From positions 64,001-128,000 of IMG/VR virus record IMGVR_UViG_3300025707_000003: 64,000 nt of DNA. One strand, 5' to 3'. How positions within the stretch are numbered: the first letter of the stretch is position 1; each line of letters starts with the position of its first letter. A program made the translations under genes and the position numbers. This document shows, piece by piece, positions 1-64,000 of this stretch. This stretch comes from a virus (lineage: Duplodnaviria > Caudoviricetes). The notes beneath the pieces are model-generated. The model did not search any database. It had not been told where the DNA came from and saw only the letters and a list, made by a program, of their open reading frames with translations.

Positions 1-1589
1 TGGATACGGTCAAGTACGAGTTTAATTTCTGAAGCACTCTCTTGTGAAAGCTGATCTCGGTTAGTGCTGAGTGAACGCTGTGTTGACATAAGTTGTGCAA
101 CAGCCCTCTCATCAACGATACCGTCCTCGTTAAAAGATGTAATCGCCGCACGAATGACAGAGATAGTATCTGTGATCATACCCTGTGCGTAAGCGATGTC
201 TTGGTTCTGCCAAGGTCCAGGTGTTGAAGTAAGACCGATAGGGTATTTACCATAGAGAGGTCCACTTTTACGATGTTCACCACGCTGTGAGAACGCAGAG
301 ACATAACCCTTTTTGAGCTTAGACTTGAGTTGCTTTGCAAAAAACATCTCGGCATCATAAGAGTCCATAAATGATTTGTCAGAACTGCGACCAGTTGAAC
401 CGAGGCGACCATAAAGAATTTCTACTGTTGAACCATTGATGACCATCTCGTAGAACTTGCTCTTGTTCTCAGACTCACCGATGAGATAAAGCATACAAGA
501 GGTAGCGTCAGCGATTGAGCGACCATCGTGATAAGCAGTGCCTGAGCGAACTCCTTCAAGTTGTGGTTTACCTGCGGCTTCACGAGTCATGCGAGCTGTA
601 CGGTTGAGGTTTCCTTCAAGACGAGCAATCCTCATCTCAAGATTTCTGATTACTTCACTAGCTGATTTACGCATAGTGTTTCCTTTCTTTAGAAGCCTTC
701 TGACTTCATCTTTAGAATAAGAGTTGTTGAGCCTACGCTCATTTCTGTAGATGAGATGACGCAATCGCTTACGCTCCTCATCATTGAGTGAATCAATGCC
801 TCTACGCTGACCTTTATTGATAAGCATAAAGTCATCTCGTGATAGATTAACATTGGATTTAAGATCTGCAAGTAACTTAGACTCTGGAGAGGACTGACTA
901 GCAATGATCTCTTCAACTACATTCATTTGTCTTTCAGAGAGCTGAATACGATCTTCAGCTTTAGACTTGAGTTGAGCCAAGAAACGATTACGAGGGTCGA
1001 GTTCAAGTGCTTCTTCAATACGAACGAGCTGATTGTTAGGCTGATTTCCAACCATCTGTACAGCATCAAGCTTTTCGTCTATAACTTCAAGTTGTCTCTC
1101 GGAAAGCTCTCGCCCTCCCATAAGCTGGTCATAAAGGCTTCTGTAGAAACGATTTGTTGGTTGCATTGCGATTAACTCATTGAGTTTCATCAAGATTTCT
1201 TGGTCTGGGTCTTCAATACGCTCTTCAGTATCGATTAGGATCTCTTCTACTCGATACCCAAGAGGTTCTCCGTGTTCAAGATACTCAAGAATACCTTTCC
1301 ACCAATCGCTGTTTGGATTAAGTGCAAGTACTGCTTGCACACGATCAATACTCTCCATATCTCGAAATTTCCCTGGGAAGTCTACCTTTAACTGTATTAA
1401 ACCCTCCCGTATAGACATACCGTCAATGCTTCTCACAAGAGTCACAAGTACAGAGTCCCCTTTTTTATTCAACTTGACTTCAAACTCATCAAAGTTGATC
1501 AAGGCATTGTCTCTCCTAGACTCCATTTCAAGCATCTCTAGTGCTTCGCCTACTGTGGTATTGTAGAATATAATCTGGTTTTCTTTCAT
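1..1589 (-). CDS. Partial ORF (>529 aa, runs off left edge): N-terminal unknown region, internal leader peptide at 674, then WGR domain
   Basis: Hand-translated open frame from ATG 1589 to the edge, absent from the ORF track. Contains MRKSASEVIRNLEMRIARLE (ATG 674, RBS aaggaaa) and WGR-like NKSKFYEMVINGSTVEILYGRLGSTG...AKQLKSKLKKGYV. Class I motif upstream at 1622-1633. Confidence 0.8.
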   Translation of the reverse strand, partial: MKENQIIFYNTTVGEALEMLEMESRRDNALINFDEFEVKLNKKGDSVLVTLVRSIDGMSIREGLIQLKVDFPGKFRDMESIDRVQAVLALNPNSDWWKGILEYLEHGEPLGYRVEEILIDTEERIEDPDQEILMKLNELIAMQPTNRFYRSLYDQLMGGRELSERQLEVIDEKLDAVQMVGNQPNNQLVRIEEALELDPRNRFLAQLKSKAEDRIQLSERQMNVVEEIIASQSSPESKLLADLKSNVNLSRDDFMLINKGQRRGIDSLNDEERKRLRHLIYRNERRLNNSYSKDEVRRLLKKGNTMRKSASEVIRNLEMRIARLEGNLNRTARMTREAAGKPQLEGVRSGTAYHDGRSIADATSCMLYLIGESENKSKFYEMVINGSTVEILYGRLGSTGRSSDKSFMDSYDAEMFFAKQLKSKLKKGYVSAFSQRGEHRKSGPLYGKYPIGLTSTPGPWQNQDIAYAQGMITDTISVIRAAITSFNEDGIVDERAVAQLMSTQRSLSTNRDQLSQESASEIKLVLDRI

Positions 1590-1621
1590 TATAAGACCCC
1601 TTTGCTTTTAAAAGGGGGGTT

Positions 1622-1633
1622 ATAAATAAACTA
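1622..1633 (-). promoter_or_regulatory. Class I motif TAGTTTATTTAT
   Basis: Upstream of ORF at 1589. Confidence 0.7.
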
Positions 1634-1646
1634 CAAAAAGGAACAC

Positions 1647-2159
1647 ATGAAAATCTTAAAAGTCACAGCCGAAAAACAAGAGTCTATCAACAGGACACTC
1701 GAAAATATCTTAAGTGAACATCTAATGCTCACACAGATGTACTCTTTCGAGGGGTCAGATAAAGATTTACTACAAGTCGCGGAGTTTTCTTCTACTTGTC
1801 TTGAACACCTTAGTAATATCCTTATTAGCGATACAGACATTACATGGAATTGGAAAGCGTATCAAAAGGCTCGTAAAGACTTCTCCGAGAAGCCTACCCC
1901 TCAAACCAAAGAGAAGTTGATCCTTCATATTCAGTTCAATCTTGGTGTGCATGAGTCATCTCTCCACACAGGGGAAAAGTGGGAGTTAGTAGAGGACAAA
2001 AATGGGTACTTAAAGTTTAAGTCTGTTTACCCTAACAAGTTTCACATAAGTTTGGGTCAGTTAGAGGACTTAAAGAAATCATATCCGTTTGTTGATGATG
2101 TTATATACAATCAAGATGGACTCTACATTCAGTACAACGAGGTGCAAAATGACACATGA
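1647..2159 (+). CDS. Hypothetical protein
   Basis: 170-aa ORF with RBS aaggaa. Confidence 0.6.
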   Translation: MKILKVTAEKQESINRTLENILSEHLMLTQMYSFEGSDKDLLQVAEFSSTCLEHLSNILISDTDITWNWKAYQKARKDFSEKPTPQTKEKLILHIQFNLGVHESSLHTGEKWELVEDKNGYLKFKSVYPNKFHISLGQLEDLKKSYPFVDDVIYNQDGLYIQYNEVQNDT

Positions 2160-2433
2160 TGAGATAATAACCAAATGGCAGTCTTTGTTTACAGACGAGT
2201 ACGGAGAACCGACACTCACATACCTTGAAGTATCTGAGTCTTGGTATCTATTGATTGATACTTTATGTAGTCAGATCCAAAGTCACCTCATGCAAACACC
2301 CGATGTCAGCCCTGTGCAGGTCGTTCAAATCAAAGAGAAGTTTGGAGGGTTGAGGTTTTATACTAACAACCAGGATCTTTACATAGACGGACTAATTCAA
2401 ATGGCTGAGGCTTACAGTTACCATATTGTTTGA
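2149..2433 (+). CDS. Conserved phage hypothetical protein (QIKEKFGGLRFY motif)
   Basis: Start reassigned to ATG 2149 (RBS gagg); motif VVQIKEKFGGLRFY is familiar from phage hypothetical proteins. Confidence 0.65.
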   Translation: MTHDEIITKWQSLFTDEYGEPTLTYLEVSESWYLLIDTLCSQIQSHLMQTPDVSPVQVVQIKEKFGGLRFYTNNQDLYIDGLIQMAEAYSYHIV

Positions 2434-2445
2434 TAGTTATTTTAT
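2434..2445 (+). promoter_or_regulatory. Class I variant TAGTTATTTTAT
   Basis: Upstream of portal operon. Confidence 0.55.
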
Positions 2446-2473
2446 ACTCTCGCTTTCACAAAGGGAGTATATT

Positions 2474-2740
2474 ATGTCATTACCTAGAGAACGAAAAAGA
2501 GCAGATTATCGAGTGATCGCTCGTATCTTGCAACTGAGTCATGGACAGGGAAACCCAAAAGACTCTTTGCTTGAAAATACTTCTATTGTATTTACTCTAA
2601 AGGGGGGGTCATGGGTATTATTCTTTGAAGGACACCCAAAACACAGCAAACTACTTAAAATAGTGATAAAAGCTGTCGTAAAACATAAGAAGGATCAACA
2701 TGAGCGAAGAAATAGATGCAAAACCAGTCGGGAAGATTAA
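2474..2740 (+). CDS. Hypothetical protein
   Basis: ATG 2474 after aagggag RBS and class I-like motif at 2434. Confidence 0.5.
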   Translation: MSLPRERKRADYRVIARILQLSHGQGNPKDSLLENTSIVFTLKGGSWVLFFEGHPKHSKLLKIVIKAVVKHKKDQHERRNRCKTSRED

Positions 2741-4376
2741 ACCTCGATCTAAAGCAACCACTCGTAAGCTCAGTCCTGCTGAGATGAAATCGAGGGTGAA
2801 GATAGCGATGACTACAGGTGGCTCTATGATGGGGTCGGGTGGAAACTTCTATTCTCCAGAGCTATCGACAGACTTTCTTGAGCTACCTCAAAGTCAAGAC
2901 GAACAACGCAACTACTTTAGGTTCTTCTATCGCACTGACCCATTCGTTGGTCAGGCGATTGACCTACATACAGAGCTACCCCTCTCTAAGATCAGATTAG
3001 GATTACCTAAAGCTCGCAATAGAGATATGGCGTATGAAGCTCTAAGGTTTTGTGAAAAGTGGTCTAAGCGAGTAGGTCTTCTTCATCGGTTAATAGAAAT
3101 CTTACATGAGTTCAATCTACTTGGTGAGGCGTTTGTCTTTTGTGAAGACAATAACCCCGATGTGCCTCAAGAGATCACACATAGTGGTCGAAATGTCCTC
3201 AAAGAAGATGGCGAAGCGTTTACCGAGTGGACTGAGTATGAGGACGCAGATGAACGAGCTTTCAAATGGCTTAAAAGGAATTATAAAGGTTGGACTGGTC
3301 TTAGAATCCTTCCACCAGAGCAAGTTCACATGGAGAGTTTTCCTTTCACTAGTGAGAAGATCATCCAACTTATTCCCGATAGTAAAACTCGTGATGTAGT
3401 TGAACGAGCTTCGGTTAATGACCCCTCTGCTCTTCGTATCGTGGACTCTATGCCAGGTGATGTTGTTGAAGCTATCCGAGATGGTCGCAACATTGATCTC
3501 AACACCGATCCCGATCAAGGTTCATTCGTTTACTATATGGCTCGTAAGAAATCACAATATGAGCCTCGTGGACACTCTATGCTTGAGCGTTGTCTTCGTG
3601 TCCTCGTTTATCGAGATAAGTTAAGACAGGCACAAACCTCAATCGCTTCAAGACACATGACTCCTATCCGTCTTGTTTATGCAGAGGATATGGATGCGTC
3701 TGATGTCGAAGAGTTGAGAGATCAAGTGGATCTTGCATTACAAGACCCAGACTACTCGATCATCGCTAACTTTCAAGTATCTTGGGAAGAAATGGGTGCA
3801 GACTCTCGCTTATTAGAACTATCGGGTGAATATGACATGACCGACCGACAAATGTATGCTGGTCTAGGTGTTACTGAATCTCTGTTGTCGGGTGAGTCTA
3901 GTTATAGTGGCGACAGGATCAACCTAGAAGTCATCAACACACGCTATATGCTTATGCGTGAGGTTCTTCAAGAGATGGTTGAGGAGAACATCTTGAAGCC
4001 AATGTGTAGACGAATGGGTTTCGTTGAAGAAGATGAAGATGGGGATGAAATTGTCGTACACCCAACTCTTAGCTTCACTAGACTTGGATTGCGAGATAAC
4101 CAAGATACCTTTGATGCTCTCTTTAATCTGTATCAGAAGGGTTCATTGGACATTGATGTCATCTTAGAACTTCTTAATGTCGATCCTATGACCACTAAAG
4201 CTAAACTTGAGCGTGATATGTGGACACTCAACGATAGTCAGTTTAATGAGGTTCTTAGAGGGGTCTATGGTGAAGCTGGTCGTATGTTAGCCGAGAATAC
4301 CGAAGCGATTGAACTCATCGCTAAGAATCTTGGCTTAAAGTACAACCCACCAGAAGAAGAAGGTGGTCGTTTCTAA
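2700..4376 (+). CDS. Portal protein (probable)
   Basis: 558 aa; RFFYRTDPFVGQAIDLHTELPLSK N-terminal block resembles large-phage portals; head genes in same window. Confidence 0.7.
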   Translation: MSEEIDAKPVGKIKPRSKATTRKLSPAEMKSRVKIAMTTGGSMMGSGGNFYSPELSTDFLELPQSQDEQRNYFRFFYRTDPFVGQAIDLHTELPLSKIRLGLPKARNRDMAYEALRFCEKWSKRVGLLHRLIEILHEFNLLGEAFVFCEDNNPDVPQEITHSGRNVLKEDGEAFTEWTEYEDADERAFKWLKRNYKGWTGLRILPPEQVHMESFPFTSEKIIQLIPDSKTRDVVERASVNDPSALRIVDSMPGDVVEAIRDGRNIDLNTDPDQGSFVYYMARKKSQYEPRGHSMLERCLRVLVYRDKLRQAQTSIASRHMTPIRLVYAEDMDASDVEELRDQVDLALQDPDYSIIANFQVSWEEMGADSRLLELSGEYDMTDRQMYAGLGVTESLLSGESSYSGDRINLEVINTRYMLMREVLQEMVEENILKPMCRRMGFVEEDEDGDEIVVHPTLSFTRLGLRDNQDTFDALFNLYQKGSLDIDVILELLNVDPMTTKAKLERDMWTLNDSQFNEVLRGVYGEAGRMLAENTEAIELIAKNLGLKYNPPEEEGGRF

Positions 4377-4388
4377 TAGTTTATTTAT
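4377..4388 (+). promoter_or_regulatory. Class I motif plus cassette module
   Basis: Followed by GTGATCTTAAGTGATCTC...AATGGAGA. Confidence 0.75.
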
Positions 4389-4439
4389 GAGTGATCTTAA
4401 GTGATCTCTTTAACCACAAACTTGAATGGAGAAACCATT

Positions 4440-4769
4440 ATGAGAAGATCTGCAACCGAAGTTATTAATGACCTTGAGATGAGAATCGCAAGGCTTGAAA
4501 AAGAAGCAAAAGAAGCAAATGATCTTCTTTTTTCGATAAATGAGGATGAGTGGGCAATGCTTGCAGAACTGCACGAAAATTTATCGAGCCGCGGCCCTTT
4601 ACAAGATCTAAAGTCAGGTTTGCCAAGTCATGTTCAGAAAGATTTTTCTAAAGTCTTACAACGAGGTAAGAACGATTATGTTACAAAGGAACTTTTAAAT
4701 TACTCAAAGGCGGTACGAGCCGAGCAATCTAAGTTAAAAGATTCACTCGGCAATATTCTGGGTATCTAA
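4440..4769 (+). CDS. Leader-tagged hypothetical protein
   Basis: Begins MRRSATEVINDLEMRIARLE behind the conserved promoter-hairpin-RBS module. Confidence 0.8.
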   Translation: MRRSATEVINDLEMRIARLEKEAKEANDLLFSINEDEWAMLAELHENLSSRGPLQDLKSGLPSHVQKDFSKVLQRGKNDYVTKELLNYSKAVRAEQSKLKDSLGNILGI

Positions 4770-4782
4770 TAAGGTTTCTTCT

Positions 4783-5292
4783 TTAAGAGAGAGCCTTATA
4801 TAGCTTCTCCCATTGACGAACCTTTGAGTCCTCTATCGATGAGAGCATATTGAACACCTCCCAATAGCGTAAGGTGTCATCATAATCCTCTCTCCTAGAG
4901 GTTTTCTCGTTTAATAGACCCTCTACCCTACGCACAAGTATTTCTTTGCGTGTAGGGTCTTCATAGGTGTCCTCAAAGATGTCCTTCTTAGGTTCGTACT
5001 TCCACACCTCAAGCCCATACTTACGCTCTAAGGCTGTGCAAGCTCTACCAAAGTCGAGACCCTCTTTCTCCATAACCGTTGCGATGGAGTCTCGTACCTT
5101 ACCACAAGCGAAACAGAACCATGTGTTAGTCTCTGGGTAAACACGGGCAGAAGGTGCATTATCTGAACCATCTCCATGTAGATCACAACGGAACTGTTGT
5201 TGGTGATCTCGACCATGTACATCATAGTTGTAGGCACTCAAGACAGACAGGATGGGGATCTTTTCTTTAATCCTATCTGCTCTCTTGCTCAT
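4783..5292 (-). CDS. Stand-alone CHC2 zinc-finger (DnaG primase N-terminal-like) protein
   Basis: FRCDLHGD...SARVYPETNTWFCFACG...SIATVMEKEGLDF; no TOPRIM domain. Confidence 0.8.
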   Translation of the reverse strand: MSKRADRIKEKIPILSVLSAYNYDVHGRDHQQQFRCDLHGDGSDNAPSARVYPETNTWFCFACGKVRDSIATVMEKEGLDFGRACTALERKYGLEVWKYEPKKDIFEDTYEDPTRKEILVRRVEGLLNEKTSRREDYDDTLRYWEVFNMLSSIEDSKVRQWEKLYKALS

Positions 5293-5522
5293 TTCGCACC
5301 TTTTCTCATCACTCTTCTTAGTGTGCCGTAGCGTTCGTTACTCATACTTTTTATGATACAGTCACCCAACTTTAACTCGGTTGGTGGGGGTTTTTTATCT
5401 ACATAGATTGTGAGTTTATTTAACTCACAAATGTGAACCTCCACTATTCGTGTGGAGTTCAAAAAAATCATGTACCCCAATAACGCAATAAATGTGATTA
5501 GTCCTAGTGCGTCATAATTCAT
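5289..5522 (-). CDS. Small membrane-anchored hypothetical protein
   Basis: N-terminal hydrophobic stretch; RBS aggagaa; ATGA overlap with next gene. Confidence 0.6.
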   Translation of the reverse strand: MNYDALGLITFIALLGYMIFLNSTRIVEVHICELNKLTIYVDKKPPPTELKLGDCIIKSMSNERYGTLRRVMRKGAK

Positions 5523-5575
5523 CTCATTCTCCTTTTACTTCGTACTTCTTTAATCAGTTATATATTTTAGGTGAC

Positions 5576-5610
5576 AAAACACCCCGACTCTCCTAAGAGA
5601 AGCCGAAGTG
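5576..5610 (-). terminator. Rho-independent terminator-like hairpin
   Basis: cacttcggcttctc-ttag-gagagtcggggtg followed by TTTT on minus strand. Confidence 0.6.
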
Positions 5611-5815
5611 TCGGGCAAGTGAGCTGACCTCGCCAAGCATATCTGAGTCTGCGTAAAGCCCAATCGCGAGAAGAATCTCACATCCTGGCTCAACCCCCCC
5701 TTTTGGGATTGAACCTACGACATGAGGTCAGAATCACTCATATCGACCACTACCCAATCTAGGGAGGTTTACCTTTACAACAGCATAAAGGCTTTGTCGT
5801 GGGTTAGTGGTATCA
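5576..5815 (-). ncRNA. Candidate structured ncRNA with degenerate tRNA-like 5' domain (5693-5767)
   Basis: No ORF over 15 aa; class II motif upstream and terminator downstream; acceptor CCTCCCT/AGGGGGG, D-stem ATTG/CGAT, T-loop GGTTCAATCC; 10-nt anticodon loop, weak T-stem, no CCA. Confidence 0.4.
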
Positions 5816-5832
5816 CCCAACTGTATTATACA

Positions 5833-5848
5833 ATAAATAAGGGGTTAC
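5833..5848 (-). promoter_or_regulatory. Class II motif GTAACCCCTTATTTAT
   Basis: Followed by TG-TATAAT; upstream of ncRNA candidate. Confidence 0.65.
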
Positions 5849-5853
5849 AGTTA

Positions 5854-5865
5854 TAGTTTATTTAT
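5854..5865 (+). promoter_or_regulatory. Class I motif
   Basis: Exact consensus upstream of 5896. Confidence 0.7.
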
Positions 5866-5895
5866 CATCACACAAGGTAAAGTAAAGGGGTCATC

Positions 5896-8250
5896 GTGCA
5901 GAATAAAACAAGTAGGATAAGAGTACCTAAACCATTGGTACGAGAGATTGTATCACATATATTCAGCCAAGTAGGTGTCTATAATGACCTCAGTATAAGT
6001 GTCTCAGTACCATCTCCACCGAGAGTTCATAGGTATCTTGCAGACTTAGACTTGAGAGTGGAGATAATACCTCCGAGTGCGTCTAGGAAGTTAGAATTTG
6101 AGGCTAAATACGATCCGACTAACTCTGTCATTTATGTAAATCTACCTTATTTAGAGAGTCGCTACGAAGGTAGAGAACTTGAACAATCTCTCTACAAAGT
6201 AGTCGCTCACGAGCTTGTTCATGTATATCAAATCCTCTATACAAGATCACGAGATAGCGATCCCAATGCAGTAAACCCAACAGCAGGACTTCCTGGTCTT
6301 AGAGAGAGAACTCCACAATATAGGCAAGAAGAAGGCGACATACTTCACCATCGCCTAGACGATAATGAGTTTTACCCACGCTTAGAGGATACGATCAATG
6401 CTATTAAATTTGTACTAAAGAGGAATCCTGGAAAATTAGTTGAAATAGTCTCTTATGTCTTAGGTGAGTCAAGTCGCCCTGTATATAGGTCTAAGCATTT
6501 AAAAGAGCCTATAGAATGGCTCATAGCTTTAGATAGATACGCACCTAGAAAGTTCATCAAAGCTGTAAGGAAGATTAAGAATGAGTTCCCCGAAACAGCT
6601 AAACTTACCCGTCAAGCCGATTTCTTTAGACAGGTTAGCCCACCCGATGAACTGAGTACCTTTAGCAATGGCACACCCACGGGTAAAGGTACAGATCTTG
6701 AAGATAAGGGTGAGGGGTCACAACTGCCTAATGGAGATGGGGCTAGGGACATAGGTCGTCCTAGCCCCGACTCACCGAATCTCAAATCAAGAAATCTTGA
6801 TCGTTCTGAGTCATATGGCAGGAAACCCGCTGAAAAACAAGACTTTGGTTATGTTCATGATAGTGGTAGCGGTAGTGCTAGGGTTATCCCTTATGATAGT
6901 GGTTTTGCGAACAACTCATCTCCTCTGAGAAAAGCATCCTCCAAAGTTAAACCCATGTTTTTAGGGTCTGACGGGTCAGCGATGGCTTATGATTTCTACT
7001 TTATGCGAGTCGAAAAAGACTACTATTATCACTACACATACAGAGATCGTGCTGATGAGATCATTGAAGATGGACATCTAAGACCTAACTTCTACAAAGA
7101 CCAGCCTGGTGCTAAAGGTGTGTTCGCTATTTCTGGATCTTATGGGCAAGTGGTTACGAGTCTTCAAGTCAGTGGTTCTAGGAAAGAACACATGGATAAA
7201 ATCGTAGCTCTCAAGTTTAAGACTAGAACTGAGCCTAAGTATGGATATCCCGAAGAAGTCATTTGGGATAAGCCTGTGAAACTTATTCGACCAGAGATTG
7301 TGGGCGTTTCAAAAGCAGTATCCGATCTGAACCGAAATGAAGACTTGGGAGAGAACTTCAAGGTGTTTTACGACTTCAAGAAGGCAGTCGAGATCAAAAA
7401 AGAACATGGGAAACCTAACGCTAAGTCTAAAACAGCGTCTATTAGTAGGATAGCTCATCGCTATCTTCAAAGTGCCGCCCAACCAGCTCAAGACTTGGCA
7501 GGTGTCAAAACTTGGGTTGATAAAAACCGACAAGACCAAGTTCAAAACGATACCTCTTCTCCAGATAAATCAAGAGAAGATTATGAAGATGGTAAGCCAC
7601 AGAGAGATCGAGTTCTTCCTTTACCAAATGGACACCCCGAAGGTCGAGATGAACAGCGAGTCGGCCCAGGTCAAATAAACTCACCTCCCGATTCTAGTGG
7701 TCAAGGTGGAGCGAACCGTCCAAAGAAAGACCCTAGTGCATTAAATGACCACCCCGATGGAAAAGCGTTACATGAACGACCTAGATCAAGCGGTATGCCT
7801 GGAGATGAGTATGGACACCCTTATATAGACCAATCCACATCTACGGGATTAAAGCGTAGAGTCATGGCTTCCATTGAGAAAATCTCTTATGTGGGAGAAG
7901 ATGACTTTTATGCAGAAGAAGAAGATTTCTATTGGGATATAGAAGATGGTGTGATGGTAAAAAATGCCCTCTTCAGATACAACTTCCGACCCCCAAGAGG
8001 GAATAAGAGACAGCGTTCTCAAAAGGGTCAGGCGAAACGAAAATCTCTAAAGACTAAGCGTAAATATAGAGTAAAATATCGTAGAAACCTCATTAAGCAA
8101 AAGAGGTTATACAAGCGTAAGAAACACAATCCTACTTACAAAAAGTACAAGAAAAACTATGCTAAAAACCCTCAGAAGTACAAGCGTAGACCTGGTGGTG
8201 TCAGCACAGTTAAACAAAAATCTCAAAGAGCAGAAAAAAGGAGAAAGTAA
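5896..8250 (+). CDS. Multidomain probable virion protein: HEXXH metallopeptidase-like region, ART-like region, K/R-rich tail
   Basis: VVAHELVHVYQ (6208-6222); YHYT...IIEDGHLRP...GVFAIS...EEV (7021-7290); basic C-terminus; class I motif at 5854. Confidence 0.6.
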   Translation: MQNKTSRIRVPKPLVREIVSHIFSQVGVYNDLSISVSVPSPPRVHRYLADLDLRVEIIPPSASRKLEFEAKYDPTNSVIYVNLPYLESRYEGRELEQSLYKVVAHELVHVYQILYTRSRDSDPNAVNPTAGLPGLRERTPQYRQEEGDILHHRLDDNEFYPRLEDTINAIKFVLKRNPGKLVEIVSYVLGESSRPVYRSKHLKEPIEWLIALDRYAPRKFIKAVRKIKNEFPETAKLTRQADFFRQVSPPDELSTFSNGTPTGKGTDLEDKGEGSQLPNGDGARDIGRPSPDSPNLKSRNLDRSESYGRKPAEKQDFGYVHDSGSGSARVIPYDSGFANNSSPLRKASSKVKPMFLGSDGSAMAYDFYFMRVEKDYYYHYTYRDRADEIIEDGHLRPNFYKDQPGAKGVFAISGSYGQVVTSLQVSGSRKEHMDKIVALKFKTRTEPKYGYPEEVIWDKPVKLIRPEIVGVSKAVSDLNRNEDLGENFKVFYDFKKAVEIKKEHGKPNAKSKTASISRIAHRYLQSAAQPAQDLAGVKTWVDKNRQDQVQNDTSSPDKSREDYEDGKPQRDRVLPLPNGHPEGRDEQRVGPGQINSPPDSSGQGGANRPKKDPSALNDHPDGKALHERPRSSGMPGDEYGHPYIDQSTSTGLKRRVMASIEKISYVGEDDFYAEEEDFYWDIEDGVMVKNALFRYNFRPPRGNKRQRSQKGQAKRKSLKTKRKYRVKYRRNLIKQKRLYKRKKHNPTYKKYKKNYAKNPQKYKRRPGGVSTVKQKSQRAEKRRK

Positions 8251-8252
8251 CT

Positions 8253-9317
8253 ATGAGTGATTTCTTATCCGAAGAATTGTTTGCAGAGGAATTATCTGCC
8301 GAAGAGTTATTAGCTGGTCGAGCTAGACGAAAGACCAAGTATAAAATCAAACGCAGAAGGCGTATGAAAACTAGAACTAAGTCTTTACGCAAGAGAAACA
8401 CTAATGTGTCTCAAAAGCGTCAAAACAGAAAGAAGTATAAAAAGCGTATGAAGACGGACTCTAACTACAGGAAAAATCGTAAAGACTATCGTAAGCAGTA
8501 CTACAAGAAGAACAAGAGGGGTTCTATCGGGTATAGTTTGCCCTTTGGATTAGAATTCTTATATCAAGGAATACCTGCTTATCTTATGTCTCTTTCTGAG
8601 ATGTTTGATGCGGTCAATATCTATGTTGAAGGTGAAACTGCAATCTTAGTTGACCTCAATCATTTCTTAGATAACACTGAATGGTATGAAGAAGATGATG
8701 CTAACCTTTTCATCGATTTGATAGAGGAATCTTATGCTGTTTTAGAGGAAGATCCAGAGGATGCTTGGTCTGAGTATACCCTTGATGAGCGAGATCCCCC
8801 TGCCAAGTCTAATATAGATAAGAAATCTTCGAGGGCTACTGATATTTGTGATCGGACAGATAACCTTGCACTTCTTCAGATGCTCCTAGCTGTTCTTCGT
8901 GGTGCTCATTTTGCTCATTGGACTAGTCACTGGCAGGTTAAAGGCTCAAACTTCTATGGTGATCATGAAATGATGGATAACATTTACAGTACCCTCATTG
9001 AAGAAATCGACACCCTTGCAGAGAAGATTGTTGGTACATACGGTGGGGAAGCCGTTAATATGGTCGAACAGTCCCAACTAATGGCTAATCAGCTTTTACC
9101 TCTAGCCGAAGCACATAGCATGAATAACCCTATTCGTAGAGCCTTGCTGATTGAGGAGGGTTTACAGGTCATCTTTAGGAACACTTATGATATGCTCAAG
9201 GAACAAGGCGGTCTTACTTTAGGTATGGACGATTTTATTATGTCTATGGCTAACACACACGAGACTAACCTTTACCTTTTAAGACAGAGATGCGATACTC
9301 GACCAAAGATTAATTGA
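8253..9317 (+). CDS. K/R-rich N-terminus fused to Dps/ferritin-like domain
   Basis: HWTSHWQVKGSNFYGDHEMMDNIYSTLIEEIDTLAEKI matches the Dps ferroxidase helix pattern. Confidence 0.7.
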   Translation: MSDFLSEELFAEELSAEELLAGRARRKTKYKIKRRRRMKTRTKSLRKRNTNVSQKRQNRKKYKKRMKTDSNYRKNRKDYRKQYYKKNKRGSIGYSLPFGLEFLYQGIPAYLMSLSEMFDAVNIYVEGETAILVDLNHFLDNTEWYEEDDANLFIDLIEESYAVLEEDPEDAWSEYTLDERDPPAKSNIDKKSSRATDICDRTDNLALLQMLLAVLRGAHFAHWTSHWQVKGSNFYGDHEMMDNIYSTLIEEIDTLAEKIVGTYGGEAVNMVEQSQLMANQLLPLAEAHSMNNPIRRALLIEEGLQVIFRNTYDMLKEQGGLTLGMDDFIMSMANTHETNLYLLRQRCDTRPKIN

Positions 9318-9478
9318 TATTATTCATCAGATATTATCGACACTTGGGTGAATCTAAAAAATAAATAAGAAAAGTTGGGCGACTTCTTGTGTATATCGTA
9401 TAAGAGTATGTGAGCAACAGAGCCAATCACTTAGGATGACTCGCTAAAGCTCTTAACCATTTATACAGGAGATCACAC

Positions 9479-10198
9479 ATGAGTGGATTTTCAGATTTCA
9501 GTCTCGGTTCTCAGTCCCCAATCCTTTCAGGTGGCAAAGTACGATGGAAGCCTCAAAAGGGTAAATTTCGTGTCACTTTTGCCGCTCTTCCAGGTCTTGA
9601 GGAAGAGGATGTTAAGTTTGAGGATAGCAACGGAGATCCTACTAACCCTTCTTTTAAAGGTGGTCGTAGACTTTACGCAAAAGATGTTGGGTACTTCTTG
9701 GATCATGGGCCAGAGTATCAAAAAATCGCAGGCAACCCTTCAAAGACTTCGATTGCTACTACTTTAATCTTTTGGCCTACAGATGCTAACGGTTCATTAG
9801 ATAAGGCTCGTTTCTCCAATGGTGAGTTTGAGATCAAAACTTGGATCTTCTCACTCGACAAGTATCGTCAACTTGAGTCAATCAACACTGAGTTCCCTTT
9901 GAGTCAACATGACATTTCAATCACTGTGACTGACCCTCAGTTCCATAAGATGACCTTTGCACCCTGTAAAGAGTCTTTGTTCAAGACCTTACATGATAAG
10001 GGATCTGATATGTTCAAGACTTGTATGGAGGCTGTAAAGCCTATCCACGCAAACATCCAGAATGATATCGCTCAAGACCTCACCATTGATCAGATTCGTG
10101 AGAAGATGAGTGGCTCAGTCGGTTCTCCTACAGGCAAGAGTGGTGGTGGATTCAATTCTAGCTTTGACGCAGATGAGATTCTTGACGGTATGCTCTAA
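9479..10198 (+). CDS. Single-stranded DNA-binding protein (putative)
   Basis: Aromatic beta-rich core, Gly/Ser linker and acidic tail FDADEILDGML typical of phage SSBs. Confidence 0.45.
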   Translation: MSGFSDFSLGSQSPILSGGKVRWKPQKGKFRVTFAALPGLEEEDVKFEDSNGDPTNPSFKGGRRLYAKDVGYFLDHGPEYQKIAGNPSKTSIATTLIFWPTDANGSLDKARFSNGEFEIKTWIFSLDKYRQLESINTEFPLSQHDISITVTDPQFHKMTFAPCKESLFKTLHDKGSDMFKTCMEAVKPIHANIQNDIAQDLTIDQIREKMSGSVGSPTGKSGGGFNSSFDADEILDGML

Positions 10199-10200
10199 AG
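10165..10200 (+). repeat. 36-nt direct repeat, copy 1 (3' end of SSB-like gene)
   Basis: tgacgcagatgagattcttgacggtatgctctaaag, identical at 11187-11222. Confidence 0.95.
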
Positions 10201-10266
10201 TCCTTGACTTTTTGACTTCGGTCATGGTTGAATATGCTCAATAGCCTTTGATTCATCTAAAGGCTC

Positions 10267-10314
10267 AATGCCCCTTAGACCCCTCATCGCCACAGAGGGT
10301 GTTTAAGGGGCATT
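10267..10314 (+). terminator. Long hairpin, terminator or processing site
   Basis: aatgccccttaga...tttaaggggcatt outer stem plus ccctc/gaggg inner stem, followed by a T-run. Confidence 0.5.
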
Positions 10315-10322
10315 ACTTTTTG

Positions 10323-10334
10323 TAGTCCTTTTAT
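10323..10334 (+). promoter_or_regulatory. Class I variant TAGTCCTTTTAT
   Basis: Upstream of HAD gene, partial cassette module. Confidence 0.6.
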
Positions 10335-10382
10335 AGCCTCTCCTTTGGTGATCTCATTAACCCGAACCAATGGAGAAAAACC

Positions 10383-11147
10383 ATGAGAGCAGTACACATC
10401 TACGATTTTGACGGGACTTTATTTAGAACTCCACAAAGACCAAACTGGTATGACAATAACTTGGATGGGGTTTGGCATCAAAACCCATTGAGTTTTGCAG
10501 AACCTTGTCTACCTAAAGGTGAGCGTTGGGTTAAGTCTATTGTTTCAGAAGCTAAGAGAAGCATCGCCTCAAAGGATGTTTACACCATCGTCCTTACAGG
10601 GCGTAAGACACCTTTTCAAAGAGTAGTTGAGGATCTTTTAAGATCAAAAGGATTAAAGTTTGATGAGGTCATCTTGAAAGACAGAGGAGATACTGAGTCT
10701 TTTAAAAACAGAGTAATAGATCGCCTTATGGCACTGTTTCCTGATGCAGAGATCCACATCTGGGAAGATAGACATAATCATTTAAAAGTATTCATGGATC
10801 ACATCGAGATGAGAGGTGGCGTTGGAATCCCTCACGCAGTACCGCAAAACTACTCGGTGGCTGAATGTTCTGAAGAGGAGTTTAGGGATATGAGAAGATC
10901 AGCATCAGAAACTATTAGAAATCTTGAGCATCGCATTGCTCGACTTGAGGGGTCTAGGACAGCTTCAAGCGATGTTCGTAGAGCTGGCAAGAAAGTTATT
11001 GAAGCAATAGACAAGCTACAGGAAGAGCTTGAGAAGATGCCTTCCTTCAACAGTGATGAGTCTTACTATGAGGATTTAAGAGAGCGTTTTGAGGCACTTC
11101 ACCTTAGCGTCCATAAAGAGGTTCAGTTCATCACAGGTGCTTACTAA
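10383..11147 (+). CDS. HAD-superfamily phosphatase (Swiss-Army-Knife RNA-repair-like HAD) with C-terminal leader-tagged module
   Basis: IYDFDGTLFRTP, VLTGRK, IWEDR motifs; internal MRRSASETIRNLEHRIARLE at ATG 10890 with its own RBS. Confidence 0.8.
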   Translation: MRAVHIYDFDGTLFRTPQRPNWYDNNLDGVWHQNPLSFAEPCLPKGERWVKSIVSEAKRSIASKDVYTIVLTGRKTPFQRVVEDLLRSKGLKFDEVILKDRGDTESFKNRVIDRLMALFPDAEIHIWEDRHNHLKVFMDHIEMRGGVGIPHAVPQNYSVAECSEEEFRDMRRSASETIRNLEHRIARLEGSRTASSDVRRAGKKVIEAIDKLQEELEKMPSFNSDESYYEDLRERFEALHLSVHKEVQFITGAY

Positions 11148-11186
11148 GACTTAATCGTCTGAGACTCGAACACAGAGTTATACTGC

Positions 11187-11222
11187 TGACGCAGATGAGA
11201 TTCTTGACGGTATGCTCTAAAG
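11187..11222 (+). repeat. 36-nt direct repeat, copy 2 (non-coding)
   Basis: Exact copy of 10165-10200. Confidence 0.95.
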
Positions 11223-11247
11223 AAAAAGTGGGAGTGAAGGGTTACCT

Positions 11248-11910
11248 TCACTTTGAGGGTAAGATAACAGCGTATTTGCCACCCCATTGTGAAGAAGGTG
11301 GGATGTTAGGATCACCAGGAAAAGCTGTCAATAGGGAATAAGATTTACCCGCTTTGACATCTGAAAGGATAGCCTTTACACTCTTAGCATCATCGGGTAA
11401 AAACTTAGAGTTACTTGGTCGAATGACGAGGCTGATCTGATTGGTAGCGAAATCCCTTAGAGAAGCTGTAGTCTGAACAGCAGGTACAGTGATTTTCTTA
11501 CCCCTCTCTTCTTTTTGGACTGTTGTCTGAGTCGCACCAGGCAGTCTCATCGCTTCCTCAATCGGGAGGACAAGGTTATACCCTACATTGGAAGCCTTCA
11601 TGGTGTAGAGGCCACCTTGACCCTTAACAGGAGCTTTCTGAATGAGTTTGATAAGAGTACGCTCATCAATGCCTCTCGCAAAGACTGAACCTGTACCAAT
11701 GTCATTGTGTGCGGTAATGTGTTTAACAGCCCACTGAGATAAAAGAACATGACCTGCCCGTACTGGGATCTTCCATGTTCCTTTTTGAAGTTGACGAGGT
11801 TTGTCTCCTGTACCTGCTGACTTTAGATGTGCAAGTTTACGCTCAATGCCATTGATCCTTAGATCGAAGCTAACGATCTCTGCAAGTACCGATTGGATTT
11901 CTTTGTTCAT
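11248..11910 (-). CDS. Hypothetical late protein with degenerate leader
   Basis: N-terminus ...LRINGIERKLAHLKSA; class I motif at 11950-11961. Confidence 0.7.
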   Translation of the reverse strand: MNKEIQSVLAEIVSFDLRINGIERKLAHLKSAGTGDKPRQLQKGTWKIPVRAGHVLLSQWAVKHITAHNDIGTGSVFARGIDERTLIKLIQKAPVKGQGGLYTMKASNVGYNLVLPIEEAMRLPGATQTTVQKEERGKKITVPAVQTTASLRDFATNQISLVIRPSNSKFLPDDAKSVKAILSDVKAGKSYSLLTAFPGDPNIPPSSQWGGKYAVILPSK

Positions 11911-11949
11911 GTCTGTTCTCCATATTTAAGGTTTTGTATGAAGGACAGT

Positions 11950-11961
11950 ATAAAGAAACTA
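11950..11961 (-). promoter_or_regulatory. Class I variant TAGTTTCTTTAT
   Basis: Upstream of 11910. Confidence 0.65.
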
Positions 11962-12585
11962 TTAAAGTCTTGACTTTTTAATCGCTTCTTTGAGCTTCTT
12001 TTCGTCATACACTTTGATGTTACTCTCACTTTGAAAAAGGTTGTGAGCTGATTTAACTTGAGATTGATTGAGCTTCATATTACCAGTAACCGTAATATCA
12101 TGTGTGTCTTTATCTTCAAGCCTAGTTGTAAATCCTGTGACCGAGGGCATGAGTAGCTTAATCAGTTTGGGGTCAATGTACTTGAGGGCTATATCCCAAA
12201 CCATTTCAAGTTCGACCTCGTTGGAGATGTTAATGGGGGAGTTACCATAAGAGGTAGGCATCTTTTGCCTATAGAGACTAATACCAGATTGAGTCCGAAG
12301 ATCCATATCAAAGAAAGGTACAGGTTTACCTGGTGGTGGAGGTGCATTTTCAAATGAAATCTTAATGTGTGCATGAATGATTTTATCCCCAAATGTCACC
12401 TTTGGCAGTACCGTACCCCAACCATGAAACACGACCAAGATTTCTCCTTGTTCAACAAGGCGGGCGATGAACTCTTGCTCAATGTCAGACATCGGAATGT
12501 AAAGGGAGTTTTCATTACCACCTCCAAATGTGTTCTTCCCTTTTTTCCGATTGGGGTCGTTTTTAATACCATTGATGTTGGTCAT
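11962..12585 (-). CDS. Hypothetical protein
   Basis: ORF in track; start reassigned to MTNING with aggag RBS. Confidence 0.65.
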   Translation of the reverse strand: MTNINGIKNDPNRKKGKNTFGGGNENSLYIPMSDIEQEFIARLVEQGEILVVFHGWGTVLPKVTFGDKIIHAHIKISFENAPPPPGKPVPFFDMDLRTQSGISLYRQKMPTSYGNSPINISNEVELEMVWDIALKYIDPKLIKLLMPSVTGFTTRLEDKDTHDITVTGNMKLNQSQVKSAHNLFQSESNIKVYDEKKLKEAIKKSRL

Positions 12586-12612
12586 TGCTAGCAATCTCCT
12601 CATTTTAGGGTT

Positions 12613-14040
12613 TCAACCCTCTACTATACCACTCTCAAAAATGTGTTCTAGCATATCTACAATTGTTTCTATGCTCTCTAGTGTTCTCCCCGATGCAGTG
12701 AGCCTACGCATACTTGCTGTTCGAGTCGCCTCTCGAACAAACATCAGAGGGTCGAAGTGGAGCTTGGTCTTACCTGTGGTAATACTTTCTTTGAGCGTGT
12801 TTTGCATGGACGCAGTACTTAAGAATCTTAGCAAAACTTCTGGGTTGATATAAGATTTCTTAGTTGTACTGCCACTATCATGGCTTAATGCCACCTGTGC
12901 TCTTTCATGTGCTTTATTGATTGTGTCTGATACAATTTCAACAACCCGTTGGGTCAAGTCTTCAGTTTCTAGTTCTGCGACTTCTTTAATCTTTTCAAGC
13001 ATCGAGTCTCTTTCTTCTTGGAGTCCATCAAACACCTCTTGGGTCGCTCTTAACTTCCTAAAGTCAGTGATCTTAAAACCTTTGAAATTCTCTTTAAAGT
13101 ATTTCGCAAGATGTCTATAAGTGAACTTCTCTCCCTCACTAGTAACGAAGATATACTCAGAGCCAGATTCTAAGGCGTTGTCTACATAGTCCTTTAAAAC
13201 TTTGATGATAGATGAGTTGGATATGGAAGCTGTATTTACCGTTCCCATTTTCCCTCTGAAGACCAACTCGACAAAATTGTTTCGGACAAAGTTGACATGG
13301 GTGGCGTTCAAAGTGATTGCACCGAATGTTTCAACCTGCACTTCTTGTTCCTCCACAGTTTCTACAATCCCATTCCCTATTTGTCCTGGTCTTATTCCTG
13401 TTTCCATGATGATTGAAGTAATGATTGCAGATAACTTGGTTAGTTCATCTTTTGACTTGAGGTCTTTTTTAATCTTTTTTACGATGGTGTTGTACTTTTT
13501 GATGAGCTTCTTTTGAGACTTGATCTTCTCGGCTAAAGTATAAGTCTTGTTGCCGAACATATCGTTAATCGTCTTGATGTATCCCTCATCATCTACATCA
13601 ATCGTGATTGTGTCGGGCAGGTACGCCCTTAACTCCACAGGAATGGCAGATTTAAGAGGGGTTTGTTTTTTGTGGAGTTCTATCGCCTTAAAAGACCTAA
13701 CACTGTTTTTTTTGAATGTCTCGCTTACCTCTTTAAGAGGCTTTTGCCCAGCTAGGTAGTCTCGTATGAGGTACATCGTTGCATTTCTCCACGAATATGC
13801 TTTATCGCTTACCTCATCTGACCCCACAAACTTATTCATGAACCCTAAGACTTGAGACAAGTTTTTAATCGACTTAACTATATGTCTTTTCCTCTTACCT
13901 ATAACTGCTTTTCCCCTACCTTTGTGTTCAGATTTAGCTTGCACCCCATAGCTTTTAAGGTCTTTCAACAGGACTTTAAAGGCAGTAAGGGATTTGCGTT
14001 GAAACGCAGAGATTTTTTTTTCCTCTTGTGGTGTCGGCAT
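12613..14040 (-). CDS. DNA topoisomerase IB
   Basis: ETGIRPG, FGAITL, FRGKMG, DFRKLRA, LSH...TKKSYINP reproduce the type IB R-K-R-H-Y catalytic pattern; start at ATG 14040 after aaggag. Confidence 0.85.
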   Translation of the reverse strand: MPTPQEEKKISAFQRKSLTAFKVLLKDLKSYGVQAKSEHKGRGKAVIGKRKRHIVKSIKNLSQVLGFMNKFVGSDEVSDKAYSWRNATMYLIRDYLAGQKPLKEVSETFKKNSVRSFKAIELHKKQTPLKSAIPVELRAYLPDTITIDVDDEGYIKTINDMFGNKTYTLAEKIKSQKKLIKKYNTIVKKIKKDLKSKDELTKLSAIITSIIMETGIRPGQIGNGIVETVEEQEVQVETFGAITLNATHVNFVRNNFVELVFRGKMGTVNTASISNSSIIKVLKDYVDNALESGSEYIFVTSEGEKFTYRHLAKYFKENFKGFKITDFRKLRATQEVFDGLQEERDSMLEKIKEVAELETEDLTQRVVEIVSDTINKAHERAQVALSHDSGSTTKKSYINPEVLLRFLSTASMQNTLKESITTGKTKLHFDPLMFVREATRTASMRRLTASGRTLESIETIVDMLEHIFESGIVEG

Positions 14041-14072
14041 TTTAATTCTCCTTTTCTTTAGTGGTATCATAA

Positions 14073-14375
14073 ATGAAATACCATAAAAGAACTATAAGGA
14101 GGTATTCATTGAACCCTTTGCTGAGATACAGAATAGACATATCCAAGATAGATCACATCAACGCACAGATTGAAGCATACCAAAGGATGCTCGACTGGTA
14201 TGAAGGCTGGAAAGATAGAAATGACCCCTATGAATACATAGAGGAGCGTATTGAGGATCTTAACGGACAACTCGCTGAGTATCTTATTGCTCGTGAGTTC
14301 GCCATAGAAGGTGTTAGAACTTATGACGAGAAAGATGGGGGATCATATAAAGATGGGAAACAGGAGAAAAAATGA
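14073..14375 (+). CDS. Hypothetical protein
   Basis: ORF track; ATGA overlap with next gene. Confidence 0.5.
   Translation: MKYHKRTIRRYSLNPLLRYRIDISKIDHINAQIEAYQRMLDWYEGWKDRNDPYEYIEERIEDLNGQLAEYLIAREFAIEGVRTYDEKDGGSYKDGKQEKK
14083..14094 (-). promoter_or_regulatory. Class I variant TAGTTCTTTTAT
   Basis: Upstream of topoisomerase IB. Confidence 0.6.
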
Positions 14376-14581
14376 GTATCGACCAAATTATTGAAGCATA
14401 TACCTACGCCCGTGTCACAGGTTCTGCTAAACCTTTAGATCATCTTGATCTCCAAGCCGAGAGATATGTTAAAACAGCTTCCCCACACATAAAGAATAGG
14501 ATTGATTTCTTGTTCGCAAAGAGTGAGTACGAGGCAAAGTTGAGGTGCATCAGAAATGAAAACACTAACCGAGAAAGTTGA
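14372..14581 (+). CDS. Hypothetical protein
   Basis: RBS caggag. Confidence 0.55.
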   Translation: MSIDQIIEAYTYARVTGSAKPLDHLDLQAERYVKTASPHIKNRIDFLFAKSEYEAKLRCIRNENTNRES

Positions 14582-14864
14582 TGGTCGAAGAGAATGGTCT
14601 TCCTACGGCATTAAGGAACTTCAAAAAGTAATCTCACATAATGATGACAGTATGAAAGCCATCATACTAGCTAATGCCCTTAGTGAATGTAGTATTAAGA
14701 GCGTTGGACATAGATCCTTTAAAATAGGATCTAAAATGATCCTGTCTATCACCAAAGAGGGTGTTGTAGTGATCAAAGGACTACAAGGGAAGATTGAAGA
14801 AATAAAAGACCCTAGAACTCTTTTTGATCGTATTCGGGTCCTGTGGGGAAATCGCTACCCTTGA
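14556..14864 (+). CDS. Hypothetical protein
   Basis: RBS gaggtg. Confidence 0.55.
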   Translation: MKTLTEKVDGRREWSSYGIKELQKVISHNDDSMKAIILANALSECSIKSVGHRSFKIGSKMILSITKEGVVVIKGLQGKIEEIKDPRTLFDRIRVLWGNRYP

Positions 14865-15199
14865 TTTCTTTCTGACCATCTCTTTCTGATCTTATCCCAC
14901 AAGTAGATCAAGTCTCCAATATGACATTGATCCAAACCAATAACGACCAAACCACTATGTTCTACGGGAGTTATAAACTTAATGTAGCAACTCCAGTTCT
15001 CTATTTCTAAAGCCCAACCATTGAGTTGATCTTGGTTTATTGTTTCACTGAAACCTGCTTCTTTTAATGAATCGCTTAACAAAGATCTGATCGTGTAATG
15101 AACATAATCGAGGGGTCTATCATTGTGACAACAATCCAAAATCTTACCTATTGAATCTTTTGTCCATACCCTCTCTCCTTCTCGCATTTCAGTTCTCAT
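14855..15199 (-). CDS. Hypothetical protein, paralog of 15189-15539
   Basis: Shared W...SL.(A/E).GF...GW.L...W..Y...DL..LW pattern. Confidence 0.6.
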   Translation of the reverse strand: MRTEMREGERVWTKDSIGKILDCCHNDRPLDYVHYTIRSLLSDSLKEAGFSETINQDQLNGWALEIENWSCYIKFITPVEHSGLVVIGLDQCHIGDLIYLWDKIRKRWSERNQG

Positions 15200-15539
15200 A
15201 AAAGCTCTCCCTTAAAATGCCCCATAGAGGGAGAAGATCCCTTAAAGGACGCAACACCCCATTAATTGCGAATGTTATCTCATCATTATTTGTAATACCA
15301 TAGCCCAAATTAACATAAGCGACCCAACCTCCAGTGTTCAGAGACCAGCCACAATCCGAACTTCCTAACATATAGTTCTTTTCAAACCCTACTGCACAAA
15401 GACTTTCTTCTAAGACCCCTTTCAAGTCGATAAACTTTGCTCGACTATCCTCTTTTTCAAGTCTCTTTTGGATTAGGCTAATACCTTCCTCACTCCAACC
15501 CCTCTTACCATCCTTTATCCTAGATAATGAACTACTCAT
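15189..15539 (-). CDS. Hypothetical protein, paralog of 14855-15199
   Basis: Same shared pattern; RBS aagggg. Confidence 0.6.
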   Translation of the reverse strand: MSSSLSRIKDGKRGWSEEGISLIQKRLEKEDSRAKFIDLKGVLEESLCAVGFEKNYMLGSSDCGWSLNTGGWVAYVNLGYGITNNDEITFAINGVLRPLRDLLPLWGILRESFYEN

Positions 15540-15608
15540 AAAAGTCCCCCTTAAAATAGGGTCTCAGTCTTGTTAGGTAACAAGGGTGTTGAGGGATTGG
15601 TGATGCAT

Positions 15609-15779
15609 TTATAGTTGGACATCGGGATACCTCTTGATCTTCTCCCTAGACTCAAGCCAAGCCCTCTTGAGCAACCAAGACACCGTTCGGTCTTGACGCT
15701 TGGCTTCAGACTCAAGCTCCTCTGCTATCTGATCTGGTAAGTAGATTGATCTTTTGTTTTTTGATTTGTTAGTAGCCAT
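15609..15779 (-). CDS. Ribbon-helix-helix small protein resembling the Myxococcales MXAN_4361/TIGR04563 family
   Basis: Hand-translated: MATNKSKNKRSIYLPDQIAEELESEAKRQDRTVSWLLKRAWLESREKIKRYPDVQL. Confidence 0.65.
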   Translation of the reverse strand: MATNKSKNKRSIYLPDQIAEELESEAKRQDRTVSWLLKRAWLESREKIKRYPDVQL

Positions 15780-15927
15780 AGTAAAAAAGTCCTATTCGTA
15801 TTCCTAAGACATAAGAAGCAATACACGCATAAGTGAAGTACCTCGCTCTTGGGGTTGAATGAAACAACCCAACACCAAAAGAGAGGAGAAGCAAAATGAT
15901 GAGTGATAAATAGTAGGGTTCAGCCAT
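15769..15927 (-). CDS. Small two-TM membrane protein
   Basis: Hand-translated 52 aa, MAEPYYLSLIILLLLSFGVG...IGLFYYGY. Confidence 0.45.
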   Translation of the reverse strand: MAEPYYLSLIILLLLSFGVGLFHSTPRARYFTYACIASYVLGIRIGLFYYGY

Positions 15928-16087
15928 AGTAAGTTTTCAGACCTATCGACAAAGCCAACATATAAACCATGCAAAGCACGAACATTAGCTCAAACTTGTC
16001 TGTTTTATAGACCCTATAAAAGCATACCACCATGCCGACTAGATATGCTAAGACCCATGCACTGGGGATGGTGGTGATTTGACTCAT
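15920..16087 (-). CDS. Small two-TM membrane protein
   Basis: Hand-translated 55 aa, MSQITTIPSAWVLAYLVGMVV...IGLKTYYG; ATGA overlap with upstream gene. Confidence 0.45.
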   Translation of the reverse strand: MSQITTIPSAWVLAYLVGMVVCFYRVYKTDKFELMFVLCMVYMLALSIGLKTYYG

Positions 16088-16476
16088 TTTTCTTCACCCT
16101 CTTCTTTGTACCCTGCATGATAAACATACCCACCCCCGACCACTTTCATGTAGCTGTCGTCATCGCAGTGAGTCATACAAAATAAAACGATCTCAGATCG
16201 CTTTAGAATGTGTTTCTCGTTATCGTCTACCCACTGCCATGTGGCGATGTCAGCGTCCTCGTGAGCGACATCCTCAACCTCATAGAGAGGCATGGGGAAG
16301 CTCTGCGAGGGATTGAAGAACATCCCCATCACAGAGGGCAAAGACTTCCACCACTCGATGATGGAATCTGTGGTCATCTCATCTGGGATAACACCGATCC
16401 AATGTCGGTATCCATACTCCTCTTGGACAAAGAGGATTCGGGGATCAGTTTGTGTTGGGGTGGTTTGGTCTGTCAT
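16084..16476 (-). CDS. Hypothetical protein
   Basis: ORF behind class II motif 16521-16536. Confidence 0.7.
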   Translation of the reverse strand: MTDQTTPTQTDPRILFVQEEYGYRHWIGVIPDEMTTDSIIEWWKSLPSVMGMFFNPSQSFPMPLYEVEDVAHEDADIATWQWVDDNEKHILKRSEIVLFCMTHCDDDSYMKVVGGGYVYHAGYKEEGEEK

Positions 16477-16520
16477 GTTGTCTCTTTTCGAGTCGGTTGG
16501 GGGGTTGAATACATAAGGTT

Positions 16521-16536
16521 ATAGATAAGGGGTTAC
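16521..16536 (-). promoter_or_regulatory. Class II motif GTAACCCCTTATCTAT
   Basis: Upstream of 16476. Confidence 0.65.
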
Positions 16537-16552
16537 ACACCTTGAAGTTTAA

Positions 16553-16564
16553 TAGTTTGTTTAT
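16553..16564 (+). promoter_or_regulatory. Class I variant TAGTTTGTTTAT
   Basis: Upstream of the head operon. Confidence 0.7.
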
Positions 16565-16607
16565 ATTTTCCTCACTGTAGTTAGTGCATTAAAAAAAAGG
16601 TGTAGTT

Positions 16608-17249
16608 ATGAGTAGCGATCAAGGCTTATTGCCGATTATGAGTCCTTTATATAACTTACGAGAGATCTGTAAGCAGATCGTCCTACTCGAAGATCACCTT
16701 AACCAACCTCGCAAAAGATGCCCCGATTGTATCCGTAAACATTTCCTCACCATAGAAGCATTATTTGAGGAAGCGGTATCTCTTGATAAAGAGTTGAAAT
16801 ATACAGAGGTGCTAGACAATAAGGCTGAAGAGATTAGGAAGCTCCAATCTGTATGGTTAGACACTAGAGAGAGTGAACACGCACATAGGTTTTACCTCAT
16901 CCTCGCTCAAGCACTTAGAGTTCTCAGAAAGAGCTTTGCTGAACATTGCTTTGATGTTCGCAAGATGGCGAGCATGGAGCGTAAGGCTAGTTCTTATGTC
17001 TGCCCACACATGAGGGTAGCTACTAAAACCGAATCTGAAAAAGAGGATGAAGCAGTACAGAAGCTCATTCGTAGATCTCCGAAGAAAAAGCCACCACGCA
17101 AAGACCTTCGTAAGAACAGAGTAGAAATCAGCGATGACCCCGACCTACAAGGTGTTGGTCGTGGGGATCAAGGCGACCCAGACCTTTCTCGTAGAGATCA
17201 AAAGATGGCGAAGCGTATTGCTCTTAAGCATCTGAACTTAAGAGCGTAA
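16608..17249 (+). CDS. Hypothetical late protein (CxxC motif)
   Basis: RKRCPDCIRKH; class I motif at 16553. Confidence 0.7.
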   Translation: MSSDQGLLPIMSPLYNLREICKQIVLLEDHLNQPRKRCPDCIRKHFLTIEALFEEAVSLDKELKYTEVLDNKAEEIRKLQSVWLDTRESEHAHRFYLILAQALRVLRKSFAEHCFDVRKMASMERKASSYVCPHMRVATKTESEKEDEAVQKLIRRSPKKKPPRKDLRKNRVEISDDPDLQGVGRGDQGDPDLSRRDQKMAKRIALKHLNLRA

Positions 17250-17252
17250 TCT

Positions 17253-20200
17253 GTGATGTTAAATATACTTCTACTCGAACTGCAAAATGAGCTAGATAAA
17301 ACAGACAGACTCCTTTTAGAGGCATATCGAGTAGCCGCACCTCTAAAAAATGAGGACGGTTCTCGTAAACCCACAGTTAAAAAGAAGCGAAAGAAACAGA
17401 AACTCACACCAGAGCAGAAGAAGAAACAGAAAAAAGAACAAAAGATCGTTAAAAAGGTCAAAGAAAAACTCAAAAGCCGCACCTATAAGAGCAGGCAAAC
17501 TGGTGATGAGTTATCCTTCAACACAGCCTATAATCGCAAACACCCTAAAGCGGTCAAAGACTTCAACAAAGCGATGGAAAAGGCTAGGGGTTCTAAAGGG
17601 GAATCAAAGAAAGAGGTCAACTACTCGGTAAAAGCTAAACTTAATGATGAACAGTACGACCTACTATCAAGAATGAACAATGGTCGAGACATGAAAGATA
17701 TGTCTCTCGTTGAAGAACGCACCATGAGAGACATCATGTCACTTCTTATGGACATCCATGAAGAGGTTCGAGAAGAGGTGGGCGAGCCTCCCCCTAAGAA
17801 GACAAGAAGTACAAGATCAGATAAAGGTAAGAAGCGTGGGCCGTATAATAAGAAGGTCAAAGAAAAGCTCACAACCTCTCTTGAAGAAGAAGGTATTGAA
17901 GCTGTTGACCTAAATGTTCAAGAGACATCCGACATTCCAGAGGAAGAGGTAAAAGAAACTAAAGGAGTCTTAGACGAAAGAGCTAAAGAGAGATCTGAAC
18001 AAACAGGAGAGGAAGAACCTAAGAAACCCAAGAAACCCAAGAAACCCAAGAAACCCAAAGAGCCTATAGATGGTGCTCCTTTACTTGAACAGCCTAGCTA
18101 TGTCCAAAAGGCAGAAATCAAAGATCGTCTTGAGAAAGCGTTTAGAGATAATTTAAGTAAAGGCACTAGCGAGAAGATGGAAAAGCTCGAAGATAAACTC
18201 CAAGACCCCTCTTTAAGTGATAAAGAAAAGAGAGATCTCCAAGAGCAGATCAAGGAACTTGAAAAAAAGGATCTTGCCTCAACTAGAAAAAGCACAAGGA
18301 CTCTTGTTCAGAGGATAAGTGAAACTGTGGACGCTCTTGATGAACTCACTGAAGATCAAGTCGAACAAATGGCTGACGCTTACGGTTCTGGTGCAGTCAC
18401 AGTCGAAGATGTCATGAGAAATAATGGACTCGATGGACTACAGTCATACCTCGATGACGAAGTGAAGAATAAAGACTTCGGCCCTCCGAAGCCCCCTTCA
18501 GACAGAGAGGGTTTTGCAGAAGAGTTAGGGAAATACCTAGCAATTACCCACGCACAAAAGAGCATTGCAGAAGACCCAGAGTTTGGGTTGCGTGAGTTTC
18601 CTAGTGATGGGGATGATCATGATAAAGAGAAACACTTAGAGAATGTACGCAGAGTCCAATCAAGACGCTTTAAGAAGATGGACACAGATCAGCGTACTAA
18701 CATGGTTTCTAGGGTCAAAGAGGATATTGACGAGGCTATAGAAACCTTAAAAGATGAAGGACTGTCCGAAGATGAAAAGAAGTCCTTACAAGGTAAGATC
18801 GCAAACTTAAAATCATCAGAAACTGCCCTCAATACAGTACGCATGATAAAAGAGGAAGGTGTCATTGATGGGTATGCTGAAGTACCCGACAAATTGCTTG
18901 AGCTTGCAAGGCAAACAGGATCTGAAGCTTGGGAAGAAGGAATTAGTTTGCTCTCCCAACAAGGCACAAACCCTAGTAAGACACGAGATCTAATTGAGTC
19001 GGTCACTGAAAACCTTGACACAGAAGATTTTAAGGCTGTGGTAGGTGGAGAACAAGGGCCTTATGGTGAAATGCTTGACTTGTTGGATGACGACTATTGT
19101 CCAGGTGGTCCAACAAATAATTCTAAAGATCTTGGTGACAGGAAGCTCAAACCATCAGATGATCCTTGCCCTAATCCTTTATCTGATGACATGAAGAAGA
19201 TGTTAAGGGATTACATGAGTGGTGGGTTCGTTAATCTCTACACAGTCGAAAAAGAATCTAAAGGTGACGGTCACTACAAACCGAAAAAGGGTGATGAGGG
19301 GGCTTCCAAGCAAGTTAAGAAGCAGATGAAGGAATTTTGGAGAGATAACAAAGAGAAGTTTTTCGAGGTGTTTGTTGATGGGATTGATCTGTCAACAAAT
19401 AAACCCTATACCGATGAACAAAGAGAAGCGGCAGGGGAGGAATTCAGAACTAGATGGTTTGCTGAAGAAACTCGGAGTAGCATTGATGGTGTCCAACTCT
19501 ACAGTGGAAACGCCAAACGCTTTAGGTGGGAGCAGATACAGCAGGAATTAGAAAAAGTGAAAAATTTAGATGGTGCGATTAAGAGGCAGAAACTTAAAGA
19601 GATAAGAACTAGGCTTACAGAGCTGTTTGATGACACAGCAACTCAAGAATCAGAGTCAGCAACCTCAAAAAAACAAGCAAATAATTTTAATAGTTCATTT
19701 ATTGACACCTACTATAAGAGTGGAGGCACTAAAATCATGCAAAAAAGATCTACACAGTATGTTGATTATCAGCGTAGATCCCAAGCGTTTGAACTTGGGA
19801 TGCGTGTCTATCCCTTTCTTGGGGGTAATCCGTCAAGGTCTGGTCTGGTTATAGCTATCTTTCCTGCTATTGGTATGGTAGATGTGCAGTTTCCTCATGG
19901 TTCGCAACGCTATCCTGTAGAGGATCTTGTAGTAGATACTTCGGGTGATTACTTGAACATTTACGAAGATGACCAAGATACTATCCCTGGTGGCGTAGGT
20001 ACTGTTCCTGTTTCATCTCGTTCTGTTAAAAAGCAAGCTAGTCGTGTCGCCTCCAAGTACATGAAGCAAGCTATTTATTGGTACAAAAGGGATCGTACAT
20101 ATCGCCAATGTCGGCATGAGGTAAAACCTTGTTGTCCTAAGTGCAAAAACCCACTCGGCAATACTGTTTACAAAAGAAGAGGAGGTAAGAGTGAGAAACT

Positions 20201-20258
20201 GCTCGCTTGTTATACTTGTCTCTTCATCATCAAACCTTCCGACATCATTAAGGGGTAA
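17253..20258 (+). CDS. 1001-aa K/E-rich protein, with nested in-frame gene from ATG 19737 ending in a Zn ribbon
   Basis: KPK repeats; internal class I motif 19691-19702 and ggagg RBS; C-terminal CPKC...CYTC. Confidence 0.7.
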   Translation: MMLNILLLELQNELDKTDRLLLEAYRVAAPLKNEDGSRKPTVKKKRKKQKLTPEQKKKQKKEQKIVKKVKEKLKSRTYKSRQTGDELSFNTAYNRKHPKAVKDFNKAMEKARGSKGESKKEVNYSVKAKLNDEQYDLLSRMNNGRDMKDMSLVEERTMRDIMSLLMDIHEEVREEVGEPPPKKTRSTRSDKGKKRGPYNKKVKEKLTTSLEEEGIEAVDLNVQETSDIPEEEVKETKGVLDERAKERSEQTGEEEPKKPKKPKKPKKPKEPIDGAPLLEQPSYVQKAEIKDRLEKAFRDNLSKGTSEKMEKLEDKLQDPSLSDKEKRDLQEQIKELEKKDLASTRKSTRTLVQRISETVDALDELTEDQVEQMADAYGSGAVTVEDVMRNNGLDGLQSYLDDEVKNKDFGPPKPPSDREGFAEELGKYLAITHAQKSIAEDPEFGLREFPSDGDDHDKEKHLENVRRVQSRRFKKMDTDQRTNMVSRVKEDIDEAIETLKDEGLSEDEKKSLQGKIANLKSSETALNTVRMIKEEGVIDGYAEVPDKLLELARQTGSEAWEEGISLLSQQGTNPSKTRDLIESVTENLDTEDFKAVVGGEQGPYGEMLDLLDDDYCPGGPTNNSKDLGDRKLKPSDDPCPNPLSDDMKKMLRDYMSGGFVNLYTVEKESKGDGHYKPKKGDEGASKQVKKQMKEFWRDNKEKFFEVFVDGIDLSTNKPYTDEQREAAGEEFRTRWFAEETRSSIDGVQLYSGNAKRFRWEQIQQELEKVKNLDGAIKRQKLKEIRTRLTELFDDTATQESESATSKKQANNFNSSFIDTYYKSGGTKIMQKRSTQYVDYQRRSQAFELGMRVYPFLGGNPSRSGLVIAIFPAIGMVDVQFPHGSQRYPVEDLVVDTSGDYLNIYEDDQDTIPGGVGTVPVSSRSVKKQASRVASKYMKQAIYWYKRDRTYRQCRHEVKPCCPKCKNPLGNTVYKRRGGKSEKLLACYTCLFIIKPSDIIKG
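19691..19702 (+). promoter_or_regulatory. Class I variant TAGTTCATTTAT inside a CDS
   Basis: 35 nt upstream of in-frame ATG 19737 with ggagg RBS. Confidence 0.55.
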
Positions 20259-20261
20259 AGC

Positions 20262-21707
20262 ATGGCATTTTTAAGATATGCTAGGGCTAATGTAGTACAG
20301 CCCTCTATTCATGGTCTACAATGGGATAAAGTTAGAATCGCTTCTGGTGATAAAACCATCAATGCCTCGCTCAAAAAGCAAGCTGAGGATATTCTAGGCG
20401 AACCTTTCACTCCCGATAGATTTCTACTTACACACTCCACAATCGTTTGTTCTGTCGATGCTTTCACGCCTCCTAATACAAAGACAGGCTCGATCACTGA
20501 GGGTGGGCAAACCATTAACCGTAAATATGCTGACTATCGTATAAGTTCAGATACAGATAAGTTCATCAATAACAACCTCGACTCATGGTCAAGGGAAGTG
20601 ATCAAGAAGTCTTATCCGACTTTCATTGGTGCTCATAACTTTGTTGAGCATATCCAAGTAGAAGAACTCTCAAAAGGTCGCATTATAGATGCAGTCCTTA
20701 GAGACATAGGTGAATCTCTATATGTAGACATCCTTGTCGCCACTGATCGTAAGCATGAAGACTTAGTAAAACAGATCGAGTCGGGTCAAATGAACGCAAT
20801 GTCTATGGGATGTAGCGTAGACTTTACCATTTGTACTAAATGTGGTCATGTAGCCGCTGATGAAACAGAGATGTGTTCTCATGTTAAATATGAGAAGGGC
20901 AATGTTTTCTATGATGAGCAAGGAAATCAGCATAGAGTAGCAGAGCTTTGTGGGCATGAAGATATTGGTGGCACAGCAGGTGTTACCTTCATTGAGGCTT
21001 CTTGGGTCGCAACTCCTGCATTTACAGGAGCTGTTGCTCGAAACACATTAGAGATACCCTCTGCTGATATGGCAAAATCTGCTTCGGATGTGGAACTAAA
21101 TGAAGTCCCCGAAAAGTGGATCGCCAAAGCCTCTAGCTTACAAAGTTCTCCTTGGTATGACCCTCATGGTCAACTAACTAAAAAGGCTGGCCCTTTTGAT
21201 ATGGATGAGGATGAAGAAGAAGGTGGAGGCGATGACGCTTCAACCCCTTCAGAGTCTTTGCTCAAACAATTAGAATCTGTGTATGAGACTGCTATTGTAG
21301 ATCGTTTTCGTAAAAAACTAGAGAACGAGATCAAAGCAGAAAAAGCTCAAGAAGTTATGAACCCCCCAATAGATAAATCTGTCGTTGAGCAAAATGATAC
21401 GATTATCAAAGAGGGAGTTTCTGCTTCTAAATATATGAGTCTCTTAGATGCTTCTGTTAAAACAGCTAAAACTGTTGAAGAAGCTGTCTTGAACATTACT
21501 TTGGTAAACAACCATTGTAAAGTTCATGTCCCGACCCATGTTTATAAGTTGGCTAGTGTTCTAGGTACAACAACACAATATAATAGTGTTGTTGATTATC
21601 TTGAGCAAGCCAACTACTTAAACGGTAAAAAATTATCGAAGCAAGACACTCTTCGTCTTGTAAGATTAGCTAAACTGTTATCCCTTAACACTTACGGGCA
21701 GAAATAA
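20262..21707 (+). CDS. Prohead (head maturation) protease with Zn-binding insert
   Basis: HNFVEH, MSMGCSVDFTICTKCG...CSH, FIEASWVATPAF match the HK97/assemblin-type protease pattern; directly upstream of scaffold and capsid genes. Confidence 0.75.
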   Translation: MAFLRYARANVVQPSIHGLQWDKVRIASGDKTINASLKKQAEDILGEPFTPDRFLLTHSTIVCSVDAFTPPNTKTGSITEGGQTINRKYADYRISSDTDKFINNNLDSWSREVIKKSYPTFIGAHNFVEHIQVEELSKGRIIDAVLRDIGESLYVDILVATDRKHEDLVKQIESGQMNAMSMGCSVDFTICTKCGHVAADETEMCSHVKYEKGNVFYDEQGNQHRVAELCGHEDIGGTAGVTFIEASWVATPAFTGAVARNTLEIPSADMAKSASDVELNEVPEKWIAKASSLQSSPWYDPHGQLTKKAGPFDMDEDEEEGGGDDASTPSESLLKQLESVYETAIVDRFRKKLENEIKAEKAQEVMNPPIDKSVVEQNDTIIKEGVSASKYMSLLDASVKTAKTVEEAVLNITLVNNHCKVHVPTHVYKLASVLGTTTQYNSVVDYLEQANYLNGKKLSKQDTLRLVRLAKLLSLNTYGQK

Positions 21708-21743
21708 GTCTCGCCCTGTTTCACCCCAGAAAGGAATTGCCTT

Positions 21744-23321
21744 ATGTCTAGGTATTCTCGTTCTAAGAATATGTCACGCAGGGCAGAACTTGCTCGTAGA
21801 AGAAATCGCAGAGCAAACTCTGCCCTTCCAGGTTCTGATAACCTCGGTTGGGATCACTTCGGTCATCCTGCCTCCTCTGATCAACCCGATGTTGACGCTT
21901 ATGGACTCGATTCAGAGTTCGGTGAAGGAGTCCGTAAAGGACCCTATCGCTCAGGCCCAGCTCCTGCCTCTGTAGGTTGGACTCCTGAACACCCTGCTTC
22001 TTCTGATGAGACCGCTGAGGATTATGCTCTTACTGATGATCTTCGCCAAGAGAATCTTAAGAAAGCTATGGAGCGTAAAGCGGCAAAGTGTATTCAAATC
22101 GCTGAATCTCGTCTTGGTCGTAGAGCTTCTCAAGTTGAAGTTGAAGATCTTGCACTACGCATGATGGATCTCCCTAATCGTACTGTTAATGCTCGTGTTG
22201 CTCGTCTTGCAGACAATGCTGTACAAGTCGGTACTGACTATGATGATGGTCTTGACTTCACAGGTCCAGGTAATGCAAGTGATGAGATTGAAGCTGATGG
22301 TCACATGGGTCATGGTATGTTCGATGAATATGACATTGACGGTGATGAAATGATCGACATGAGCGAATGGGGTGGTTCAGACTCTGCATTCAACTCTATG
22401 GATACAAACGAAGACGGATTCCTTTCTCGTGATGAAGTCGCTATGGGTCTTGGTGAGTCATTCGCTGATGATATTGAAGCTGATGATGAACTCGCAAACA
22501 TCATGGCTGAACTTGAAGCTGATGACATGGGTATGAATTCAGCAGATCAACTAGCAGAAGAAATCGCTATGCTCAAAGCGGCAAACGCTCGTCTTGCTCG
22601 CAAGGTTCGTAAGCTCGCTGATAATGCTGTACAAGTTGGCACAGACAATCCAGTTGAAGACCCAGAACTACAGATCGACACTTCTCCAGAAAATGAGCCA
22701 TCTGAAGGTCAACCTACTCAGCGTCTTGCTAAGATTGAACGACTCGCAGAAGCTCTTTCTGCTTATATGTCTGATCGTCAAGCAGGAGATGACATGGCTT
22801 CTCTTCTTGCAGAGCTTGAGGCTGATGACTCTCGTGAAATGAACGATTCAAACTTTGGTTACACTGCCGAAGAAACTGTTGAAGCTCATGATATTGAAGC
22901 TCATGAACTTGAAGCTCATGAACTTGAAGCTGATGATATTGAAGCTGATGATATTGAAACTCATATGATGGGTGAAGATGTCATGGGGCTTGATATGAAC
23001 GCTGACGATCTGATGGCTATGGATCCTCGCCTCGCTTCAATCTTTACTGCATCTGATGAAGAAGATTCTGATGAAGAAGATTCTAGCGAAGAAGATTCTA
23101 GCGAAGAAGATTCTAGCGAAGAAGAAAAGACTGAAGAAGATTCTGAAGAAGAAAAGACTGAGGAAAAGGCTAAGAAGAAAGCTTCTTATCGCCCACGCAC
23201 CTCAGCTCGTAAATCGGCAGTTAAGACTCTTGGGAACATTTCTCGTGAGGCTTCAAGAGGTTCAGACGAACTTTCTAAACTTTGGGAATCTGCTCCCGAT
23301 GTAAGCAAGTTCTTCGGATAA
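21744..23321 (+). CDS. Scaffold protein (probable), acidic, with EF-hand pair and internal repeats
   Basis: Position between protease and capsid genes; D/E-rich; repeats LADNAVQVGTD x2, AH(D/E)(I/L)E, EEDSS; DIDGDEMIDMSE and DTNEDGFLSRDE loops. Confidence 0.7.
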   Translation: MSRYSRSKNMSRRAELARRRNRRANSALPGSDNLGWDHFGHPASSDQPDVDAYGLDSEFGEGVRKGPYRSGPAPASVGWTPEHPASSDETAEDYALTDDLRQENLKKAMERKAAKCIQIAESRLGRRASQVEVEDLALRMMDLPNRTVNARVARLADNAVQVGTDYDDGLDFTGPGNASDEIEADGHMGHGMFDEYDIDGDEMIDMSEWGGSDSAFNSMDTNEDGFLSRDEVAMGLGESFADDIEADDELANIMAELEADDMGMNSADQLAEEIAMLKAANARLARKVRKLADNAVQVGTDNPVEDPELQIDTSPENEPSEGQPTQRLAKIERLAEALSAYMSDRQAGDDMASLLAELEADDSREMNDSNFGYTAEETVEAHDIEAHELEAHELEADDIEADDIETHMMGEDVMGLDMNADDLMAMDPRLASIFTASDEEDSDEEDSSEEDSSEEDSSEEEKTEEDSEEEKTEEKAKKKASYRPRTSARKSAVKTLGNISREASRGSDELSKLWESAPDVSKFFG

Positions 23322-23339
23322 GATATAAATAAACTGTAA

Positions 23340-23351
23340 TAGTTTATTTAT
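23340..23351 (+). promoter_or_regulatory. Class I motif
   Basis: Upstream of decoration and MCP genes. Confidence 0.75.
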
Positions 23352-23463
23352 TAATGACGCTATTATATTGGAAAACTTTTGGGGGTCGGTTGTAAGACCA
23401 CCCTATTCTTAACTACACTACTCTCTTGAAAACAGAGAGTACGAGCTTAATAGGAGAAATCTC

Positions 23464-24051
23464 ATGGCTCTACTTGGACAAGCTAGTGGTGGTTTTACAG
23501 AGTCAAGCTCTGCGTTGCGTATACTTCATGTTGGTGTGCGTAATACTGTAGGTCAACTACACAGCAGTGCTTTCACTCAGTCAAACCCCGTTTTTGGTGC
23601 TAATGCTACATCAGCACCAGGTCTTTTAACAAATGTACTCGGAGTACTTAGCGGTTCTATCGCTTTTACTCGTGGTACTACTAACGAGCATGGTGGACCT
23701 TCAGTGGCAGCCGCTCCTGCTACTGAGCGTGTGCTTGGTGTTTTCATCAACAATGCTTCGGGCAATGCTTTTGAGAATCAACCAGGTGTTGCTTCTAACC
23801 GTGGCCCATATGTTTCTGCACAAGGTACTTTTGCGAACCTTCTGTATGAGACAGTAAATGTTGCTACCAATGCTGACATCACAGCAACTTATGTTCCTGG
23901 TGCTACATTGATTGCTTCTATCAATGGTTTCTTGACCACCGCTGTAAATAATGCAAATCACGATCATACTGATAGTGCTACTACCATCGGTATTCTTAAA
24001 ATCTCTCCCGACTCAACTTCTGATGAGTTGGTATACGACCAACGCATCTGA
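23464..24051 (+). CDS. Capsid decoration/cement protein (putative)
   Basis: Small Gly/Ala/Thr-rich beta protein immediately before MCP; highly biased codons. Confidence 0.55.
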   Translation: MALLGQASGGFTESSSALRILHVGVRNTVGQLHSSAFTQSNPVFGANATSAPGLLTNVLGVLSGSIAFTRGTTNEHGGPSVAAAPATERVLGVFINNASGNAFENQPGVASNRGPYVSAQGTFANLLYETVNVATNADITATYVPGATLIASINGFLTTAVNNANHDHTDSATTIGILKISPDSTSDELVYDQRI

Positions 24052-24073
24052 TAGAAAGGAAGAGTGATTTATT

Positions 24074-24952
24074 ATGAGTAATACAGTTGATAATGCCGTA
24101 AAACAGAAGATCATTTCTGACTACATTAAGACTCCTCAAGGTCGTGCGAAGCTCGCCGCTTCAATGACTCAACCTTTACGCCTTCGTAGAGATTACACCT
24201 CTGTTGGTCGCAAGACTTTCTTAGTCGAGCAACTTCCAGACGGTGCTTTACCTATCTACGACAAAGACCCAGATGTTACTGCATTTGTGGTTGGTGAAGA
24301 GGGTGAAAACATTCTTGCAATCACCAAACCTCGTAGGGTTATCTTCCCTCTTTTCGAGATTGCTTCAAATCCTGAGATTCCTTTGACTCAAATCAAAGAG
24401 CGTAGATTTGACCTTATCGAGAGGGCACAAGATTTAGCTCGTGCTCAAATCCAAGCGGCTGAAGACGAGCGTGTATTCGCTATTCTTGACGCAGTTGCGG
24501 CAAACGGATTTGATTCAGTTGCAGGTCAAACTAACGCTGACCTTCCTGTTATCGCTCCTCTTAATGGTGCTGTTCTTGCTGACGCATTTAGCCTCATTGA
24601 GCGTCACGACCTTCGTGTTGCCCGTATCTTCATGAATGCTCGTGATTATGCTGACATCCGTAAGTTCGGTAGAGATATCCTCGACATCGAGAGCCAAGCG
24701 GCACTTCTCAAGACTGGTCTTCAGGCTACTCTTTGGGGTGCTCAGATCATCACTAGCCGTCTTGTTCCTGTTGGAACTGTTTATGTCTGCTGTGAGCCAG
24801 AAATGTTCGGTCGTATCCCTGTTCGTACAGAATTGACCGTTCTCTCTGCTGACGATCCAAAAGCTCGTACAATTGGTTTTTCAGTGTTCGAGAATTTGGG
24901 TATTGGTGCCTACAACCCTCGTGGTCTTGCTCGTCTTACAGTACAGCGTTAA
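24074..24952 (+). CDS. Major capsid protein (HK97 fold)
   Basis: 292 aa, strong codon bias, IKERRFDLIERAQDLARAQIQAAEDERVF spine helix, followed by strong terminator. Confidence 0.8.
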   Translation: MSNTVDNAVKQKIISDYIKTPQGRAKLAASMTQPLRLRRDYTSVGRKTFLVEQLPDGALPIYDKDPDVTAFVVGEEGENILAITKPRRVIFPLFEIASNPEIPLTQIKERRFDLIERAQDLARAQIQAAEDERVFAILDAVAANGFDSVAGQTNADLPVIAPLNGAVLADAFSLIERHDLRVARIFMNARDYADIRKFGRDILDIESQAALLKTGLQATLWGAQIITSRLVPVGTVYVCCEPEMFGRIPVRTELTVLSADDPKARTIGFSVFENLGIGAYNPRGLARLTVQR

Positions 24953-25011
24953 TATCTAGTATATTCGCTTTACTTTCGCCTACTTAGGTAGGTGTAAGAG
25001 GTCATAGAAAG

Positions 25012-25043
25012 AACCTCATCTTCTTCGGAAGGTGGGGTTTTTT
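25012..25043 (+). terminator. Rho-independent terminator after MCP
   Basis: aacctcatcttc-TTCG-gaaggtggggtt-TTTT. Confidence 0.85.
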
Positions 25044-25093
25044 CGTATCTAGGGTTCTTTTCTTTGGCTTAACTCACTCTCCTATGGTACAAG

Positions 25094-25105
25094 TCTTACA
25101 CTCTT
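25094..25105 (+). promoter_or_regulatory. Anti-RBS arm (tcttacactctt)
   Basis: Perfect reverse complement of 25607-25618 and near-perfect of the RBS region of the 25136 gene. Confidence 0.5.
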
Positions 25106-25135
25106 AAACACTAAGAACCACATAAGGAGTGTAAG

Positions 25136-25621
25136 ATGAACAACAATTTTGTTCCAGTTCCCACAGTAATGGAAGCCATGACAGGTTTCCTCTGTAGTAA
25201 GGCTTTTCTTATCTATCTAATTATATTTGGTGTTCTATTTTTTATATGGCTTTTTATCAAAAAAGAGAGGAGAGAAGAAGCTGATCTCTATCGAGCATTA
25301 GTGAGAGAAGTGAGAGAAAACCAAAATCTTAAGCGAAGACTAGGACAGACACCAAATGAAGAGCAAGATGATATGTACTCCAACGAGGTACTCACCTCGT
25401 CATATGATTTATGCGAATCATATACCAAAGATATCAAATGGAGAAACGCAGGTCTCAGACATGATATAAAAATACTAAACATCGAGGATAAAGAGACACT
25501 ATTGAAAGCGAAGGCTCTACTTTTGTACTTAACTACCTCGGAGAAACAAACCCCACAATTTATTGAGGGTGTTCAGAAAACGCTCAAGGTTATTACGATC
25601 CTAGAAAAGAGTGTAAGATGA
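25136..25621 (+). CDS. Membrane-anchored hypothetical protein
   Basis: N-terminal TM FLIYLIIFGVLFFIWLFI. Confidence 0.65.
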   Translation: MNNNFVPVPTVMEAMTGFLCSKAFLIYLIIFGVLFFIWLFIKKERREEADLYRALVREVRENQNLKRRLGQTPNEEQDDMYSNEVLTSSYDLCESYTKDIKWRNAGLRHDIKILNIEDKETLLKAKALLLYLTTSEKQTPQFIEGVQKTLKVITILEKSVR

Positions 25622-26529
25622 GAGCGATACCATGCCCTATATCTAAAGAGCGTTTTGAAGACCTCTATACTAAACAATACTTAACAGAGAAGCAGATTAA
25701 CGAGTTGTTGATTTCTGAGGGTATTGACTCAAGCATGAAGCGTATTGGTAGTTGGAGACTACGCTATGGGATTGAAACGGTATCTAAGTTTGATCGTCTT
25801 GAGCTACCAAAGATTGAGGGGGAGTTAAGATCAATCCTTATTGGTTCTATGCTAGGTGACGGTCGTATTGTTTTTCGTACTAACGCTTCACACTATGAGG
25901 AACGACACGCACCCAATCAGAAAGAGTATCTTGAGTGGAAGCAAGAGAAGTGGGGCGTGTGGTCATCTGGAGATTTAGCAGTAGCGATGAGTAGGGAGTT
26001 CCCTAGTTATATCTTTCGCACCCACGCTCACCCTATGCTAAATGAGTATCGAGACTTGTTCTATGAGGAGAGGGATAAGGGGTGGAAAGTTGTTAAGTCT
26101 GATGTTATAGACCAAGTAGATGAGTTAGCTTTGGCTATGTGGTATCTCGATGATGGTCATGCAGGACATTGGCCTATGATTTGTTTTGGGGCAAAACAGG
26201 GGAGTCGAGCTAACGCTTACTTAATCTTTGAGAAGTTTGGTTTAGCCCCTAACTGGACACATAAAAAAGGGGAGACAGGAGAGTTCCACTTTAAGGGTGA
26301 GAACGCTTATCGTTTCATTGAGATCATTAAGCCTCATGTACCCGATTGTATGTCTTACAAGTTGGACTTTGGTTTTCAAGGTCGTAACAATGCTATCAAG
26401 AAAAAGATGGACAAAGGCATCTTAGAGGACTTAAGGAGTAAGGGGTGGGGTAAGCGTAGGATAGCTAGGTATCTTGATGTAGGGGCGAGTACAGTGGGTC
26501 GTTGGATGGTTAAGTTTGGAGTGGAGTGA
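25618..26529 (+). mobile_element. Free-standing LAGLIDADG homing endonuclease with terminal HTH
   Basis: ILIGSMLGDG and ALAMWYLDDG motifs. Confidence 0.85.
26474..26529 (+). repeat. Endonuclease 3'-end repeat, copy A
   Basis: 56 nt, 3 mismatches to 26942-26997; 34-nt core identical at 27583-27616. Confidence 0.95.
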
Positions 26530-26538
26530 GGACTTTGA

Positions 26539-26550
26539 TAGTTTATTTAT
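26539..26550 (+). promoter_or_regulatory. Class I motif plus cassette module
   Basis: Exact consensus. Confidence 0.75.
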
Positions 26551-26600
26551 AATAGATCTTAAGTGATCTCTTTAACCAAGAATCCAAATGGAGAAACATT

Positions 26601-26915
26601 ATGCGTAGATCAGCATCAGAAATCATCAATAACCTTGAGAATAGGGTTGCACGACTTGAATCAAGTTCTAACCCTCGTCAAGCTAAAGATGCTTATGATA
26701 TTTGGAGAAGGAAAGTAGATCAGTACATCATTAAGGAAATGCGGGTCACTTTTGAATACGAAACAAAAGACGGTGAACACTCCGAAGACTATATAAACAG
26801 TCTTTGGCAAGATGGAGTTAAGCCATCACGAGCCTCCAAAAATATCATGCAGAAATTTCAATGGTTAAAGTCAGCGGGTATGCTAAAGCATCATAAATAT
26901 TATGATGCTATTTGA
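26601..26915 (+). CDS. Leader-tagged hypothetical protein
   Basis: MRRSASEIINNLENRVARLE; full upstream module. Confidence 0.8.
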   Translation: MRRSASEIINNLENRVARLESSSNPRQAKDAYDIWRRKVDQYIIKEMRVTFEYETKDGEHSEDYINSLWQDGVKPSRASKNIMQKFQWLKSAGMLKHHKYYDAI

Positions 26916-26941
26916 ATGGTTATTGAAAGGGATCTAGGGAT

Positions 26942-26997
26942 TTGATGTAGGGGCGAGTACAGTGAGTCGTTGGATGGTTAAGTTTGGGGTGGATTGA
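26942..26997 (+). repeat. Endonuclease 3'-end repeat, copy B
   Basis: ttgatgtaggggcgagtacagtgagtcgttggatggttaagtttggggtggattga. Confidence 0.95.
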
Positions 26998-27001
26998 TTT
27001 G

Positions 27002-27013
27002 TAGTTTATTTAT
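27002..27013 (+). promoter_or_regulatory. Class I motif
   Basis: Exact consensus upstream of OMP-like gene. Confidence 0.75.
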
Positions 27014-27044
27014 TAGTGTCTATTATCCATAAAGGAGAGACACC

Positions 27045-27575
27045 ATGAGACTTACTATCGCTTTACTCTTATCTGTCTTGCTCACCTCTACGATTTCTCA
27101 CGCTGAAGAGAATAACTGGGAAGTGAGTCTAGGCACAACGCAAATGTTCATCGGTGGGTACGAAGAGGGTTCAATACCTGTACCTACGAACTCTGCCACA
27201 TTCATCTTATCTCGTAAGATGTATGAGAGCTTTGCATTATGGGTTGTGTTCAATCTACCTACCTCCTCTAACAAAAGGTTTACAGAGGAAGGTTTACTTG
27301 TAGAGTCTCAGACACCACCTAGTCTTATGCTAGGTGCGAGTTATGAGTTATTGGGCTATGAGATCTCCGACAAGAAATCTTTAGGTCTTGATGTTGGTGC
27401 TTCAGTCGGACACACGATTACGCTTAATGGTCAGTTCTTCCCTGTGGGTGCGTTTCGTTTGAAGTTCGTTAAAGACGAGGACAGCACTATGTATGCAGGG
27501 GTGACAACCTCACCATATAATCCAGATGGTGATTTGGTTTGGGGTTTGATCTATGGCATGGGGTATAGATTTTAA
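27045..27575 (+). CDS. Outer-membrane beta-barrel-like secreted protein
   Basis: Signal peptide ending SHA|EE, alternating beta strands, C-terminal beta-signal YGMGYRF. Confidence 0.6.
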   Translation: MRLTIALLLSVLLTSTISHAEENNWEVSLGTTQMFIGGYEEGSIPVPTNSATFILSRKMYESFALWVVFNLPTSSNKRFTEEGLLVESQTPPSLMLGASYELLGYEISDKKSLGLDVGASVGHTITLNGQFFPVGAFRLKFVKDEDSTMYAGVTTSPYNPDGDLVWGLIYGMGYRF

Positions 27576-27582
27576 TGTGAGT

Positions 27583-27616
27583 GCGAGTACAGTGGGTCGT
27601 TGGATGGTTAAGTTTG
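27583..27616 (+). repeat. Endonuclease 3'-end repeat, copy C
   Basis: gcgagtacagtgggtcgttggatggttaagtttg identical to 26485-26518. Confidence 0.95.
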
Positions 27617-27624
27617 AGGTTTTG

Positions 27625-27636
27625 TAGTTTCTTTAT
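27625..27636 (+). promoter_or_regulatory. Class I variant plus cassette module
   Basis: TAGTTTCTTTAT. Confidence 0.7.
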
Positions 27637-27684
27637 AATAGATCTTAAGTGATCTCTTTAACCTTAATCAAATGGAGAACCATT

Positions 27685-28164
27685 ATGAGAAGATCTGCAT
27701 CAGAAATCATTAATAACCTTGAGACTCGTATCGCAAGACTTGAAAGACAAGCATATCACCCTGATGACCCACGATCACAAGAGATGGGTGGTTATAGAGA
27801 GCCTGCGGGGGGAGAGTGGCATGAGCCTGAGATTCTTACTGGAAAAAAGTTTCTCAGGTGGTTACAAAATGATCGGGAGATCAAATCCCATTTAAATAAG
27901 AGCGTGTTTATAGATGTTTCTTCATCTACTATCACCTTTGACACATCTTGGTGGTCAAAATATACAAGAAATGGTAATACCTTGGATGGGATTCTATACA
28001 GCATTTGGGACAATCCTATGTTGGGGCGGGATTGGAAGATAAGAGGGAGAAATGTGACTATCAAGGGTTTGTGGGGAGACCTTGTGTACGGGGAGGGTGA
28101 TATTTATGCACAAGAAACCTTTACCATCAAGAAGAGTCGTGGTTCTATCGTTTTAAAGGCATAG
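27685..28164 (+). CDS. Leader-tagged hypothetical protein
   Basis: MRRSASEIINNLETRIARLE; full upstream module. Confidence 0.8.
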   Translation: MRRSASEIINNLETRIARLERQAYHPDDPRSQEMGGYREPAGGEWHEPEILTGKKFLRWLQNDREIKSHLNKSVFIDVSSSTITFDTSWWSKYTRNGNTLDGILYSIWDNPMLGRDWKIRGRNVTIKGLWGDLVYGEGDIYAQETFTIKKSRGSIVLKA

Positions 28165-28295
28165 TCTATCTGTGGCCTTAATTAAGTTATCATCTCTGAT
28201 GATGTTTTAAACAAAGATGAGAGACAAAAGGTTTACACTTAGCCACAAGTGGGGAGTTTTTGTTCCTAGTGGAAGATAGATTTGAATAAGTTTAA

Positions 28296-28307
28296 TAGTT
28301 TGTTTAT
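28296..28307 (+). promoter_or_regulatory. Class I variant
   Basis: TAGTTTGTTTAT upstream of lipoprotein. Confidence 0.7.
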
Positions 28308-28349
28308 ATACCTTTTCTTGAACACACTTAACAAAGAAGGATATTCATT

Positions 28350-28715
28350 ATGAGAAACTTACTCACAATCGCACTTATTGCTCTTACCTTTATTGCTTGC
28401 GACAAGGATAAAGAAGAAACCACACCTAACGATGGTGGTATGGAAGCTGGGGCTACCGCAGGATCAGAGGCAGGATCTGAAGCAGGAACTGAAGCAGGGT
28501 CTGATGCAGGAACTGAAGCAGGGACAGAAATGGACATGATGGTTATGGGTGGTTCTGAAGAGACTACAGACATGGAAATTACTGAAGGTGGTACTGAGTC
28601 TGATATGGGTATGGACGAAGCGGGTATGGAATCTACGGACATGGAAGTAGTTGAGGGTGGTTCAGATGAATCTACGGATATGGGATCTGATACCGAAGCT
28701 GGAACTGAGGGCTAG
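28350..28715 (+). CDS. Acidic low-complexity lipoprotein
   Basis: Lipobox FIA|C; AG(S/T)E repeats and TDM repeats. Confidence 0.7.
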   Translation: MRNLLTIALIALTFIACDKDKEETTPNDGGMEAGATAGSEAGSEAGTEAGSDAGTEAGTEMDMMVMGGSEETTDMEITEGGTESDMGMDEAGMESTDMEVVEGGSDESTDMGSDTEAGTEG

Positions 28716-28755
28716 TAGTCTTGCTCGTCTAAATGGTCTTTAAGATCTTAGAATG

Positions 28756-28787
28756 AACCTCATTTCCCTTTGGGATTTGGGGTTTTT
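28756..28787 (+). terminator. Terminator-like hairpin related to the MCP terminator
   Basis: aacctcatttccc-ttt-gggatttggggtt-ttt. Confidence 0.55.
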
Positions 28788-28794
28788 CCGTTTA

Positions 28795-28806
28795 TAGTTT
28801 GTTTAT
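28795..28806 (+). promoter_or_regulatory. Class I variant plus cassette module
   Basis: TAGTTTGTTTAT. Confidence 0.7.
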
Positions 28807-28856
28807 AAGTGATCTTAAGTGATCTCATTAACCTTAAACAAAATGGAGAAACCATT

Positions 28857-29291
28857 ATGAGAAGATCAGCATCAGAAATTATTAGAGGACTTGAGAATAG
28901 GGTTGCACGACTTGAAAGACAATCCTCAACCAACCGTAGGGCTAGAAAGTACGGGAAAGCGATCACAGACGCTGTTCGGATGCTTAAGAAAGAGGTGGGC
29001 GATGCAGATGCGTCTGAGATTGAAGTGGTGGTGGTAGAGCTAGTCCATTATAAATTTGAGGATCTGCTTAGAGAGATCGAGGACAGAGGTCCTAATGCTG
29101 AAGAGTACTATGAAAATGAAGTTGTAAATAAGTACCCAGCACTGGTCAAAGCAGGTATTCTATCCGCTGAAATATGGATACAACATCCCAAAATAATCCG
29201 AGACCGATACAGGTTGAAAAACTTAAAGGAAGTTAATCTCTTCGCTGAGTGCATTGGGTCAAGAAAATTGGCTGAGGGGCTCAGTTTCTGA
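28857..29291 (+). CDS. Leader-tagged hypothetical protein
   Basis: MRRSASEIIRGLENRVARLE; full upstream module. Confidence 0.8.
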   Translation: MRRSASEIIRGLENRVARLERQSSTNRRARKYGKAITDAVRMLKKEVGDADASEIEVVVVELVHYKFEDLLREIEDRGPNAEEYYENEVVNKYPALVKAGILSAEIWIQHPKIIRDRYRLKNLKEVNLFAECIGSRKLAEGLSF

Positions 29292-29358
29292 TCCCTATTT
29301 AATCTTACAAGATGGGGTCTAAGTTAAGGGATAAGATGCTGTTTGGGGTAGAGTGAGG

Positions 29359-30480
29359 TTAATGGTCGATCCCTTGTTCACATAAAGGACAAGTATCTCC
29401 AATCTCGCACCTAATAGTATCAAGCTCCTCTGTGAGCCTTTCTACCTCTTGTTCGGTGCAAGATATACGACTGAATAGATCAAAGCGTTCAGAAGCGATT
29501 CTGAGGTCTTTTTCGACTTGCGAATCTACATTAGGTAAGTCTACATTAAGTTGTGTGATTTGTAAGATGGTTTGATCTAATTGATTTCTTTTGTGCAAGA
29601 CCCGCTCAAGTGGTGCAGGGTCTTTCACCTCTACATCTGGGATAGGTGGGAATGAGGTTAAGCCAACCTCTACGATACCTTCCATGATCCTTAGTCTGTT
29701 CTTTTCTATACGAACACGCTCAAGGTCTTTAATCCCCATAAAGTCATGTGGGTTCACTTGTGGGAATTTTACATTTTGCAAGGTGGATACGAACTGTGTT
29801 TGAAACATAAAGATTTCTCTCTTTTCTTTGATTGCCCCTAGCTTTTTAACTCTTTCTTCAAGAGTCTTAATCGACCCCTCAAGTGTACTTATATGATTGA
29901 TCGTTTCCCCTACTTCGTCCAACTCGTTAAACTTAGGTAAACGATCCCGCTCAGATACTAAATCTTCATGCTTTACTTTAATGCGTTGATTAAGGTTCTT
30001 AGTTTCGTTCCTAGAGAGACTTGACGCTTTCTCTAGGGCTTCTATTGTCTTTACATCAGATAAAGCACTAGAGAGGACACTAGGTGGCATATCAAGCAAG
30101 AAGATTTGTTCAAACTGTCGAGCGATCTGAGGCCATACAGTTTTTCCATCGACATCTACCGAAACAATGTTCAAGTCATCAAGTTCATCGGGAGTTTTTG
30201 ACCCTACTTTATCTAACTTTTGTCCGTTGATCTCATATTTATTAACCCCTTTACCCTTTTCCCAAATTACCGAGTTGCCATCATCAAAGTTGATGGAGAC
30301 TTTTGATGACTTTTCACCTTGCCTTACATGAGAATATCCCCTTGCATTAGAGAAAGCACCTGCTATGGCTCTTGCACAAGCAGACTTACCTGTATTATTA
30401 GCCCCTGTAATAACAGTAAGACCTTTAACTTCAAAGTCAGCGTGTTTGATAGATTGGTAGTTTTCTATTTTGACTTGCAT
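29359..30480 (-). CDS. SbcC/Rad50 (gp46-like) ATPase, N-terminal half ending at the zinc hook
   Basis: IENYQS, GANNTGKS Walker A, Q-loop, coiled coil, terminal CPLC; no Walker B or signature motif. Confidence 0.8.
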   Translation of the reverse strand: MQVKIENYQSIKHADFEVKGLTVITGANNTGKSACARAIAGAFSNARGYSHVRQGEKSSKVSINFDDGNSVIWEKGKGVNKYEINGQKLDKVGSKTPDELDDLNIVSVDVDGKTVWPQIARQFEQIFLLDMPPSVLSSALSDVKTIEALEKASSLSRNETKNLNQRIKVKHEDLVSERDRLPKFNELDEVGETINHISTLEGSIKTLEERVKKLGAIKEKREIFMFQTQFVSTLQNVKFPQVNPHDFMGIKDLERVRIEKNRLRIMEGIVEVGLTSFPPIPDVEVKDPAPLERVLHKRNQLDQTILQITQLNVDLPNVDSQVEKDLRIASERFDLFSRISCTEQEVERLTEELDTIRCEIGDTCPLCEQGIDH

Positions 30481-30532
30481 GGTGTCTTGTCTCCCATTCC
30501 CTTTATATGAATGATACCGAGTTTAGGTTTTT

Positions 30533-30548
30533 GTAACCCCTTAAATAT
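30533..30548 (+). promoter_or_regulatory. Class II motif GTAACCCCTTAAATAT
   Basis: Upstream of 30582. Confidence 0.6.
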
Positions 30549-30581
30549 ACCCTTATGTAACTCTTGAAAGGAGACTAAGAC

Positions 30582-30806
30582 ATGACAGATCAAAAGGCAC
30601 AACAACTAAGGGATGCATACAATAAGTTCGTTGACCACCCCGATGGTCATTGGAAAGGTTCTGCCATTGCAGTGGTCAACCAAGCTCAGAGATCAATCGT
30701 TCGGGAAGCGATGGACTTTATGGGTTCAATCGTTGACCAAGAGTTAGAACTGAGTGATGGTAATATTGCTCTTTACAGTAAAGGATATTGGGCACATGGA
30801 TTTTGA
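30582..30806 (+). CDS. Hypothetical protein
   Basis: Behind class II motif 30533; RBS aaggag. Confidence 0.65.
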   Translation: MTDQKAQQLRDAYNKFVDHPDGHWKGSAIAVVNQAQRSIVREAMDFMGSIVDQELELSDGNIALYSKGYWAHGF

Positions 30807-31026
30807 GGTATATAAACTAACCGATGCTGAACTTGGGGCAGTAGACTTTTGTAGAGGTCGCTACCTATGGGCTGACATCGTAGCTCAAAACTTAGAGGGT
30901 GATACGCTTACCCTAGATAACATGACTCAACATGAGATGAATGAGGCTATTGAGGTAGAGGGCATTCCTCTCTTAGATGATCGCACTGATCTTTTTCGAG
31001 GACTTATCTCTCTTGAGCCTGTGTGA
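30796..31026 (+). CDS. Hypothetical protein
   Basis: Start reassigned to MDFEVY. Confidence 0.55.
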   Translation: MDFEVYKLTDAELGAVDFCRGRYLWADIVAQNLEGDTLTLDNMTQHEMNEAIEVEGIPLLDDRTDLFRGLISLEPV

Positions 31027-31033
31027 ACTTTAA

Positions 31034-31045
31034 TAGTTTATTTAT
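31034..31045 (+). promoter_or_regulatory. Class I motif plus variant cassette module
   Basis: Exact consensus. Confidence 0.75.
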
Positions 31046-31094
31046 AGATTCTCATAGGAGTCTCTTTAACCTTAACTTGAATGGAGAAACCATC

Positions 31095-31469
31095 ATGAGA
31101 AGATCAGCTAGTGAAATCATCCGTAACCTTGAGGGTCGTATTGCTCGTCTTGAAAAATCGGCTCGTCCGAATGACATAGGTATACATAAAGTAGTCAACA
31201 AATTGGCATATATACATCAATTTTCTTCGGGGTCCATGGTTCTATCTGTGCCTAGTAGAAATGCTGACGAAGTGGTAAGGGCAATCAAGGAGATTGGTGT
31301 GGGAGCAGAGAATCCATTTGAGGAAAACGATATCACTTATAAGAAAGATAATAAAGGACACATGGTTACATTCACTGTTTCATCACCCGAATGGTTAAGA
31401 ACACATGATGTGGTTCTAAGCCTAAAACTAGATGGTTTTTTCCTAGTGTCTCACGATGACTTTAGATGA
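31095..31469 (+). CDS. Leader-tagged hypothetical protein
   Basis: MRRSASEIIRNLEGRIARLE; variant upstream module. Confidence 0.8.
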   Translation: MRRSASEIIRNLEGRIARLEKSARPNDIGIHKVVNKLAYIHQFSSGSMVLSVPSRNADEVVRAIKEIGVGAENPFEENDITYKKDNKGHMVTFTVSSPEWLRTHDVVLSLKLDGFFLVSHDDFR

Positions 31470-31594
31470 GGGGATGTCTGAAACTCCAATTCAGAACCAG
31501 GAATCTCTTGTTGGTAGAGGTTATCTGATCTAAGAGTCTTAAACCTCCTCTAAATAGTATAAGGGTACATATACCCTATATGAGAGGAGAGAAG

Positions 31595-32788
31595 ATGTCA
31601 TTAGACACGAAGTATAGACCTAGAACATACAGCGATGTGCTAGGTCAAAAGGCTACCATCCAAACGCTCAAAGGCTTTATTAAGTCAGATGCAGGTTGGA
31701 GGCAGTCTTACCTATTCGCTGGCCCTTATGGTTCGGGCAAAACTACACTGGGTCGGATCATGGCTCGTGCTTTATTATGTGAGTCGCCTGTTGAGGGTGT
31801 GCCTTGTGATGAATGTCATTCATGTAAAGCTATGCTTGTTGGTAGCCATGACTCATTTATCGAAGTGGATGCGGCTACCAACAGTGGGAAAGCAGATGTA
31901 AAGAAGCTACTCGAAGAGCTAGGTTATTCTTCCTTTTCGGGTAATAAGAAGCTCTACCTCTTTGACGAAAGTCACCAGCTAAGTCGGGATGCACTGGATG
32001 CTCTCTTAAAACCGATGGAGGAGAATGATCGAGGTAGCTTTGATAAGAAGCTCGTCTGTATCTTCGCCACCACTGAACCAGAGAAGATGAGAAAGACGGT
32101 ATTAAGTCGGTGTGCTCCTGCTTTTATCATTCGTCATGTGGATTCAGAAGAAATCGCTGATCGTTTACAAAAGGTTTGTGAGTGTGAGGGATTCGAGTAT
32201 GAGCGTGAAGCATTGGTCTTAATAGCTGACTTTACAGAGGGGCATATTCGAGATGCTTTAAAAGCGATTGAGGGTGTTGCTTCCTCAAATGAAGGCAAGG
32301 TGGGTCTACTAGGTGTAAGGTCTTATCTTCATGTGGATCGCAATGATGTAATCTGTCAGCTATTATTGAGTGATAACTCTAAGTCCTTAAGCCTAGTAGA
32401 TGAGTTATTACAGTCTACCCCTGTGGGTATTGCTTATGACAGGTTGCAATCAGCGTGTATGTTTGCGATTTCTCTTGGGATGAAAGCGGGCGTACCTCCA
32501 CCATATTGGAACAGACCTCTTTTACAAGAGATATGGGATAGGTATGGTATGCCTTTGTTAAGCCTCGCAGACAGTTTAGCGAGTCGCCCGATCAGACCAA
32601 CAGGAGGTATGTTTAAGTGCGATTTATTGAAATGGAAGATTGGGGGTATCCAAACCATACAAGTGACTCAAACTTTAGTAGAGAAAAAATCCCTTGTTTC
32701 AGAGCCTCAAGTGAATAATACACGATTAAAGAGCCAACTTTCGTTGTCTGAGTTTAGTAAGATGGTAAAAAGAATGGTATCTATCTAA
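31595..32788 (+). CDS. dnaX: DNA polymerase III gamma/tau-like clamp-loader subunit
   Basis: KYRP, GPYGSGKTT, C-x8-PCDECHSC Zn site, EVDAATNSG, LFDESH, SRC, GHIRDAL. Confidence 0.9.
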   Translation: MSLDTKYRPRTYSDVLGQKATIQTLKGFIKSDAGWRQSYLFAGPYGSGKTTLGRIMARALLCESPVEGVPCDECHSCKAMLVGSHDSFIEVDAATNSGKADVKKLLEELGYSSFSGNKKLYLFDESHQLSRDALDALLKPMEENDRGSFDKKLVCIFATTEPEKMRKTVLSRCAPAFIIRHVDSEEIADRLQKVCECEGFEYEREALVLIADFTEGHIRDALKAIEGVASSNEGKVGLLGVRSYLHVDRNDVICQLLLSDNSKSLSLVDELLQSTPVGIAYDRLQSACMFAISLGMKAGVPPPYWNRPLLQEIWDRYGMPLLSLADSLASRPIRPTGGMFKCDLLKWKIGGIQTIQVTQTLVEKKSLVSEPQVNNTRLKSQLSLSEFSKMVKRMVSI

Positions 32789-32815
32789 AACCATTCTTTT
32801 TACTGTGAGTTGTAT

Positions 32816-33334
32816 ATGAGAGAAACTTCGTGGGTTGTCCTTGAGCTTTCAACTAAAGGCGAAGATGAAGCCCTCAAAGGGTCGCTCAAAGATCGAATTG
32901 TTTCAAATACTGCTTTTAATGTTGATGATGTCTACATACCTCTAATGGTTCAGAGGTATCATAAACCTATTTGGTTGATGGAGGGTTATATCTTCATTAA
33001 GAGCGGGTATGGAGCTGTAGAGTATTATAGCTTGAAGCAATCTGGTCTTGTAAGAGACATCATCTCACAGCTTGACACTCGTACAGGTCTTATGAGTATG
33101 GGAGTTGTTCCTGACTCAGACCTAAAGAAAATGGTAAAACAAGTTGATAACTTGGGTGGGTCTTTCAAACAAGGAGATTGGGTGCGATTAAAGTCAGGTC
33201 CTTTCAAGAGCTTTGAGGGTGAGGTAGTGATGACTTGGAGAGATGGTGATGTACGAATGTACGCTGTCCATCTCTCTTTTAGAAGTGTAGAAATCGTACA
33301 CACTATAGATTGCCTCTCAATAGAAGGAGCTTAA
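32816..33334 (+). CDS. nusG: NusG-like transcription elongation factor
   Basis: NGN-like N-domain (LMEGYIFI) and KOW FKQGDWVRLKSGPFKSFEGEV. Confidence 0.75.
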   Translation: MRETSWVVLELSTKGEDEALKGSLKDRIVSNTAFNVDDVYIPLMVQRYHKPIWLMEGYIFIKSGYGAVEYYSLKQSGLVRDIISQLDTRTGLMSMGVVPDSDLKKMVKQVDNLGGSFKQGDWVRLKSGPFKSFEGEVVMTWRDGDVRMYAVHLSFRSVEIVHTIDCLSIEGA

Positions 33335-33335
33335 A

Positions 33336-33902
33336 ATGGATCAAAAGCTAATGGAGCAGATTTTTTCTGACGCACATGGACTACAAAACTGTCCGACTCC
33401 AAGCTATGTCTCGGATGATCAGGTTGAAAAGATACATTCAATCTTAGAACATATGAGCAAAGTATCTCCAGTAGAAGCCGATATGGTTGAGTTGCATCTA
33501 TTACATGGATTGAGCCAAGCATATCTCGGAAGGATTTTTGGTTATACACAGCCAAATGTCCATTACAGGGTTAATCGAGGGTTAGATAGATTGAGAGTCT
33601 ATGCACAAATTACAATCTATGAGGAAGCTGAACTCAGAAGATTACTGTCTGGGTTCTTTATAGACAATAAAGACATCGAAGTTTTAGTTCTTTTATACAC
33701 CTACTCTAGCCAAAGCTATGTGGCTCGTCTGTTAGGCGACACACAAGGAAAGATCAGATACAGATATTTGAAGTGTTTAAAAGCGATGGAACAATCACCA
33801 AAATTAGATGAAGTGTATAATACCTTTAAAATCATCAGCGAAAATATCACTCTTCTTAGAGTTTTACCCGAAGATGTTGATCGGAAGAGGGTGATCTTAT
33901 GA
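33336..33902 (+). CDS. Protein with tandem sigma-70 region-4-like HTH domains
   Basis: GLSQAYLGRIFGYTQPNVHYRVNRGLDRLR and SQSYVARLLGDTQGKIRYRY; no region 2 seen. Confidence 0.6.
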   Translation: MDQKLMEQIFSDAHGLQNCPTPSYVSDDQVEKIHSILEHMSKVSPVEADMVELHLLHGLSQAYLGRIFGYTQPNVHYRVNRGLDRLRVYAQITIYEEAELRRLLSGFFIDNKDIEVLVLLYTYSSQSYVARLLGDTQGKIRYRYLKCLKAMEQSPKLDEVYNTFKIISENITLLRVLPEDVDRKRVIL

Positions 33903-34150
33903 CCGATAAGATCTTACCTAAAGACATCGTAAAAAGATGGGTCGCAGAAGTGATGACTCAAAAGTACGACATCACGATACACCCTCAAGAGTATCCTTTT
34001 GGAGAAAAGTTCATACGCAATCTACAACGAGAGGATTGGGATGTGAGTATAATTGAAGACCATAAAATTGTGATCACTTCTAATGACCCGATCAAGCTGG
34101 CACACTTAACAATCAAACTTAGGAATCAAGGATTCCTGATAGAGGATTGA
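33899..34150 (+). CDS. Hypothetical protein
   Basis: ATGA overlap, RBS gaggg. Confidence 0.55.
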   Translation: MTDKILPKDIVKRWVAEVMTQKYDITIHPQEYPFGEKFIRNLQREDWDVSIIEDHKIVITSNDPIKLAHLTIKLRNQGFLIED

Positions 34151-34154
34151 TTTG

Positions 34155-34166
34155 TAGTTTATCTAT
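34155..34166 (+). promoter_or_regulatory. Class I variant TAGTTTATCTAT
   Basis: Upstream of the 2191-aa gene. Confidence 0.7.
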
Positions 34167-34207
34167 TACTGTTAATACTTGTAGATTTAAACTCAAAGGA
34201 GAACACA

Positions 34208-37200
34208 ATGGCTGTAAGAAGAAATCGCATTGTAAAACCGTATAGAGGTAAACTCTATGACATGGTGGTCAAGAACTTTGCTTATGTACCTGTTCTTAAT
34301 GCAAAAGGACAACAAGTAGAAGAGACCGATAAAGACGGTGAACCAATAAAAGGCAAGATCGTCAAGATCAGACGCAAAGAGGTGACTGACTCCTTTGAAA
34401 TATATTACAATATTTGCCTTGTAGACGAATACTTTAAGATGCTTTACGAAAAGTGTCTTAAAGACAGCATCACCCCATCTCCTGGGGAAATACTTGAGGT
34501 TTCAACCCTTAAAAATGATTTCGCTAAGAGTTGGAGGTACTTACTGCAAAAGTACGCTATCAAAGCACCACGAGGTACAAGAGAGCTTGCAACTAAAGTC
34601 GAAGCCCGACTCGCTGTGATTGATGGCAACATCAATCAAGGTCTTACTGCTGTACTTTCAGGTACCGACATCAACATGGTCATAGGGCAACTCAAAGGTG
34701 CCGCAGGTAGTTCAGACTTCAAAAGAACAATCGCCTTTTATGCAGATTACATCAAACAAGCCTTTAATATGCTTGGTTTTAATGTGGTTACAGAAGTTAA
34801 AAGCAATCCTAAGTTTAACATTAGATATGTGCAGTTCTCTGTTGGTGATGAGATCAGCGATTTAATAGCGAACTCAAGTAAGATGGTCGCAGGTGAGATC
34901 GAAAAGGCCGCTAAGTTAAAGAAAATCAGAGATGTGAAGCTCAAATCTTCTTTAATTGAAGAAGGTTATCATGTCGAGACTAGACCTACCTATGTTGATG
35001 GTGGGGTAGCGTATCTCACAGTTGCCTACGATCAGCAAGCCACTAAGATCCCTAAGCCTCGAAGTAAACCTAAAGAACCTGTTTTCTCTAAAAAAGATAA
35101 AGAGGTCATTCTTGCTTTAGAGAGCTTAGTTGAAGAGGAGAGAGTCTACGACATAAGCACTGACCCCAACGATTTTTTCGTTGCCCCTAAGTGTTCAATC
35201 GAAAAGGATGAGAGTGGTAAACCTACTCTTTCTTATGAGCCTGGTGAAGAAGAGAAGAATAAAAGCATTATTCGGCAGATAAAAGAAGCTCAGATTCGTT
35301 CTAAAGAGTTCTCTGTACCTCGATTTAAAGATGGTTTTGGCAGACTCCCTACTGGTGAGCCAGAAGCGGGGTACGACTCAAGAGGTAGACCAAGATTTAA
35401 GTATGTTGTACCTAAATCTCGCCTCAAGTTTTACAACCGAGCAGTTAGACTGTTTGATAAACTCTTACAGTTCAGAGCAATCTGCGACAATAAAGCCGCT
35501 CATAGTAAGGAAGTGTTCAACTACCGACAAGCTATGAAACCTCTTATTAAAGGTGTATATAGCACTGATTTCACTGATAATCTTGGCAACACTTACAAAC
35601 GCTTTAATAACATGGAAGATTTAGCTAAAAAGGTTATTAATAAGCGTAAAAAAGAACAGAAGAAGAGGCTAATTCAGCCTGATATTTCTACCGAGATAAT
35701 CACAGTCGAAAACTACCCCGATTGGGATGGGAAAAAGATTGTCTATTCAGATCGTAAAGTTAAGATTGCTTGCTTCAAGTACCCATCGGGGAACACATTC
35801 AACCCAGTCCACCACAAAGATCTTTTGCAAGAAGCCTTGAACAGAATAAATCTAGGCAGAAATCCCGACCTCGACCCAACTCTCAAAGATAAGGTCTTGA
35901 CTCCTTCATTTAGAGAGATAAAGGGGTCAGAAGGTCTGTCCAAGACTTTCCAACTTACCACTTTGAAAGATTCTAAGGGTAAAGATAAAGAAATCATCAT
36001 AGCAGGTCGGTATGCAGGATATGAAATCGACACTATATTGAACATGGAAGGTCGCTTTATCGAAGGTGGCTATGTCAAAAAAGAGAATGGTCGTACTAAG
36101 AAAGTTGAAACAGATCGTATCGCTTTTGATAGTAAAGGAAATGTGTCCACTCTTGATAAGGTCAAAAAGGGAGACAAATGGGAGTATAAGCAAAGACTCA
36201 TTGAACCTTACATCACAGTCAACCCAAAGACTGGTGTTCTTACTCTAGGTATACCAGGTGAAAACGAGAGTAAGGCTGACCGAAACATTATGAAGGATCT
36301 TGCTGAGAAAGTGACTAGTATTAGTACACTTAATGACCCAAAACTCCCCGATGGGCATAAAGGTCGTAATCCATTCTTTACTTTTTCTCCCGAAGACTTT
36401 GAACTCATTCGTGAGTCTTTAGGTTCTGTAGCTTTAAGTGCTTCTGCTTCTAAGTTCATGGACGAGTATTATGCAAAACTTAGAGCTAAACAGAACGCTC
36501 TTACTGTTGAGAACACTGAGCGTTTCACTCCCGAAGCTCTTGGTGGATTCGTTGCAGAGACTCCTCGTGGTCAGTTCAAGTTAAACAACAAACAAAAAGA
36601 AGCGGCCGCTTGGCTTGAATCATCTGGTATGCAGGGTGTAGTAGCTCTTGATACTGGTGTTGGAAAGACTCTTACCTCTCTTGTTGCAATCAAAAAAGCA
36701 ATCAATGAGGAGATGGAGCAAGGTGGAGATGAACGAAGATTTCTTTATGTTTCACCTAAGAGCCTTGTCGGAAACTTGAAGAAAGAGGTTCTTAGGTTCA
36801 TGGTAGAAGGTGGAGATGACTTTGTTCGTGCAGACGGAGAGGTTGAAAAGACCCCTAATTGGCAAAAACTCGTGCTTGGTCGCATTGATGAAGTGTCTTA
36901 TGAGGACTTTGTTGTAGACTTTAGGGCCTCTGAGGGCATTGATGATATCCTCTTAGACATGGATAATGGCAAACAGATCATTGCGGATACAAGTCGTCTT
37001 GCTCGTGAGAATAAACATCATGGCAAAGAAGCAACCATCACCTATGAAGTTAAGTATAAGAATGGTCGAGAGGTTTCAAGAAAAGAAGTTGATTTTCAAA
37101 TCGGAAACTTGATTGACCCGACTATTGTTCGCACAGCTTCTAGTAGAAACGAGGTAAGGACTGTCCAAGAACTCGTTTCTTATCCTGCTCTTTCACCCTC

Positions 37201-40200
37201 TGAAAAGGATGCAAAGAAGAAAGAACTTGCTAAGTCTCGTAGGGTGTATAACAAACTCAAGAAGGAAGCTAAGGTTAAATCCTCTCCTGCTTTGAATAAA
37301 AAGTACCAAGAGAGATACTATGCTTGCTTCTTTGATGAGATCAATGAGATCTTTGAAAAAGGACAAGGAGGAAAAGATAAAAACTACGCAGTGTCTTCTC
37401 TTGGACATCCTCGTAAAGTTTTCTTAACTGCTTCAGCACTTGATCGTGATCCTGTTGACCTTTATAGGCTCGCTACTCTAGCTAAAGGTAAAGTACCTAC
37501 TAAAAAGAGTGAGAAAGCCTTTGCAGAGAAATACGGTAAGGTTCTTGCAGGTCGTATGGTTGCCCTTAACCCAGACCCCAAACTAAGAGAACAGTTCTAT
37601 AATTGGGTCAAAGAGAACTCTTATTTTGCACCTAAGACAGACATTGCTTATGACAAGATGGGTGTTAACTATCAAGAGGTTTCTCTACCACAACTTCAGA
37701 AACTTAAGTCTCGTACTCTTACTACTCGTATGCCACAAGCCATACAGGAAAAGTACAAAAAGCAGGCTAAATCCATTTCGGGTGAGCTGAAAGCAATGGT
37801 GTCTAAGTATCGTGATCTTAGGCATAAACTTAATGAGTTAAAGGAAAACTCAGGCGACTTATATGATCGGACAAAGAGTAAGCCATACCAAGATCTCACT
37901 AAAGCTACAGCTAAAGTGAAAACAGCTTTAGACCGTCTTATTAAGACATCCTCTGAGGGGATGTTTAAGGCAGATGTAGGGTCTAAAATCTTTAGAGACA
38001 ATAATGAAGAGAAATGCCTCTATTTCAGTTCGAGTAAAAAACTTGCTGAGTCTCTCATTAAAAAGAACAGTAAGATCCGTAGAGATAAGGTCCATGCTCT
38101 TCTTTGGGCTAAAGAAATCATCTTCTATCAAAACGGTAAAGTTGTTGCTGGGGTGGAAGAAGAAGACAACATGGGCTTTGAAGCTTTCGATGCGAAGTAT
38201 ATCGACTCAGGTATCTACAGCAAGGTGGCATCTGAAGAGGAAGACACTGAAACCGAGTCTACTTGGGCTATGGACATCTCAGAGAAGTATGTCGCAGAGA
38301 ACGATAGCCTCGCAACTGCTGTATGTTCTGATAACTACGCTCGTGGTTTTAACTTCCAAACCTTCACTAAAGTCATCCACCTTGATCGTGGTAAAGGGTT
38401 TGATTCTGAACTATTAAAGCAAAGAACTGCTCGTGCTTATCGTGGTGGTCAATCTGAACAAGTAGAAGAAATCTACATTGACGCTACCTTTGCACCAGAC
38501 TCGGAGTCTGAAGGTACTGTCAGCGACAATGCTCGTAGACTCAAAGTGGACCTTAAAAACGCTCTCTCTCTTGAGCGTAGGGAGCTTGAAGAGGGTAAGG
38601 CTTATGTTGTCTATATTTGGTTCAAAGACCCTTCAGACGAGTTAGGTGACGAGTGGTTAAAGACAGACGAGTTTGTATTCAATGCCACAGATGAAACTCT
38701 TGAAGTCAAGCTCAACCAACTCTTCAACAGCATGGGTTATGTTAAGCCTCTTACTGTTGGGGATGAGGGTTATGTTGAAGAAGGGGCTAACGAACCTGTT
38801 AAGCGTTTAGTTCTCCTTGAGGGTACAGACATTAAAGAGAGAGCTACTGTTAAAGATGACTTTGATATGCTATCCATTGATCAGATTAAATCTCTGGTCA
38901 ATGAAGCAGATCAAGATTTCTTCCAAGACATTATTGTTAATGGTTTGAAATCTGACCTCACTAAGCGACTTGATGCTCGTGTTTCTGATACAGGTATTGC
39001 TATTAAAACCCCTGCTATGCTTAGATCTGTTCTTAACCCGACAGAAGAAAATCTATCAAGAGCTGAAAAAGAACTTGAAGAGTATGATGCAAACCCACTC
39101 AGCCATATCACTTTCGACCCAAGTCGTTATGATGACGCTGATATATGGTTGGCTAGCAGATTTAACAGAGATGGTACTAGTCTTACTGAGATGCAGAAGC
39201 AACGCATAGACCTAATGGGGGGTCCTGCTGTTGCAGACTATATTCTGGGAGACACTCAAGCATCAGCTACGACAGGTACATTAAGACTAACGGAGAACAG
39301 ATACATCGAGAGTGGTAACATCGATATTTCTTCTACTGTTATTAATAATAACTATGTTATGGCTAAACCTTGTGCTCCTAGAGGTTTTTCTCCGAGGTTC
39401 TTATTCGCTGAGATTGCCACTGCGAAACGCATGGGGATAAAAGAAATTAAATGTATGGCCGCAGGCAGTCCTGGAAGTGGAAGATATAGTGGTTATGCTG
39501 TATGGCCTAAGTATGGGTTTACATTTTCCATCGATCTTACGGGTCTACTAGGAAATGTACCATTTAGCTCACCTGACCAAGTGTATGTACAAGCTGTAAA
39601 ACAGATAATGGGTGAATATCCAGGTACTGTTGATCTTCAAAAGCTGTTGGTGATCTGTGCTGACATCGTGACTAACAAAGTCAAAGCAAATGATAAAAGA
39701 GCTTATGTAGAAGCGATGCGAGTATGGAAAGAAGCTAAGGCAAATGCTCTCGGTAACCGACCTGTACTCCCTACCAACGAAAAGTGGCAAGTAGGTGATC
39801 GTTTCGTGCTTGATAGCGAGTTTGTAAGAAATAGCTATCCACAGTTGTATAACGAACAGGGGGAGGTTACCGATGTAACTTCCAGTCAAATTAAGGTTCG
39901 ACTTGATAGAGGGACAACTCAGTCAATAAATAAAGACACCGATTGGATCACACAACTTAATCCTCGTCCTGCTGTTGATTTAAGTGCTTCACAGGAAGAG
40001 ATTGAGGCTTATGACAGAAGATCTGCTGAGTACGAGGCAAACATATCTAAACCACCACCACCTAAATCAAAGCGATCCGTTGAGTACACTGTTGCGGTAG
40101 GTGAGAAACTGTGGGGTTTGTACGGTGGTGGTGGGTCGATGACCTTGCATCTTAAAGACGGATCTATTTCCATGAAGATTGCTAACGCTTATCTTAAGAA

Positions 40201-40783
40201 AAAAGCACTTGAAGCGAACCTCGATGTAAACGATTTCCTTAACACCCCATTGGATCTCTTTAATATAGAAGACCCTTGGTGTTGGGAGCAGGAGATTGAC
40301 AAAGTTAAAGTTAAAGGTCAGCCTCTTGATTGGAAAAAGGTCATCGCTCAGTACCCAGAAGCGTTTAAGACTGCATGGTATGCAAATAAGGGGCTTCGTG
40401 ATAGAGTTACTCGTCTTGTAGGTTCTGTTGATGCTTTGGGTGCTTTCATGAAGAAGTATGACTTGATTGACCCTCAAACTGATTACAGAACTCCCCGTCC
40501 AGGTCAAAGATCACTACAAAGTAGGTCTGTTGGTCAAGAGCGTTCTGATAACAGTCAGTACAGTGCTGAAAATGTGCATCAGAGAGTTAAACTTGGTTCA
40601 GAGTTGACCTCTGAACAGGTGTCAGATCGCAAACTTTGGGAAGACTCTCAAGATCCTTGTTTACTTGCTGTTTGGGAACAGTTAAGACTTGAAAACTACG
40701 CAGGGCAAATTGTTGCCGAGTTGATCGAAGGCGAAGAAGATCCCGATCTCATTGAAGCTCAAAGAGCAAGAAAGGATAAATAA
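34208..40783 (+). CDS. 2191-aa polyvalent protein with SF2 (SNF2-like) helicase core and C-terminal GNAT-like region
   Basis: Q-motif KQKEA, DTGVGKT, FFDEINE, TASA, RGFNFQ, QRTARAYR; AAG...GYAVWPKYGF near 39458-39520; class I motif at 34155. Confidence 0.75.
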   Translation: MAVRRNRIVKPYRGKLYDMVVKNFAYVPVLNAKGQQVEETDKDGEPIKGKIVKIRRKEVTDSFEIYYNICLVDEYFKMLYEKCLKDSITPSPGEILEVSTLKNDFAKSWRYLLQKYAIKAPRGTRELATKVEARLAVIDGNINQGLTAVLSGTDINMVIGQLKGAAGSSDFKRTIAFYADYIKQAFNMLGFNVVTEVKSNPKFNIRYVQFSVGDEISDLIANSSKMVAGEIEKAAKLKKIRDVKLKSSLIEEGYHVETRPTYVDGGVAYLTVAYDQQATKIPKPRSKPKEPVFSKKDKEVILALESLVEEERVYDISTDPNDFFVAPKCSIEKDESGKPTLSYEPGEEEKNKSIIRQIKEAQIRSKEFSVPRFKDGFGRLPTGEPEAGYDSRGRPRFKYVVPKSRLKFYNRAVRLFDKLLQFRAICDNKAAHSKEVFNYRQAMKPLIKGVYSTDFTDNLGNTYKRFNNMEDLAKKVINKRKKEQKKRLIQPDISTEIITVENYPDWDGKKIVYSDRKVKIACFKYPSGNTFNPVHHKDLLQEALNRINLGRNPDLDPTLKDKVLTPSFREIKGSEGLSKTFQLTTLKDSKGKDKEIIIAGRYAGYEIDTILNMEGRFIEGGYVKKENGRTKKVETDRIAFDSKGNVSTLDKVKKGDKWEYKQRLIEPYITVNPKTGVLTLGIPGENESKADRNIMKDLAEKVTSISTLNDPKLPDGHKGRNPFFTFSPEDFELIRESLGSVALSASASKFMDEYYAKLRAKQNALTVENTERFTPEALGGFVAETPRGQFKLNNKQKEAAAWLESSGMQGVVALDTGVGKTLTSLVAIKKAINEEMEQGGDERRFLYVSPKSLVGNLKKEVLRFMVEGGDDFVRADGEVEKTPNWQKLVLGRIDEVSYEDFVVDFRASEGIDDILLDMDNGKQIIADTSRLARENKHHGKEATITYEVKYKNGREVSRKEVDFQIGNLIDPTIVRTASSRNEVRTVQELVSYPALSPSEKDAKKKELAKSRRVYNKLKKEAKVKSSPALNKKYQERYYACFFDEINEIFEKGQGGKDKNYAVSSLGHPRKVFLTASALDRDPVDLYRLATLAKGKVPTKKSEKAFAEKYGKVLAGRMVALNPDPKLREQFYNWVKENSYFAPKTDIAYDKMGVNYQEVSLPQLQKLKSRTLTTRMPQAIQEKYKKQAKSISGELKAMVSKYRDLRHKLNELKENSGDLYDRTKSKPYQDLTKATAKVKTALDRLIKTSSEGMFKADVGSKIFRDNNEEKCLYFSSSKKLAESLIKKNSKIRRDKVHALLWAKEIIFYQNGKVVAGVEEEDNMGFEAFDAKYIDSGIYSKVASEEEDTETESTWAMDISEKYVAENDSLATAVCSDNYARGFNFQTFTKVIHLDRGKGFDSELLKQRTARAYRGGQSEQVEEIYIDATFAPDSESEGTVSDNARRLKVDLKNALSLERRELEEGKAYVVYIWFKDPSDELGDEWLKTDEFVFNATDETLEVKLNQLFNSMGYVKPLTVGDEGYVEEGANEPVKRLVLLEGTDIKERATVKDDFDMLSIDQIKSLVNEADQDFFQDIIVNGLKSDLTKRLDARVSDTGIAIKTPAMLRSVLNPTEENLSRAEKELEEYDANPLSHITFDPSRYDDADIWLASRFNRDGTSLTEMQKQRIDLMGGPAVADYILGDTQASATTGTLRLTENRYIESGNIDISSTVINNNYVMAKPCAPRGFSPRFLFAEIATAKRMGIKEIKCMAAGSPGSGRYSGYAVWPKYGFTFSIDLTGLLGNVPFSSPDQVYVQAVKQIMGEYPGTVDLQKLLVICADIVTNKVKANDKRAYVEAMRVWKEAKANALGNRPVLPTNEKWQVGDRFVLDSEFVRNSYPQLYNEQGEVTDVTSSQIKVRLDRGTTQSINKDTDWITQLNPRPAVDLSASQEEIEAYDRRSAEYEANISKPPPPKSKRSVEYTVAVGEKLWGLYGGGGSMTLHLKDGSISMKIANAYLKKKALEANLDVNDFLNTPLDLFNIEDPWCWEQEIDKVKVKGQPLDWKKVIAQYPEAFKTAWYANKGLRDRVTRLVGSVDALGAFMKKYDLIDPQTDYRTPRPGQRSLQSRSVGQERSDNSQYSAENVHQRVKLGSELTSEQVSDRKLWEDSQDPCLLAVWEQLRLENYAGQIVAELIEGEEDPDLIEAQRARKDK

Positions 40784-40784
40784 T

Positions 40785-41048
40785 ATGGAAGATCTAGCTA
40801 CAATCGAAGAATGGATTGATTACATCAACCAAATCCCCATGATGGAAATGATTAGCCATGCTAAGGTCATCGGATCTGTCTCTTTCGAGGAAAATAGAGG
40901 GGATGAAGGGTACGATGACGAGGACATTATGGTCATCTATCAAGCACTCGCTAAAAGGTTCTTAGAACTCGAAATGCGTGTCCCAGATATGATGGACAAT
41001 GCGTGTGTTAGCTTCAGATCCATTGCAACAGGCATCTTCACTCTGTAA
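40785..41048 (+). CDS. Hypothetical protein
   Basis: Start reassigned to MEDLAT after aagga RBS. Confidence 0.6.
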   Translation: MEDLATIEEWIDYINQIPMMEMISHAKVIGSVSFEENRGDEGYDDEDIMVIYQALAKRFLELEMRVPDMMDNACVSFRSIATGIFTL

Positions 41049-41115
41049 TGATTGATAATCTCCTTGAGGTGGTATAAATAATCATTACGATGCAACCACA
41101 TCAAGGAGATTACCT

Positions 41116-41313
41116 ATGAACGAGTCCGTCTATCAAGCTCTGAAAATGGCTGAAGAGTATCACTCTCGCAAATATGCCTCAAACCAAGAGCAAGCATACC
41201 CTACGATTACCGACATCTTGGCAACAGCAAGAGATATCTTTGAGTTCATCACTACTCTAAGTGAGGAGGATCTCAATGAAGAGTTTCCATTGGAGGTCGA
41301 TGATATAGTGTAG
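41116..41313 (+). CDS. Hypothetical protein
   Basis: RBS aaggag. Confidence 0.6.
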   Translation: MNESVYQALKMAEEYHSRKYASNQEQAYPTITDILATARDIFEFITTLSEEDLNEEFPLEVDDIV

Positions 41314-41322
41314 TCTTTTTAT
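41311..41322 (+). promoter_or_regulatory. Class I variant TAGTCTTTTTAT
   Basis: Overlaps TAG stop of 41116 gene. Confidence 0.55.
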
Positions 41323-41353
41323 TACTACCCCTTACTAATAGAGGGTATTGATA

Positions 41354-41689
41354 ATGAACAAGTCGTACACACAGAAGCAAGGTGAGATTAGGGTTTGCTT
41401 AGAAGCAAACTTCAAAGGTTTATCCTACCCTAAGTACATCTTTACTGTCCTGTCTGAGTGTGGCTTCTCATACGATAGAAATCATGACGGTATTGTGTTT
41501 GTTCACAATCAAGATACAAATCTAACTATCTTGATTACTTTAGACCGAAGACAAAAGTGGCATCACCTCATAGCGTATAAACACTCTAAATGGACGCTAA
41601 CCTATGAGGGTGATGTAAAATATCATGTCTTTGGGAATGATGTATTAAAGACAATACGCAGAGCTTATCTGCACTGGTATGGTCTTTAG
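41354..41689 (+). CDS. Hypothetical protein
   Basis: Class I variant at 41311; RBS gaggg. Confidence 0.55.
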   Translation: MNKSYTQKQGEIRVCLEANFKGLSYPKYIFTVLSECGFSYDRNHDGIVFVHNQDTNLTILITLDRRQKWHHLIAYKHSKWTLTYEGDVKYHVFGNDVLKTIRRAYLHWYGL

Positions 41690-41717
41690 AACTTATGCTA
41701 AATCTAATGACTTCTGA

Positions 41718-42107
41718 TTACTTGTTGAAGTCAGTGCGAACACTACGAGGAATTAAAAGTACTTTGCGAAGAAGCAACTCAAGCTGACGAACTTCACCCC
41801 TACCTTCTCCTTCTACACAAAACAGCTCAAGCTCTGTTAGCCCATTAGAAGCAGTGAAACCAATGAAGTGCTTATAGTCATACTTTATCTCCCAATCGCC
41901 CTCTTCTGCAATTAAGATTTTATTAGACCAACTTTCGATGTAACTAGTGATGTCCTTAAAGTCTCCTCGCTTACGAACATAATAATCACCCTCTGAACCT
42001 TCGTGGATGTGACCCTCAAGCTCAAAAACAAGAGAGGAAGATTGTTTCTCAAGACGAGCGATTCTTAGCTCAAGTTCATTAATTATTTCTGATGCTGATC
42101 TTTTCAT
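41718..42107 (-). CDS. Leader-tagged hypothetical protein
   Basis: MKRSASEIINELELRIARLE; second gene of a leader-tagged pair. Confidence 0.8.
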   Translation of the reverse strand: MKRSASEIINELELRIARLEKQSSSLVFELEGHIHEGSEGDYYVRKRGDFKDITSYIESWSNKILIAEEGDWEIKYDYKHFIGFTASNGLTELELFCVEGEGRGEVRQLELLLRKVLLIPRSVRTDFNK

Positions 42108-42109
42108 GG

Positions 42110-42793
42110 TTACTTTAACCGTTCTGCTTCTAGGTTGTGATATTGAATAGCCTCTTCAAGAGCGTAAGCGACCCTAGACATTGAACCACTACTCGTTCTG
42201 AGCTTAGATTGTGAACCTCTACCCTCTAAGATTGGCTCTAAAATGTCAGATAACTTATTATAACCCACCGCTAAAACATAAGTAATGATAGAGAAAATAA
42301 CAGTAACACTCGCATATAAAAGCACACCACTCAGCAGGGGAGTCACTACAAAATAAATTTGTTGCAGTATCGCCACCAAAACTAATATCGCAGGAACTCC
42401 CTGAGTAAACTTTCTCAAAGCAACTTCAGAAGGGGACTGATCTCTAGCTAGTTTAAGTTCGGCAGTCGAAACTAGCATATCTAAAGCCAACCCAATACGA
42501 CCTTTCAAAGTCCTCTCCGTTTTCATGATATGATCTTCTAAGATTTGATACTCAGGATCATAATCGTAAATATACACTAGTTGCTTTGCAAGAGTGCTCG
42601 CCCCCTTCATGCTTCTAGTATTAGATACCTTTTTGAGTAAAGCAATAATCTCTCTCATGTAAGGTATCTTATCAAATAACTTTACGAGATTTCTCTTAAC
42701 TGAATCTAGGGAGTCACCCAAAAAAGCTTCTCTTTCAAGATGGGCGATTCTTATCTCAAGTTCATTAATGATTTCTGATGCTCTTCTTCTCAT
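42110..42793 (-). CDS. Leader-tagged protein with predicted TM segments
   Basis: MRRRASEIINELEIRIAHLE; long hydrophobic stretch GVPAILVLVAIL...YVLAVG. Confidence 0.8.
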   Translation of the reverse strand: MRRRASEIINELEIRIAHLEREAFLGDSLDSVKRNLVKLFDKIPYMREIIALLKKVSNTRSMKGASTLAKQLVYIYDYDPEYQILEDHIMKTERTLKGRIGLALDMLVSTAELKLARDQSPSEVALRKFTQGVPAILVLVAILQQIYFVVTPLLSGVLLYASVTVIFSIITYVLAVGYNKLSDILEPILEGRGSQSKLRTSSGSMSRVAYALEEAIQYHNLEAERLK

Positions 42794-42842
42794 TCTTTGT
42801 CTCCATTTTGGTTAAGGTTAAACAGGTCACTTATGACCAATT

Positions 42843-42854
42843 ATAAATAAACTA
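42843..42854 (-). promoter_or_regulatory. Class I motif plus variant cassette module
   Basis: Exact consensus; followed by GGTCA-TAAG-TGACC hairpin. Confidence 0.75.
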
Positions 42855-42945
42855 TCTATAAAGATCTCATTTGAGTTCCTTTCAAAGTTAGAGAGAACAC
42901 GACATTTGCTAGGTATAAATAAACACATCAAAGGAGGTAGCTCAC

Positions 42946-43515
42946 ATGAGAATAATCGTAGAGGGTCTTATCGGTGTCGGTAAGTCCACATTCACAAAAG
43001 AAGCCAGTAAACACTTTAACCTTACTCCCATGTATGAATCGGTAGGAGATAATCCGTTCCTTGAAAAGTTCTATTCTGACGATCCAAGCCGATGGGCTTA
43101 TACGCTTCAAATGCACTTTCTCTATGACAGGTTCTCAAAACATCTACCAGAAAATACCTTGCTTGATCGTTCAATCTTCGGAGACTCCTGCTTTGCCAAC
43201 CTCTTAAGAGATGATGGAGTCCTTACCGAAGATGAACACAGCTCGTACATGAAGCACTTTGAAATGCTTAAGCCTTATATCCCCCCTGTTGATATTTGTA
43301 TCCACCTCCATGTTAGCGTAGAGCAAGCTATGGATAGGATTTCTAAACGAGGCAGAGAATTTGAGTCGGGTATTGAGGAGTCTTATCTGCACAAGTTACA
43401 GGTTCAAGTCATGCAGATTCCAGATAGACTCCCTAAAGAGACTAAATACATCAAGCTCGATTGGTACGACATGGATGAGGGTCAGAGGCTAGATGTCATA
43501 AGAGGATTGCTTTAA
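42946..43515 (+). CDS. Deoxynucleoside kinase
   Basis: VEGLIGVGKST, FY.D..RWAY.LQ, LDRSIFGD, RISKRGREFE. Confidence 0.9.
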   Translation: MRIIVEGLIGVGKSTFTKEASKHFNLTPMYESVGDNPFLEKFYSDDPSRWAYTLQMHFLYDRFSKHLPENTLLDRSIFGDSCFANLLRDDGVLTEDEHSSYMKHFEMLKPYIPPVDICIHLHVSVEQAMDRISKRGREFESGIEESYLHKLQVQVMQIPDRLPKETKYIKLDWYDMDEGQRLDVIRGLL

Positions 43516-44303
43516 TCCTCAACCGTCAGTTGTTGCACTAAGTTTGGTAGGTAGTCCTCTGCCCTCTCAGTGGTGTAGTTAAAGCTCTTGGACTCTTGGG
43601 ACGGATTAGGGTCGATGATATACATCGGTTTCCTCATCTGCCTACCTGCTTGAACCACCATATTAGTGATCCCTACAGAGAAGCTAGTGCCGATAAAGAC
43701 CACCATATCTGCTTCCTCTATAGCTTCCATAGCGTCATCTAAGCGATAGTCCTCATGAGAACCATAAAACTCATCGAACCACAGTGCGTGTGCTCTTAAA
43801 GGGATCTCGCATTTAGGACAACAAGGTAAGTCATTCGGGTCTTTGGTCTGCCCAAACTTTTGATAGTCCTCCCAAACCTCGCTCATCGGGATTGAACCTC
43901 TCGGTGAACCATGATCACACCCATGATTGGGACAACGCACTGCGTTGGTTGTGCCATGTATCTCGATGACATTTTGTGAACCCGCCTTGTTATGAAGGTG
44001 ATCCACATTCTGTGTGATGATGTCAAAGGTCTTGCCCTCAGACTCACACCACTCCCCAATCTCCGCTAGGGCTTTATGAGCGTCATTCGGTTCAAGTTCA
44101 AAGACACCTTTGAACTTTTCTAAATACCATTCCCATGCCTTCGCTGGGTTCTTATTGAAGTAGCGTTGTGTGCCTTTCTCAAGGACATCATTAGCCCACA
44201 CAGCATCCTCTCCTGTTCTCCATGCTTGGATTCCCGATGCTGTGCTGATCCCTGCACCTGTGACAACAAGGATGTTGTCCGCTGATTTGATTGCGTTTAG
44301 CAT
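43512..44303 (-). CDS. Sirtuin (SIR2-family NAD-dependent deacylase)
   Basis: TGAGISTASGI, ITQNVDHLH, EIHG, two CxxC-like Zn sites, IGTS. Confidence 0.9.
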   Translation of the reverse strand: MLNAIKSADNILVVTGAGISTASGIQAWRTGEDAVWANDVLEKGTQRYFNKNPAKAWEWYLEKFKGVFELEPNDAHKALAEIGEWCESEGKTFDIITQNVDHLHNKAGSQNVIEIHGTTNAVRCPNHGCDHGSPRGSIPMSEVWEDYQKFGQTKDPNDLPCCPKCEIPLRAHALWFDEFYGSHEDYRLDDAMEAIEEADMVVFIGTSFSVGITNMVVQAGRQMRKPMYIIDPNPSQESKSFNYTTERAEDYLPNLVQQLTVED

Positions 44304-44542
44304 GATAGTGTCATTTCCTTTACTGTGTAGCCCTTCTTGAGCTTTTGTGGTGCTTTTTTCTCGAAGTAAGCCCGATCTTTATTGATAGCTTGCCCCCAGT
44401 CGCCAATGCGACCATAACGGACGACCACATCTCCATTTGGGCGACCTGTGGCTTCCCAAAACTTGTAGTGACCATCCTTATGCTCCAGTCGGATTCTGAA
44501 GGTTGGGGATAGGTTGCATTGTGTTATAGCGTCAATAGCCAT
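44297..44542 (-). CDS. Stand-alone WGR-domain protein
   Basis: HYKFWE...VVVRYGRIG...KLKKGY; start reassigned to ATG 44542 after aaggag. Confidence 0.75.
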   Translation of the reverse strand: MAIDAITQCNLSPTFRIRLEHKDGHYKFWEATGRPNGDVVVRYGRIGDWGQAINKDRAYFEKKAPQKLKKGYTVKEMTLSC

Positions 44543-44552
44543 GTGTTCTCCT

Positions 44553-44876
44553 TTAGTGAGTGATTCGTAGTGTGAGTGCATCGAGCTTTGCGTTCTGCTC
44601 GGCTCGATATGACTCCATGAAAGTAACAAGCAGAGTGGGGTCGCTGAACAGCTTGCGAAGGTGTGACTCTGCGTCCTTCGTGTAGGTGAACTCACCCACA
44701 GGGATTTGTTGTGACCACGCTCCTCGGGCTCCGAGAAAGAGGTTTGCGGTACACCCAAAGATAGTCTGATGGATGACACCAAGCTCGGTGTCAGTGTCAG
44801 ATCCTTTGGCGTAGAAGAACTTACAGCCGTTCTCAAAGTTATCGAAGGTGAGGGTGGTCTTGGTCTTGGTAGCCAT
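44553..44876 (-). CDS. Hypothetical protein
   Basis: First gene behind class II motif 44934-44949. Confidence 0.65.
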   Translation of the reverse strand: MATKTKTTLTFDNFENGCKFFYAKGSDTDTELGVIHQTIFGCTANLFLGARGAWSQQIPVGEFTYTKDAESHLRKLFSDPTLLVTFMESYRAEQNAKLDALTLRITH

Positions 44877-44933
44877 GTCGTTCTCCGTTCGGGGAGTGTT
44901 GGTTGGTGAGGATTGTCCCCCTTACATTATGAT

Positions 44934-44949
44934 ATAAATAAGGGGTTAC
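44934..44949 (-). promoter_or_regulatory. Class II motif
   Basis: GTAACCCCTTATTTAT upstream of the WGR-sirtuin operon. Confidence 0.65.
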
Positions 44950-45001
44950 GATTCTAACTTTCCTTTACTTTGCAGGTGTTTATGGTTTTTGTGCGTGTAG
45001 C

Positions 45002-45017
45002 GTAACCCCTTGTTTAT
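45002..45017 (+). promoter_or_regulatory. Class II motif
   Basis: GTAACCCCTTGTTTAT upstream of CNNM gene; divergent partner of 44934-44949. Confidence 0.65.
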
Positions 45018-45067
45018 ACCCTTACATGAGGATCGAACCTCGCCACCAACTCTTAATGGAGAACCAC

Positions 45068-45997
45068 ATGGTCAGCACACTATCTGCTTTTTTCATCACT
45101 ATCATCGCCTCAGCTATCCACAGTGCGTGGGAAATGGCTGTCGCTTCCTTGTCTAAGGCTGAGGTTAAGTCAGCCTGTAAAAACAAGGTCTTCGGATCTT
45201 GTGCGTTGAGCAAGGTGATGAATGATAAAGAGTCTTTTATTAGCACCAATACCATCTGTAATAACATCGCCAACATCATGGGTAGTGGTGTTGTCGGTAC
45301 GAACGCAGGTATGTGGCTTGGTAGCGAGTATGTTGGTTTGGTGATGGGTATCCTCACTTTCACTATCATCATCTGCTCAGAGATCATCCCTAAAGCGTAT
45401 GGTACGAATAACCCTCTCTTTGTGGGTCGTGTCTTCGCTCCTATGATGGTTTTACTGTCATGGGTACTCACACCTATCAACTGGGTCATAGGAAAGCTCA
45501 CAGCTCGTTTTAAGGGTGCAGAGCCTTCTGCTATCGTAGAGAAGATCTACGAGGGTACTTATAACCTTTCACTCACGACTGTTGAGCAGGTTGGTACTCC
45601 ACGAGTCAACATGACCACTGTCCGAGCAGATGAGCGACTAGAGGACATCAAGCCCTCTCTCTTTGAGAGTCAGCACTCACGACTTGTCGTACTTGGTAAG
45701 AGCCGAGATGATGTAAAGGGTATCATGCTTCTCAAAGACGCTTTCCAAGCTCTTGCTAAGGACGAGAACCCTACTGTCGAAGAGCTTACAAGACCTGTCC
45801 TCAAGGTTGAATCGAACATCTCTTGTGAAGAGATGTTCAAACAGTTCACCACGAACAAGTCTCACCTCGCTGTCATGGTAGATGACTTTGGAGGAACAGA
45901 TGGTGTCGTGAGTCTTGAGGACATCATGGAACTGATGACCCAAACCGAGATCACCGATGAAACAGACGAGCAAGTCTGTATGCGTGAGGTAGGGTAA
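45068..45997 (+). CDS. CNNM/DUF21 plus CBS-pair membrane protein (CorB/TlyC-like)
   Basis: SAWEMA, NNIANI, SEIIPKAYG, TPRVNM, HSRL, VDDFGGTDGVVSLEDIME. Confidence 0.85.
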   Translation: MVSTLSAFFITIIASAIHSAWEMAVASLSKAEVKSACKNKVFGSCALSKVMNDKESFISTNTICNNIANIMGSGVVGTNAGMWLGSEYVGLVMGILTFTIIICSEIIPKAYGTNNPLFVGRVFAPMMVLLSWVLTPINWVIGKLTARFKGAEPSAIVEKIYEGTYNLSLTTVEQVGTPRVNMTTVRADERLEDIKPSLFESQHSRLVVLGKSRDDVKGIMLLKDAFQALAKDENPTVEELTRPVLKVESNISCEEMFKQFTTNKSHLAVMVDDFGGTDGVVSLEDIMELMTQTEITDETDEQVCMREVG

Positions 45998-46091
45998 TCA
46001 TATAATGAAGTTTATAATCACAATTTTCCTGTGGGTGCTAATCACACTCCCTTTAACCCTCTTACTTTACTCAATCTTTTAAGGAGACATT

Positions 46092-46379
46092 ATGTCATTC
46101 CCTCTAACAAAAGAATCTATCAATAAAATCTCTGACTATGGAACAGCGAAAGCGTTCATATCGGCTTTTTCTACACCGAGCCTAATCACAACACCTTCTG
46201 GAATGAGTAACTTTGACTTTATCAAAGTATGGTTTACTTTCTTAGAAAATGCCCCAAAGTCTACTGGTTGGAGAGACATGAAAGAACTGTTTATGAAAAT
46301 ATACAACCACAAAGAACTGTTTATGGAAATATACAACCACAATGCAGATGCTATCGAGGAGGCACTTGGAAATGAATAA
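46092..46379 (+). CDS. Hypothetical protein with 30-nt tandem duplication
   Basis: KELFMKIYNH-KELFMEIYNH at 46281-46340. Confidence 0.6.
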   Translation: MSFPLTKESINKISDYGTAKAFISAFSTPSLITTPSGMSNFDFIKVWFTFLENAPKSTGWRDMKELFMKIYNHKELFMEIYNHNADAIEEALGNE

Positions 46380-46824
46380 GCAACAAATCGCAGAGAGCCT
46401 ATGTCGTATCAAGGCACTAAAAGACGCTCTCGATGCAGAGATCAAATCCTTGCGTCAGCATATCCCTGTAGGAGAAAAGATCGAGACACCTCTTGGTGAT
46501 GTTCACCATGTGGATTCATCTCGCACATCATATGATGAAGCAGGTCTACTAGCCGAGCTTAACCGACAGGGCATCGACCCCACAACTATCGGTGAGGTTG
46601 TGGTCAAGGTAGACCGTAAAAAGTTCGCCAAAGCTATCACCAAAGGAGCAATCCCCTCAAACCTTATTGAGGACTACTCTGAGACTAAGCCTGTACCACA
46701 GCTTAAAATCAAGCCTAAGCTAGACGCTCAAAACTTAGGGCGGGATACTCAGAGCCGTGTTGCTTCTTTAACAGGAGGGGCGAACTATGACGAGAGGGTT
46801 CTCGAAAAAAACCTTCAAAGATAG
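46372..46824 (+). CDS. Hypothetical protein (Gam/Gp157-like architecture possible)
   Basis: Start reassigned to ATG 46372; N-terminal coiled coil. Confidence 0.55.
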   Translation: MNKQQIAESLCRIKALKDALDAEIKSLRQHIPVGEKIETPLGDVHHVDSSRTSYDEAGLLAELNRQGIDPTTIGEVVVKVDRKKFAKAITKGAIPSNLIEDYSETKPVPQLKIKPKLDAQNLGRDTQSRVASLTGGANYDERVLEKNLQR

Positions 46825-46922
46825 TCCTTATAGGGCTGTAGGGTGTGTTGTGGATTAAAAAATTGGGTAAAAGCTCAACCTGTGTTTACAATTTAAATTA
46901 ATGACCTTGAAAGGAGCTTGGT

Positions 46923-47087
46923 ATGCTTGATATAGATGCCTTCATCATTGAACGCCTCAAGAAACAGCAAAGACAAAGAGAACTTGAGGATGAGAGTCGT
47001 AGGATTTGGTTGCCCATACCTCAACCAGAGCTAAAACCAAAAGAAGAGCAAAGAGAACCCAAGAGGGTCATTGAAATACAACTTTAG
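46923..47087 (+). CDS. Small hypothetical protein
   Basis: Hand-translated MLDIDAFIIERLKKQQRQRELEDESRRIWLPIPQPE...; RBS aaggag. Confidence 0.6.
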   Translation: MLDIDAFIIERLKKQQRQRELEDESRRIWLPIPQPELKPKEEQREPKRVIEIQL

Positions 47088-47097
47088 GAGTGATTGA

Positions 47098-47613
47098 GTG
47101 AAGCAACTAATTTTAGTCCGTGGTCTAAGTGGTTCGGGGAAAACAACACTGGCAGAGACAATATGTGGCGAAATTGAAGACCGATTCAAAGTGTCTGCTG
47201 ACGAATTCTTTGTAGACGATAGTGGTGTTTACACATTCAACCATGAAGCACTTAAAGAAGCTCATGGTTGGTGTCAAAAAAAGTGTCTTGAAGCGATGGA
47301 AGACGGTTTTCAAGTCATCGTTGTCCATAACACATTAACTCGTAAATGGGAGTGTGATCCTTACATGGAAATGGCTACAAAGAATGACTACTTGGTACAG
47401 GTTATTAACCTGTACGATGGTGGTCTTTCTGATCGTCAACTGTATGAAAGAGGAACACATAATGTCCCCACTCATGTGATCCAAAGCCAACGCTTTAGGT
47501 GGGAAAATGATGTGTTTCGTGAAAAGCGTCAGAATAATTATAATCAACCTCATTACGAGAAGGGCAGGAATAATCAGCGTGGTTCTTTCCGTAGAAAAGA
47601 CTCACGCTGGTAG
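47098..47613 (+). CDS. P-loop kinase (AAA_33 / N4BP2-like)
   Basis: RGLSGSGKTT, SADEFF, VHNT, WE..PY. Confidence 0.8.
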   Translation: MKQLILVRGLSGSGKTTLAETICGEIEDRFKVSADEFFVDDSGVYTFNHEALKEAHGWCQKKCLEAMEDGFQVIVVHNTLTRKWECDPYMEMATKNDYLVQVINLYDGGLSDRQLYERGTHNVPTHVIQSQRFRWENDVFREKRQNNYNQPHYEKGRNNQRGSFRRKDSRW

Positions 47614-47619
47614 GCAAAT

Positions 47620-47635
47620 GTAACCCCTAATTTAT
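47620..47635 (+). promoter_or_regulatory. Class II motif
   Basis: GTAACCCCTAATTTAT with TATAAT at 47635-47640. Confidence 0.6.
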
Positions 47636-47687
47636 ATAATAATATAAGATTAGATGAAACTAAAAACTAAAAACAAGGGGGGACATT

Positions 47688-48116
47688 ATGAATGACTTTC
47701 GGGTAGGGCATCAACTGTTAGTAGGAAAAACAACGCTGAAGAGCTTGGAGGTCATAGATGTGATCGAGAGGAATAAAGTCTTCAGCGTTGTTGACGAAGA
47801 AAAAAATATAAAAAATGTTCATGTTGATGACGCTTCTCTTTTCTCTTACTTTTCCAACAATATAACTCAACCTGAGACCCAAGACACAGAGGGTCGATTT
47901 ACAGTCGAAGGTGATAAGGACAATAGTCATTATCCAAAATGGGATTGTGGTCAAAAGGTTGAGTTTGAGGTCGAGTTAAAAGGTGCTTCTCTAAAAGTTT
48001 TGGGGTACATAACTCGCAACTTTTGGTCTGGCTACTACCTTTTATCAGAGGTAGGTGTTTCAGTACCTAACAGGTATTGGAAAGTCGCCCACTCTAAGTG
48101 TACTAAAATTGGTTAA
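47688..48116 (+). CDS. Hypothetical protein
   Basis: Behind class II motif 47620. Confidence 0.6.
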   Translation: MNDFRVGHQLLVGKTTLKSLEVIDVIERNKVFSVVDEEKNIKNVHVDDASLFSYFSNNITQPETQDTEGRFTVEGDKDNSHYPKWDCGQKVEFEVELKGASLKVLGYITRNFWSGYYLLSEVGVSVPNRYWKVAHSKCTKIG

Positions 48117-48219
48117 TACCACTCATCACTCTTTAACATCTCTTCCACTTCTTCGGGAGACATTTCGGAGTTGATTATTCCATGTATAGTCATGGAAATA
48201 ACGATTAAAATAAGTAAGG

Positions 48220-48651
48220 CTAACATATACTGTCCTTATAGTTTTTAATGGCACGATAGCAGTTTGAACGATTTTCGTATCCAAGCATTTTAGATATCTT
48301 CTTATAGGTATAACCCAGTTGTCGAAGATTGTAGGCTACTTGCCCTTTGTGGTGGGATTTGTTCGTAGATATTCCATTCATTTCAGAATATCTACGAATG
48401 TAATTTGTGACTGTCGATGGACAGACACCAAAGTATCGAGCGATGTCTCTTATGCTCATTGTGTTGTAGTATAAGTTAAAAGCCAGTTTATAGTCAGGTT
48501 TGAGTCTTGGGTAGATTAAACTATTAGCGTAAGCATATCTCTTGATGTAGTGTCGTATTGTGCTTTGCTTAACCCCAAAGTGTTCTTCAAGCTGAGGGTA
48601 GCTTATGCCTTGTATGTACATCTGATATGCTTCATAAGCCCAAGATTTCAT
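48220..48651 (-). CDS. Triple-HTH DNA-binding protein
   Basis: Three repeats of the G.SY..IA..FGV...T pattern. Confidence 0.75.
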   Translation of the reverse strand: MKSWAYEAYQMYIQGISYPQLEEHFGVKQSTIRHYIKRYAYANSLIYPRLKPDYKLAFNLYYNTMSIRDIARYFGVCPSTVTNYIRRYSEMNGISTNKSHHKGQVAYNLRQLGYTYKKISKMLGYENRSNCYRAIKNYKDSIC

Positions 48652-48947
48652 TTTTTGATTACCTCAATACCTAACATCTTCCCATTTAGCTGAGACTGCA
48701 TCTTCTGTAAAAATTGAATGTCCTCATCACTAAGCGTATCCTTTTGTCTCGAAAGATCGCTATGTGAGACTACACAAACACCCTCTCTAATACAGAGGTC
48801 TGTTGCTCTAGTGAGTACTTCAATCCAGACAAGAGTAGTCGTAAACTCCCCGCAATCTTTTTCTATGATGAAGTGAATATGAGGACAGCCTAATCGGGAT
48901 TTTATCTCTAAAGCCCTATTGAGATCAGACACTAGATGCAAGATCAT
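48648..48947 (-). CDS. Hypothetical protein
   Basis: Start reassigned to MILHLV, overlapping the amidase stop. Confidence 0.45.
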   Translation of the reverse strand: MILHLVSDLNRALEIKSRLGCPHIHFIIEKDCGEFTTTLVWIEVLTRATDLCIREGVCVVSHSDLSRQKDTLSDEDIQFLQKMQSQLNGKMLGIEVIKK

Positions 48948-49894
48948 TACCCAAATAAAGTATCCCACCAACACGCACAATCCCACTTCTTTTGTGTGAT
49001 GTGGTGGTGTCCGATTACGCCAGTAAAGTTTCTTGTAAGATAACCCTTATCCACCACCCCATGATAGAAATCTCCATCATAAGACTGACCTTCAGACCCA
49101 CAAGGGAACTGATATGGAATGTCCAAAGCAGTACAGAGACTCTTAACTGCTTCCCGAACAGCTATAGCTACATTCGGATCTAAGGAGATAATACGCTTAT
49201 CTCCACGACCAGTGTCATTGGTTGTCTCTTGTACATCATACCCTTTCTTTACATAGTGGTTCTTCCACTTCAAAGAAGGTTGCTGACAAATGTCGATACC
49301 CACCGAGTAAGAGTTAGCCCATCCTCCATGCCAACTCTTGTGGTTGAGGTCGAGATATTGATAAATGGTAGGATTGCCTTCTGGACTCAACCCAATCCCT
49401 GCGTGTGAACTGACTTCTCTATCGGGGCTAGAGAAGATCCTGTGGCAATGATGAGGGTCAAGACCCCCCCAATGCACAACTATGATCGTTGGTTTTCTAC
49501 CCTTACGAGATGAAAAATGCCCAAATCTGTGGAGATCGAGTCCACCTCTTTGGTCGAAGTTGACGATTTCTACTGTAGGGTCGATGTCCACACCAACCCT
49601 ACGATCATTTACCGTCCAATATGCTTGACCGTCTTCAATACGATCAAACTTTTTTAACATCGCAGACCATGTTCCTCGACCCATTTTCCCATCGACTCCA
49701 GAGCCTGCTCCAAAGTTGTCTTCTTGGAACGCTTCGACAGCAAGTGCGAAATCTGTAGAATCGACAGACTTAGCTAAGTTAGGGTATGCTTCGATTGCCG
49801 ACTGAGGGATATTATCCAACCAACCGACAGAGACACTTGCTTTCTTATTATATGAGCAAGCATTGGATCTAGTTTGTATAACTATGGAGGACAT
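48947..49894 (-). CDS. N-acetylmuramoyl-L-alanine amidase with PG-binding domain (endolysin-like)
   Basis: AVEAFQ...VDGKMGRGTW; IVVHW, SSHAGI, SVGIDI, IGHH. Confidence 0.8.
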   Translation of the reverse strand: MSSIVIQTRSNACSYNKKASVSVGWLDNIPQSAIEAYPNLAKSVDSTDFALAVEAFQEDNFGAGSGVDGKMGRGTWSAMLKKFDRIEDGQAYWTVNDRRVGVDIDPTVEIVNFDQRGGLDLHRFGHFSSRKGRKPTIIVVHWGGLDPHHCHRIFSSPDREVSSHAGIGLSPEGNPTIYQYLDLNHKSWHGGWANSYSVGIDICQQPSLKWKNHYVKKGYDVQETTNDTGRGDKRIISLDPNVAIAVREAVKSLCTALDIPYQFPCGSEGQSYDGDFYHGVVDKGYLTRNFTGVIGHHHITQKKWDCACWWDTLFG

Positions 49895-49923
49895 TGTTCA
49901 CCTTTCTATTGTGAGTTTCTTTC

Positions 49924-51303
49924 ATGTCGTTATCTTTATTTATACCTACAATAAATGAACTATCATCACTTTTAGTTTTAAGCCATGCGAGTAATGGGGG
50001 TACTGTTCTACTCTCTCGCAACAATAAGATATGGAATAATCTATCTGCAAAGTCGATTATCAATGCTTACCACCCAGAACTACACGCTAGAATCATTCAA
50101 ACTTCATTGTTAGAGTTATGTAAGTCGGGAGATGGGTGTAAACTCGGTGCGTTTATCACTATTTCTCTACTAAGATCTTTTCATCGCCATTACGGTGAAG
50201 TCCACCCTAAGATTACGGATCAAGTTAAGAAGGCAGTTAATCTCGCTGTAAATGCCGTACCTAGATACGAATCCAACCAAGATATATTAAAAGAAATCGG
50301 ACTCCAGAGTGAGCTTGATGGGGAATCCATAGATAAGATCTCCGAAGCTATTTATCTCGCAGGCTCTTTATCTTCTCATGTCTCTCTTGAGAAATGGGAA
50401 GGGAATGGTTGTGAAGTTGTTGAAACCGAATCTTTCCATGCTTCACTAAGAGTACACCATGATAATGAAGCATATCTCAATGGCCCAATGTTCGCTTTAT
50501 TTAGTCGGCCAGTTTTTGAAGTGGATCACATACTAAATGCGATGGAACTCATGGGGTCATTTGAAGGTAGACCACTAGTCATTATAGCCCCTATGGTAGG
50601 TGGTAAAGCCCTACAAGCAATCAAGATGAACAACCATAAAGGAACACTTGAAGTATATGCGTGTGATGCACCGAGAGTGATTTGGGGCAAGGGTTGGTTA
50701 GATGACTTTGCTTCGTTTACTGGAGCTACTGTTGTTGATCAGAAGTATGAAAAGTTTGTACCTGAGTTCTATGGTTCAGCTATTAACTCCGTCCTTAACT
50801 ACACAGAAATGATTACAGACCCTTATGATGACCATGTAGATAAAACAGCAGACCGAGTAGATGAACTCCTTAGAGAAGCTGAAAGTTCACCTCACCCTCA
50901 CACACAAGATCAGTTGAGAAAAAGAGCCAACGCCCTTAATGGTACGCTCGTTCGCTTGAGAGTTGGTGGTCCTACCGAAGCTGAGGCAAGATGGCGTAGA
51001 GGATTAGCCGAAAAAGCCTTGATTTCTATGATGGATGCTAAAGTAAATGGGTATGTCAAAGGAGCAATCCCTACCCTCTATAACATAACCACAGGAAACC
51101 CATATCTTGATCGAGCATTGAAAGCACCTTTTAAAGTCGTATGTCATAACTTAGGTAAGGCTGAGAATGACTCTAGCGTATGGGATATAAAAGAACTCTA
51201 TGAGCCTTTCCCTGTTGGTAGATTGATTGAGTTATTAGACAAATCCATATCAATAGCCACAACTTTAGGTTCTGTGGGTTATATAGTCAGGAGCAAAAAA
51301 TGA
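49924..51303 (+). CDS. Degenerate Cpn60/GroEL-like chaperonin
   Basis: KSGDG, LVRLRVGGPTEAEA, ALKAPFKVVCHNLG; GDGTTT replaced by GDGCKL. Confidence 0.7.
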   Translation: MSLSLFIPTINELSSLLVLSHASNGGTVLLSRNNKIWNNLSAKSIINAYHPELHARIIQTSLLELCKSGDGCKLGAFITISLLRSFHRHYGEVHPKITDQVKKAVNLAVNAVPRYESNQDILKEIGLQSELDGESIDKISEAIYLAGSLSSHVSLEKWEGNGCEVVETESFHASLRVHHDNEAYLNGPMFALFSRPVFEVDHILNAMELMGSFEGRPLVIIAPMVGGKALQAIKMNNHKGTLEVYACDAPRVIWGKGWLDDFASFTGATVVDQKYEKFVPEFYGSAINSVLNYTEMITDPYDDHVDKTADRVDELLREAESSPHPHTQDQLRKRANALNGTLVRLRVGGPTEAEARWRRGLAEKALISMMDAKVNGYVKGAIPTLYNITTGNPYLDRALKAPFKVVCHNLGKAENDSSVWDIKELYEPFPVGRLIELLDKSISIATTLGSVGYIVRSKK

Positions 51304-51509
51304 AATGGTATTACTTTTCCCGAAGTGAGGATACTTTGACTTTAGTTCCAAGAAATAAAATGGGTGTAAGACCCAATGACGCACAAAAAGGAGATGAGTA
51401 CACTCCTTGGTATAAGAAGTCTGAACACCATGATGATTCTCATGTTCATGTAAAAGGGATAAATGAACAGGATGCTGAAAGAAGAGCAAAAGAGAGGATC
51501 AAAAAATGA
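51300..51509 (+). CDS. Hypothetical protein
   Basis: ATGA overlaps on both sides; RBS aggag. Confidence 0.55.
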   Translation: MKWYYFSRSEDTLTLVPRNKMGVRPNDAQKGDEYTPWYKKSEHHDDSHVHVKGINEQDAERRAKERIKK

Positions 51510-52069
51510 TTGAAATAAAGATAGGTGATTGCACCCAAAGACTTAAAGACCTAGAAGATAACTCTGTTGATGCTGTTATCTGCGATCCTCCTTATGGACT
51601 AAAGTTTATGTCAAAAGGTTGGGATGACATAGGAAACGGAAGTCAGCAAAGGGAATGGCATAGAAAGTGGCTTACAGAAGTTCATCGAATCTTAAAACCA
51701 AATGGAGTCCTTAAGGCTTTCAGTGGTTCAAGGACTTTCCATCACTTAATAGCGATGATGGAAGAAATAGGTTTCTCAGATTTGAGTGTTGAAGCCTGGA
51801 GTTACGGAAGTGGATTCCCGAAATCTCATAATGTGAGTAAATCCATAGATAAACACTTAGGTGTAGTGCGAGAGGAGGTGGGTGTTGTTAAAGGAATGGG
51901 CAAACAGAACCCTGAGTGGAATGGTACTGCACAGGGTAGATCTGAAAACTATTTCAAGCCAGAGTATATTCTGACAGCCCCTACATCCCAACTTGCAAAG
52001 CAGTATGAGGGATGGGGTACGGCTCTTAAACCCGCATGGGAAAGTATATGTATTGGGGTTAAAAAATGA
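51506..52069 (+). CDS. DNA N6/N4 methyltransferase, part 1 (motif IV)
   Basis: GDC..RLKDL..NSVDAVICDPPYGL, GFPKS, GWGTALKPAWE. Confidence 0.85.
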   Translation: MIEIKIGDCTQRLKDLEDNSVDAVICDPPYGLKFMSKGWDDIGNGSQQREWHRKWLTEVHRILKPNGVLKAFSGSRTFHHLIAMMEEIGFSDLSVEAWSYGSGFPKSHNVSKSIDKHLGVVREEVGVVKGMGKQNPEWNGTAQGRSENYFKPEYILTAPTSQLAKQYEGWGTALKPAWESICIGVKK

Positions 52070-52722
52070 TCATCACTATCTTGAGGAAACCCCTTGAGGG
52101 TACAGTAGCTGAGAATACTCTGAAACATGGTTGTGGGGCTTTGAATATTGATGCCACTCGCATTGGGAGTTTAGTCCAAGACACCTCTAAAAATGGACGC
52201 TCCCATGAAAGACAAAAAAGCACAGTCTTTCAATCTAACTTTAAAGAAGAATTTGAAGGGAAGACCACCACAGGAAGATGGCCAGCTAACTTTATTCTGA
52301 CCCATAAAGAAGATTGTGAGTTAAGAGGAACTAAAAAAGTTAAAGGGCATAAAGGCTATCCAAATGGTCCAGGTGGTATTTGGTCTAAAGAGTACCAAGA
52401 CAAACACCAAAAAGATCGTAGCCTTACAGATGTGAAAACTGTCAAAGACAATGAAGCGTGGGTGGGTCATGCAGATAAAGATGGGAAAGAAACTATATCT
52501 GATTGGGCTTGTGTAGAGGGTTGCCCTGTTCAAGAGTTAGACGAACTTTCTCTTGCTAATGGTATGCACAGTGCAGGGTACTCAAAGTCACACAACACTA
52601 AACGAATTGAGGGAATGGTGAACTTTGGTGGTGGTGATCTTTTGACCAATGGGGGTCGTTATGGAGATAGTGGAGGAGCTTCTAGGTTTTTTAAACAATT
52701 TAAGAAAGAGAATGACCAATGA
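52066..52722 (+). CDS. DNA methyltransferase, part 2
   Basis: RKPLEGTVAEN, GALNIDATRI, GRWPAN, GGASRFF. Confidence 0.75.
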   Translation: MIITILRKPLEGTVAENTLKHGCGALNIDATRIGSLVQDTSKNGRSHERQKSTVFQSNFKEEFEGKTTTGRWPANFILTHKEDCELRGTKKVKGHKGYPNGPGGIWSKEYQDKHQKDRSLTDVKTVKDNEAWVGHADKDGKETISDWACVEGCPVQELDELSLANGMHSAGYSKSHNTKRIEGMVNFGGGDLLTNGGRYGDSGGASRFFKQFKKENDQ

Positions 52723-53435
52723 AAGACATGATTGAATACTTTAAGACAATGATCACACCTCCAGTAGAAGATGCCTGTATTATTGTTGCACACCCACAAG
52801 AAATAGATTTCACAAAATATCTAAAAGTGGAGAAACAAGGAGCAGGTTCAGGGGCAATTATTGATATGAAAGAACCTCTTGCTCATGGAGTGATCTTACT
52901 GTCAGAACCTACGGATGAACAAAGTAAAGAAATATTTAAAATCTTAAAACCTGGTGGTCATGTGATCCTCATCCCCGAAGACATTGGATATAAGGGAGTT
53001 ATTTCCCTTGAAGATACAGGGTTTGAAGTAAGAGATGCGATCTTTGTAGGAGATGGGGAGAGCGATTTCTATTACTGCTCGAAAGCAAGTAGGTCTGAAA
53101 GAGAAGAGGGGCTACCTCCAAAAGACGAAGGTAGATCCAACACACACCCTACTGTCAAGCCTATAGAAATCATGGGGTGGTGTGCTAGAGATATAAAACC
53201 TAACTCTAAAGTAGTAGACCCATTCTTAGGGTCTGGAACTACTGGGATTGCGATGTCTCGTTTAGGGCATGACTTTGTAGGGATTGAATTACAGAAAGAA
53301 TATGCAAAGATCTGTGAGGCTCGGATTAGACATTGGATGCCTATTGGGACTGAGATAGAGTCTGAAGCTCAAGTAGGTAAAGCAGAACCTAAAAAGGGTG
53401 AGCAAGTATCTATATTTGACATCTTTGATTCATAG
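52719..53435 (+). CDS. DNA methyltransferase, part 3 (SAM-binding motif I)
   Basis: KASRSER, HPTVKP, VVDPFLGSGTTG, GIEL. Confidence 0.85.
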   Translation: MKDMIEYFKTMITPPVEDACIIVAHPQEIDFTKYLKVEKQGAGSGAIIDMKEPLAHGVILLSEPTDEQSKEIFKILKPGGHVILIPEDIGYKGVISLEDTGFEVRDAIFVGDGESDFYYCSKASRSEREEGLPPKDEGRSNTHPTVKPIEIMGWCARDIKPNSKVVDPFLGSGTTGIAMSRLGHDFVGIELQKEYAKICEARIRHWMPIGTEIESEAQVGKAEPKKGEQVSIFDIFDS

Positions 53436-53444
53436 TTTATTTAT
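53433..53444 (+). promoter_or_regulatory. Class I motif
   Basis: Overlaps MTase TAG stop; upstream of glnII. Confidence 0.75.
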
Positions 53445-53479
53445 TGTGCCTCATTTTTATTTGAGAAAGGAGAGCGTTA

Positions 53480-54502
53480 ATGCTCGCGGAATACATTTGG
53501 ATAGATGGTGGAAACCCAACAGCTAGAGTTAGATCTAAGACCAAGTACATACACGACACGACACCAACCACCGTTGAGAGATTGCCTCTGTGGAACTTTG
53601 ATGGTTCATCTACAATGCAAGCGATCGGCAAATCCTCGGACTGTGTATTAAGACCAGTACGAATTGTCAATGACCCCATTAGAGGAGGGGACAATATCTT
53701 AGTTCTTTGTGAGGTAGAGACTGTTGATGGCGATAAGCACCCCTCTAATACAAGGTCTAAACTTGTTAAATCTCTTGAGTCTTTTAAAGGTCAAGGAGAA
53801 TGGGTTGCTTTTGAACAAGAGTATACTCTGTATAAAGGATCAAGACCTCTAGGATTCCCAAGTGAAAGAAGATTCCCAGCAGACCAAGGCCCATATTATT
53901 GTGGTGTTGGTGCAGATGAAGTATCTGGTAGACCTCTTGTAGAAAAGCACTTAGATATTTGTCTGCAAGCAGGATTGCCTATTACGGGTATTAATGCAGA
54001 AGTCATGCCTGGTCAATGGGAATACCAACTTGGCGGGCCGAACATAGACGCTTTAACAGCGAGTGATCATCTATGGATTTCTAGGTGGCTCTTGTATCGC
54101 ATTGGTGAGGACTTTGACATCACAGCAACTCTTGACCCTAAGCCTGTCGCTGGAGATTGGAATGGGGCGGGTATGCACACCAACTTCTCAACCAAAACCA
54201 TGAGACAAGAAGGTGGCATCGAGGAGATCAACCAAGCTGTTGAAAAGATGTCTCACAGGATTCAAGAACACCTTGATCGCTATGGGGCAGGTTATGAGAT
54301 CAGACTAACAGGTCACCACGAGACTTGTCGTTATGATGAGTTCAAGTGGGGTGTTTCAGATCGTACAGCTTCTGTTCGTATCCCTGTCGAAACGGATAAA
54401 AATGGTTGTGGCTATTTTGAAGACCGAAGACCTAACGCTAACGCAGATCCTTATCTTGTATGTGAAGCATTGATAAGAACGATCTCTGAAACTTGGGAGT
54501 AA
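53480..54502 (+). CDS. glnII: Glutamine synthetase type II
   Basis: AEYIWIDG, WNFDGSST, QGPYYCGVG, NAEVMPGQWEYQ, DWNGAGMHTNFST, RLTGHHET, YFEDRRP. Confidence 0.92.
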   Translation: MLAEYIWIDGGNPTARVRSKTKYIHDTTPTTVERLPLWNFDGSSTMQAIGKSSDCVLRPVRIVNDPIRGGDNILVLCEVETVDGDKHPSNTRSKLVKSLESFKGQGEWVAFEQEYTLYKGSRPLGFPSERRFPADQGPYYCGVGADEVSGRPLVEKHLDICLQAGLPITGINAEVMPGQWEYQLGGPNIDALTASDHLWISRWLLYRIGEDFDITATLDPKPVAGDWNGAGMHTNFSTKTMRQEGGIEEINQAVEKMSHRIQEHLDRYGAGYEIRLTGHHETCRYDEFKWGVSDRTASVRIPVETDKNGCGYFEDRRPNANADPYLVCEALIRTISETWE

Positions 54503-54505
54503 ACC

Positions 54506-54700
54506 ATGAAAGTTCGTGTGGAATGGGATTTCTCTCAAACAGAGCTAGAAGATACAGAATACGACAAAGCAGTTGAGCAAGCAGGGCTTCCCCATATCGT
54601 CCTTATACCCATAGATGTGGCTTATGAGGATGAAGGTGGGATCTCCGATTGGATCAGTGACAAGTTTGGGTTTACAATCTATGAGTGGTGGGAAGTGTAA
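54506..54700 (+). CDS. Hypothetical protein
   Basis: 64-aa acidic ORF, RBS ggag. Confidence 0.55.
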   Translation: MKVRVEWDFSQTELEDTEYDKAVEQAGLPHIVLIPIDVAYEDEGGISDWISDKFGFTIYEWWEV

Positions 54701-54712
54701 CCCCTTATTTAT
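54697..54712 (+). promoter_or_regulatory. Class II motif
   Basis: GTAACCCCTTATTTAT upstream of HD hydrolase. Confidence 0.65.
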
Positions 54713-54770
54713 GTCATAGTGTAAGGGGCTGAAAACCAACCCCTCAAACTCCCCAAAGGAGAACGCCAAG

Positions 54771-55313
54771 ATGAACCACCTAACCCTCCTCAACACAGTG
54801 AGCTACGCAACCGAAGCTCACAAAAATCAGCAACGCAAGAGTGGCGGAGCCTACATCTGCCACCCAATCAGAATGTCGGCCGCACTTGCAAGTGCAGGGG
54901 TCAACGACCTACTTCCGCTCCAAATCGCCCTCCTCCACGACACCATCGAGGACACTACGGTGACCTACAACGACCTCCTCACAGAGTTTGGACAGGAGGT
55001 CGCAGACGGAGTGGTCGAACTGAGTGATGACAAAGCACTCGACAAAGCCACACGCAAGGCTCTCACCATCACCCACGCCCCACACCTCAGCCGAGCATCC
55101 GCTCTAGTGAAGATCGCAGACAACTGCGACAACTGTAACGGGATCATGGGCGACCACCCTCCCAAAGGGTGGAATCAAGAGAGGATCACAGCCTACGGAG
55201 AGTGGGCAAGGAAGGTAGCAGAGGGAGCTTACAAAGCTCTTAAGAGCGAGGGGGACAGAGAGATCGCCCGAAACCTCGCACGAGGAAGCAAACTCCCAAC
55301 CAACCTCGGCTAA
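54771..55313 (+). CDS. Mesh1/SAH-like HD-domain (p)ppGpp hydrolase
   Basis: AH..Q.RKSG..YICHP, ALLHDTIEDT, VKIADNCDN; behind class II motif. Confidence 0.85.
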   Translation: MNHLTLLNTVSYATEAHKNQQRKSGGAYICHPIRMSAALASAGVNDLLPLQIALLHDTIEDTTVTYNDLLTEFGQEVADGVVELSDDKALDKATRKALTITHAPHLSRASALVKIADNCDNCNGIMGDHPPKGWNQERITAYGEWARKVAEGAYKALKSEGDREIARNLARGSKLPTNLG

Positions 55314-55942
55314 AGAGGAGGGGAGAGAAGGTCAAAGCGATAAAACGCAGACTTGACCCCCACCTCTAAGACCCCACCACTACGCACCAACAACTGAGAG
55401 AAGTTGTTGGGATCATTTACTACATCATAAGTAGCCAACCCACAGATGTAGAATTCGTACCTTGACTCTCTTATCACGATAATCTGAGGTGTGTTTGAGG
55501 AGCTAGGTGTAGGCTTTCTTAACAGTGGGAAATCTCCCATGTTTACTGTCTTGACTCCCACCTCATATCCCGCTGACCTCAAGTCGGGAACATAGTAGTC
55601 ATTAGAGTTCCCTACAGAAAAGTCAACGAACAACTTACCTATGTGTTGTTCCACAGCACACTCACCACCCCAACCAGTCAGGTATCTTTTAGCCAACGAC
55701 TTTGGGTCTTTAAAGTATTGACCCCCCTCTTGTCTTTTCTTCTCGATCACTTTCTTAACGAACGACCTTATTTGAGCCTCTTTATCGGTGCTTAGAGAGA
55801 CTTTTGGGTATGAGTCTAGGTGTTGCCCTACAAAGTGATTGAAGGACGGTTCTATACCCTCTAAGATCTTTGACCTCAATCTTCTTTCACCTTGCAGTTG
55901 AGCAGGTATTCTCGCACATAATGTTGAATAGCCCTCACCCAA
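55310..55942 (-). CDS. Hypothetical protein (possible PD-(D/E)xK-like fold; start uncertain)
   Basis: GWGGECAV, VPDL, VGVKT pattern. Confidence 0.55.
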   Translation of the reverse strand: MGEGYSTLCARIPAQLQGERRLRSKILEGIEPSFNHFVGQHLDSYPKVSLSTDKEAQIRSFVKKVIEKKRQEGGQYFKDPKSLAKRYLTGWGGECAVEQHIGKLFVDFSVGNSNDYYVPDLRSAGYEVGVKTVNMGDFPLLRKPTPSSSNTPQIIVIRESRYEFYICGLATYDVVNDPNNFSQLLVRSGGVLEVGVKSAFYRFDLLSPPL

Positions 55943-56238
55943 GACTTAGGTGTCTCTATCTTGTAGTTTGCCCTCATGTATTCATCAACACCTTTAGCTG
56001 TCGTAGGCAAACTAAGATCAATAAAACTTGAGTTCATGTGAGGCATCTCTAAAACAAATCGCCTCAAGTTTTGATATTCAAGCCTCAGCATATCCAAACG
56101 GTATTCCTCACTTGAAGCACAGGAAAAGTGTGTCGGACACTTTATCATCCCTCCTTTTTTGAGAAAAATGTATCCGTCACCTTTACATTTACAGTCTAAC
56201 ATACTGTTCGTGATTTTCATTACTGTCTTTCGTTTCAC
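55876..56238 (-). CDS. Hypothetical protein with Cys cluster
   Basis: GTG start after aggagg; CKCKGDG...KCPTH. Confidence 0.55.
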   Translation of the reverse strand: MKRKTVMKITNSMLDCKCKGDGYIFLKKGGMIKCPTHFSCASSEEYRLDMLRLEYQNLRRFVLEMPHMNSSFIDLSLPTTAKGVDEYMRANYKIETPKSWVRAIQHYVREYLLNCKVKED

Positions 56239-56255
56239 AAGAAACCTCCTTTTAA

Positions 56256-56267
56256 TAGTTTCTTTAT
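56256..56267 (+). promoter_or_regulatory. Class I variant
   Basis: TAGTTTCTTTAT. Confidence 0.65.
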
Positions 56268-56299
56268 ACAACCACTACTTAAAAAGAGAGGAGATTGTT

Positions 56300-56650
56300 A
56301 TGGGAAACTTCTGGGTGAGACCCGATGGGCAGAACACTCTAAAGGGTGTAGAAGATGACCCTACCAATAAACCTGTACTACCTGCGTATCTGATTTTAGA
56401 GTTCTTGTCGAACGATAATCAGAAAGCGAGAGATGACTTTTTGAAACTACTTCCAGGAATGGGTGAAGAAGAACAGTATAGGCTACAAGAAATCTATGCT
56501 TTCAGCACTAAGCCAAAAGACTATCCTCAGATTATTGAGGACAAGTTTCAAAAGGCTATGACTCCTAGAGTCAACATGGGGAACAATCATCTCCCTAAAA
56601 CAGTAAACACATCATCTAACCAACGCACTAAACTTAGAGTGAACCAATAG
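56300..56650 (+). CDS. Hypothetical late protein
   Basis: ATG 56300 after gaggag; class I motif 56256. Confidence 0.6.
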   Translation: MGNFWVRPDGQNTLKGVEDDPTNKPVLPAYLILEFLSNDNQKARDDFLKLLPGMGEEEQYRLQEIYAFSTKPKDYPQIIEDKFQKAMTPRVNMGNNHLPKTVNTSSNQRTKLRVNQ

Positions 56651-56689
56651 CTACGACCTCTTTTAAAGAGACCGCAATGGAGAATAAAA

Positions 56690-57601
56690 ATGAGAAGACT
56701 AGCTTCGGAAATACTTAAAGATTTAGAACTAAGGGTAGCTCACCTTGAAAGTGGCTTTCAAGGTGAGTTGAGGAAATCTATTGAGGTTGTCATCGAAAAT
56801 ACTCCCTCAAATATAAGAATTGATCGAGTAGAGTTTCCCAGAACACAGGAAGAGTTTTTAGAGATAGAGGCAAATAATGTGCCCGTTATTTTTTACAACT
56901 GCCCACTTGGAACAAACATGGTCAACCGATTGGAACTGTTCAAGTCTGATTTTAATCCTATGGTAGAGTCTAGGCTTGCAGATAGGAATAAGAAAGACAT
57001 TGGTGGTTTGCTAGAGATTAGTCTCCAAGACCTCTTAAGATCAAACTTTGAGAGGGGTTCTCGATATGTAGGGAAGCACCGTCTGAATACGAGGGCTTTG
57101 AAAAAACTGCTAGGGGTTAATCTTTATGGTAAGGGTCAGATTTTAGAGGGTATGGGAATAAACTCTGCAAATATGTGGTGTGGACCTAAAGGGTGCGTCA
57201 CCCCCCTCCACCTTGATACAATCAACAACTTAGCATGGAATGTGTACGGGCAAAAGACATGGTTCTTGGTAAGTCCAGAGGATATGTACCACAAGGCTTA
57301 CTTAGAATCATTCAAAGAGCCTTATGAAGAGGACTATAAGGGTGATTGGACTAGGAACGATAATGGTCGATCTCCTACCTTTTCAAAGATGACAGAGAAC
57401 CCATTAAAGAGCTTTAATCATTTCCCTATGTCTAGGGGTATAAAGTTCCATAAGGTCGTGTTCAGAGAAAATGAAATGCTGTATCTTCCCGCTTATTGGG
57501 GACACTATGTTAATACTGACTCCGACTCTTTAATGATTAACCATTGGTACGATGAGGTGCCTATAATCCTTAGCTCAACAAGAGTGAAAGGCAATTTGTA
57601 G
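56690..57601 (+). CDS. Leader-tagged JmjC/cupin-8 2OG-Fe(II) oxygenase
   Basis: MRRLASEILKDLELRVAHLE; MWCGPKGCVTPLHLD...GQKTW...LYLPAYWGHYV (HxD...H intact). Confidence 0.85.
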   Translation: MRRLASEILKDLELRVAHLESGFQGELRKSIEVVIENTPSNIRIDRVEFPRTQEEFLEIEANNVPVIFYNCPLGTNMVNRLELFKSDFNPMVESRLADRNKKDIGGLLEISLQDLLRSNFERGSRYVGKHRLNTRALKKLLGVNLYGKGQILEGMGINSANMWCGPKGCVTPLHLDTINNLAWNVYGQKTWFLVSPEDMYHKAYLESFKEPYEEDYKGDWTRNDNGRSPTFSKMTENPLKSFNHFPMSRGIKFHKVVFRENEMLYLPAYWGHYVNTDSDSLMINHWYDEVPIILSSTRVKGNL

Positions 57602-57610
57602 TTCGTTTAT
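57599..57610 (+). promoter_or_regulatory. Class I variant
   Basis: TAGTTCGTTTAT overlapping JmjC TAG stop. Confidence 0.6.
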
Positions 57611-57649
57611 CGCTTCTCCATAGATGATCTACACAATGGAGAATAAAAA

Positions 57650-58000
57650 ATGGCTACAGAGAAATCACAAGACCCAACACAGCTTGATAAACTACCACTT
57701 AAGAGCAAGAAGTTCCTTGCTTATCTGATCGCAGACATCGGGTGGAAAATCCTTATGTTCTATGTGATTTGGGAGTATCAAACTAAGATTGAGCATTATG
57801 CGTTTATGGTTCTCGTCACTATGATCGTAACAAGCGGTTTTATACAGATCGGGTATATCTTAGGTCAAGCCGCTCTTGATAAGTACACTACAGTGGCTGT
57901 CTCGGCTCTTGAGAGAGATGGGGATAAACCTACCCCACCTAAACCAAAGGCTAAAGAAGAACCCGACCCTAATAGCACAGACCCTAACGAGTTCATGTAA
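57650..58000 (+). CDS. Two-TM membrane protein, holin-like
   Basis: Two hydrophobic segments and charged Pro-rich tail; class I motif 57599. Confidence 0.5.
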   Translation: MATEKSQDPTQLDKLPLKSKKFLAYLIADIGWKILMFYVIWEYQTKIEHYAFMVLVTMIVTSGFIQIGYILGQAALDKYTTVAVSALERDGDKPTPPKPKAKEEPDPNSTDPNEFM

Positions 58001-58012
58001 TAGTTTATTTAT
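58001..58012 (+). promoter_or_regulatory. Class I motif plus cassette module
   Basis: Exact consensus. Confidence 0.75.
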
Positions 58013-58059
58013 GAGTGATCTTAAGTGATCTCATTAACCTTAACAAAATGGAGAAAACC

Positions 58060-58728
58060 ATGAGAAGATCAGCAACCGAAGTTATTAAAAACCTTGAGCG
58101 TAGAATCGCAAGGCTCGAAGGAAATATAAACACTCGAAAGACCGCAAGGGGAGATGTCGCTATCGAGACCGCTTCCGAGCGAGACATACAGAAGGCTTGG
58201 CCTAGAGTCACCTATAAAGGCAAAAGCATCCACGCAGACTACAGCAAATGGACTAACTCGGTCGAGAGTTCAGAACTTAGCGAGTATACTGATATTGGTT
58301 TGACGGATGATCTGGGTAATTCTCTGGAAGTTGCAGAAGGTGGACAAGAGGTTTATCTTGGATACAACCAAGAAAAAGATTTCTTTGTGATGGGCTTTGA
58401 TATGAGTTTCTATTCACAAGTAACAGAAGATGAGTGGGATGCTCATGCTGATGCCATGTCCAAATATGAGGACGCAAAGTTTGAAGCGGAGGAATGGAAT
58501 GAGGATGAGCCTGAGCCTTGGGACTTTGAAGGATATAATGAGGACTTTGAGAATGTCGAAGATCCTCGTCATAATGGTCACAGAGGTTGGGCGGCAGTAC
58601 TTTTTAGGGTTGAGAATGGTCGGATTAAGACAGAAGACCCTAAGTTCGGTACTAGTCTTTTTTATGAGATGGATGTACACAAGGGACTTAAGCGTAAGTT
58701 TAATCTCGTTGACCTTCGATTGGGATAA
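58060..58728 (+). CDS. Leader-tagged acidic hypothetical protein
   Basis: MRRSATEVIKNLERRIARLE; full upstream module. Confidence 0.8.
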   Translation: MRRSATEVIKNLERRIARLEGNINTRKTARGDVAIETASERDIQKAWPRVTYKGKSIHADYSKWTNSVESSELSEYTDIGLTDDLGNSLEVAEGGQEVYLGYNQEKDFFVMGFDMSFYSQVTEDEWDAHADAMSKYEDAKFEAEEWNEDEPEPWDFEGYNEDFENVEDPRHNGHRGWAAVLFRVENGRIKTEDPKFGTSLFYEMDVHKGLKRKFNLVDLRLG

Positions 58729-58837
58729 ACCTACCCTCAAACTCTAATAATGTTAGTTATACTCGTTATTAAGTCATCTATTAAAGGTTAAATGACTTAC
58801 TCCTATATGAGTGAACCTCATATCTAGGAGTAAGAAC

Positions 58838-59044
58838 ATGAGTGCTAAATCCTTTGAAGAAGCCGTAAGAACAACTCAACCTGTCATTTATGTAGGAGTT
58901 GAGCGTCAAGAGGCTAAGGGCTTCAATAAAGTAGTCCTCATACAAGAGAATAAAGAAGGGCTACAGACAACCGAACACCACATGACAGGTGATGTCTCTG
59001 TTCAAATGGTGAATGGTGTCTTAAAGGTTTATGTGAAAAGCTAA
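58838..59044 (+). CDS. Hypothetical protein
   Basis: Start reassigned after aggag. Confidence 0.55.
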   Translation: MSAKSFEEAVRTTQPVIYVGVERQEAKGFNKVVLIQENKEGLQTTEHHMTGDVSVQMVNGVLKVYVKS

Positions 59045-59081
59045 AGCAGATCTGCCGCTATGTCAGATGTGTGTAAACTCA
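59041..59081 (-). repeat. Non-coding remnant of a phoH 3' end
   Basis: Reads SLH-T-SDIAADLL* vs phoH SLHKSERSTL-SDIAADLL*; five nt differences in the last 27 nt, all synonymous. Confidence 0.85.
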
Positions 59082-59516
59082 GATGTGTTCCTCAAGCATT
59101 GCAGGGAGACTCCAGATCTCGTCAGAGATTTTGCCTAACTTACGATCACGAAAGCAGAGTCTTTCCAACTTACTTGCGTCTGCGTGATCCATATCCTCAA
59201 GATCAGTTGTGTACACCCGATAAGAGACCTCAGAGACACCCTCATCATCACAGATGCTAAGATCATTATCGTCACAGATCTGTTTGACCCTAGACTCAAA
59301 CTCATTTTGTAGTTCATCCGCTTCCATAAAATAACGGTGTATGAGAGCATGACTCTCTTCCTCTGACCAAACATCATAAATCCACTCATCAGCATCGAAG
59401 TGTCTGTAAGCGTTGCGACTGAGACCAGCCTTCTTACCAGAGGATTTCGTCTTCTTTTCAAGTCTTGCAATTCTCATTTCAAGGTTATTAATGATTTCTG
59501 TTGCTGATTTTCTCAT
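59079..59516 (-). CDS. Leader-tagged hypothetical protein
   Basis: MRKSATEIINNLEMRIARLE; variant upstream module. Confidence 0.8.
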   Translation of the reverse strand: MRKSATEIINNLEMRIARLEKKTKSSGKKAGLSRNAYRHFDADEWIYDVWSEEESHALIHRYFMEADELQNEFESRVKQICDDNDLSICDDEGVSEVSYRVYTTDLEDMDHADASKLERLCFRDRKLGKISDEIWSLPAMLEEHI

Positions 59517-59564
59517 AAAGGTACTCCATAGGTTTGAGGTTAATAAGATCACTTAATAACGAGA

Positions 59565-59576
59565 ATAGATAAACTA
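59565..59576 (-). promoter_or_regulatory. Class I variant plus variant cassette module
   Basis: TAGTTTATCTAT overlapping phoH TAG stop. Confidence 0.7.
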
Positions 59577-60863
59577 CAAAAGATCTGCGGCAATGTCAGA
59601 TAGCGTAGATCTCTCTGACTTATGTAAACTCACACACGCAAATAAAGGTTGACCCAACATACGCTCAATCACATACACAAGACCATTAGATTGCTTTGTG
59701 AGGTAAGGGTGATCAATCTGATAGGGATCACCTAAGAGAACTACTTTAGTTCCCTCAGCCGCTCTTGTGATGATTGATTTGATTTCATGCTTGGTGAGAT
59801 TCTGAGCTTCGTCAATAATCATAAAGGCTTGTTTAAGTGAGCGACCCCTAATGGAGTGGATTGGTTGGATCTCTATCTGATTCTTTTCAAGGAAACCTTC
59901 TTTAGTACCCATCTCTGCACCCATCGGACCAGCGTCCCACATTGGGTTGATCTGATCTAGGTTGTCAAAAAAGCTCTGCATCCAAGGCTCTAGTTTCTCG
60001 GAGAGAGAACCAGGCAAGAACCCGATGCCTTGACCGACATCAACTACAGGTTTAGAGAGTAGGATACGCTGATATGTATGAGCTTGCTCAAGAGCGGCAG
60101 CTAATGCAAGGAAGGTTTTGCCAGTACCTGCTTTACCTAAGAGACACACCAACTCAATGTCGGGATCTAAAAGAGCATCAAGAGAGGCTCTTTGTTCAAG
60201 ATTTCTAGGTTTGGCTTTTTCGGTACGCACTTTGTCTACATTAAAGAGAGATCCCTCTTTGTGTTGGAAAAGATGTTTTTTCTCACCTGGTGCAACAAAC
60301 CAAACATACTGATTTTCATGGAAATCTTCATCAAACTCATGTGGAAGTCTTACAGCACCTTGCCAATATGACTTAACCAATTGATTCATAAACTTTACAT
60401 CAGGTACAAAACCTTTTAACCCTATACCAGAGAGGGTGTCCAGACTTGTGTCCGAAGTGTAGTCAGAAGAATTAACCCCCACAGATTCACATATGATGCG
60501 TAGGTTGATATCTCTTGAAACGAGAGTCAGATCGTATTCGTCTTTGAGGTGAATAGCAGTTTGTAGAATAAGTAAATCTACATACCTAATCTGATTAGCT
60601 CGGTCTAAAGAACTTATGCTGAGTCCTCCTTCGTGTGATACAACTTTAACCTTATCTTCTGTTTGAAGTTTAAGGATAAGATTAGAGGCTTGACGAGCGA
60701 GATGTGCTACATGAGATTTCTCTCGTTTGGGTGTGTCTTTGAGAACATCAAGCTCCATGATTACATAGATTGGGATGAGGACTTCGGTATCATCTTCAAA
60801 AGAGGTCATAGAGGTAGGATCGTGTATTAACACACTAGTATCTAGCAAAACAGCCTTTGTCAT
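59574..60863 (-). CDS. phoH: PhoH-like ATPase with N-terminal PIN domain
   Basis: VLLDTSVLIHDP, GKAGTGKT, RGRSL, IIDEAQN, GDPYQID. Confidence 0.9.
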   Translation of the reverse strand: MTKAVLLDTSVLIHDPTSMTSFEDDTEVLIPIYVIMELDVLKDTPKREKSHVAHLARQASNLILKLQTEDKVKVVSHEGGLSISSLDRANQIRYVDLLILQTAIHLKDEYDLTLVSRDINLRIICESVGVNSSDYTSDTSLDTLSGIGLKGFVPDVKFMNQLVKSYWQGAVRLPHEFDEDFHENQYVWFVAPGEKKHLFQHKEGSLFNVDKVRTEKAKPRNLEQRASLDALLDPDIELVCLLGKAGTGKTFLALAAALEQAHTYQRILLSKPVVDVGQGIGFLPGSLSEKLEPWMQSFFDNLDQINPMWDAGPMGAEMGTKEGFLEKNQIEIQPIHSIRGRSLKQAFMIIDEAQNLTKHEIKSIITRAAEGTKVVLLGDPYQIDHPYLTKQSNGLVYVIERMLGQPLFACVSLHKSERSTLSDIAADLL

Positions 60864-60922
60864 GTGGACTCCATTCTGAGGGTAATTCTCCTCACCCTAT
60901 AAGCGAAAGGTATCTAAAGAAT

Positions 60923-61372
60923 ATGAAGCAGAAACATATCGAAATCCGAAAACAACAATGCTCTCTAATCGCCTCTGCAAGCACCTGTTGTCGGAGAAAA
61001 GTAGGTTCTGTGATCGTAGACCCACATTCTAATGTTGTTGTTAGTGAAGGATATAATGGACCACCAAGAGGAAGTAGTGGTGCCTTATGTGGTGGGTCTG
61101 ACTGTTTGCGTGATCGGTACAAAGTCAAAAGTGGAACTCAAAATGATGTTGGATGCCATCATGCAGAAATCAACGCAATCTTAAATGCCACTCGAAATGG
61201 TATGTCTACTATGGGTAAGTGGCTCTTCACCTCATGCGATCCATGTCTTATGTGTGCAAAGGCAATTCATCATGCAGGGATTATAAAGGTATATGCTCCT
61301 TTACAAACAGAGGTTCATCAAGAGGGGTTGATGTATTTTAAAAATAATCATGTAGAGACAGAGAGTCTTTAA
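60923..61372 (+). CDS. dCMP deaminase
   Basis: RRKVGSVIV, GYNG.PRG, HAEINA, PCLMC. Confidence 0.9.
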   Translation: MKQKHIEIRKQQCSLIASASTCCRRKVGSVIVDPHSNVVVSEGYNGPPRGSSGALCGGSDCLRDRYKVKSGTQNDVGCHHAEINAILNATRNGMSTMGKWLFTSCDPCLMCAKAIHHAGIIKVYAPLQTEVHQEGLMYFKNNHVETESL

Positions 61373-61384
61373 TAGTTTGTTTAT
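61373..61384 (+). promoter_or_regulatory. Class I variant
   Basis: TAGTTTGTTTAT. Confidence 0.7.
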
Positions 61385-61430
61385 GATACTCGATATGTAG
61401 TGTCAGCTTTTCATTCAAAGGAGATCCTAC

Positions 61431-62492
61431 ATGGACAAAACACAAAGAGAACAACTACTCAAACTCGCTCAGAAAGATCCATCTTTCAAAGCGAAGCTCG
61501 TCAACATTCTTAAAACAGAGAAAATCGCTACTGCACTCAACACTGAAGATGCGGCTGCTTTTGCGGCTTGGGCTAAAATGTCAAACCCACAAGGTATGAG
61601 TGTAAATGAAGTCATTTCATACCTTACTAGAGCAGGTGTTAAAGTACGCCCTCAAGGTGAGTCAAGAGCACCAAATAAAAAAGGGCCTCTTGAGGTAGGT
61701 GAACTTGTAAAAGTTGATCCTTCAAAGTGCATCCACCCCGACAATAAGCGTAATTGTGGTGTGCTTGAGCATACACCAGATAATGAGCAGTATTGTTATG
61801 TCGTTGCTCGAATGGAACCAGCAGACCTTCGTGAACTTTGCACTTACCAAATCTCACCAATCGACACTAAGACTGGAAAAGTTGGAAGTAAGAAATTCGA
61901 GTTCAAAGCAGTTATGCCAGCAAGAGGTATTGCGGGTCTTACCAAGAAACTTGAAAAATCCGAAGCTAAAGGAGATACCACAGCAGTTGATCGTGTGCTT
62001 GGTGAGATGCGTGAAAAAGCTCTTGCACCCCATAATGGACATGGACTTTATCGTGCTTCTTTCAAGGATCTCGCTCACTACAAAAAAGTCATCAGCCAAC
62101 CAAAAGTAGGTGACTTTGTGATGGTATATGAGCGTGGTGGTAAACTCCCTGTGCCTTCTATTCGTAAACAATACGCAGAGAAATCAAATGTTGATCGTAC
62201 ACGCCAAACTCTCCTTAGTGGAGAATTTGATGATCTTGTAGAAGGTGGTCTTTCAGACTACGCTAAGATTTACTATGAGGGTCAAATGAAAGGTGCTGGA
62301 TACAGTCAAAAGGAGGAGTTCTACTTCCTTATGGACACTGTATCTCAAGGATTCACTAATGCTAATCCGACTGTAGGTACTGTGTACTACATCGCTAAAG
62401 CGTCCGATATGCCTTCTGAGAGGGAATGGAAAGATGATCTTCGTGCCCGTCTTAAAGCAGTCGTTGAGGAACACCTCAAAGGAAGCCTCTAA
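61431..62492 (+). CDS. Hypothetical late (probable virion) protein
   Basis: Class I motif 61373; biased codons. Confidence 0.7.
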   Translation: MDKTQREQLLKLAQKDPSFKAKLVNILKTEKIATALNTEDAAAFAAWAKMSNPQGMSVNEVISYLTRAGVKVRPQGESRAPNKKGPLEVGELVKVDPSKCIHPDNKRNCGVLEHTPDNEQYCYVVARMEPADLRELCTYQISPIDTKTGKVGSKKFEFKAVMPARGIAGLTKKLEKSEAKGDTTAVDRVLGEMREKALAPHNGHGLYRASFKDLAHYKKVISQPKVGDFVMVYERGGKLPVPSIRKQYAEKSNVDRTRQTLLSGEFDDLVEGGLSDYAKIYYEGQMKGAGYSQKEEFYFLMDTVSQGFTNANPTVGTVYYIAKASDMPSEREWKDDLRARLKAVVEEHLKGSL

Positions 62493-62559
62493 GACTAGCT
62501 AGTTTTTAATAATCTATTTATACTCTCTCTTTGTATGATTATTAGAAAGAGAGAGTATT

Positions 62560-63177
62560 ATGACAAAGGCGAACCCTAGAGCAGTAGCTGAACGCTATCT
62601 GCTTATAAAGCAAGCTCGTAGGATCACTGCCAGATCAAAGACAGCAGGTAGGGTTAAAACTGCTGGTGAAGTTCGCTTCATTAAAGATCATGGTGATGAT
62701 TCAAATGCGTGGGCTTGGGGACAACACCCACCTAGCCAACGCATTATGGACTCAAACCATATCTTCAATAAAAAGAGCACGAAGAACATAGCTAAAGTTC
62801 TTCGATCTACTTTATCTTCTCTTGGTCATGCGATGAGTGCATACACTACATTCGCTAAGATCAAGTCGAGGGATATTAGCCCCGATGGTAATCTTGGTGG
62901 TCGTGGGTATATCATGGAGATTAAAGCGATTCGTAGACAATATATGAATGTTGTAGAAGCTCTCTCTGCTATGTCTGATACACTCTATGATGAGATTACT
63001 GCTGACCATTGGAAAGTAGAACAGAGTAAAATGCTCAATCAAGTTATGGAAGAGGTTGAGGATATTAAAGATGACCCAGAAGCATGGGCTGTCGAAGTAG
63101 AAGAAGCACCAAAAGACCCAAAAAATGAGGAACTAACTAGAGACTTTAGTTCGCCTCGACCTCGAAAGGATACCTAA
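62560..63177 (+). CDS. Hypothetical late protein rich in K/R-x-A motifs
   Basis: RAVAERYLLIKQARRITARSKTAGRVKTAG. Confidence 0.7.
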   Translation: MTKANPRAVAERYLLIKQARRITARSKTAGRVKTAGEVRFIKDHGDDSNAWAWGQHPPSQRIMDSNHIFNKKSTKNIAKVLRSTLSSLGHAMSAYTTFAKIKSRDISPDGNLGGRGYIMEIKAIRRQYMNVVEALSAMSDTLYDEITADHWKVEQSKMLNQVMEEVEDIKDDPEAWAVEVEEAPKDPKNEELTRDFSSPRPRKDT

Positions 63178-63178
63178 A

Positions 63179-64000
63179 ATGAGTAAGAATAAAAGTCATA
63201 TGCCTAATGGTGGATACACCCTTACTCATGGGTCGAACTATATGATGGATGGATTCCACTTCGACACTGAATATGGTGGAGGACCCCAAGAAAAAGCTCG
63301 GCTACCCGAAGCAAAAGGGTTAGCTGATCTTCCAAGTGGAATGATCCCACTTGACAGTTCTGGTGTCTCGATGATTCCCGATGGAGTAGAACATCAAGCA
63401 GATCTTAATATGGACGAGATCACTCGTGAAGCAACTCAAGATGTGTCTTTAGTAGATCACTCATGGCTCGCTTCACAGCCAGAACCCGACCTAAGTGGTA
63501 TGAACGAGATGGAACAGGTTTATAAAGACCTCGCTGACGGACACATGAATAATGAATCTAATAATCAGCTCAAAGTACTTGAAAAGTCATGGGGTCAAAC
63601 AAGCACTACAGGTCTTGACATTATCCCCAATGAGAATAGACGACACGCTCCATATAGGAATACCTATAGTGATGAGCAATCTAATTTACCTGGTGATGAC
63701 TATCGTGAAGAGATGGAGCGTAACATCCGTAAGCTCGCTTATGGACACCCTATGAATGTCGTACTCTCTGAGGTAGATGAGTCTCAAGTCCTAGAGGTTA
63801 AAATCAAGCTCGCTTCTGAGTACGGTCTACATGGTCGTGTTTATGTTAAAGAAGAACACTTTCCTGGTCTTTTCAATGGTCGGTGGGACGAAGTTATCAA
63901 CAAGCGTTGTGCTACTGCAATGTATATCATCCCTAAAAACAAAGACTGTGCCTTTGATCGCTTCTTAGGTATGCAAGTCGTTAATGAGATCCCTTGGAAA
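63179..64000 (+). CDS. Partial hypothetical protein (runs off right edge)
   Basis: Hand-translated open frame MSKNKSHMPNGGY...VNEIPWK; absent from ORF track. Confidence 0.75.
   Translation, partial: MSKNKSHMPNGGYTLTHGSNYMMDGFHFDTEYGGGPQEKARLPEAKGLADLPSGMIPLDSSGVSMIPDGVEHQADLNMDEITREATQDVSLVDHSWLASQPEPDLSGMNEMEQVYKDLADGHMNNESNNQLKVLEKSWGQTSTTGLDIIPNENRRHAPYRNTYSDEQSNLPGDDYREEMERNIRKLAYGHPMNVVLSEVDESQVLEVKIKLASEYGLHGRVYVKEEHFPGLFNGRWDEVINKRCATAMYIIPKNKDCAFDRFLGMQVVNEIPWK

Follow-up and report, generated by a model that had tools for sequence, protein, structure and literature searches.

A portable helical leader peptide on unrelated proteins of a marine phage-G-like megaphage is a candidate head-loading tag

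Why would a dozen unrelated proteins of one phage carry the same twenty residues? The question is raised by 64,000 nucleotides of a marine phage-G-like megaphage (IMG/VR record IMGVR_UViG_3300025707_000003; the whole stretch is called the window here), for which a first-pass annotation listed twelve starts of a common leader peptide. All twelve (12/12) translate to the leader, and exactly the same 12 copies were recovered by a six-frame peptide scan and by a degenerate 48-nt pattern, which matched 12 times in the window vs. 0 times in 100 shuffles. The consensus over the 12 ORFs is M-R-R-[ST]-A-S-E-[IV]-[IL]-R-N-L-E-x-R-[IV]-A-R-L-E, with M1, A5, E7, L12, E13, R15, A17, L19 and E20 invariant. 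A proposed ‘degenerate copy’ at 11910(-) does not belong to this set: it is absent from the twelve window matches of at least 15 bits with a leader HMM, and its resemblance to the leader is confined to IERKLAHLKSAG. The suggestion that the peptide itself is under selection was borne out by a Nei-Gojobori comparison of the 12 window copies (dN/dS 0.24, or 0.20 without codon 14; pS 0.54, pN 0.20), in which synonymous change is near-saturated. Nucleotide identity between the copies drops from 74% in the leader to 29% over the following 60 nt. No Pfam model (10 + 64 + 50 proteins) and no PHROGs model (10 + 64 proteins) covers residues 1–24 of the tag.

Most copies do start their protein, as had been annotated, with M at model position 1 in 91 of 105 non-redundant copies and a mostly short in-frame stretch upstream, but the copies at 674(-) and 10890 and several from outside the window are internal to ORFs. 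A longer ORF, which starts at 1589(-) and continues past the window start, holds the first of these (615..674, minus strand, codons 1–20) in frame at residue 306. The arrangement is the same in the relative G001, whose orthologue gives the WGR match that identifies the cargo as WGR-type. The second, with a 65-aa cargo (10890..11147, plus strand), shares its frame with a HAD_SAK_1 ORF (10383-11147), in which the leader lies at residue 170, and GGAG stands 9 nt 5′ of the inner ATG at 10890. On the plus strand, a tagged ORF of 109 aa (4440..4769; leader 4440-4499) lies directly 3′ of the portal gene and is missing at the same site in G001; further along are ORFs of 104 aa (26601..26915), 159 aa (27685..28164), 144 aa (28857..29291), 124 aa (31095..31469), 303 aa (56690..57601; a cupin/JmjC oxygenase domain, Cupin_8 2.9e-20, JmjC 1e-05) and 222 aa (58060..58728). 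The minus strand holds a two-gene tagged operon, with an ORF of 227 aa (42110..42793; a long hydrophobic stretch that, by eye, would make about two membrane helices) and, as its second gene, one of 129 aa (41718..42107), and also an ORF of 145 aa (59079..59516).

That the cargo behind the leader is unrelated between copies holds well beyond the window, since 105 tagged proteins fall into 81 cargo clusters (median length 148 aa, maximum 371 aa). The cargo is hypervariable, with no Pfam match in 63 of 64 representatives; WGR, JmjC and pentapeptide repeats are the identifiable types. One cargo resembles a membrane protein, which counts against a head destination. The tagged genes occupy variable islets: the core genes on either side align with G001, the stretches between them do not. 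The peptide is a portable tag, kept by purifying selection on unrelated cargo. It behaves as an undescribed sorting tag, and its destination is most likely the phage head.

In related phages and in public protein data the family is far larger than the window shows. Five relatives of 227–376 kb, with capsid proteins 96–99% identical, have 9–29 strict leader copies each; by HMM, G001 has 31 tagged proteins, and the load is about 30 proteins per genome. A profile search of 1.84 billion proteins returned at least 1,131 cluster representatives, each standing for a cargo cluster, and the tag begins at residue 1 in nearly all of the best 150 database matches. When 596 Gb of prokaryote genomes were scanned, an N-terminal tag was absent from all 80 loci examined. 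The sequencing runs that contain the window are DNA runs only. The flavours of the leader are uniform inside a genome and different between lineages, which points to a shared partner. In the related sequence LR745208.1 (capsid protein 89% identical), at least 11 proteins carry an entirely different leader, whose sole relative in the window is the N-terminus, MDKTQREQLLKLAQKDPSFKAKLVNILK, of a 353-aa ORF (61431..62492, plus strand). The likeness of this second leader, in ORF 61431-62492, to Nif11 is weak and below the cut-off (E 0.026).

The peptide had been read as an amphipathic or coiled-coil helix, and it has a clear hydrophobic a/d heptad at A5, I9, L12, I16 and L19. The amphipathic helix spans residues 5 to about 22; in an AlphaFold2 model of ORF 28857..29291, residues 5–47 form one helix, with pLDDT 94–96 across the first 20 residues. 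Heptad positions b, c, e and g are conserved like a and d, and f alone varies. In the logo, conservation reaches residue 24 and not beyond, and the sole free position is 14. Because only this outward-facing position is free, nearly the whole surface of the tag is probably read by one common partner. The hexapeptide RIARLE is also found as the first residues of the c-Jun zipper, which suggests that the tag would pair as a generic coiled coil and counts against a head destination.

The end of the tag is marked by a semi-conserved junction, LE-[RK]-Q-[AS]-[SA], or, a few residues further, by [KR]-x-[AST]. The K/R-x-A motif noticed earlier behind most leaders is strongly enriched: [KR]x[AST] occurs within residues 21–31 in 99 of 104 non-redundant copies (19.7 expected, maximum 33), and at residues 21–23 in 59 of 104 (2.3 expected). 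The C-terminal half of the tag, R[IV]ARLE[KR]Q[AS], reappears in multi-cargo proteins, between one domain and the next, and so may be a processing site. Among the best 150 proteins, 15 have an internal R[IV]ARLE core (0.025 expected), 13 of them without the N-terminal half.

How the tagged genes are expressed ties them to the head genes. The shared upstream motif that had been described, TAGTTTATTTATA, has 28 sites within 2 mismatches in the window vs. 3 expected. At 26539..26600 (plus strand) this promoter-like element is followed by a conserved 5′UTR (..GTGATCTCTTTAACC..AATGGAGAA..), and the same cassette is present at 4377-4439, 27625-27684, 28795-28856, 31034-31094 and 58001-58059 on the plus strand and at 42794-42854 and 59517-59576 on the minus strand. 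Promoter, conserved 5′UTR and the near-invariant first codons ATGAGAAGATCA occur together in 8 of the 12 window copies and in most G001 copies; the other 4 of 12 keep the peptide without the cassette. G001 has only 41 TAGTTTNTTTAT sites, and 16 of its 31 tagged genes stand behind one, vs. 22 of 511 other ORFs (odds ratio 23.7, p 1.7e-12). Tagged genes thus predominate in a small regulon, and co-regulation with the head genes was confirmed, as the motif also drives the operons for decoration and capsid proteins and for protease and scaffold. Against a head destination, the same promoter class also serves a glutamine-synthetase-like ORF and two signal-peptide ORFs, which are unlikely virion parts. 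ORF 61431..62492 likewise lies behind the motif.

Among the head genes, the portal protein (2700..4376, plus strand) matches phrog_16240 (1.8e-31). A head-assembly operon (16608..23321, plus strand; promoter motif at 16553) comprises a 213-aa ORF, a 1001-aa ORF, a protease-domain ORF (20262-21707) and an acidic scaffold-like ORF (21744-23321). A further transcription unit (23464..24952, plus strand; promoter motif at 23340) encodes a decoration-like protein (23464-24051) and the major capsid protein (24074-24952), which matches phage G gp27 (PDB 6wkk, 9e-64); the position of the first, a 195-aa ORF preceding the capsid gene, matches that of the phage G decoration protein. Residues 100–260 of ORF 20262-21707 match the PHROG ‘head maturation protease’, with a fold model of only pLDDT 35; the ORF has no Pfam or PDB sequence match that would place its protease family. 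The scaffold-like ORF (525 aa) has two EF-hand loops and helices NARVARLADNAVQ, ANARLARKVRKLADNAVQ and RLAKIERLAEAL, and it holds the ARVARLA and KIERLAE segments that had been put forward as partners of the leader. The search for a receptor identified none: the likeness between leader and scaffold-like protein is modest (z 3–5, three lineages) and independent of leader flavour. ADNAVQ scaffold helices are confined to the closest subclade.

We favor a head-loading tag with a cleavable junction, comparable to the capsid-targeting sequence (CTS) of phage T4, and give this reading a probability of about 0.5. The tag helix would bring small accessory proteins, soon after their synthesis, to the prohead under assembly, where the scaffolding core is the most plausible docking site. 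The junction would be cut during head maturation, and the cargo would then remain in the capsid until it passes, together with the DNA, into the next host; multi-cargo proteins with half-tags between their domains would be cut into separate cargos. In this scheme we infer each of capsid destination, scaffold receptor, cleavage and injection.

All evidence for one common partner fits equally well if the tag is an address for a partner outside the head, which we regard as possible but rather doubtful. The partner might be another late assembly or some intracellular structure of the phage; it might also be a phage chaperonin or unfoldase, a leader-reading enzyme like a RiPP maturase, or a host hub protein. 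A GroEL-like protein is encoded in the window, and targeting of proteins to GroEL has been reported for the N-terminus of the T4 capsid protein (reference cited in PMC10052503). A conserved leader, hypervariable body and junction motif would also suit RiPP precursor families, and the other leader type is the weakly Nif11-like one; the cargos of 60–370 aa, however, are far above RiPP core size, and no C39 peptidase scored above the cut-off in G001, G006 and G009. Against any non-head partner, co-regulation is with head genes, and no candidate reader enzyme adjoins the tagged genes in the window. The heptad, the confident helix and the hexapeptide in common with c-Jun would suit a generic leucine-zipper-like module that makes small proteins dimerize or trimerize without sorting them. 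This is improbable in our judgment: such a zipper would not account for conservation at b, c, e and g, for a near-identical sequence on more than 1,100 unrelated cargos or for flavours that follow lineage and so point to a shared partner, and it needs neither half-tags between domains nor a variably spaced [KR]x[AST].

Could the repeat instead be mainly a DNA or RNA cassette of promoter, 5′UTR and first codons, spread by recombination and setting expression, with the peptide as passenger? The co-travelling elements and the variable islets would fit, as would a UTR box, TGATCT, that can pair with codons 3–4 (86% paired vs. 60% or less when slid). A passenger peptide is nevertheless very hard to reconcile with a dN/dS of 0.2 at near-saturated synonymous change, with four window copies that lack the cassette and with internal copies that lack a start codon, and no consensus RNA structure or covariation supports anti-SD or anti-AUG helices. 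The cassette probably also aids shuffling and sets expression, yet leaves the peptide unexplained. A broader and speculative reading is that protein sorting in phage-G-like marine megaphages is a general system: tags would be interchangeable, read by one lineage-specific receptor and processed by a dedicated step at [KR]-x-A, with about 30 fast-turning-over effectors per genome and polyproteins cut at internal half-tags. Its tags would be the RIARLE coiled-coil flavours and the two-helix, weakly Nif11-like tag of the sister lineage; the effectors may then be bound not for the capsid but for an export route or for an intracellular phage structure.

Should the tag indeed load the head, the proteins that carry it are the injected repertoire of an abundant marine megaphage group, and more than 1,100 mostly unknown small protein families become candidate effectors of host takeover or anti-defence, from sequence alone. 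Capsid targeting would then scale to about 30 cargos per genome, with a tag that is swappable between sister lineages, and such swaps would make the long-open question of the tag reader testable by lineage comparison. Foreign proteins could also be packaged in large capsids by means of a helical tag of 24 residues whose junction is built in.

Several known systems resemble parts of this arrangement. In the Nif11-type prochlorosin families, too, a genome has one conserved leader, a junction motif and hypervariable bodies by the dozen, whereas the bodies here are whole proteins and no maturase or C39 exporter is encoded; a double-glycine/Nif11 RiPP leader was rejected, as the RIARLE leader has no Pfam match and the three genomes searched gave no C39 peptidase above the cut-off. 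Encapsulin cargo-loading peptides are short and load diverse cargo into an HK97-fold shell, but they are C-terminal and extended, bind the shell protein directly and stay uncleaved; a peptide of this type was ruled out for a tag that is helical and N-terminal or internal. In T4-type phages, promoter-stem-loop cassettes mediate gene shuffling, and here too a promoter and UTR are repeated beside orphan genes in hypervariable regions, although the promoter class is late rather than early and the cassette reaches into a selected coding leader.

Closer parallels come from phage heads. In SPN3US, another giant phage, the head proteins gp45 and gp225 have N-terminal propeptides of similar length (20–24 residues) that the prohead protease gp245 removes at A-X-E, as we propose for the tag at head maturation; no common sequence on unrelated proteins is reported for them (PMC10052503). 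Only A5-S6-E7 of the tag fits A-X-E, and after a cut at that point the helix would stay with the cargo. The T4 CTS is found on internal proteins IPI-III and Alt (Mullaney and Black 1996, as cited in PMC10052503). The tag differs from that peptide of about 10 residues (MKTYQEFIAE) in being a 20–24-residue heptad helix with no sequence likeness. Nor does it finish with L/I-x-E, as P3 is R, H or K ahead of E20 and N, D, S or E ahead of E13; the enriched junction is LE-[RK]-Q-[AS] or [KR]x[AST]. It also differs in having about 30 cargos per genome vs. a handful and in its possible internal placement. Like the T4 CTS, it is a portable module, a short and usually N-terminal peptide common to unrelated small proteins, whose genes are expressed with the head genes and whose end adjoins a likely processing site.

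The 20-residue leader that the first-pass annotation had placed at twelve starts in the window was present at every one of them (12/12 translate to it). Scanning all six frames for the peptide recovered exactly these twelve copies, as did a degenerate 48-nt nucleotide pattern, which had no match in 100 shuffles. Residues M1, A5, E7, L12, E13, R15, A17, L19 and E20 are invariant. Across the copies, dN/dS was 0.24 (0.20 without codon 14) at pS = 0.54 and pN = 0.20, not near 1, in agreement with the earlier claim that the peptide itself is under selection. Because DNA identity is also 74% in the leader vs. 29% in the following 60 nt, the twelve copies are old and kept by selection on the peptide, rather than recent DNA duplicates. 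Most copies do begin an ORF, as had been assumed, but those at 674(−) and 10890 lie in frame inside longer ORFs, at residue 306 of an ORF starting at 1589(−), an arrangement also found in the related contig G001, and at residue 170 of the HAD-domain ORF 10383–11147 (+), respectively. Both tagged units are read without a stop from an upstream domain, which is HAD phosphatase-like at 10383–11147 (+) and, at 1–1589 (−), a repeat-containing domain of 305 aa that precedes a WGR cargo, the arrangement conserved in G001. Each could yield a fusion protein plus an inner-start product.

From 105 non-redundant copies we obtained the logo M R R [ST] A S E [VI] [IL] R [ND] L E x R [IV] A R L E [RKG] [QRK] [AST] [SAG], with no conservation after position 24. 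AlphaFold2 predicted a helix from residue 5 onward (pLDDT 94–96, with an input alignment deep over the tag only), in which A5, I9, L12, I16 and L19 occupy heptad a/d positions. The K/R-x-A motif noted earlier after the leader held up as a [KR]x[AST] junction within residues 21–31 in 99/104 copies (19.7 expected), and at residues 21–23 exactly in 59/104 (2.3 expected). Residues 21–30 are also richer in S, G, A, T and N than the rest of the protein (45% vs. 29%). In 15 of the best 150 database proteins the R[IV]ARLE core occurs again internally, vs. 0.025 expected; in 13 of these it is the C-terminal half-tag only (e.g. KMRVARLERQAS), between two cargo domains, and complete tags also occur internally, where they lack a start codon. 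The C-terminal half and the junction thus form a module that works independently, and together they represent a putative processing site. With a half-leader HMM, no other window ORF, head proteins included, gave a further site, and thus the tag and the head proteins do not share a ‘cleavage motif’.

The tag is widespread among related viruses. A pattern scan of IMG/VR returned at least 86 stretches, and in nearly all of the 81 matches listed an ORF opens with M-[RK]-R-x-A-S-E... Five large relatives carry 9–29 strict copies each, and a leader HMM, run on related contigs as the first-pass annotation had proposed, found 31 copies in G001. Searched against 1.84 billion cluster representatives, a 30-column profile gave 1,131 matches at E ≤ 1e-3, of which 142 reached E ≤ 1e-10; the tag starts at residue 1 in nearly all of the 150 top matches of the 1,131. 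A homology search with one tagged protein returned near-identical copies only; in such a search the tag by itself is not enough for a significant match. We found no Pfam or PHROG model covering the tag, nor the motif in a phage context in the literature searched. In a 596-Gb scan of prokaryote genomes, none of the 80 loci listed was an N-terminal tag; all were internal coiled-coil stretches of ordinary proteins (e.g. proteins resembling GreA and release factor 1), and on these loci we rejected the leader as a cellular signal. The cargo is as unrelated between copies as first described: the 105 tagged proteins (median 148 aa, maximum 371 aa) fall into 81 clusters, and 63/64 cargo representatives lack a Pfam match. 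Recognizable cargo domains over all sets were WGR, cupin/JmjC and pentapeptide repeats, and one window cargo contains a long hydrophobic stretch.

The predicted head module of the window comprises a protease-domain ORF (20262–21707), an acidic scaffold-like ORF (21744–23321, +) and a capsid protein (24074–24952, +) that matches phage G gp27; a portal and a decoration-like ORF are also encoded. The capsid protein shares 89% identity with its counterpart in LR745208.1 (an uncultured phage of 485 kb), 47% with that in Tunturi_5, 39% with that in phage G, and 96–99% with those of five IMG/VR contigs of 227–376 kb. Marine and seawater metagenomes of 13 studies contain DNA near-identical to that of the window, which is syntenic with 10.5–79.7 kb of G001 (complete, 375,691 bp) at ~80% DNA identity, and the gaps in this alignment are where tagged genes sit. 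Among 562 related IMG/VR contigs, the capsid protein is 91–100% identical over the best 80, which is extreme conservation for such a protein. The related genomes examined span 31–47% GC, and between these relatives the scaffold-like protein, unlike the capsid protein, is only 50–75% identical. Auxiliary window genes include a GroEL-like chaperonin (49924–51303), a Sir2-like ORF (43512–44303) and a PhoH-like ORF (59574–60863).

The leader varies between lineages. In G009, whose capsid protein is 97% identical, it is mostly MRHLTASQKIAQLExRIAHLEKQA, and in G006 (31% GC, capsid protein 94% identical) it is MISQKLASLEARIAKLE. These flavors have the core LExR[IL]A[RKH]LE[KR]x[AS] in common; LR745208.1, phage G and Tunturi_5 lack it. 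In LR745208.1, at least 11 unrelated ORFs have another leader instead, M(T)TLRSKLIRLAHENPALRPHLLPLLKEA, which is 28 residues long and in many cases has AG or GG after it; one of these copies sits internally, at residue 355 of a stop-to-stop frame. The single relative of this leader in the window is at the N-terminus of the late ORF 61431–62492 (+; 353 aa), residues 1–34 of which have a weak, sub-threshold Pfam Nif11 match (E = 0.026). About nine phage G ORFs, including gp13, gp38 and gp53, start with MKRLIKK(S/A), which may be that phage's own short tag; several have an HGT(S) motif soon after, so some are paralogs. The phage G particle proteome includes many non-structural proteins (bioRxiv 10.1101/2024.12.16.628780) and comes from a phage lacking the RIARLE tag; it bears neither way on head loading.

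Tagged genes are also linked by their upstream sequences. The window contains 28 sites like TAGTTTATTTATA, vs. 3 expected. The first-pass annotation had put nearly all copies behind the motif of the head genes, and we found this motif ahead of most tagged genes and of the head-assembly and decoration-capsid operons, as well as upstream of 784-aa and 2191-aa ORFs. G001 has 41 strict sites in 376 kb, 16 of them ahead of tagged genes (16/31 tagged genes vs. 22/511 other ORFs; odds ratio 23.7, p = 1.7e-12). Because a glutamine-synthetase-like ORF (53480–54502) and two signal-peptide ORFs share the promoter class, it is a late regulon and not strictly a virion one. Two untagged ORFs between tagged genes, 27045–27575 and 28350–28715 (+), have signal-peptide-like N-termini (MRLTIALLLSVLL.. 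and MRNLLTIALIALTF..) and the promoter motif, without the tag or its 5'UTR.

This conserved 5'UTR, ..TCTC(C)ATnnGTGATCTCTTTAACC(C)TTAACC..AATGGAGAA.., precedes most G001 copies and 8/12 window copies (4390–4439, 26552–26600, 27638–27684, 28808–28856, 31047–31094 and 58014–58059 on the + strand; 42794–42841 and 59517–59563 on the − strand). It is missing from other genes with the same promoter motif. Its 5' part could pair with the Shine-Dalgarno region or with the AUGAGAAGA start, and its UGAUCU box is complementary to codons 3–4 (AGAUCA), a helix supported by conservation only. RNAalifold found no consensus structure in the 5'UTR, and the anti-SD and anti-AUG helices showed no covariation. 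The RWMVKF-coding end of a LAGLIDADG homing endonuclease gene (25618–26529) is repeated just upstream of the next two promoter cassettes (26500, 26968 and 27598, +, for the gene end and its repeats), which we regard as a lead and not as support for any reading of the tag.

Within the head module, scaffold-like proteins of tag-bearing genomes contain helices ANARLA... and RLA[KR][IL]ERLA, which the LR745208.1 homolog lacks; ADNAVQ helices occur in the closest subclade only. The scaffold was rejected as a flavor-matched partner, as the best leader–scaffold 9-mer likeness by lineage had no own-versus-own pattern. The sole pair at z = 3–5 was RIARLERQA with RLA[KR][IL]ERLA (window, G001 and G009); the likeness is modest and independent of flavor. 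A modeled complex of scaffold-like residues 100–350 with a leader (residues 1–40, ORF 27685) scored 0.01, which speaks neither for nor against binding. The scaffold-like ORF (+) also has two canonical EF-hand loops, DIDGDEMIDMSE and DTNEDGFLSRDE (Pfam EF-hand, ~2e-06), in a segment missing from the LR745208.1 homolog; calcium-binding motifs are unusual in phage scaffolds. The protease-domain ORF had no sequence match in Pfam or PDB, and its single-sequence AlphaFold2 model (pLDDT 35) was too low for use.

We give a probability of roughly 0.5 to the reading that the tag loads proteins into the head much as the capsid targeting sequence of T4 does, and that its junction is cleavable, because tagged genes are co-regulated with head genes, because of the junction and half-tag pattern, and because the cargos are small orphans in variable islets. 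Tags are uniform within a genome and different between lineages, which argues for one co-evolving reader, or common partner. That this partner lies elsewhere than in the head is a less likely second reading, and co-regulation with the head genes counts against it. A plain oligomerization module would account for the heptad pattern, and seems doubtful: position 14, an outward-facing f position, is the sole free one, so that constraint acts on almost all of the helix surface, as would be expected for binding in a groove or bundle more than for a simple dimer. A cassette acting mainly at the nucleic-acid level would explain the promoter and conserved 5'UTR that accompany most copies, and is very improbable given selection on the peptide.

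The head-loading reading does not make the window tag a member of the T4 capsid targeting family, from which it differs in sequence, length and cleavage motif. Precedents for head loading are found in T4 itself and in the 20–24-residue propeptides on SPN3US head proteins (PMC10052503).

Follow-up and report, generated by a model that had tools for sequence, protein, structure and literature searches.

Huge phages carry many small orphan genes, and how these genes are acquired, expressed and deployed is poorly understood. The locus analysed here raises this question in a concrete form: what is the stretch of about 125 bases that recurs on both strands in front of different genes, and which of its parts are maintained? 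The window is a stretch of 64,000 nt from the IMG/VR record IMGVR_UViG_3300025707_000003 (Caudoviricetes; record positions 64,001-128,000), which was compared with a complete 375-kb relative (G001) and with related loci in a viral collection. The recurring element, hereinafter the cassette head, consists of a promoter, an untranslated block, an unusual ribosome site and a 20-residue tag (leader). Its layers are unequally conserved, the block is tied exclusively to the leader, and the cargo behind the head turns over. Eight full heads and one partial copy are present in the window:

4377..4499 (+), cassette head 1, gene 4440-4769; promoter 4377-4388, then the free spacer; block and ATGGAG ribosome site end at 4439; leader codons 4440-4499
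26539..26660 (+), cassette head 2, gene 26601-26915
27625..27744 (+), cassette head 3, gene 27685-28164
28795..28916 (+), cassette head 4, gene 28857-29291
31034..31154 (+), cassette head 5, gene 31095-31469; variant with the stem AGATTCT/GGAGTCT
58001..58119 (+), cassette head 6, gene 58060-58728
42734..42854 (-), cassette head 7, gene 42793-42110; variant with the stem GGTCA/TGACC
59457..59576 (-), cassette head 8, gene 59516-59079; variant without a stem
10330..10382 (+), partial head, degenerate promoter and block, 5' of the reading frame 10383-11147

All these places were given by a first-pass annotation of the same DNA. Reading the DNA confirmed the string shared by the copies before 4440, 26601, 27685, 28857 and 58060, and the variants before 31095, 42793 (-) and 59516 (-) are equally real: a profile of the untranslated block recovers 8/8 heads in the window, with E values from 1e-9 to 3e-6, and also matches the partial copy before 10383 (E 1e-4). 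Two details of the original description need correction, namely, the gap between the promoter and the next element, given as 4 to 6 nt, measures 4 nt in each of the five main copies, and the CAT said to directly precede the ATG is missing from the 58060 copy. The 16-mer GATCTTAAGTGATCTC has five exact matches in the window, at 4393, 26555, 27641, 28811 and 58017, all on the + strand; allowing up to 3 mismatches raises the count to 9, where 0.99 would be expected and 0/100 shuffles reach 9.

The leader, MRRSASEIINNLExRIARLE, is found in 12 copies in the window, 8 of these with a full head, and in 28 copies in G001. The four additional copies, at 56690 (+), 42107 (-), 10890 (+) and 674 (-), had escaped the earlier annotation, and the last two are internal to longer reading frames:

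56690..56749 (+), leader on a cupin/JmjC protein (56690-57601), with its own distinct untranslated region and no late-promoter motif
42048..42107 (-), leader of gene 42107-41718, which lacks a head and is translationally coupled to the upstream cassette (TAAccATG)
10890..10949 (+), internal leader in the reading frame 10383-11147 (+), following a HAD_SAK_1 domain
615..674 (-), leader internal to the reading frame 1589-3, N-terminal to a WGR domain

The possibility that the cargo genes are diverged paralogs of a single gene, raised in the first-pass annotation as potentially fatal to its proposal, was examined and found no support: all pairs of cargo proteins in the window yield blastp E > 0.1, and the cargos contain different Pfam domains or none. 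The central claim, that one unit comprising promoter, untranslated region, ribosome site and tag is placed 5' of unrelated genes on both strands, is borne out. A prohead protease gene is present in the window, and the leader contains LE motifs; the tagged cargo is predicted to be expressed late and packaged into the virion.

Comparison with relatives indicates that the cargo behind the head is gained, lost and swapped. Every cassette of the window lies in a synteny break with respect to G001, where 10 of the 12 cargos have no homolog. Head 1 is inserted immediately 3' of the portal stop codon and has no counterpart at the orthologous site in G001, and the site of head 5 is likewise empty there. 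The prediction that the same head would be found before different cargo at orthologous sites holds both in this comparison and for the loci L013 and L031, which share their flanks (91% upstream through the head, 99% downstream) and encode unrelated cargo. The cassette at 26601 is absent from a metagenome contig in which 26473 is joined to 26942, with 23 letters common at the joint, and in population contigs, the cargo is replaced between 28882 and 29356 (head 4). Synteny breaks and replaced cargo start at the head. The flanks of head 2 are a 52-nt direct repeat of the end of a LAGLIDADG gene, and those of head 8 are a 21-nt repeat of the end of the phoH gene. Most contig joints connect one head with another, have short sides and lie in repeats; as these may be assembly artefacts, they were not used as evidence.

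The promoter layer of the head, the 12-mer TAGTTTATTTAT, is not specific to the cassettes. With up to 2 mismatches, it occurs 35 times in the window against 10.2 expected; with at most 1 mismatch, it precedes 22 window genes, 14 of which have neither leader nor block. Two of the latter occurrences precede operons for phage head genes:

23340..23351 (+), promoter 12-mer without block or leader, 5' of the operon with the major head protein (24074-24952)
16553..16564 (+), promoter 12-mer without block or leader, 5' of the operon with the prohead protease (20262-21707)

By this distribution, TAGTTTATTTAT is apparently the general late promoter of the phage, common to head genes and many untagged genes, and the notion that it is a component of a special adaptor does not hold, given that about 60% of the genes it serves are untagged. 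The labels "promoter" and "late", as well as the extent of the transcribed bases, are predictions from the sequence; no public RNA data set was listed for 27560-29300, the data from one RNA run gave a single 213-nt contig, within the untagged gene 27045-27575, and contigs cannot show transcription starts. Sigma-70-like sites are depleted between 26 and 32 kb (4 vs 13.3 expected), and terminator-like sites show no excess (5 vs 4.4 expected). In untagged late genes, the promoter is immediately followed by an arm that differs from gene to gene and is complementary to the ribosome site of the same gene. Such arms, very strong ones, are also present in a minority of tagged heads (L006, L074, L050 and L042), whereas most tagged heads lack them.

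The untranslated block of about 37 nt, ATAAGTGATCTC-WTTAACCYTAAC...AATGGAGAA, behaves differently. In the window, it is present in 8/8 tagged and 0/14 untagged promoter genes (hand-calculated Fisher p, about 3e-6). In G001, the leader follows 11/11 block matches, and the block precedes 0/35 untagged promoter genes. When the viral collection was scanned, 12 of the 13 in-group matches proved to have the leader behind them; at the remaining one, the locus ends just past ATGAGAAG, the first codons of the leader. The ribosome site ATGGAG is similarly biased, being found in 30/32 class-A heads vs 4/35 untagged late genes. The block is about as conserved as codon positions 1 and 2 of the leader and far more than position 3. 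Information content reaches 1.56 bits in the block and 1.55 in the ribosome site, compared to 0.61 in the spacer, 0.78 before the ATG and 0.90 at third codon positions of the leader; these values count sequences, not independent events, and common descent of the heads accounts for part of the resemblance. The excess of information over the spacer and the third positions nevertheless indicates selection on the block sequence itself.

It could be argued that the block has no independent function and that its copies are alike through recent copying or gene conversion along with the leader. The cassettes do duplicate and recombine, as the 52-nt and 21-nt flanking repeats and the contig joints suggest, and both loss of the block and replacement of half of it occur. 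In L005, the first half has been replaced relative to the ortholog L003 while the cargo is still 96% identical, and in G001, 8 of the 16 promoter-driven tagged genes are without the block, which is thus dispensable for a tagged gene. However, conservation is patchy on the scale of single bases, from the poorly conserved spacer, pre-ATG region and third positions to the block, and conversion tracts would not leave out the 8-9 nt between conserved stretches in dozens of copies. Moreover, the spacer between promoter and block is free in sequence yet fixed in length. Accordingly, we regard a block without independent function as improbable. It is putatively a translation or regulatory signal, part of which is phased to the promoter.

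The geometry of the block differs between its halves. The first half, CATAAGTGATCTC, is held rigidly 12-13 nt 3' of the promoter, with 24 heads having 12 nt and 8 heads having 13 nt between the promoter end and GTGATC (sd 0.43). The second half, TTAACC-YTAAC, lies 15-18 nt 5' of the unusual ribosome site AATGGAGAA, with the distance from TAACC to GGAG within this range in 31/32 heads; the distance from GTGATC to GGAG is loose, 18-28 nt. Rigid phasing to the promoter combined with loose spacing to the ribosome site would be expected if the first half acted on the DNA level, as an operator or an additional promoter element at a constant distance, recognized by a phage factor that would separate tagged cargo from the other late genes. 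Conservation as plain sequence without a conserved fold fits this possibility, as does the retention of CATAAGTGATC in the most distant heads (L012, L019, L027 and L063). Conversely, the factor is only putative, with no candidate binding protein identified, clear symmetry of the site, whether dyad or repeat, is lacking outside the GATC sublineage, and a block placed at the extreme 5' end of the mRNA would show the same phasing, so that a DNA element seems quite unlikely. A broader and still tentative proposal, to which we give limited credence, is that the block is the operator of a dedicated regulon, with a phage factor or the ribosome recognizing both the odd AATGGAGAA site and CATAAGTGATCTC, the latter at its fixed position beside the late promoter or at the 5' end of the mRNA, and setting the dose and timing of all capsid-destined cargo apart from other late genes. 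If so, any gene landing behind the head would come under that control at once.

Several other roles for the block were considered and rejected. It is not a coding N-terminal extension starting from GTG, because the frame to the ATG differs between copies, nor an upstream reading frame from the ATG within AATGGAG, the length and frame of which vary and which has no ribosome site of its own. A Dam-type signal is not supported by the GATC count, which is ordinary in the window (373 observed vs 391 expected). Were the neighbouring LAGLIDADG endonuclease to act on the block, the phage would cut itself many times; moreover, the endonuclease gene is conserved in place in G001. Separately, a candidate complementarity of GTGATC to the 3' tail of 16S rRNA, spotted by eye and expected about once in 25 by chance, is no more than a lead; its order relative to GGAG is wrong for a single continuous helix.

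The first-pass annotation also described a hairpin in the spacer, preserved in structure while the sequence changes. The three quoted stems do fold: stems are present in 7 of the 8 window copies, with three arm pairs and energies of -4.2 to -5.7 kcal/mol (z -2 to -4). The diversity of the arms would be expected of an untranslated RNA hairpin that is kept by compensatory change and contributes to stability or regulation, and further observations point the same way, namely, a fourth arm pair in the relative L159 (GAGGTCA/TGATCTC), additional GATC-type stems in L008, L021, L048 and L057, with 5' GATCT invariant within the type, and the stabilization of the fold by 8/8 window spacers relative to random spacers (mean z -1.65). 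Conserved, covarying structure is, however, contradicted by the wider comparison. Across 37 distinct heads, 48.3% of cells are paired vs 47.9% in shuffled sets (255/500 as high), sliding the 3' partner by -2 gives more pairing, 59%, and only 2 cells are altered on both sides. RNAalifold finds no consensus structure for these heads, with or without 90 nt of coding sequence, and no Rfam family was detected at gathering scores in the whole window. About 25 of the 29 relatives have no local stem, and most relatives lack the 5' arm, while the 3' arm GTGATC is fixed as plain sequence; in L055, the ortholog of the 31095 copy, the stem is weak (-2.2 kcal/mol). The stems in general are weak, and their 5' arm may fall upstream of the transcription start. 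A conserved functional hairpin is thus unlikely; in all probability, the hairpin is a local variant that one sublineage optionally forms with the free spacer, and not the core of the unit. Other pairings fared no better. In tagged heads, spacers do not pair better with their own ribosome sites than with others (permutation p 0.67; 0.96), a long-range helix CAUAAG:CUUAUG around the start codon shows no covariation (p 0.45), and for a helix of GUGAUCU with codons 3-5 (AGAUCA), both sides are near-invariant, while Thr-variant leaders are unpaired and the block stays.

Taken together, it seems likely that a group of huge marine phages carries a family of late, exchangeable gene cassettes and that the element is their conserved 5' end. 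The layers of the element are, in order, the presumed late promoter TAGTTTATTTAT, the free spacer of 8-9 nt, the tag-only block and the 20 leader codons. The promoter would drive late transcription of the cassette. Tagged cargo would all be made alike, with the block, the first codons and the weak ATGGAG site acting together as a shared region for translation initiation or regulation, and the conserved stretches would provide the homology for recombination that swaps the cargo. In this compact form, the head appears to provide transcription, translation start and protein address together and, being found before different cargo at the same sites, resembles a naturally occurring "expression and delivery socket". 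Dozens of proteins in each genome are flagged by it as likely virion cargo, which may be injected. Judging from the uneven conservation of the layers, the bases worth mutating are the ATGGAG site, the TTAACC repeat and CATAAGTGATC, which is phased to the promoter; the hairpin, though eye-catching, is the least conserved part of the head.

Parts of this arrangement have parallels in known phage systems. The second half of the block resembles the translational enhancer of the T7 g10 type, with an A/U-rich TTAAC-TTAA element shortly 5' of a GGAGA-type ribosome site (TTAACCTTAAC-N3-7-AATGGAGAA here vs TTAACTTTAA-GAA-GGAGAT in T7). This likeness is one of sequence and position alone, and a general enhancer would not explain the restriction to tagged genes. 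Hairpins that sequester the ribosome site are found in the T4 late genes e, soc, 49 and I-TevI (PMC3014915), and the arms of the untagged late genes are similarly complementary to their own ribosome sites; in contrast, most tagged heads are armless, and the stems in the window pair with the block, not with the ribosome site.

Further analogues are the promoter-early stem-loop cassettes (PeSLs) of T4-type phages (PMC2839356, PMC4122927). Like the heads, PeSLs are short regulatory modules of conserved non-coding sequence. They lie beside orphan genes in variable regions and act as sites of homologous exchange, to which insertions, deletions and replacements between close relatives map. A PeSL combines a sigma-70-like early promoter with an upstream G/C-rich terminator stem-loop and has no coding tag. 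The heads have a late promoter, terminators at chance level, a downstream untranslated block and a coding leader within the repeat. Their promoter motif does not match the sigma-70 consensus and also precedes the operons of head genes, and their local stem is weak, not conserved and located downstream of the promoter. What the heads share with PeSLs is the crossover role, with gain, loss and replacement of orphan genes at the head.

Another parallel in organization is with the internal-protein (IP) loci of T-even phages, with their capsid targeting sequence (Repoila et al. 1994, as described in PMC2839356; CTS in PMC3012670). There, as here, many unrelated small proteins have only a short N-terminal tag in common, repeated regulatory motifs thought to drive shuffling accompany the variable genes, and the cargo is diverse, which is thought to be adaptive. 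The IP elements consist of early promoters and AT-rich stem-loops and are restricted to two small loci (PMC2839356), whereas the head combines a late promoter with a plain-sequence, tag-specific block, and the cassettes are spread genome-wide. The leader is unrelated to the T4 tag, and the promoter is TAGTTTATTTAT rather than TATAAATA, so the relationship is one of analogy only; the T4 IP tag directs prohead targeting and is removed by the prohead protease, a role and fate that the leader may share. The replacement of cargo at fixed loci between close relatives, a feature of the T4-type IP system, is found in these phages as well.

The window belongs to a phage and encodes the portal protein (2700-4376), prohead protease (20262-21707) and major head protein (24074-24952), and also PhoH, a GroEL-like protein and a clamp loader. 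It shares synteny with G001, a complete viral contig of 375,691 bp to which it is about 80% identical at the nucleotide level; the public runs that contain window sequence are marine. Certain restriction-type palindromes are strongly avoided in the window: CCGG, ACGT and GCGC do not occur in the 64 kb (38, 107 and 66 expected), and CGCG and GGCC occur 4 and 28 times (52 and 62 expected). GATC is not avoided.

The 16-mer GATCTTAAGTGATCTC is present in exact copies at 4393, 26555, 27641, 28811 and 58017; allowing up to three mismatches raises the count to 9 (0.99 expected), a number reached in none of 100 shuffles. The common string described in the first-pass annotation before nine start codons, including the variants before 31095, 42793(-) and 59516(-) and the partial copy before 10383, was confirmed by reading the DNA. 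Six-frame search of the window for the leader peptide, MRRSASEIINNLExRIARLE, yielded 12 copies rather than 8, the additional ones being:

56690: leader with its own untranslated region, lacking the promoter motif
42107 (-): leader translationally coupled to the upstream gene
10890, within the reading frame 10383-11147 (+): HAD_SAK_1 domain, followed by the leader and 65 residues
674 (-), within the reading frame 3-1589 (-): about 305 residues, followed by the leader and a WGR domain

G001 retains the WGR fusion (86% identity), with the leader internal there as well. The two internal leaders in longer frames indicate that the tag is not always N-terminal. The tag may load proteins into the phage head.

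The 12-mer TAGTTTATTTAT occurs at 35 sites with up to two mismatches (10.2 expected), always 35-55 nt upstream of a same-strand start codon, except for one case at about 120 nt. Allowing at most one mismatch leaves 22 of these sites in the window, of which 8 are followed by the leader; the remaining 14 lack both the leader and the conserved untranslated region. Because these untagged sites include the prohead protease operon (motif at 16553) and the major head protein operon (motif at 23340), we infer from its position and the genes served that the 12-mer is a putative general late promoter of this phage. Sigma-70-like promoter matches in 26000-32000 are fewer than in shuffled sequences (4 vs 13.3 +/- 3.3).

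Relatives were gathered by the leader peptide, so that the non-coding part of the sample is unbiased. The sample comprised 79 IMG/VR loci, none identical to the window; the promoter was present in 57 distinct heads, and alignment A2 included 37 distinct heads with the same type of untranslated region. Conservation differs among the layers of the head.

Information content of the layers of the head
Promoter: 1.75 bits
Spacer (next 8-9 nt): 0.61 bits
Block, ATAAGTGATCTC-WTTAACCYTAAC: 1.56 bits
Ribosome site, AATGGAGAA: 1.55 bits
Last bases before ATG: 0.78 bits
Leader codon positions 1 and 2: 1.54 bits
Leader codon position 3: 0.90 bits

The block is conserved at the level of its own bases, with the flanks on both sides and the synonymous sites of the leader having drifted, a pattern that speaks against simple recent copying and against wholesale gene conversion.

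The block is closely tied to the leader. Its profile has 65 matches with the leader downstream of them in the window and collected loci; the only significant matches lacking a normal leader are the HAD-leader fusion (10345-10375), a broken leader in the relative L064, and one cut by the end of a locus. In L064 (1966-2040), the leader after a complete class-A head is frameshifted by an internal deletion (MKRSASDSNQE-stop), and the cassette appears to be decaying or empty. Each of the 11 block matches in G001 precedes a leader; in that genome, the block is found in none of the 35 untagged promoter genes and is absent from 8 of the 16 tagged ones. When the whole viral collection was scanned with an exact pattern, 13 matches fell inside this phage group, 12 with the leader next and the 13th cut at the locus end just past the first leader codons; the remaining 82, outside the group, are chance matches. 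The ribosome site also travels with the head: ATGGAG is present in 30 of the 32 class-A heads vs 4 of the 35 untagged late genes, which have AAGGAG-type sites.

GTGATC lies 12 nt past the promoter end in 24 heads and 13 nt past it in 8 (sd 0.43), which ties the block's first half to the promoter or to the start of the transcript; the spacer is fixed in length and free in sequence. The looser spacing near GGAG (18-28 nt from GTGATC; 15-18 nt from TAACC in 31 of 32 heads, 11 nt in one) links the second half loosely to the ribosome site. This second half is similar in sequence and position to the T7 gene 10 enhancer UUAACUUUA(A), a resemblance only (PMC8748333, PMC9590205). The block may act in translation, as an initiation or enhancer signal, or it may be an operator, either in the RNA or in the DNA and then phased to the promoter. 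In the orthologous cassettes of the relatives L003 and L005 (1440-1503), with cargo 96% identical, L005 carries a second TTAACC-like stretch in place of the CATAAGTGATC half, so the first half is dispensable for retention of the gene.

The hairpin, described in the first-pass annotation as kept by compensatory changes, did not hold up as a conserved structure. Three different arm pairs make up the local stems (-4.2 to -5.7 kcal/mol) that form in 7 of the 8 window heads, and a GATC-type stem is found in 4 of 29 aligned relatives. Across the 37 heads, the five proposed pairs form in 48.3% of cells vs 47.9% after shuffling (255 of 500 shuffles as high), and sliding the pairing partner by two columns gives 59%. 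RNAalifold found no consensus structure, whether or not 90 nt of coding sequence was included, and neither of two alternative helices, spacer:ribosome site and CAUAAG:CUUAUG, showed covariation. Most relatives have CTTCTC, CCCCCC or a similar stretch in place of the 5' arm and retain the 3' arm GTGATC; GTGATC is conserved as a sequence, not as a pairing partner. With a random spacer, the fold of each of the 8 window copies is weaker (mean z -1.65); single copies reach only p 0.02-0.16. Very strong arms against the ribosome site (-10 to -18 kcal/mol) occur in a few relatives. We read this as occasional recruitment of the free spacer as a 5' arm, with the sublineage common in this genome pairing spacer with block; such pairing would neither define nor conserve the head.

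A set of 35 untagged late genes shows complementarity between the ribosome site of each gene and the 14 nt directly following its late-promoter motif (mean -7.64 kcal/mol vs -4.72 for shuffled arms and -5.24 for other genes' sites; 0 of 2000 permutations), some helices reaching -21 kcal/mol. Examples, with others in the window and in G001 (L080-L098), are:

11961-11911 (-): anti-ribosome-site arm
27014-27047: anti-ribosome-site arm
53445-53482: anti-ribosome-site arm
G001:67303-67347: anti-ribosome-site arm

These arms resemble the design of T4 e, soc and I-TevI, in which an inhibitory hairpin has its 5' strand next to the late promoter (PMC3014915).

The cassettes do not look like whole-gene duplicates with cargo consisting of diverged paralogs: at the sequence level, the cargo of the 12 window copies shows no pairwise similarity, in line with the proposal of one unit placed before different genes. 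The recognisable domains differ: cupin/JmjC and WGR follow the leader, and HAD_SAK_1 precedes the internal one at 10890. The relatives L013 and L031 have common flanks, 1.5 kb on the upstream side that runs through the head (91%) and 440 bp on the downstream side (99%), and between them carry unrelated cargo of 199 and 185 residues. Synteny with G001 is broken at every leader cassette of the window: cassette 4440 is inserted exactly after the portal stop codon, the 31095 site is empty in G001, and 10 of the 12 cargos have no homolog anywhere in G001, whose own 28 tagged genes are for the most part unrelated among themselves. Cassette 26601 is flanked by a 52-nt repeat (96%) of the 3' end of a LAGLIDADG gene, and cassette 59516 by a 21-nt repeat of the phoH end. 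With contig joints having short sides in repeats disregarded, one marine metagenome contig joins 26473 to 26942, without cassette 26601, and in other contigs cargo is replaced between the leader and the downstream flank. Window 25618-29358 is a cassette array behind the LAGLIDADG endonuclease gene, and the same G001 interval holds one different cassette. On comparison of window 56650-59584 with G001 17133-14932, the upstream region and head of the cupin/JmjC gene 56690 are homologous in G001 (leader 17121-), followed there by an unrelated 163-residue cargo.

The head matches no Rfam family. The closest known systems are the T-even internal-protein (IP) loci and the PeSL cassettes; by analogy, the head would work like both, and it belongs to neither. 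The IP loci are described as diverse proteins with only a capsid targeting sequence in common, next to which regulatory motifs recur (PMC3012670; Repoila et al. 1994, via PMC2839356), and the PeSLs of T4-type phages as mediating modular shuffling of orphan genes (PMC2839356, PMC4122927). Unlike these, the head has no terminator component and its promoter is a late one of different sequence; a coding leader and an untranslated block specific to the tag form part of the repeat, and the cassettes are spread across the whole genome.

Follow-up and report, generated by a model that had tools for sequence, protein, structure and literature searches.

A candidate ~250-nt structured non-coding RNA gene of closely related, uncultured marine jumbo phages

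The species 1 and 2 RNAs of phage T4 are stable non-tRNA RNAs encoded in the tRNA region of the phage, and the packaging RNA (pRNA) of phi29 is a phage non-coding RNA with mutually complementary loops. Phages also counter tRNA-cleaving defences with tRNAs of their own, as known from PARIS and T5. PMC11455837 summarises this tRNA-based counter. Some jumbo phages encode a Ro/TROVE protein (PMC7824862). The RNA described here is like T4 species 1 and 2 and like tRNA-derived non-coding RNAs in being phage-encoded, stable-looking and structured, with partial tRNA features, but differs by its location outside the tRNA island, by a predicted promoter and terminator of its own, and by its larger size. 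Like the bacterial YrlA Y RNAs (partners of Ro60/Rsr), it joins a tRNA-like module with other helices; unlike them, it has no Rfam match and its ends do not form the Ro-binding stem. A Y RNA working with a phage Ro60 was rejected, since TROVE (PF05731) is absent from three related phage records (G005, G006 and G002, two of them at least 95% complete). With phi29 pRNA it shares two mutually complementary loops and a gene position close to the portal gene (1.2 kb away in the window). Yet no Rfam family matches, the complementary loops are invariant and without covariation, their complementarity fits pairing inside one molecule equally well as between molecules, and a jumbo phage would be expected to package its DNA with a terminase. 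A literature search returned no description of this RNA.

The gene lies in a window of 64,000 nucleotides (positions 64,001 to 128,000 of the IMG/VR record IMGVR_UViG_3300025707_000003; coordinates below are those of the window), a jumbo-phage fragment that encodes a portal protein (2700-4376), a head protease, GroEL and PhoH. A gap of 373 bp (5523-5895) separates two diverging genes. The first-pass annotation had seen here an ORF-free transcription unit framed by a class II motif with TATAAT and a terminator; the gap indeed holds no ORF conserved among homologues, and both motifs are present when it is read on the minus strand. The features of the locus are the following:

5896, plus strand: start of an ORF of 784 aa
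5833-5848, minus strand: phage promoter motif GTAACCCCTTATTTAT (class II), kept in six of seven homologues
5825-5830, minus strand: TATAAT, a -10-like hexamer, invariant in six of seven homologues
5576-5824, minus strand: body of the putative non-coding RNA gene, about 250 nt (based on model R1, the lack of a conserved ORF and the z-score of the fold)
5576-5613, minus strand: 3' terminal hairpin of 15 bp (hairpin at 5580-5613), then UGUUUU; 95% of alignment cells paired
5522-5289, minus strand: ORF of 77 aa that follows the RNA gene
5292-4783, minus strand: gene whose 169-aa product carries a zinc ribbon of the primase CHC2 type, overlapping the 77-aa ORF

The motif GTAACCCCTTATTTAT occurs seven times in the window (0.12 expected), and all its other copies sit before protein genes with short leaders. 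Judged from the positions of these signals in the sequence, the transcript would start within about 5817-5832. At the other end, the 3' hairpin and the weak U run behind it likely constitute an intrinsic terminator; in L032, the terminal hairpin differs in sequence, yet a hairpin of 12 bp still forms. Of the terminator claimed in the first pass, the long hairpin at 5580-5613 is confirmed; its U run counts only 3-4 U, and a terminator scan of the window made no call there because this run is short. A second promoter-like motif, ATAGTTTRTTTAT, is found in 19 copies in the window (0.33 expected), mostly ahead of plus-strand structural genes. One of these copies, at 5853-5865 (plus strand), belongs to the 784-aa gene and lies outside the RNA; the two promoters stand back to back, and the RNA is therefore not antisense to that gene, a possibility that we discarded.

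The RNA body has a G+C content of 50%, compared to ~41% for the genome. Two other G+C-rich islands are found at 44001-46000 (0.475) and 54001-56000 (0.483, versus ~0.41), both coinciding with copies of the class II motif, and a gene at 54771-55313 resembles, by eye, an HD-domain protein of the (p)ppGpp-hydrolase type. The 77-aa ORF appears to begin with a hydrophobic stretch that resembles a membrane helix (again by eye); it is 99% identical in L034 and 42-46% identical in five of six relatives, versus 90-98% for the overlapping zinc-ribbon gene. Searches of a phage database with the DNA or the 784-aa protein as query gave zero matches.

Besides the copy in the window, six homologues occupy the same site in marine jumbo-phage contigs (L007, L008, L031, L032, L033 and L034), and model R1 scores 177-318 bits over the seven; L030 has the same score as L008 (313.5 bits), and the two were counted as one sequence. 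The IMG/VR jumbo-phage contigs L007 and L008 were located through neighbouring proteins and nhmmer, and L031 to L034 (as well as L030) were added by a pattern scan of metagenomes. As this pattern fixed three tRNA-like blocks (GGTAGTGG, GATTCTGAC and GGTTCAATC), the invariance of these blocks in the four added sequences results from the selection itself. All seven are close relatives, with 169-aa proteins at least 90% identical, and because the relatives are few and close, the compensatory changes reported below trace back to a small number of events, most of them in L032 and in the pair formed by the window and L034. The gene order is the same in all seven: the 784-aa gene, the RNA on the opposite strand, zero to two extra ORFs, the 77-aa gene and the 169-aa gene. 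In four relatives, additional DNA separates the RNA from the 77-aa gene, at L008:2062-2770 (with small ORFs of 72 and 122 aa), L031:752-1318, L032:5426-5879 and L033:937-1205, and the RNA site behaves like an insertion hotspot for promoter-bounded cassettes.

The distribution of the RNA is narrow. The 169-aa protein belongs to a cluster (P0001) of 115 members. More distant relatives, in which this protein is 52-62% identical, gave no match to model R1 and have no space for the RNA at the site; they include a 95%-complete genome of 296 kb. Two patterns searched in 185,000 bacterial genomes returned zero matches. Among viral contigs, the pattern TGATTCTGAC..GGTTCAATC gave 15 chance matches in coding sequence plus two known relatives, and two further patterns recovered solely those two known contigs.

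Where present, the RNA is well conserved. When genomes are compared in pairs, identity at four-fold degenerate sites of the 169-aa gene is 56-73% (88% for the closest pair, window and L034), while the 5' half of the RNA reaches 81-94%; for its 3' domain the values are 93-100% among six sequences and 78-81% against L032. A hypervariable segment inside the RNA carries indels of 13 and 26 nt. Conservation of the RNA thus exceeds that of the neighbouring gene's four-fold degenerate sites, which indicates that the RNA is under purifying selection. A small protein as the product was ruled out, as the frames of the short ORFs in the region shift between homologues and none of them is conserved. The RNA antitoxin of a type III toxin-antitoxin system was likewise dismissed: no tandem repeats were found in the RNA region, and downstream lie the small ORF with the hydrophobic N-terminus and the primase-type zinc ribbon.

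The 255-nt RNA of the window folds at -96.5 kcal/mol (z = -4.1). We tested its structure on a seven-sequence alignment (A5), with shifted pairings as controls. In the model of local hairpins, 96.9% of the cells are paired and both partners have changed in six pairs, versus 35-45% and zero to two such pairs in the shifted controls, and compensatory changes preserve the pairing in six hairpins. The predicted elements are listed here from the 5' end, followed by the cloverleaf drawn in the first pass:

5796-5821, minus strand: P1, 5' hairpin GUUGGG / CCCGAC with a loop of ~12 nt containing CCACUA; G:C to A:U in L032 (columns 12:25)
5771-5792, minus strand: P2, GCCUUUAU (GCUGUU) GUAAAGGU; pairing in 100% of cells, two homologues having C:G in place of U:A, with a U:G intermediate
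5745-5768, minus strand: P3 region, ACCNCCC, a hypervariable 7-nt loop and GGGUAGUGGUC, which had been read as the D loop
5719-5744, minus strand: P4, the supposed anticodon arm, a hairpin of 8 bp whose 10-nt loop UGAUUCUGAC is invariant; pairing in 94.6% of cells, A:U alternating with G:C at columns 88:107, several wobble transitions
5687-5715, minus strand: P5, GGUUCAAUCCC (AAAA) GGG..UUGAGCC, holding the T-loop-like GGUUCAAUC; 94.3% of cells paired
5666-5681, minus strand: P6, hypervariable stem-loop (gtgaga-ttct-tctcgc in the window), a hairpin being predicted in each homologue
5637-5652, minus strand: P7, 3-bp hairpin GCA / UGC with the invariant 10-nt loop GACUCAGAUA
5614-5634, minus strand: P8, GGCGAG (GUCAGCUCA) CUUGCC; 100% of cells paired, G:C to A:U in L032
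5695-5767, minus strand: tRNA-like cloverleaf of the first-pass annotation, not supported as a conserved structure

In P7, two of the three pairs change on both sides in L032 and the loop GACUCAGAUA stays identical. Covariation is weak in P5, where the series C:G, U:G, U:A is seen at columns 123:133 and the base-pair probability ranges from 0.23 to 0.99; the T-loop-like block GGUUCAA can pair here with UUGAGCC. The consensus fold pairs ACCACCC of the P3 region with GGGUAGU, and the P3 7-mer, which would be the 5' strand of a D stem, varies freely without compensation. P6 is longer by 13 nt in L007 and carries a further insertion of 26 nt in L034. The two additional hairpins noted in the first pass are both recovered, the gtgaga/tctcgc one as the hypervariable P6 and the ggcgag/cttgcc one as the conserved P8 with its one compensatory change. 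Because it contains many G-U pairs, the fold is specific to the minus strand. An inverted repeat of 11 nt (10 of 11 complementary) also links 5712-5722 with 5795-5805, that is, the segment before the T-like block with the 3' flank of P1; it is not clearly kept in the homologues.

Several loops are complementary to other parts of the molecule. The P4 loop UGAUUCUGAC can pair with the P8 loop GUCAGCUCA over 5 + 3 bp, which are invariant apart from a single mismatch in L032, and the 8-nt perfect arm of this complementarity corresponds to inverted repeat I4. When the stems are included, 16 of 18 positions of the P4 and P8 segments are complementary, forming a long helix (X:Y) that thermodynamic folding favours over P4 + P8 in six of seven sequences (probability 0.79-0.98). 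Compensatory changes favour the local P4 and P8 hairpins instead, and a kissing of the two loops would reconcile the thermodynamic preference with these changes. The P1 loop CCACUA is complementary to a downstream UAGUGG (inverted repeat I2), and the block GGGUAGUGG, the "D loop" of the cloverleaf, has two alternative partners, ACCACCC and, within the P1 loop, CCACUAACCC. A seed-type small RNA with enriched targets in the window is not supported: complements of the P7 loop GACUCAGAUA occur 8 times versus 6.7 expected, and the search for complements of P2 gave nothing.

Based on these observations, we propose, with a probability of roughly 60%, that the locus is a stand-alone gene for a structured, trans-acting non-coding RNA of about 250 nt that belongs to a new family, as no Rfam family matches, and is known to date only from a narrow group of uncultured jumbo phages of marine origin. 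Among the possibilities raised in the first-pass annotation, that of a novel non-coding RNA is the one that conservation, covariation, strand-specific G-U pairs and the absence of a conserved ORF support. The RNA would be transcribed from one of the promoters that the phage uses for non-structural genes and end at the strong 3' hairpin. It would fold into about eight hairpins, P1 to P8, plus the terminal one, with the loops UGAUUCUGAC of P4 and GUCAGCUCA of P8 kissing or merging into the long helix, and the P1 loop pairing with the block GGGUAGUGG. We infer that it acts in trans by its folded shape, most likely as a protein-binding partner or decoy, and that invariant loops such as GACUCAGAUA may be contact surfaces.

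A working tRNA mimic or decoy, in which a tRNA-like elbow made of the GG of GGGUAGUGG and of the T-loop-like UUCAAUC would engage a tRNA-binding factor (candidates being RNase P, the CCA-adding enzyme, an anticodon nuclease or some other defence directed at tRNAs), seems rather unlikely to us. The D-loop-like and T-loop-like blocks are invariant, also in those three sequences whose discovery did not rest on fixing them, a cloverleaf can be drawn for the window sequence, a colinear similarity to a phage tRNA-Tyr exists, and such a role would fit the known use of tRNAs by phages against tRNA-cleaving defences. Yet the stems that would make it a tRNA are not kept. Across homologues, the acceptor stem is paired in 77.6%, the D stem in 57.1% and the T stem in 60% of cells, compared to a shifted background of 35-48%; the acceptor has an A-G mismatch in six of seven sequences, the D stem is missing in four to five of the seven, two of the five T-stem pairs never form, and all three stems have base-pair probabilities of ~0 in all seven sequences. 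The sole cloverleaf stem kept across homologues is the anticodon-like one, and its loop has 10 nt, 8 of them complementary to the P8 loop, rather than a free 7 nt. This loop and GGGUAGUGG are both paired elsewhere in every thermodynamic and consensus model. Moreover, no CCA is encoded, and the most conserved part of the RNA is the 3' extension of the "tRNA", which argues against its removal by processing. A frameshift-type tRNA is unsupported on the same grounds, with stems not kept, pairing probabilities of ~0 and a 10-nt loop that pairs downstream. The covariation among homologues called for in the first pass is seen in six hairpins; the stems specific to the cloverleaf are not kept.

Searches for tRNAs lead to the same picture. 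With default settings, ARAGORN reports no tRNA and no tmRNA in the whole window. At a threshold of 80% (-ps80) it draws the same cloverleaf at 5694-5767, but since it then reports 45 "tRNAs" in the window, mostly within genes, and 13-37 per random 64 kb, the cloverleaf is at chance level. The tmRNA search is negative even at 80%, and with no Rfam match either, the suggested tmRNA-like RNA is not supported. The Rfam scan yielded no family at gathering score and no tRNA match at E<=10; three matches at E<=10 are at chance level and concern unrelated families. The tRNA model itself (RF00005, gathering score 29 bits) recovers nine tRNAs in the related complete genome G005 (375 kb), clustered ~100 kb from the RNA, and leaves the RNA unmatched at E<=10.

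The resemblance to tRNA-Tyr may nevertheless bear on the origin of the core. The RNA and the tRNA-Tyr(GTA) of G005 (L035:2661-2744) share a series of blocks that follow one another alike in both (AGUGGU, (U)CUGACCUCG, CGYAGGUUCAA), a 10-mer (TCTGACCTCG) is identical to positions 39-47 of that tRNA, and a G/C-rich closing helix of 7 bp can be drawn; unlike in a tRNA, ~60 nt upstream and ~120 nt downstream of the core are conserved as well. Among the nine tRNAs of G005, tRNA-Tyr ranks first when compared with the window (z = 4.3) or with L032 (z = 2.5), and in L007 (z = 2.1) it is about level with tRNA-Gly (2.2). A profile of the core searched against the tRNA island with nhmmer places tRNA-Tyr first (E = 0.037, 6.9 bits), and a more distant relative retains the word CTGACCTCG in its tRNA-Tyr as well. 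It is possible, if marginally supported and at about even odds, that the central 75 nt descend from a phage tRNA, the closest being tRNA-Tyr. Such an ancestry does not make the present RNA a tRNA mimic. In the same way, the decaying tRNA of the first-pass annotation may fit the origin of the core, but not the present RNA with its signs of purifying selection.

In the spacer of 580 nt between tRNA-Asn and tRNA-Tyr in G005, which is poor in ORFs, we also noticed a tRNA-shaped segment (L035:2189-2260) with a D-arm-like TAGCTCAACGAACAGAGC, a CTCATC/GATGAG stem and a CTAGG/CCTAG stem, for which ARAGORN makes no call. Another segment, 130 nt upstream of tRNA-Tyr (L035:2484-2531), has a weak likeness to the 3' domain of the RNA (nhmmer E=0.041) and the 11-mer GGGCTTTACGC in common with it, which could be due to chance or to a distant paralogue.

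Going further, one could imagine that a tRNA-Tyr-derived RNA has been repurposed, either as a decoy or sponge for a tRNA-targeting host factor or as a pRNA-like, self-associating oligomer near the portal/head module; we regard this as unlikely.

The stand-alone gene has also to be weighed against a cis-acting leader or attenuator, in which the mutually exclusive folds (P4 + P8 versus X:Y) and the terminator would set the read-through into the 77-aa and 169-aa genes. Such alternative pairings exist, the 77-aa gene lies on the same strand only 54 nt downstream in the window, L034 and L007, and the second promoter copy behind the terminator is decayed in the window and L034. However, the distance between the RNA and the 77-aa gene varies from 54 to 710 nt and amounts to 270-710 nt, in places with extra ORFs, in L008, L031, L032 and L033, and an intact promoter motif follows the 3' hairpin in L007, L008, L031 and L033. 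Because extra ORFs and a second promoter copy precede the next gene in four homologues, we do not consider the RNA a leader. The distant relatives moreover retain both genes without having space for the RNA. This makes the leader distinctly unlikely, and a T-box or riboswitch in particular was rejected, given the variable spacing, the inserted ORFs, the second promoter before the next gene and the lack of any match to a riboswitch or T-box family in Rfam.

Very unlikely, in our view, is a functionless element, be it a decaying tRNA pseudogene or a neutral passenger in a mobile promoter-terminator cassette. The narrow distribution, the absence from the site in more distant relatives, the two flanking promoter copies in four homologues and the marginal likeness to tRNA-Tyr would all suit it, but a passenger would hardly be so much better conserved than four-fold degenerate sites, show compensatory changes in several helices and invariant loops within covarying stems, and restrict its indels to one peripheral hairpin. 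A DNA-level element (for example sites bound by proteins, or a scar of recombination lying between the two back-to-back promoters) is highly improbable, since, for all the inverted repeats and the position between two promoter classes, many G-U pairs of the helices would be C-A mismatches on the opposite strand, and the framing by promoter and terminator indicates an RNA.

It is rare for a phage to encode a structured RNA under a promoter of its own, and most such RNAs have proved to serve specific tasks, for example in packaging, immunity or counter-defence. The RNA that we propose here as a stand-alone trans-acting gene is a clean and compact candidate: in ~250 nt it combines invariant loops with several covarying helices, and the giant marine phages that carry it are as yet uncultivable. 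It may capture a tRNA in the process of being remodelled into something else, and a decoy or oligomer-forming derivative of tRNA-Tyr, if true, would represent a hitherto undescribed kind of phage RNA.
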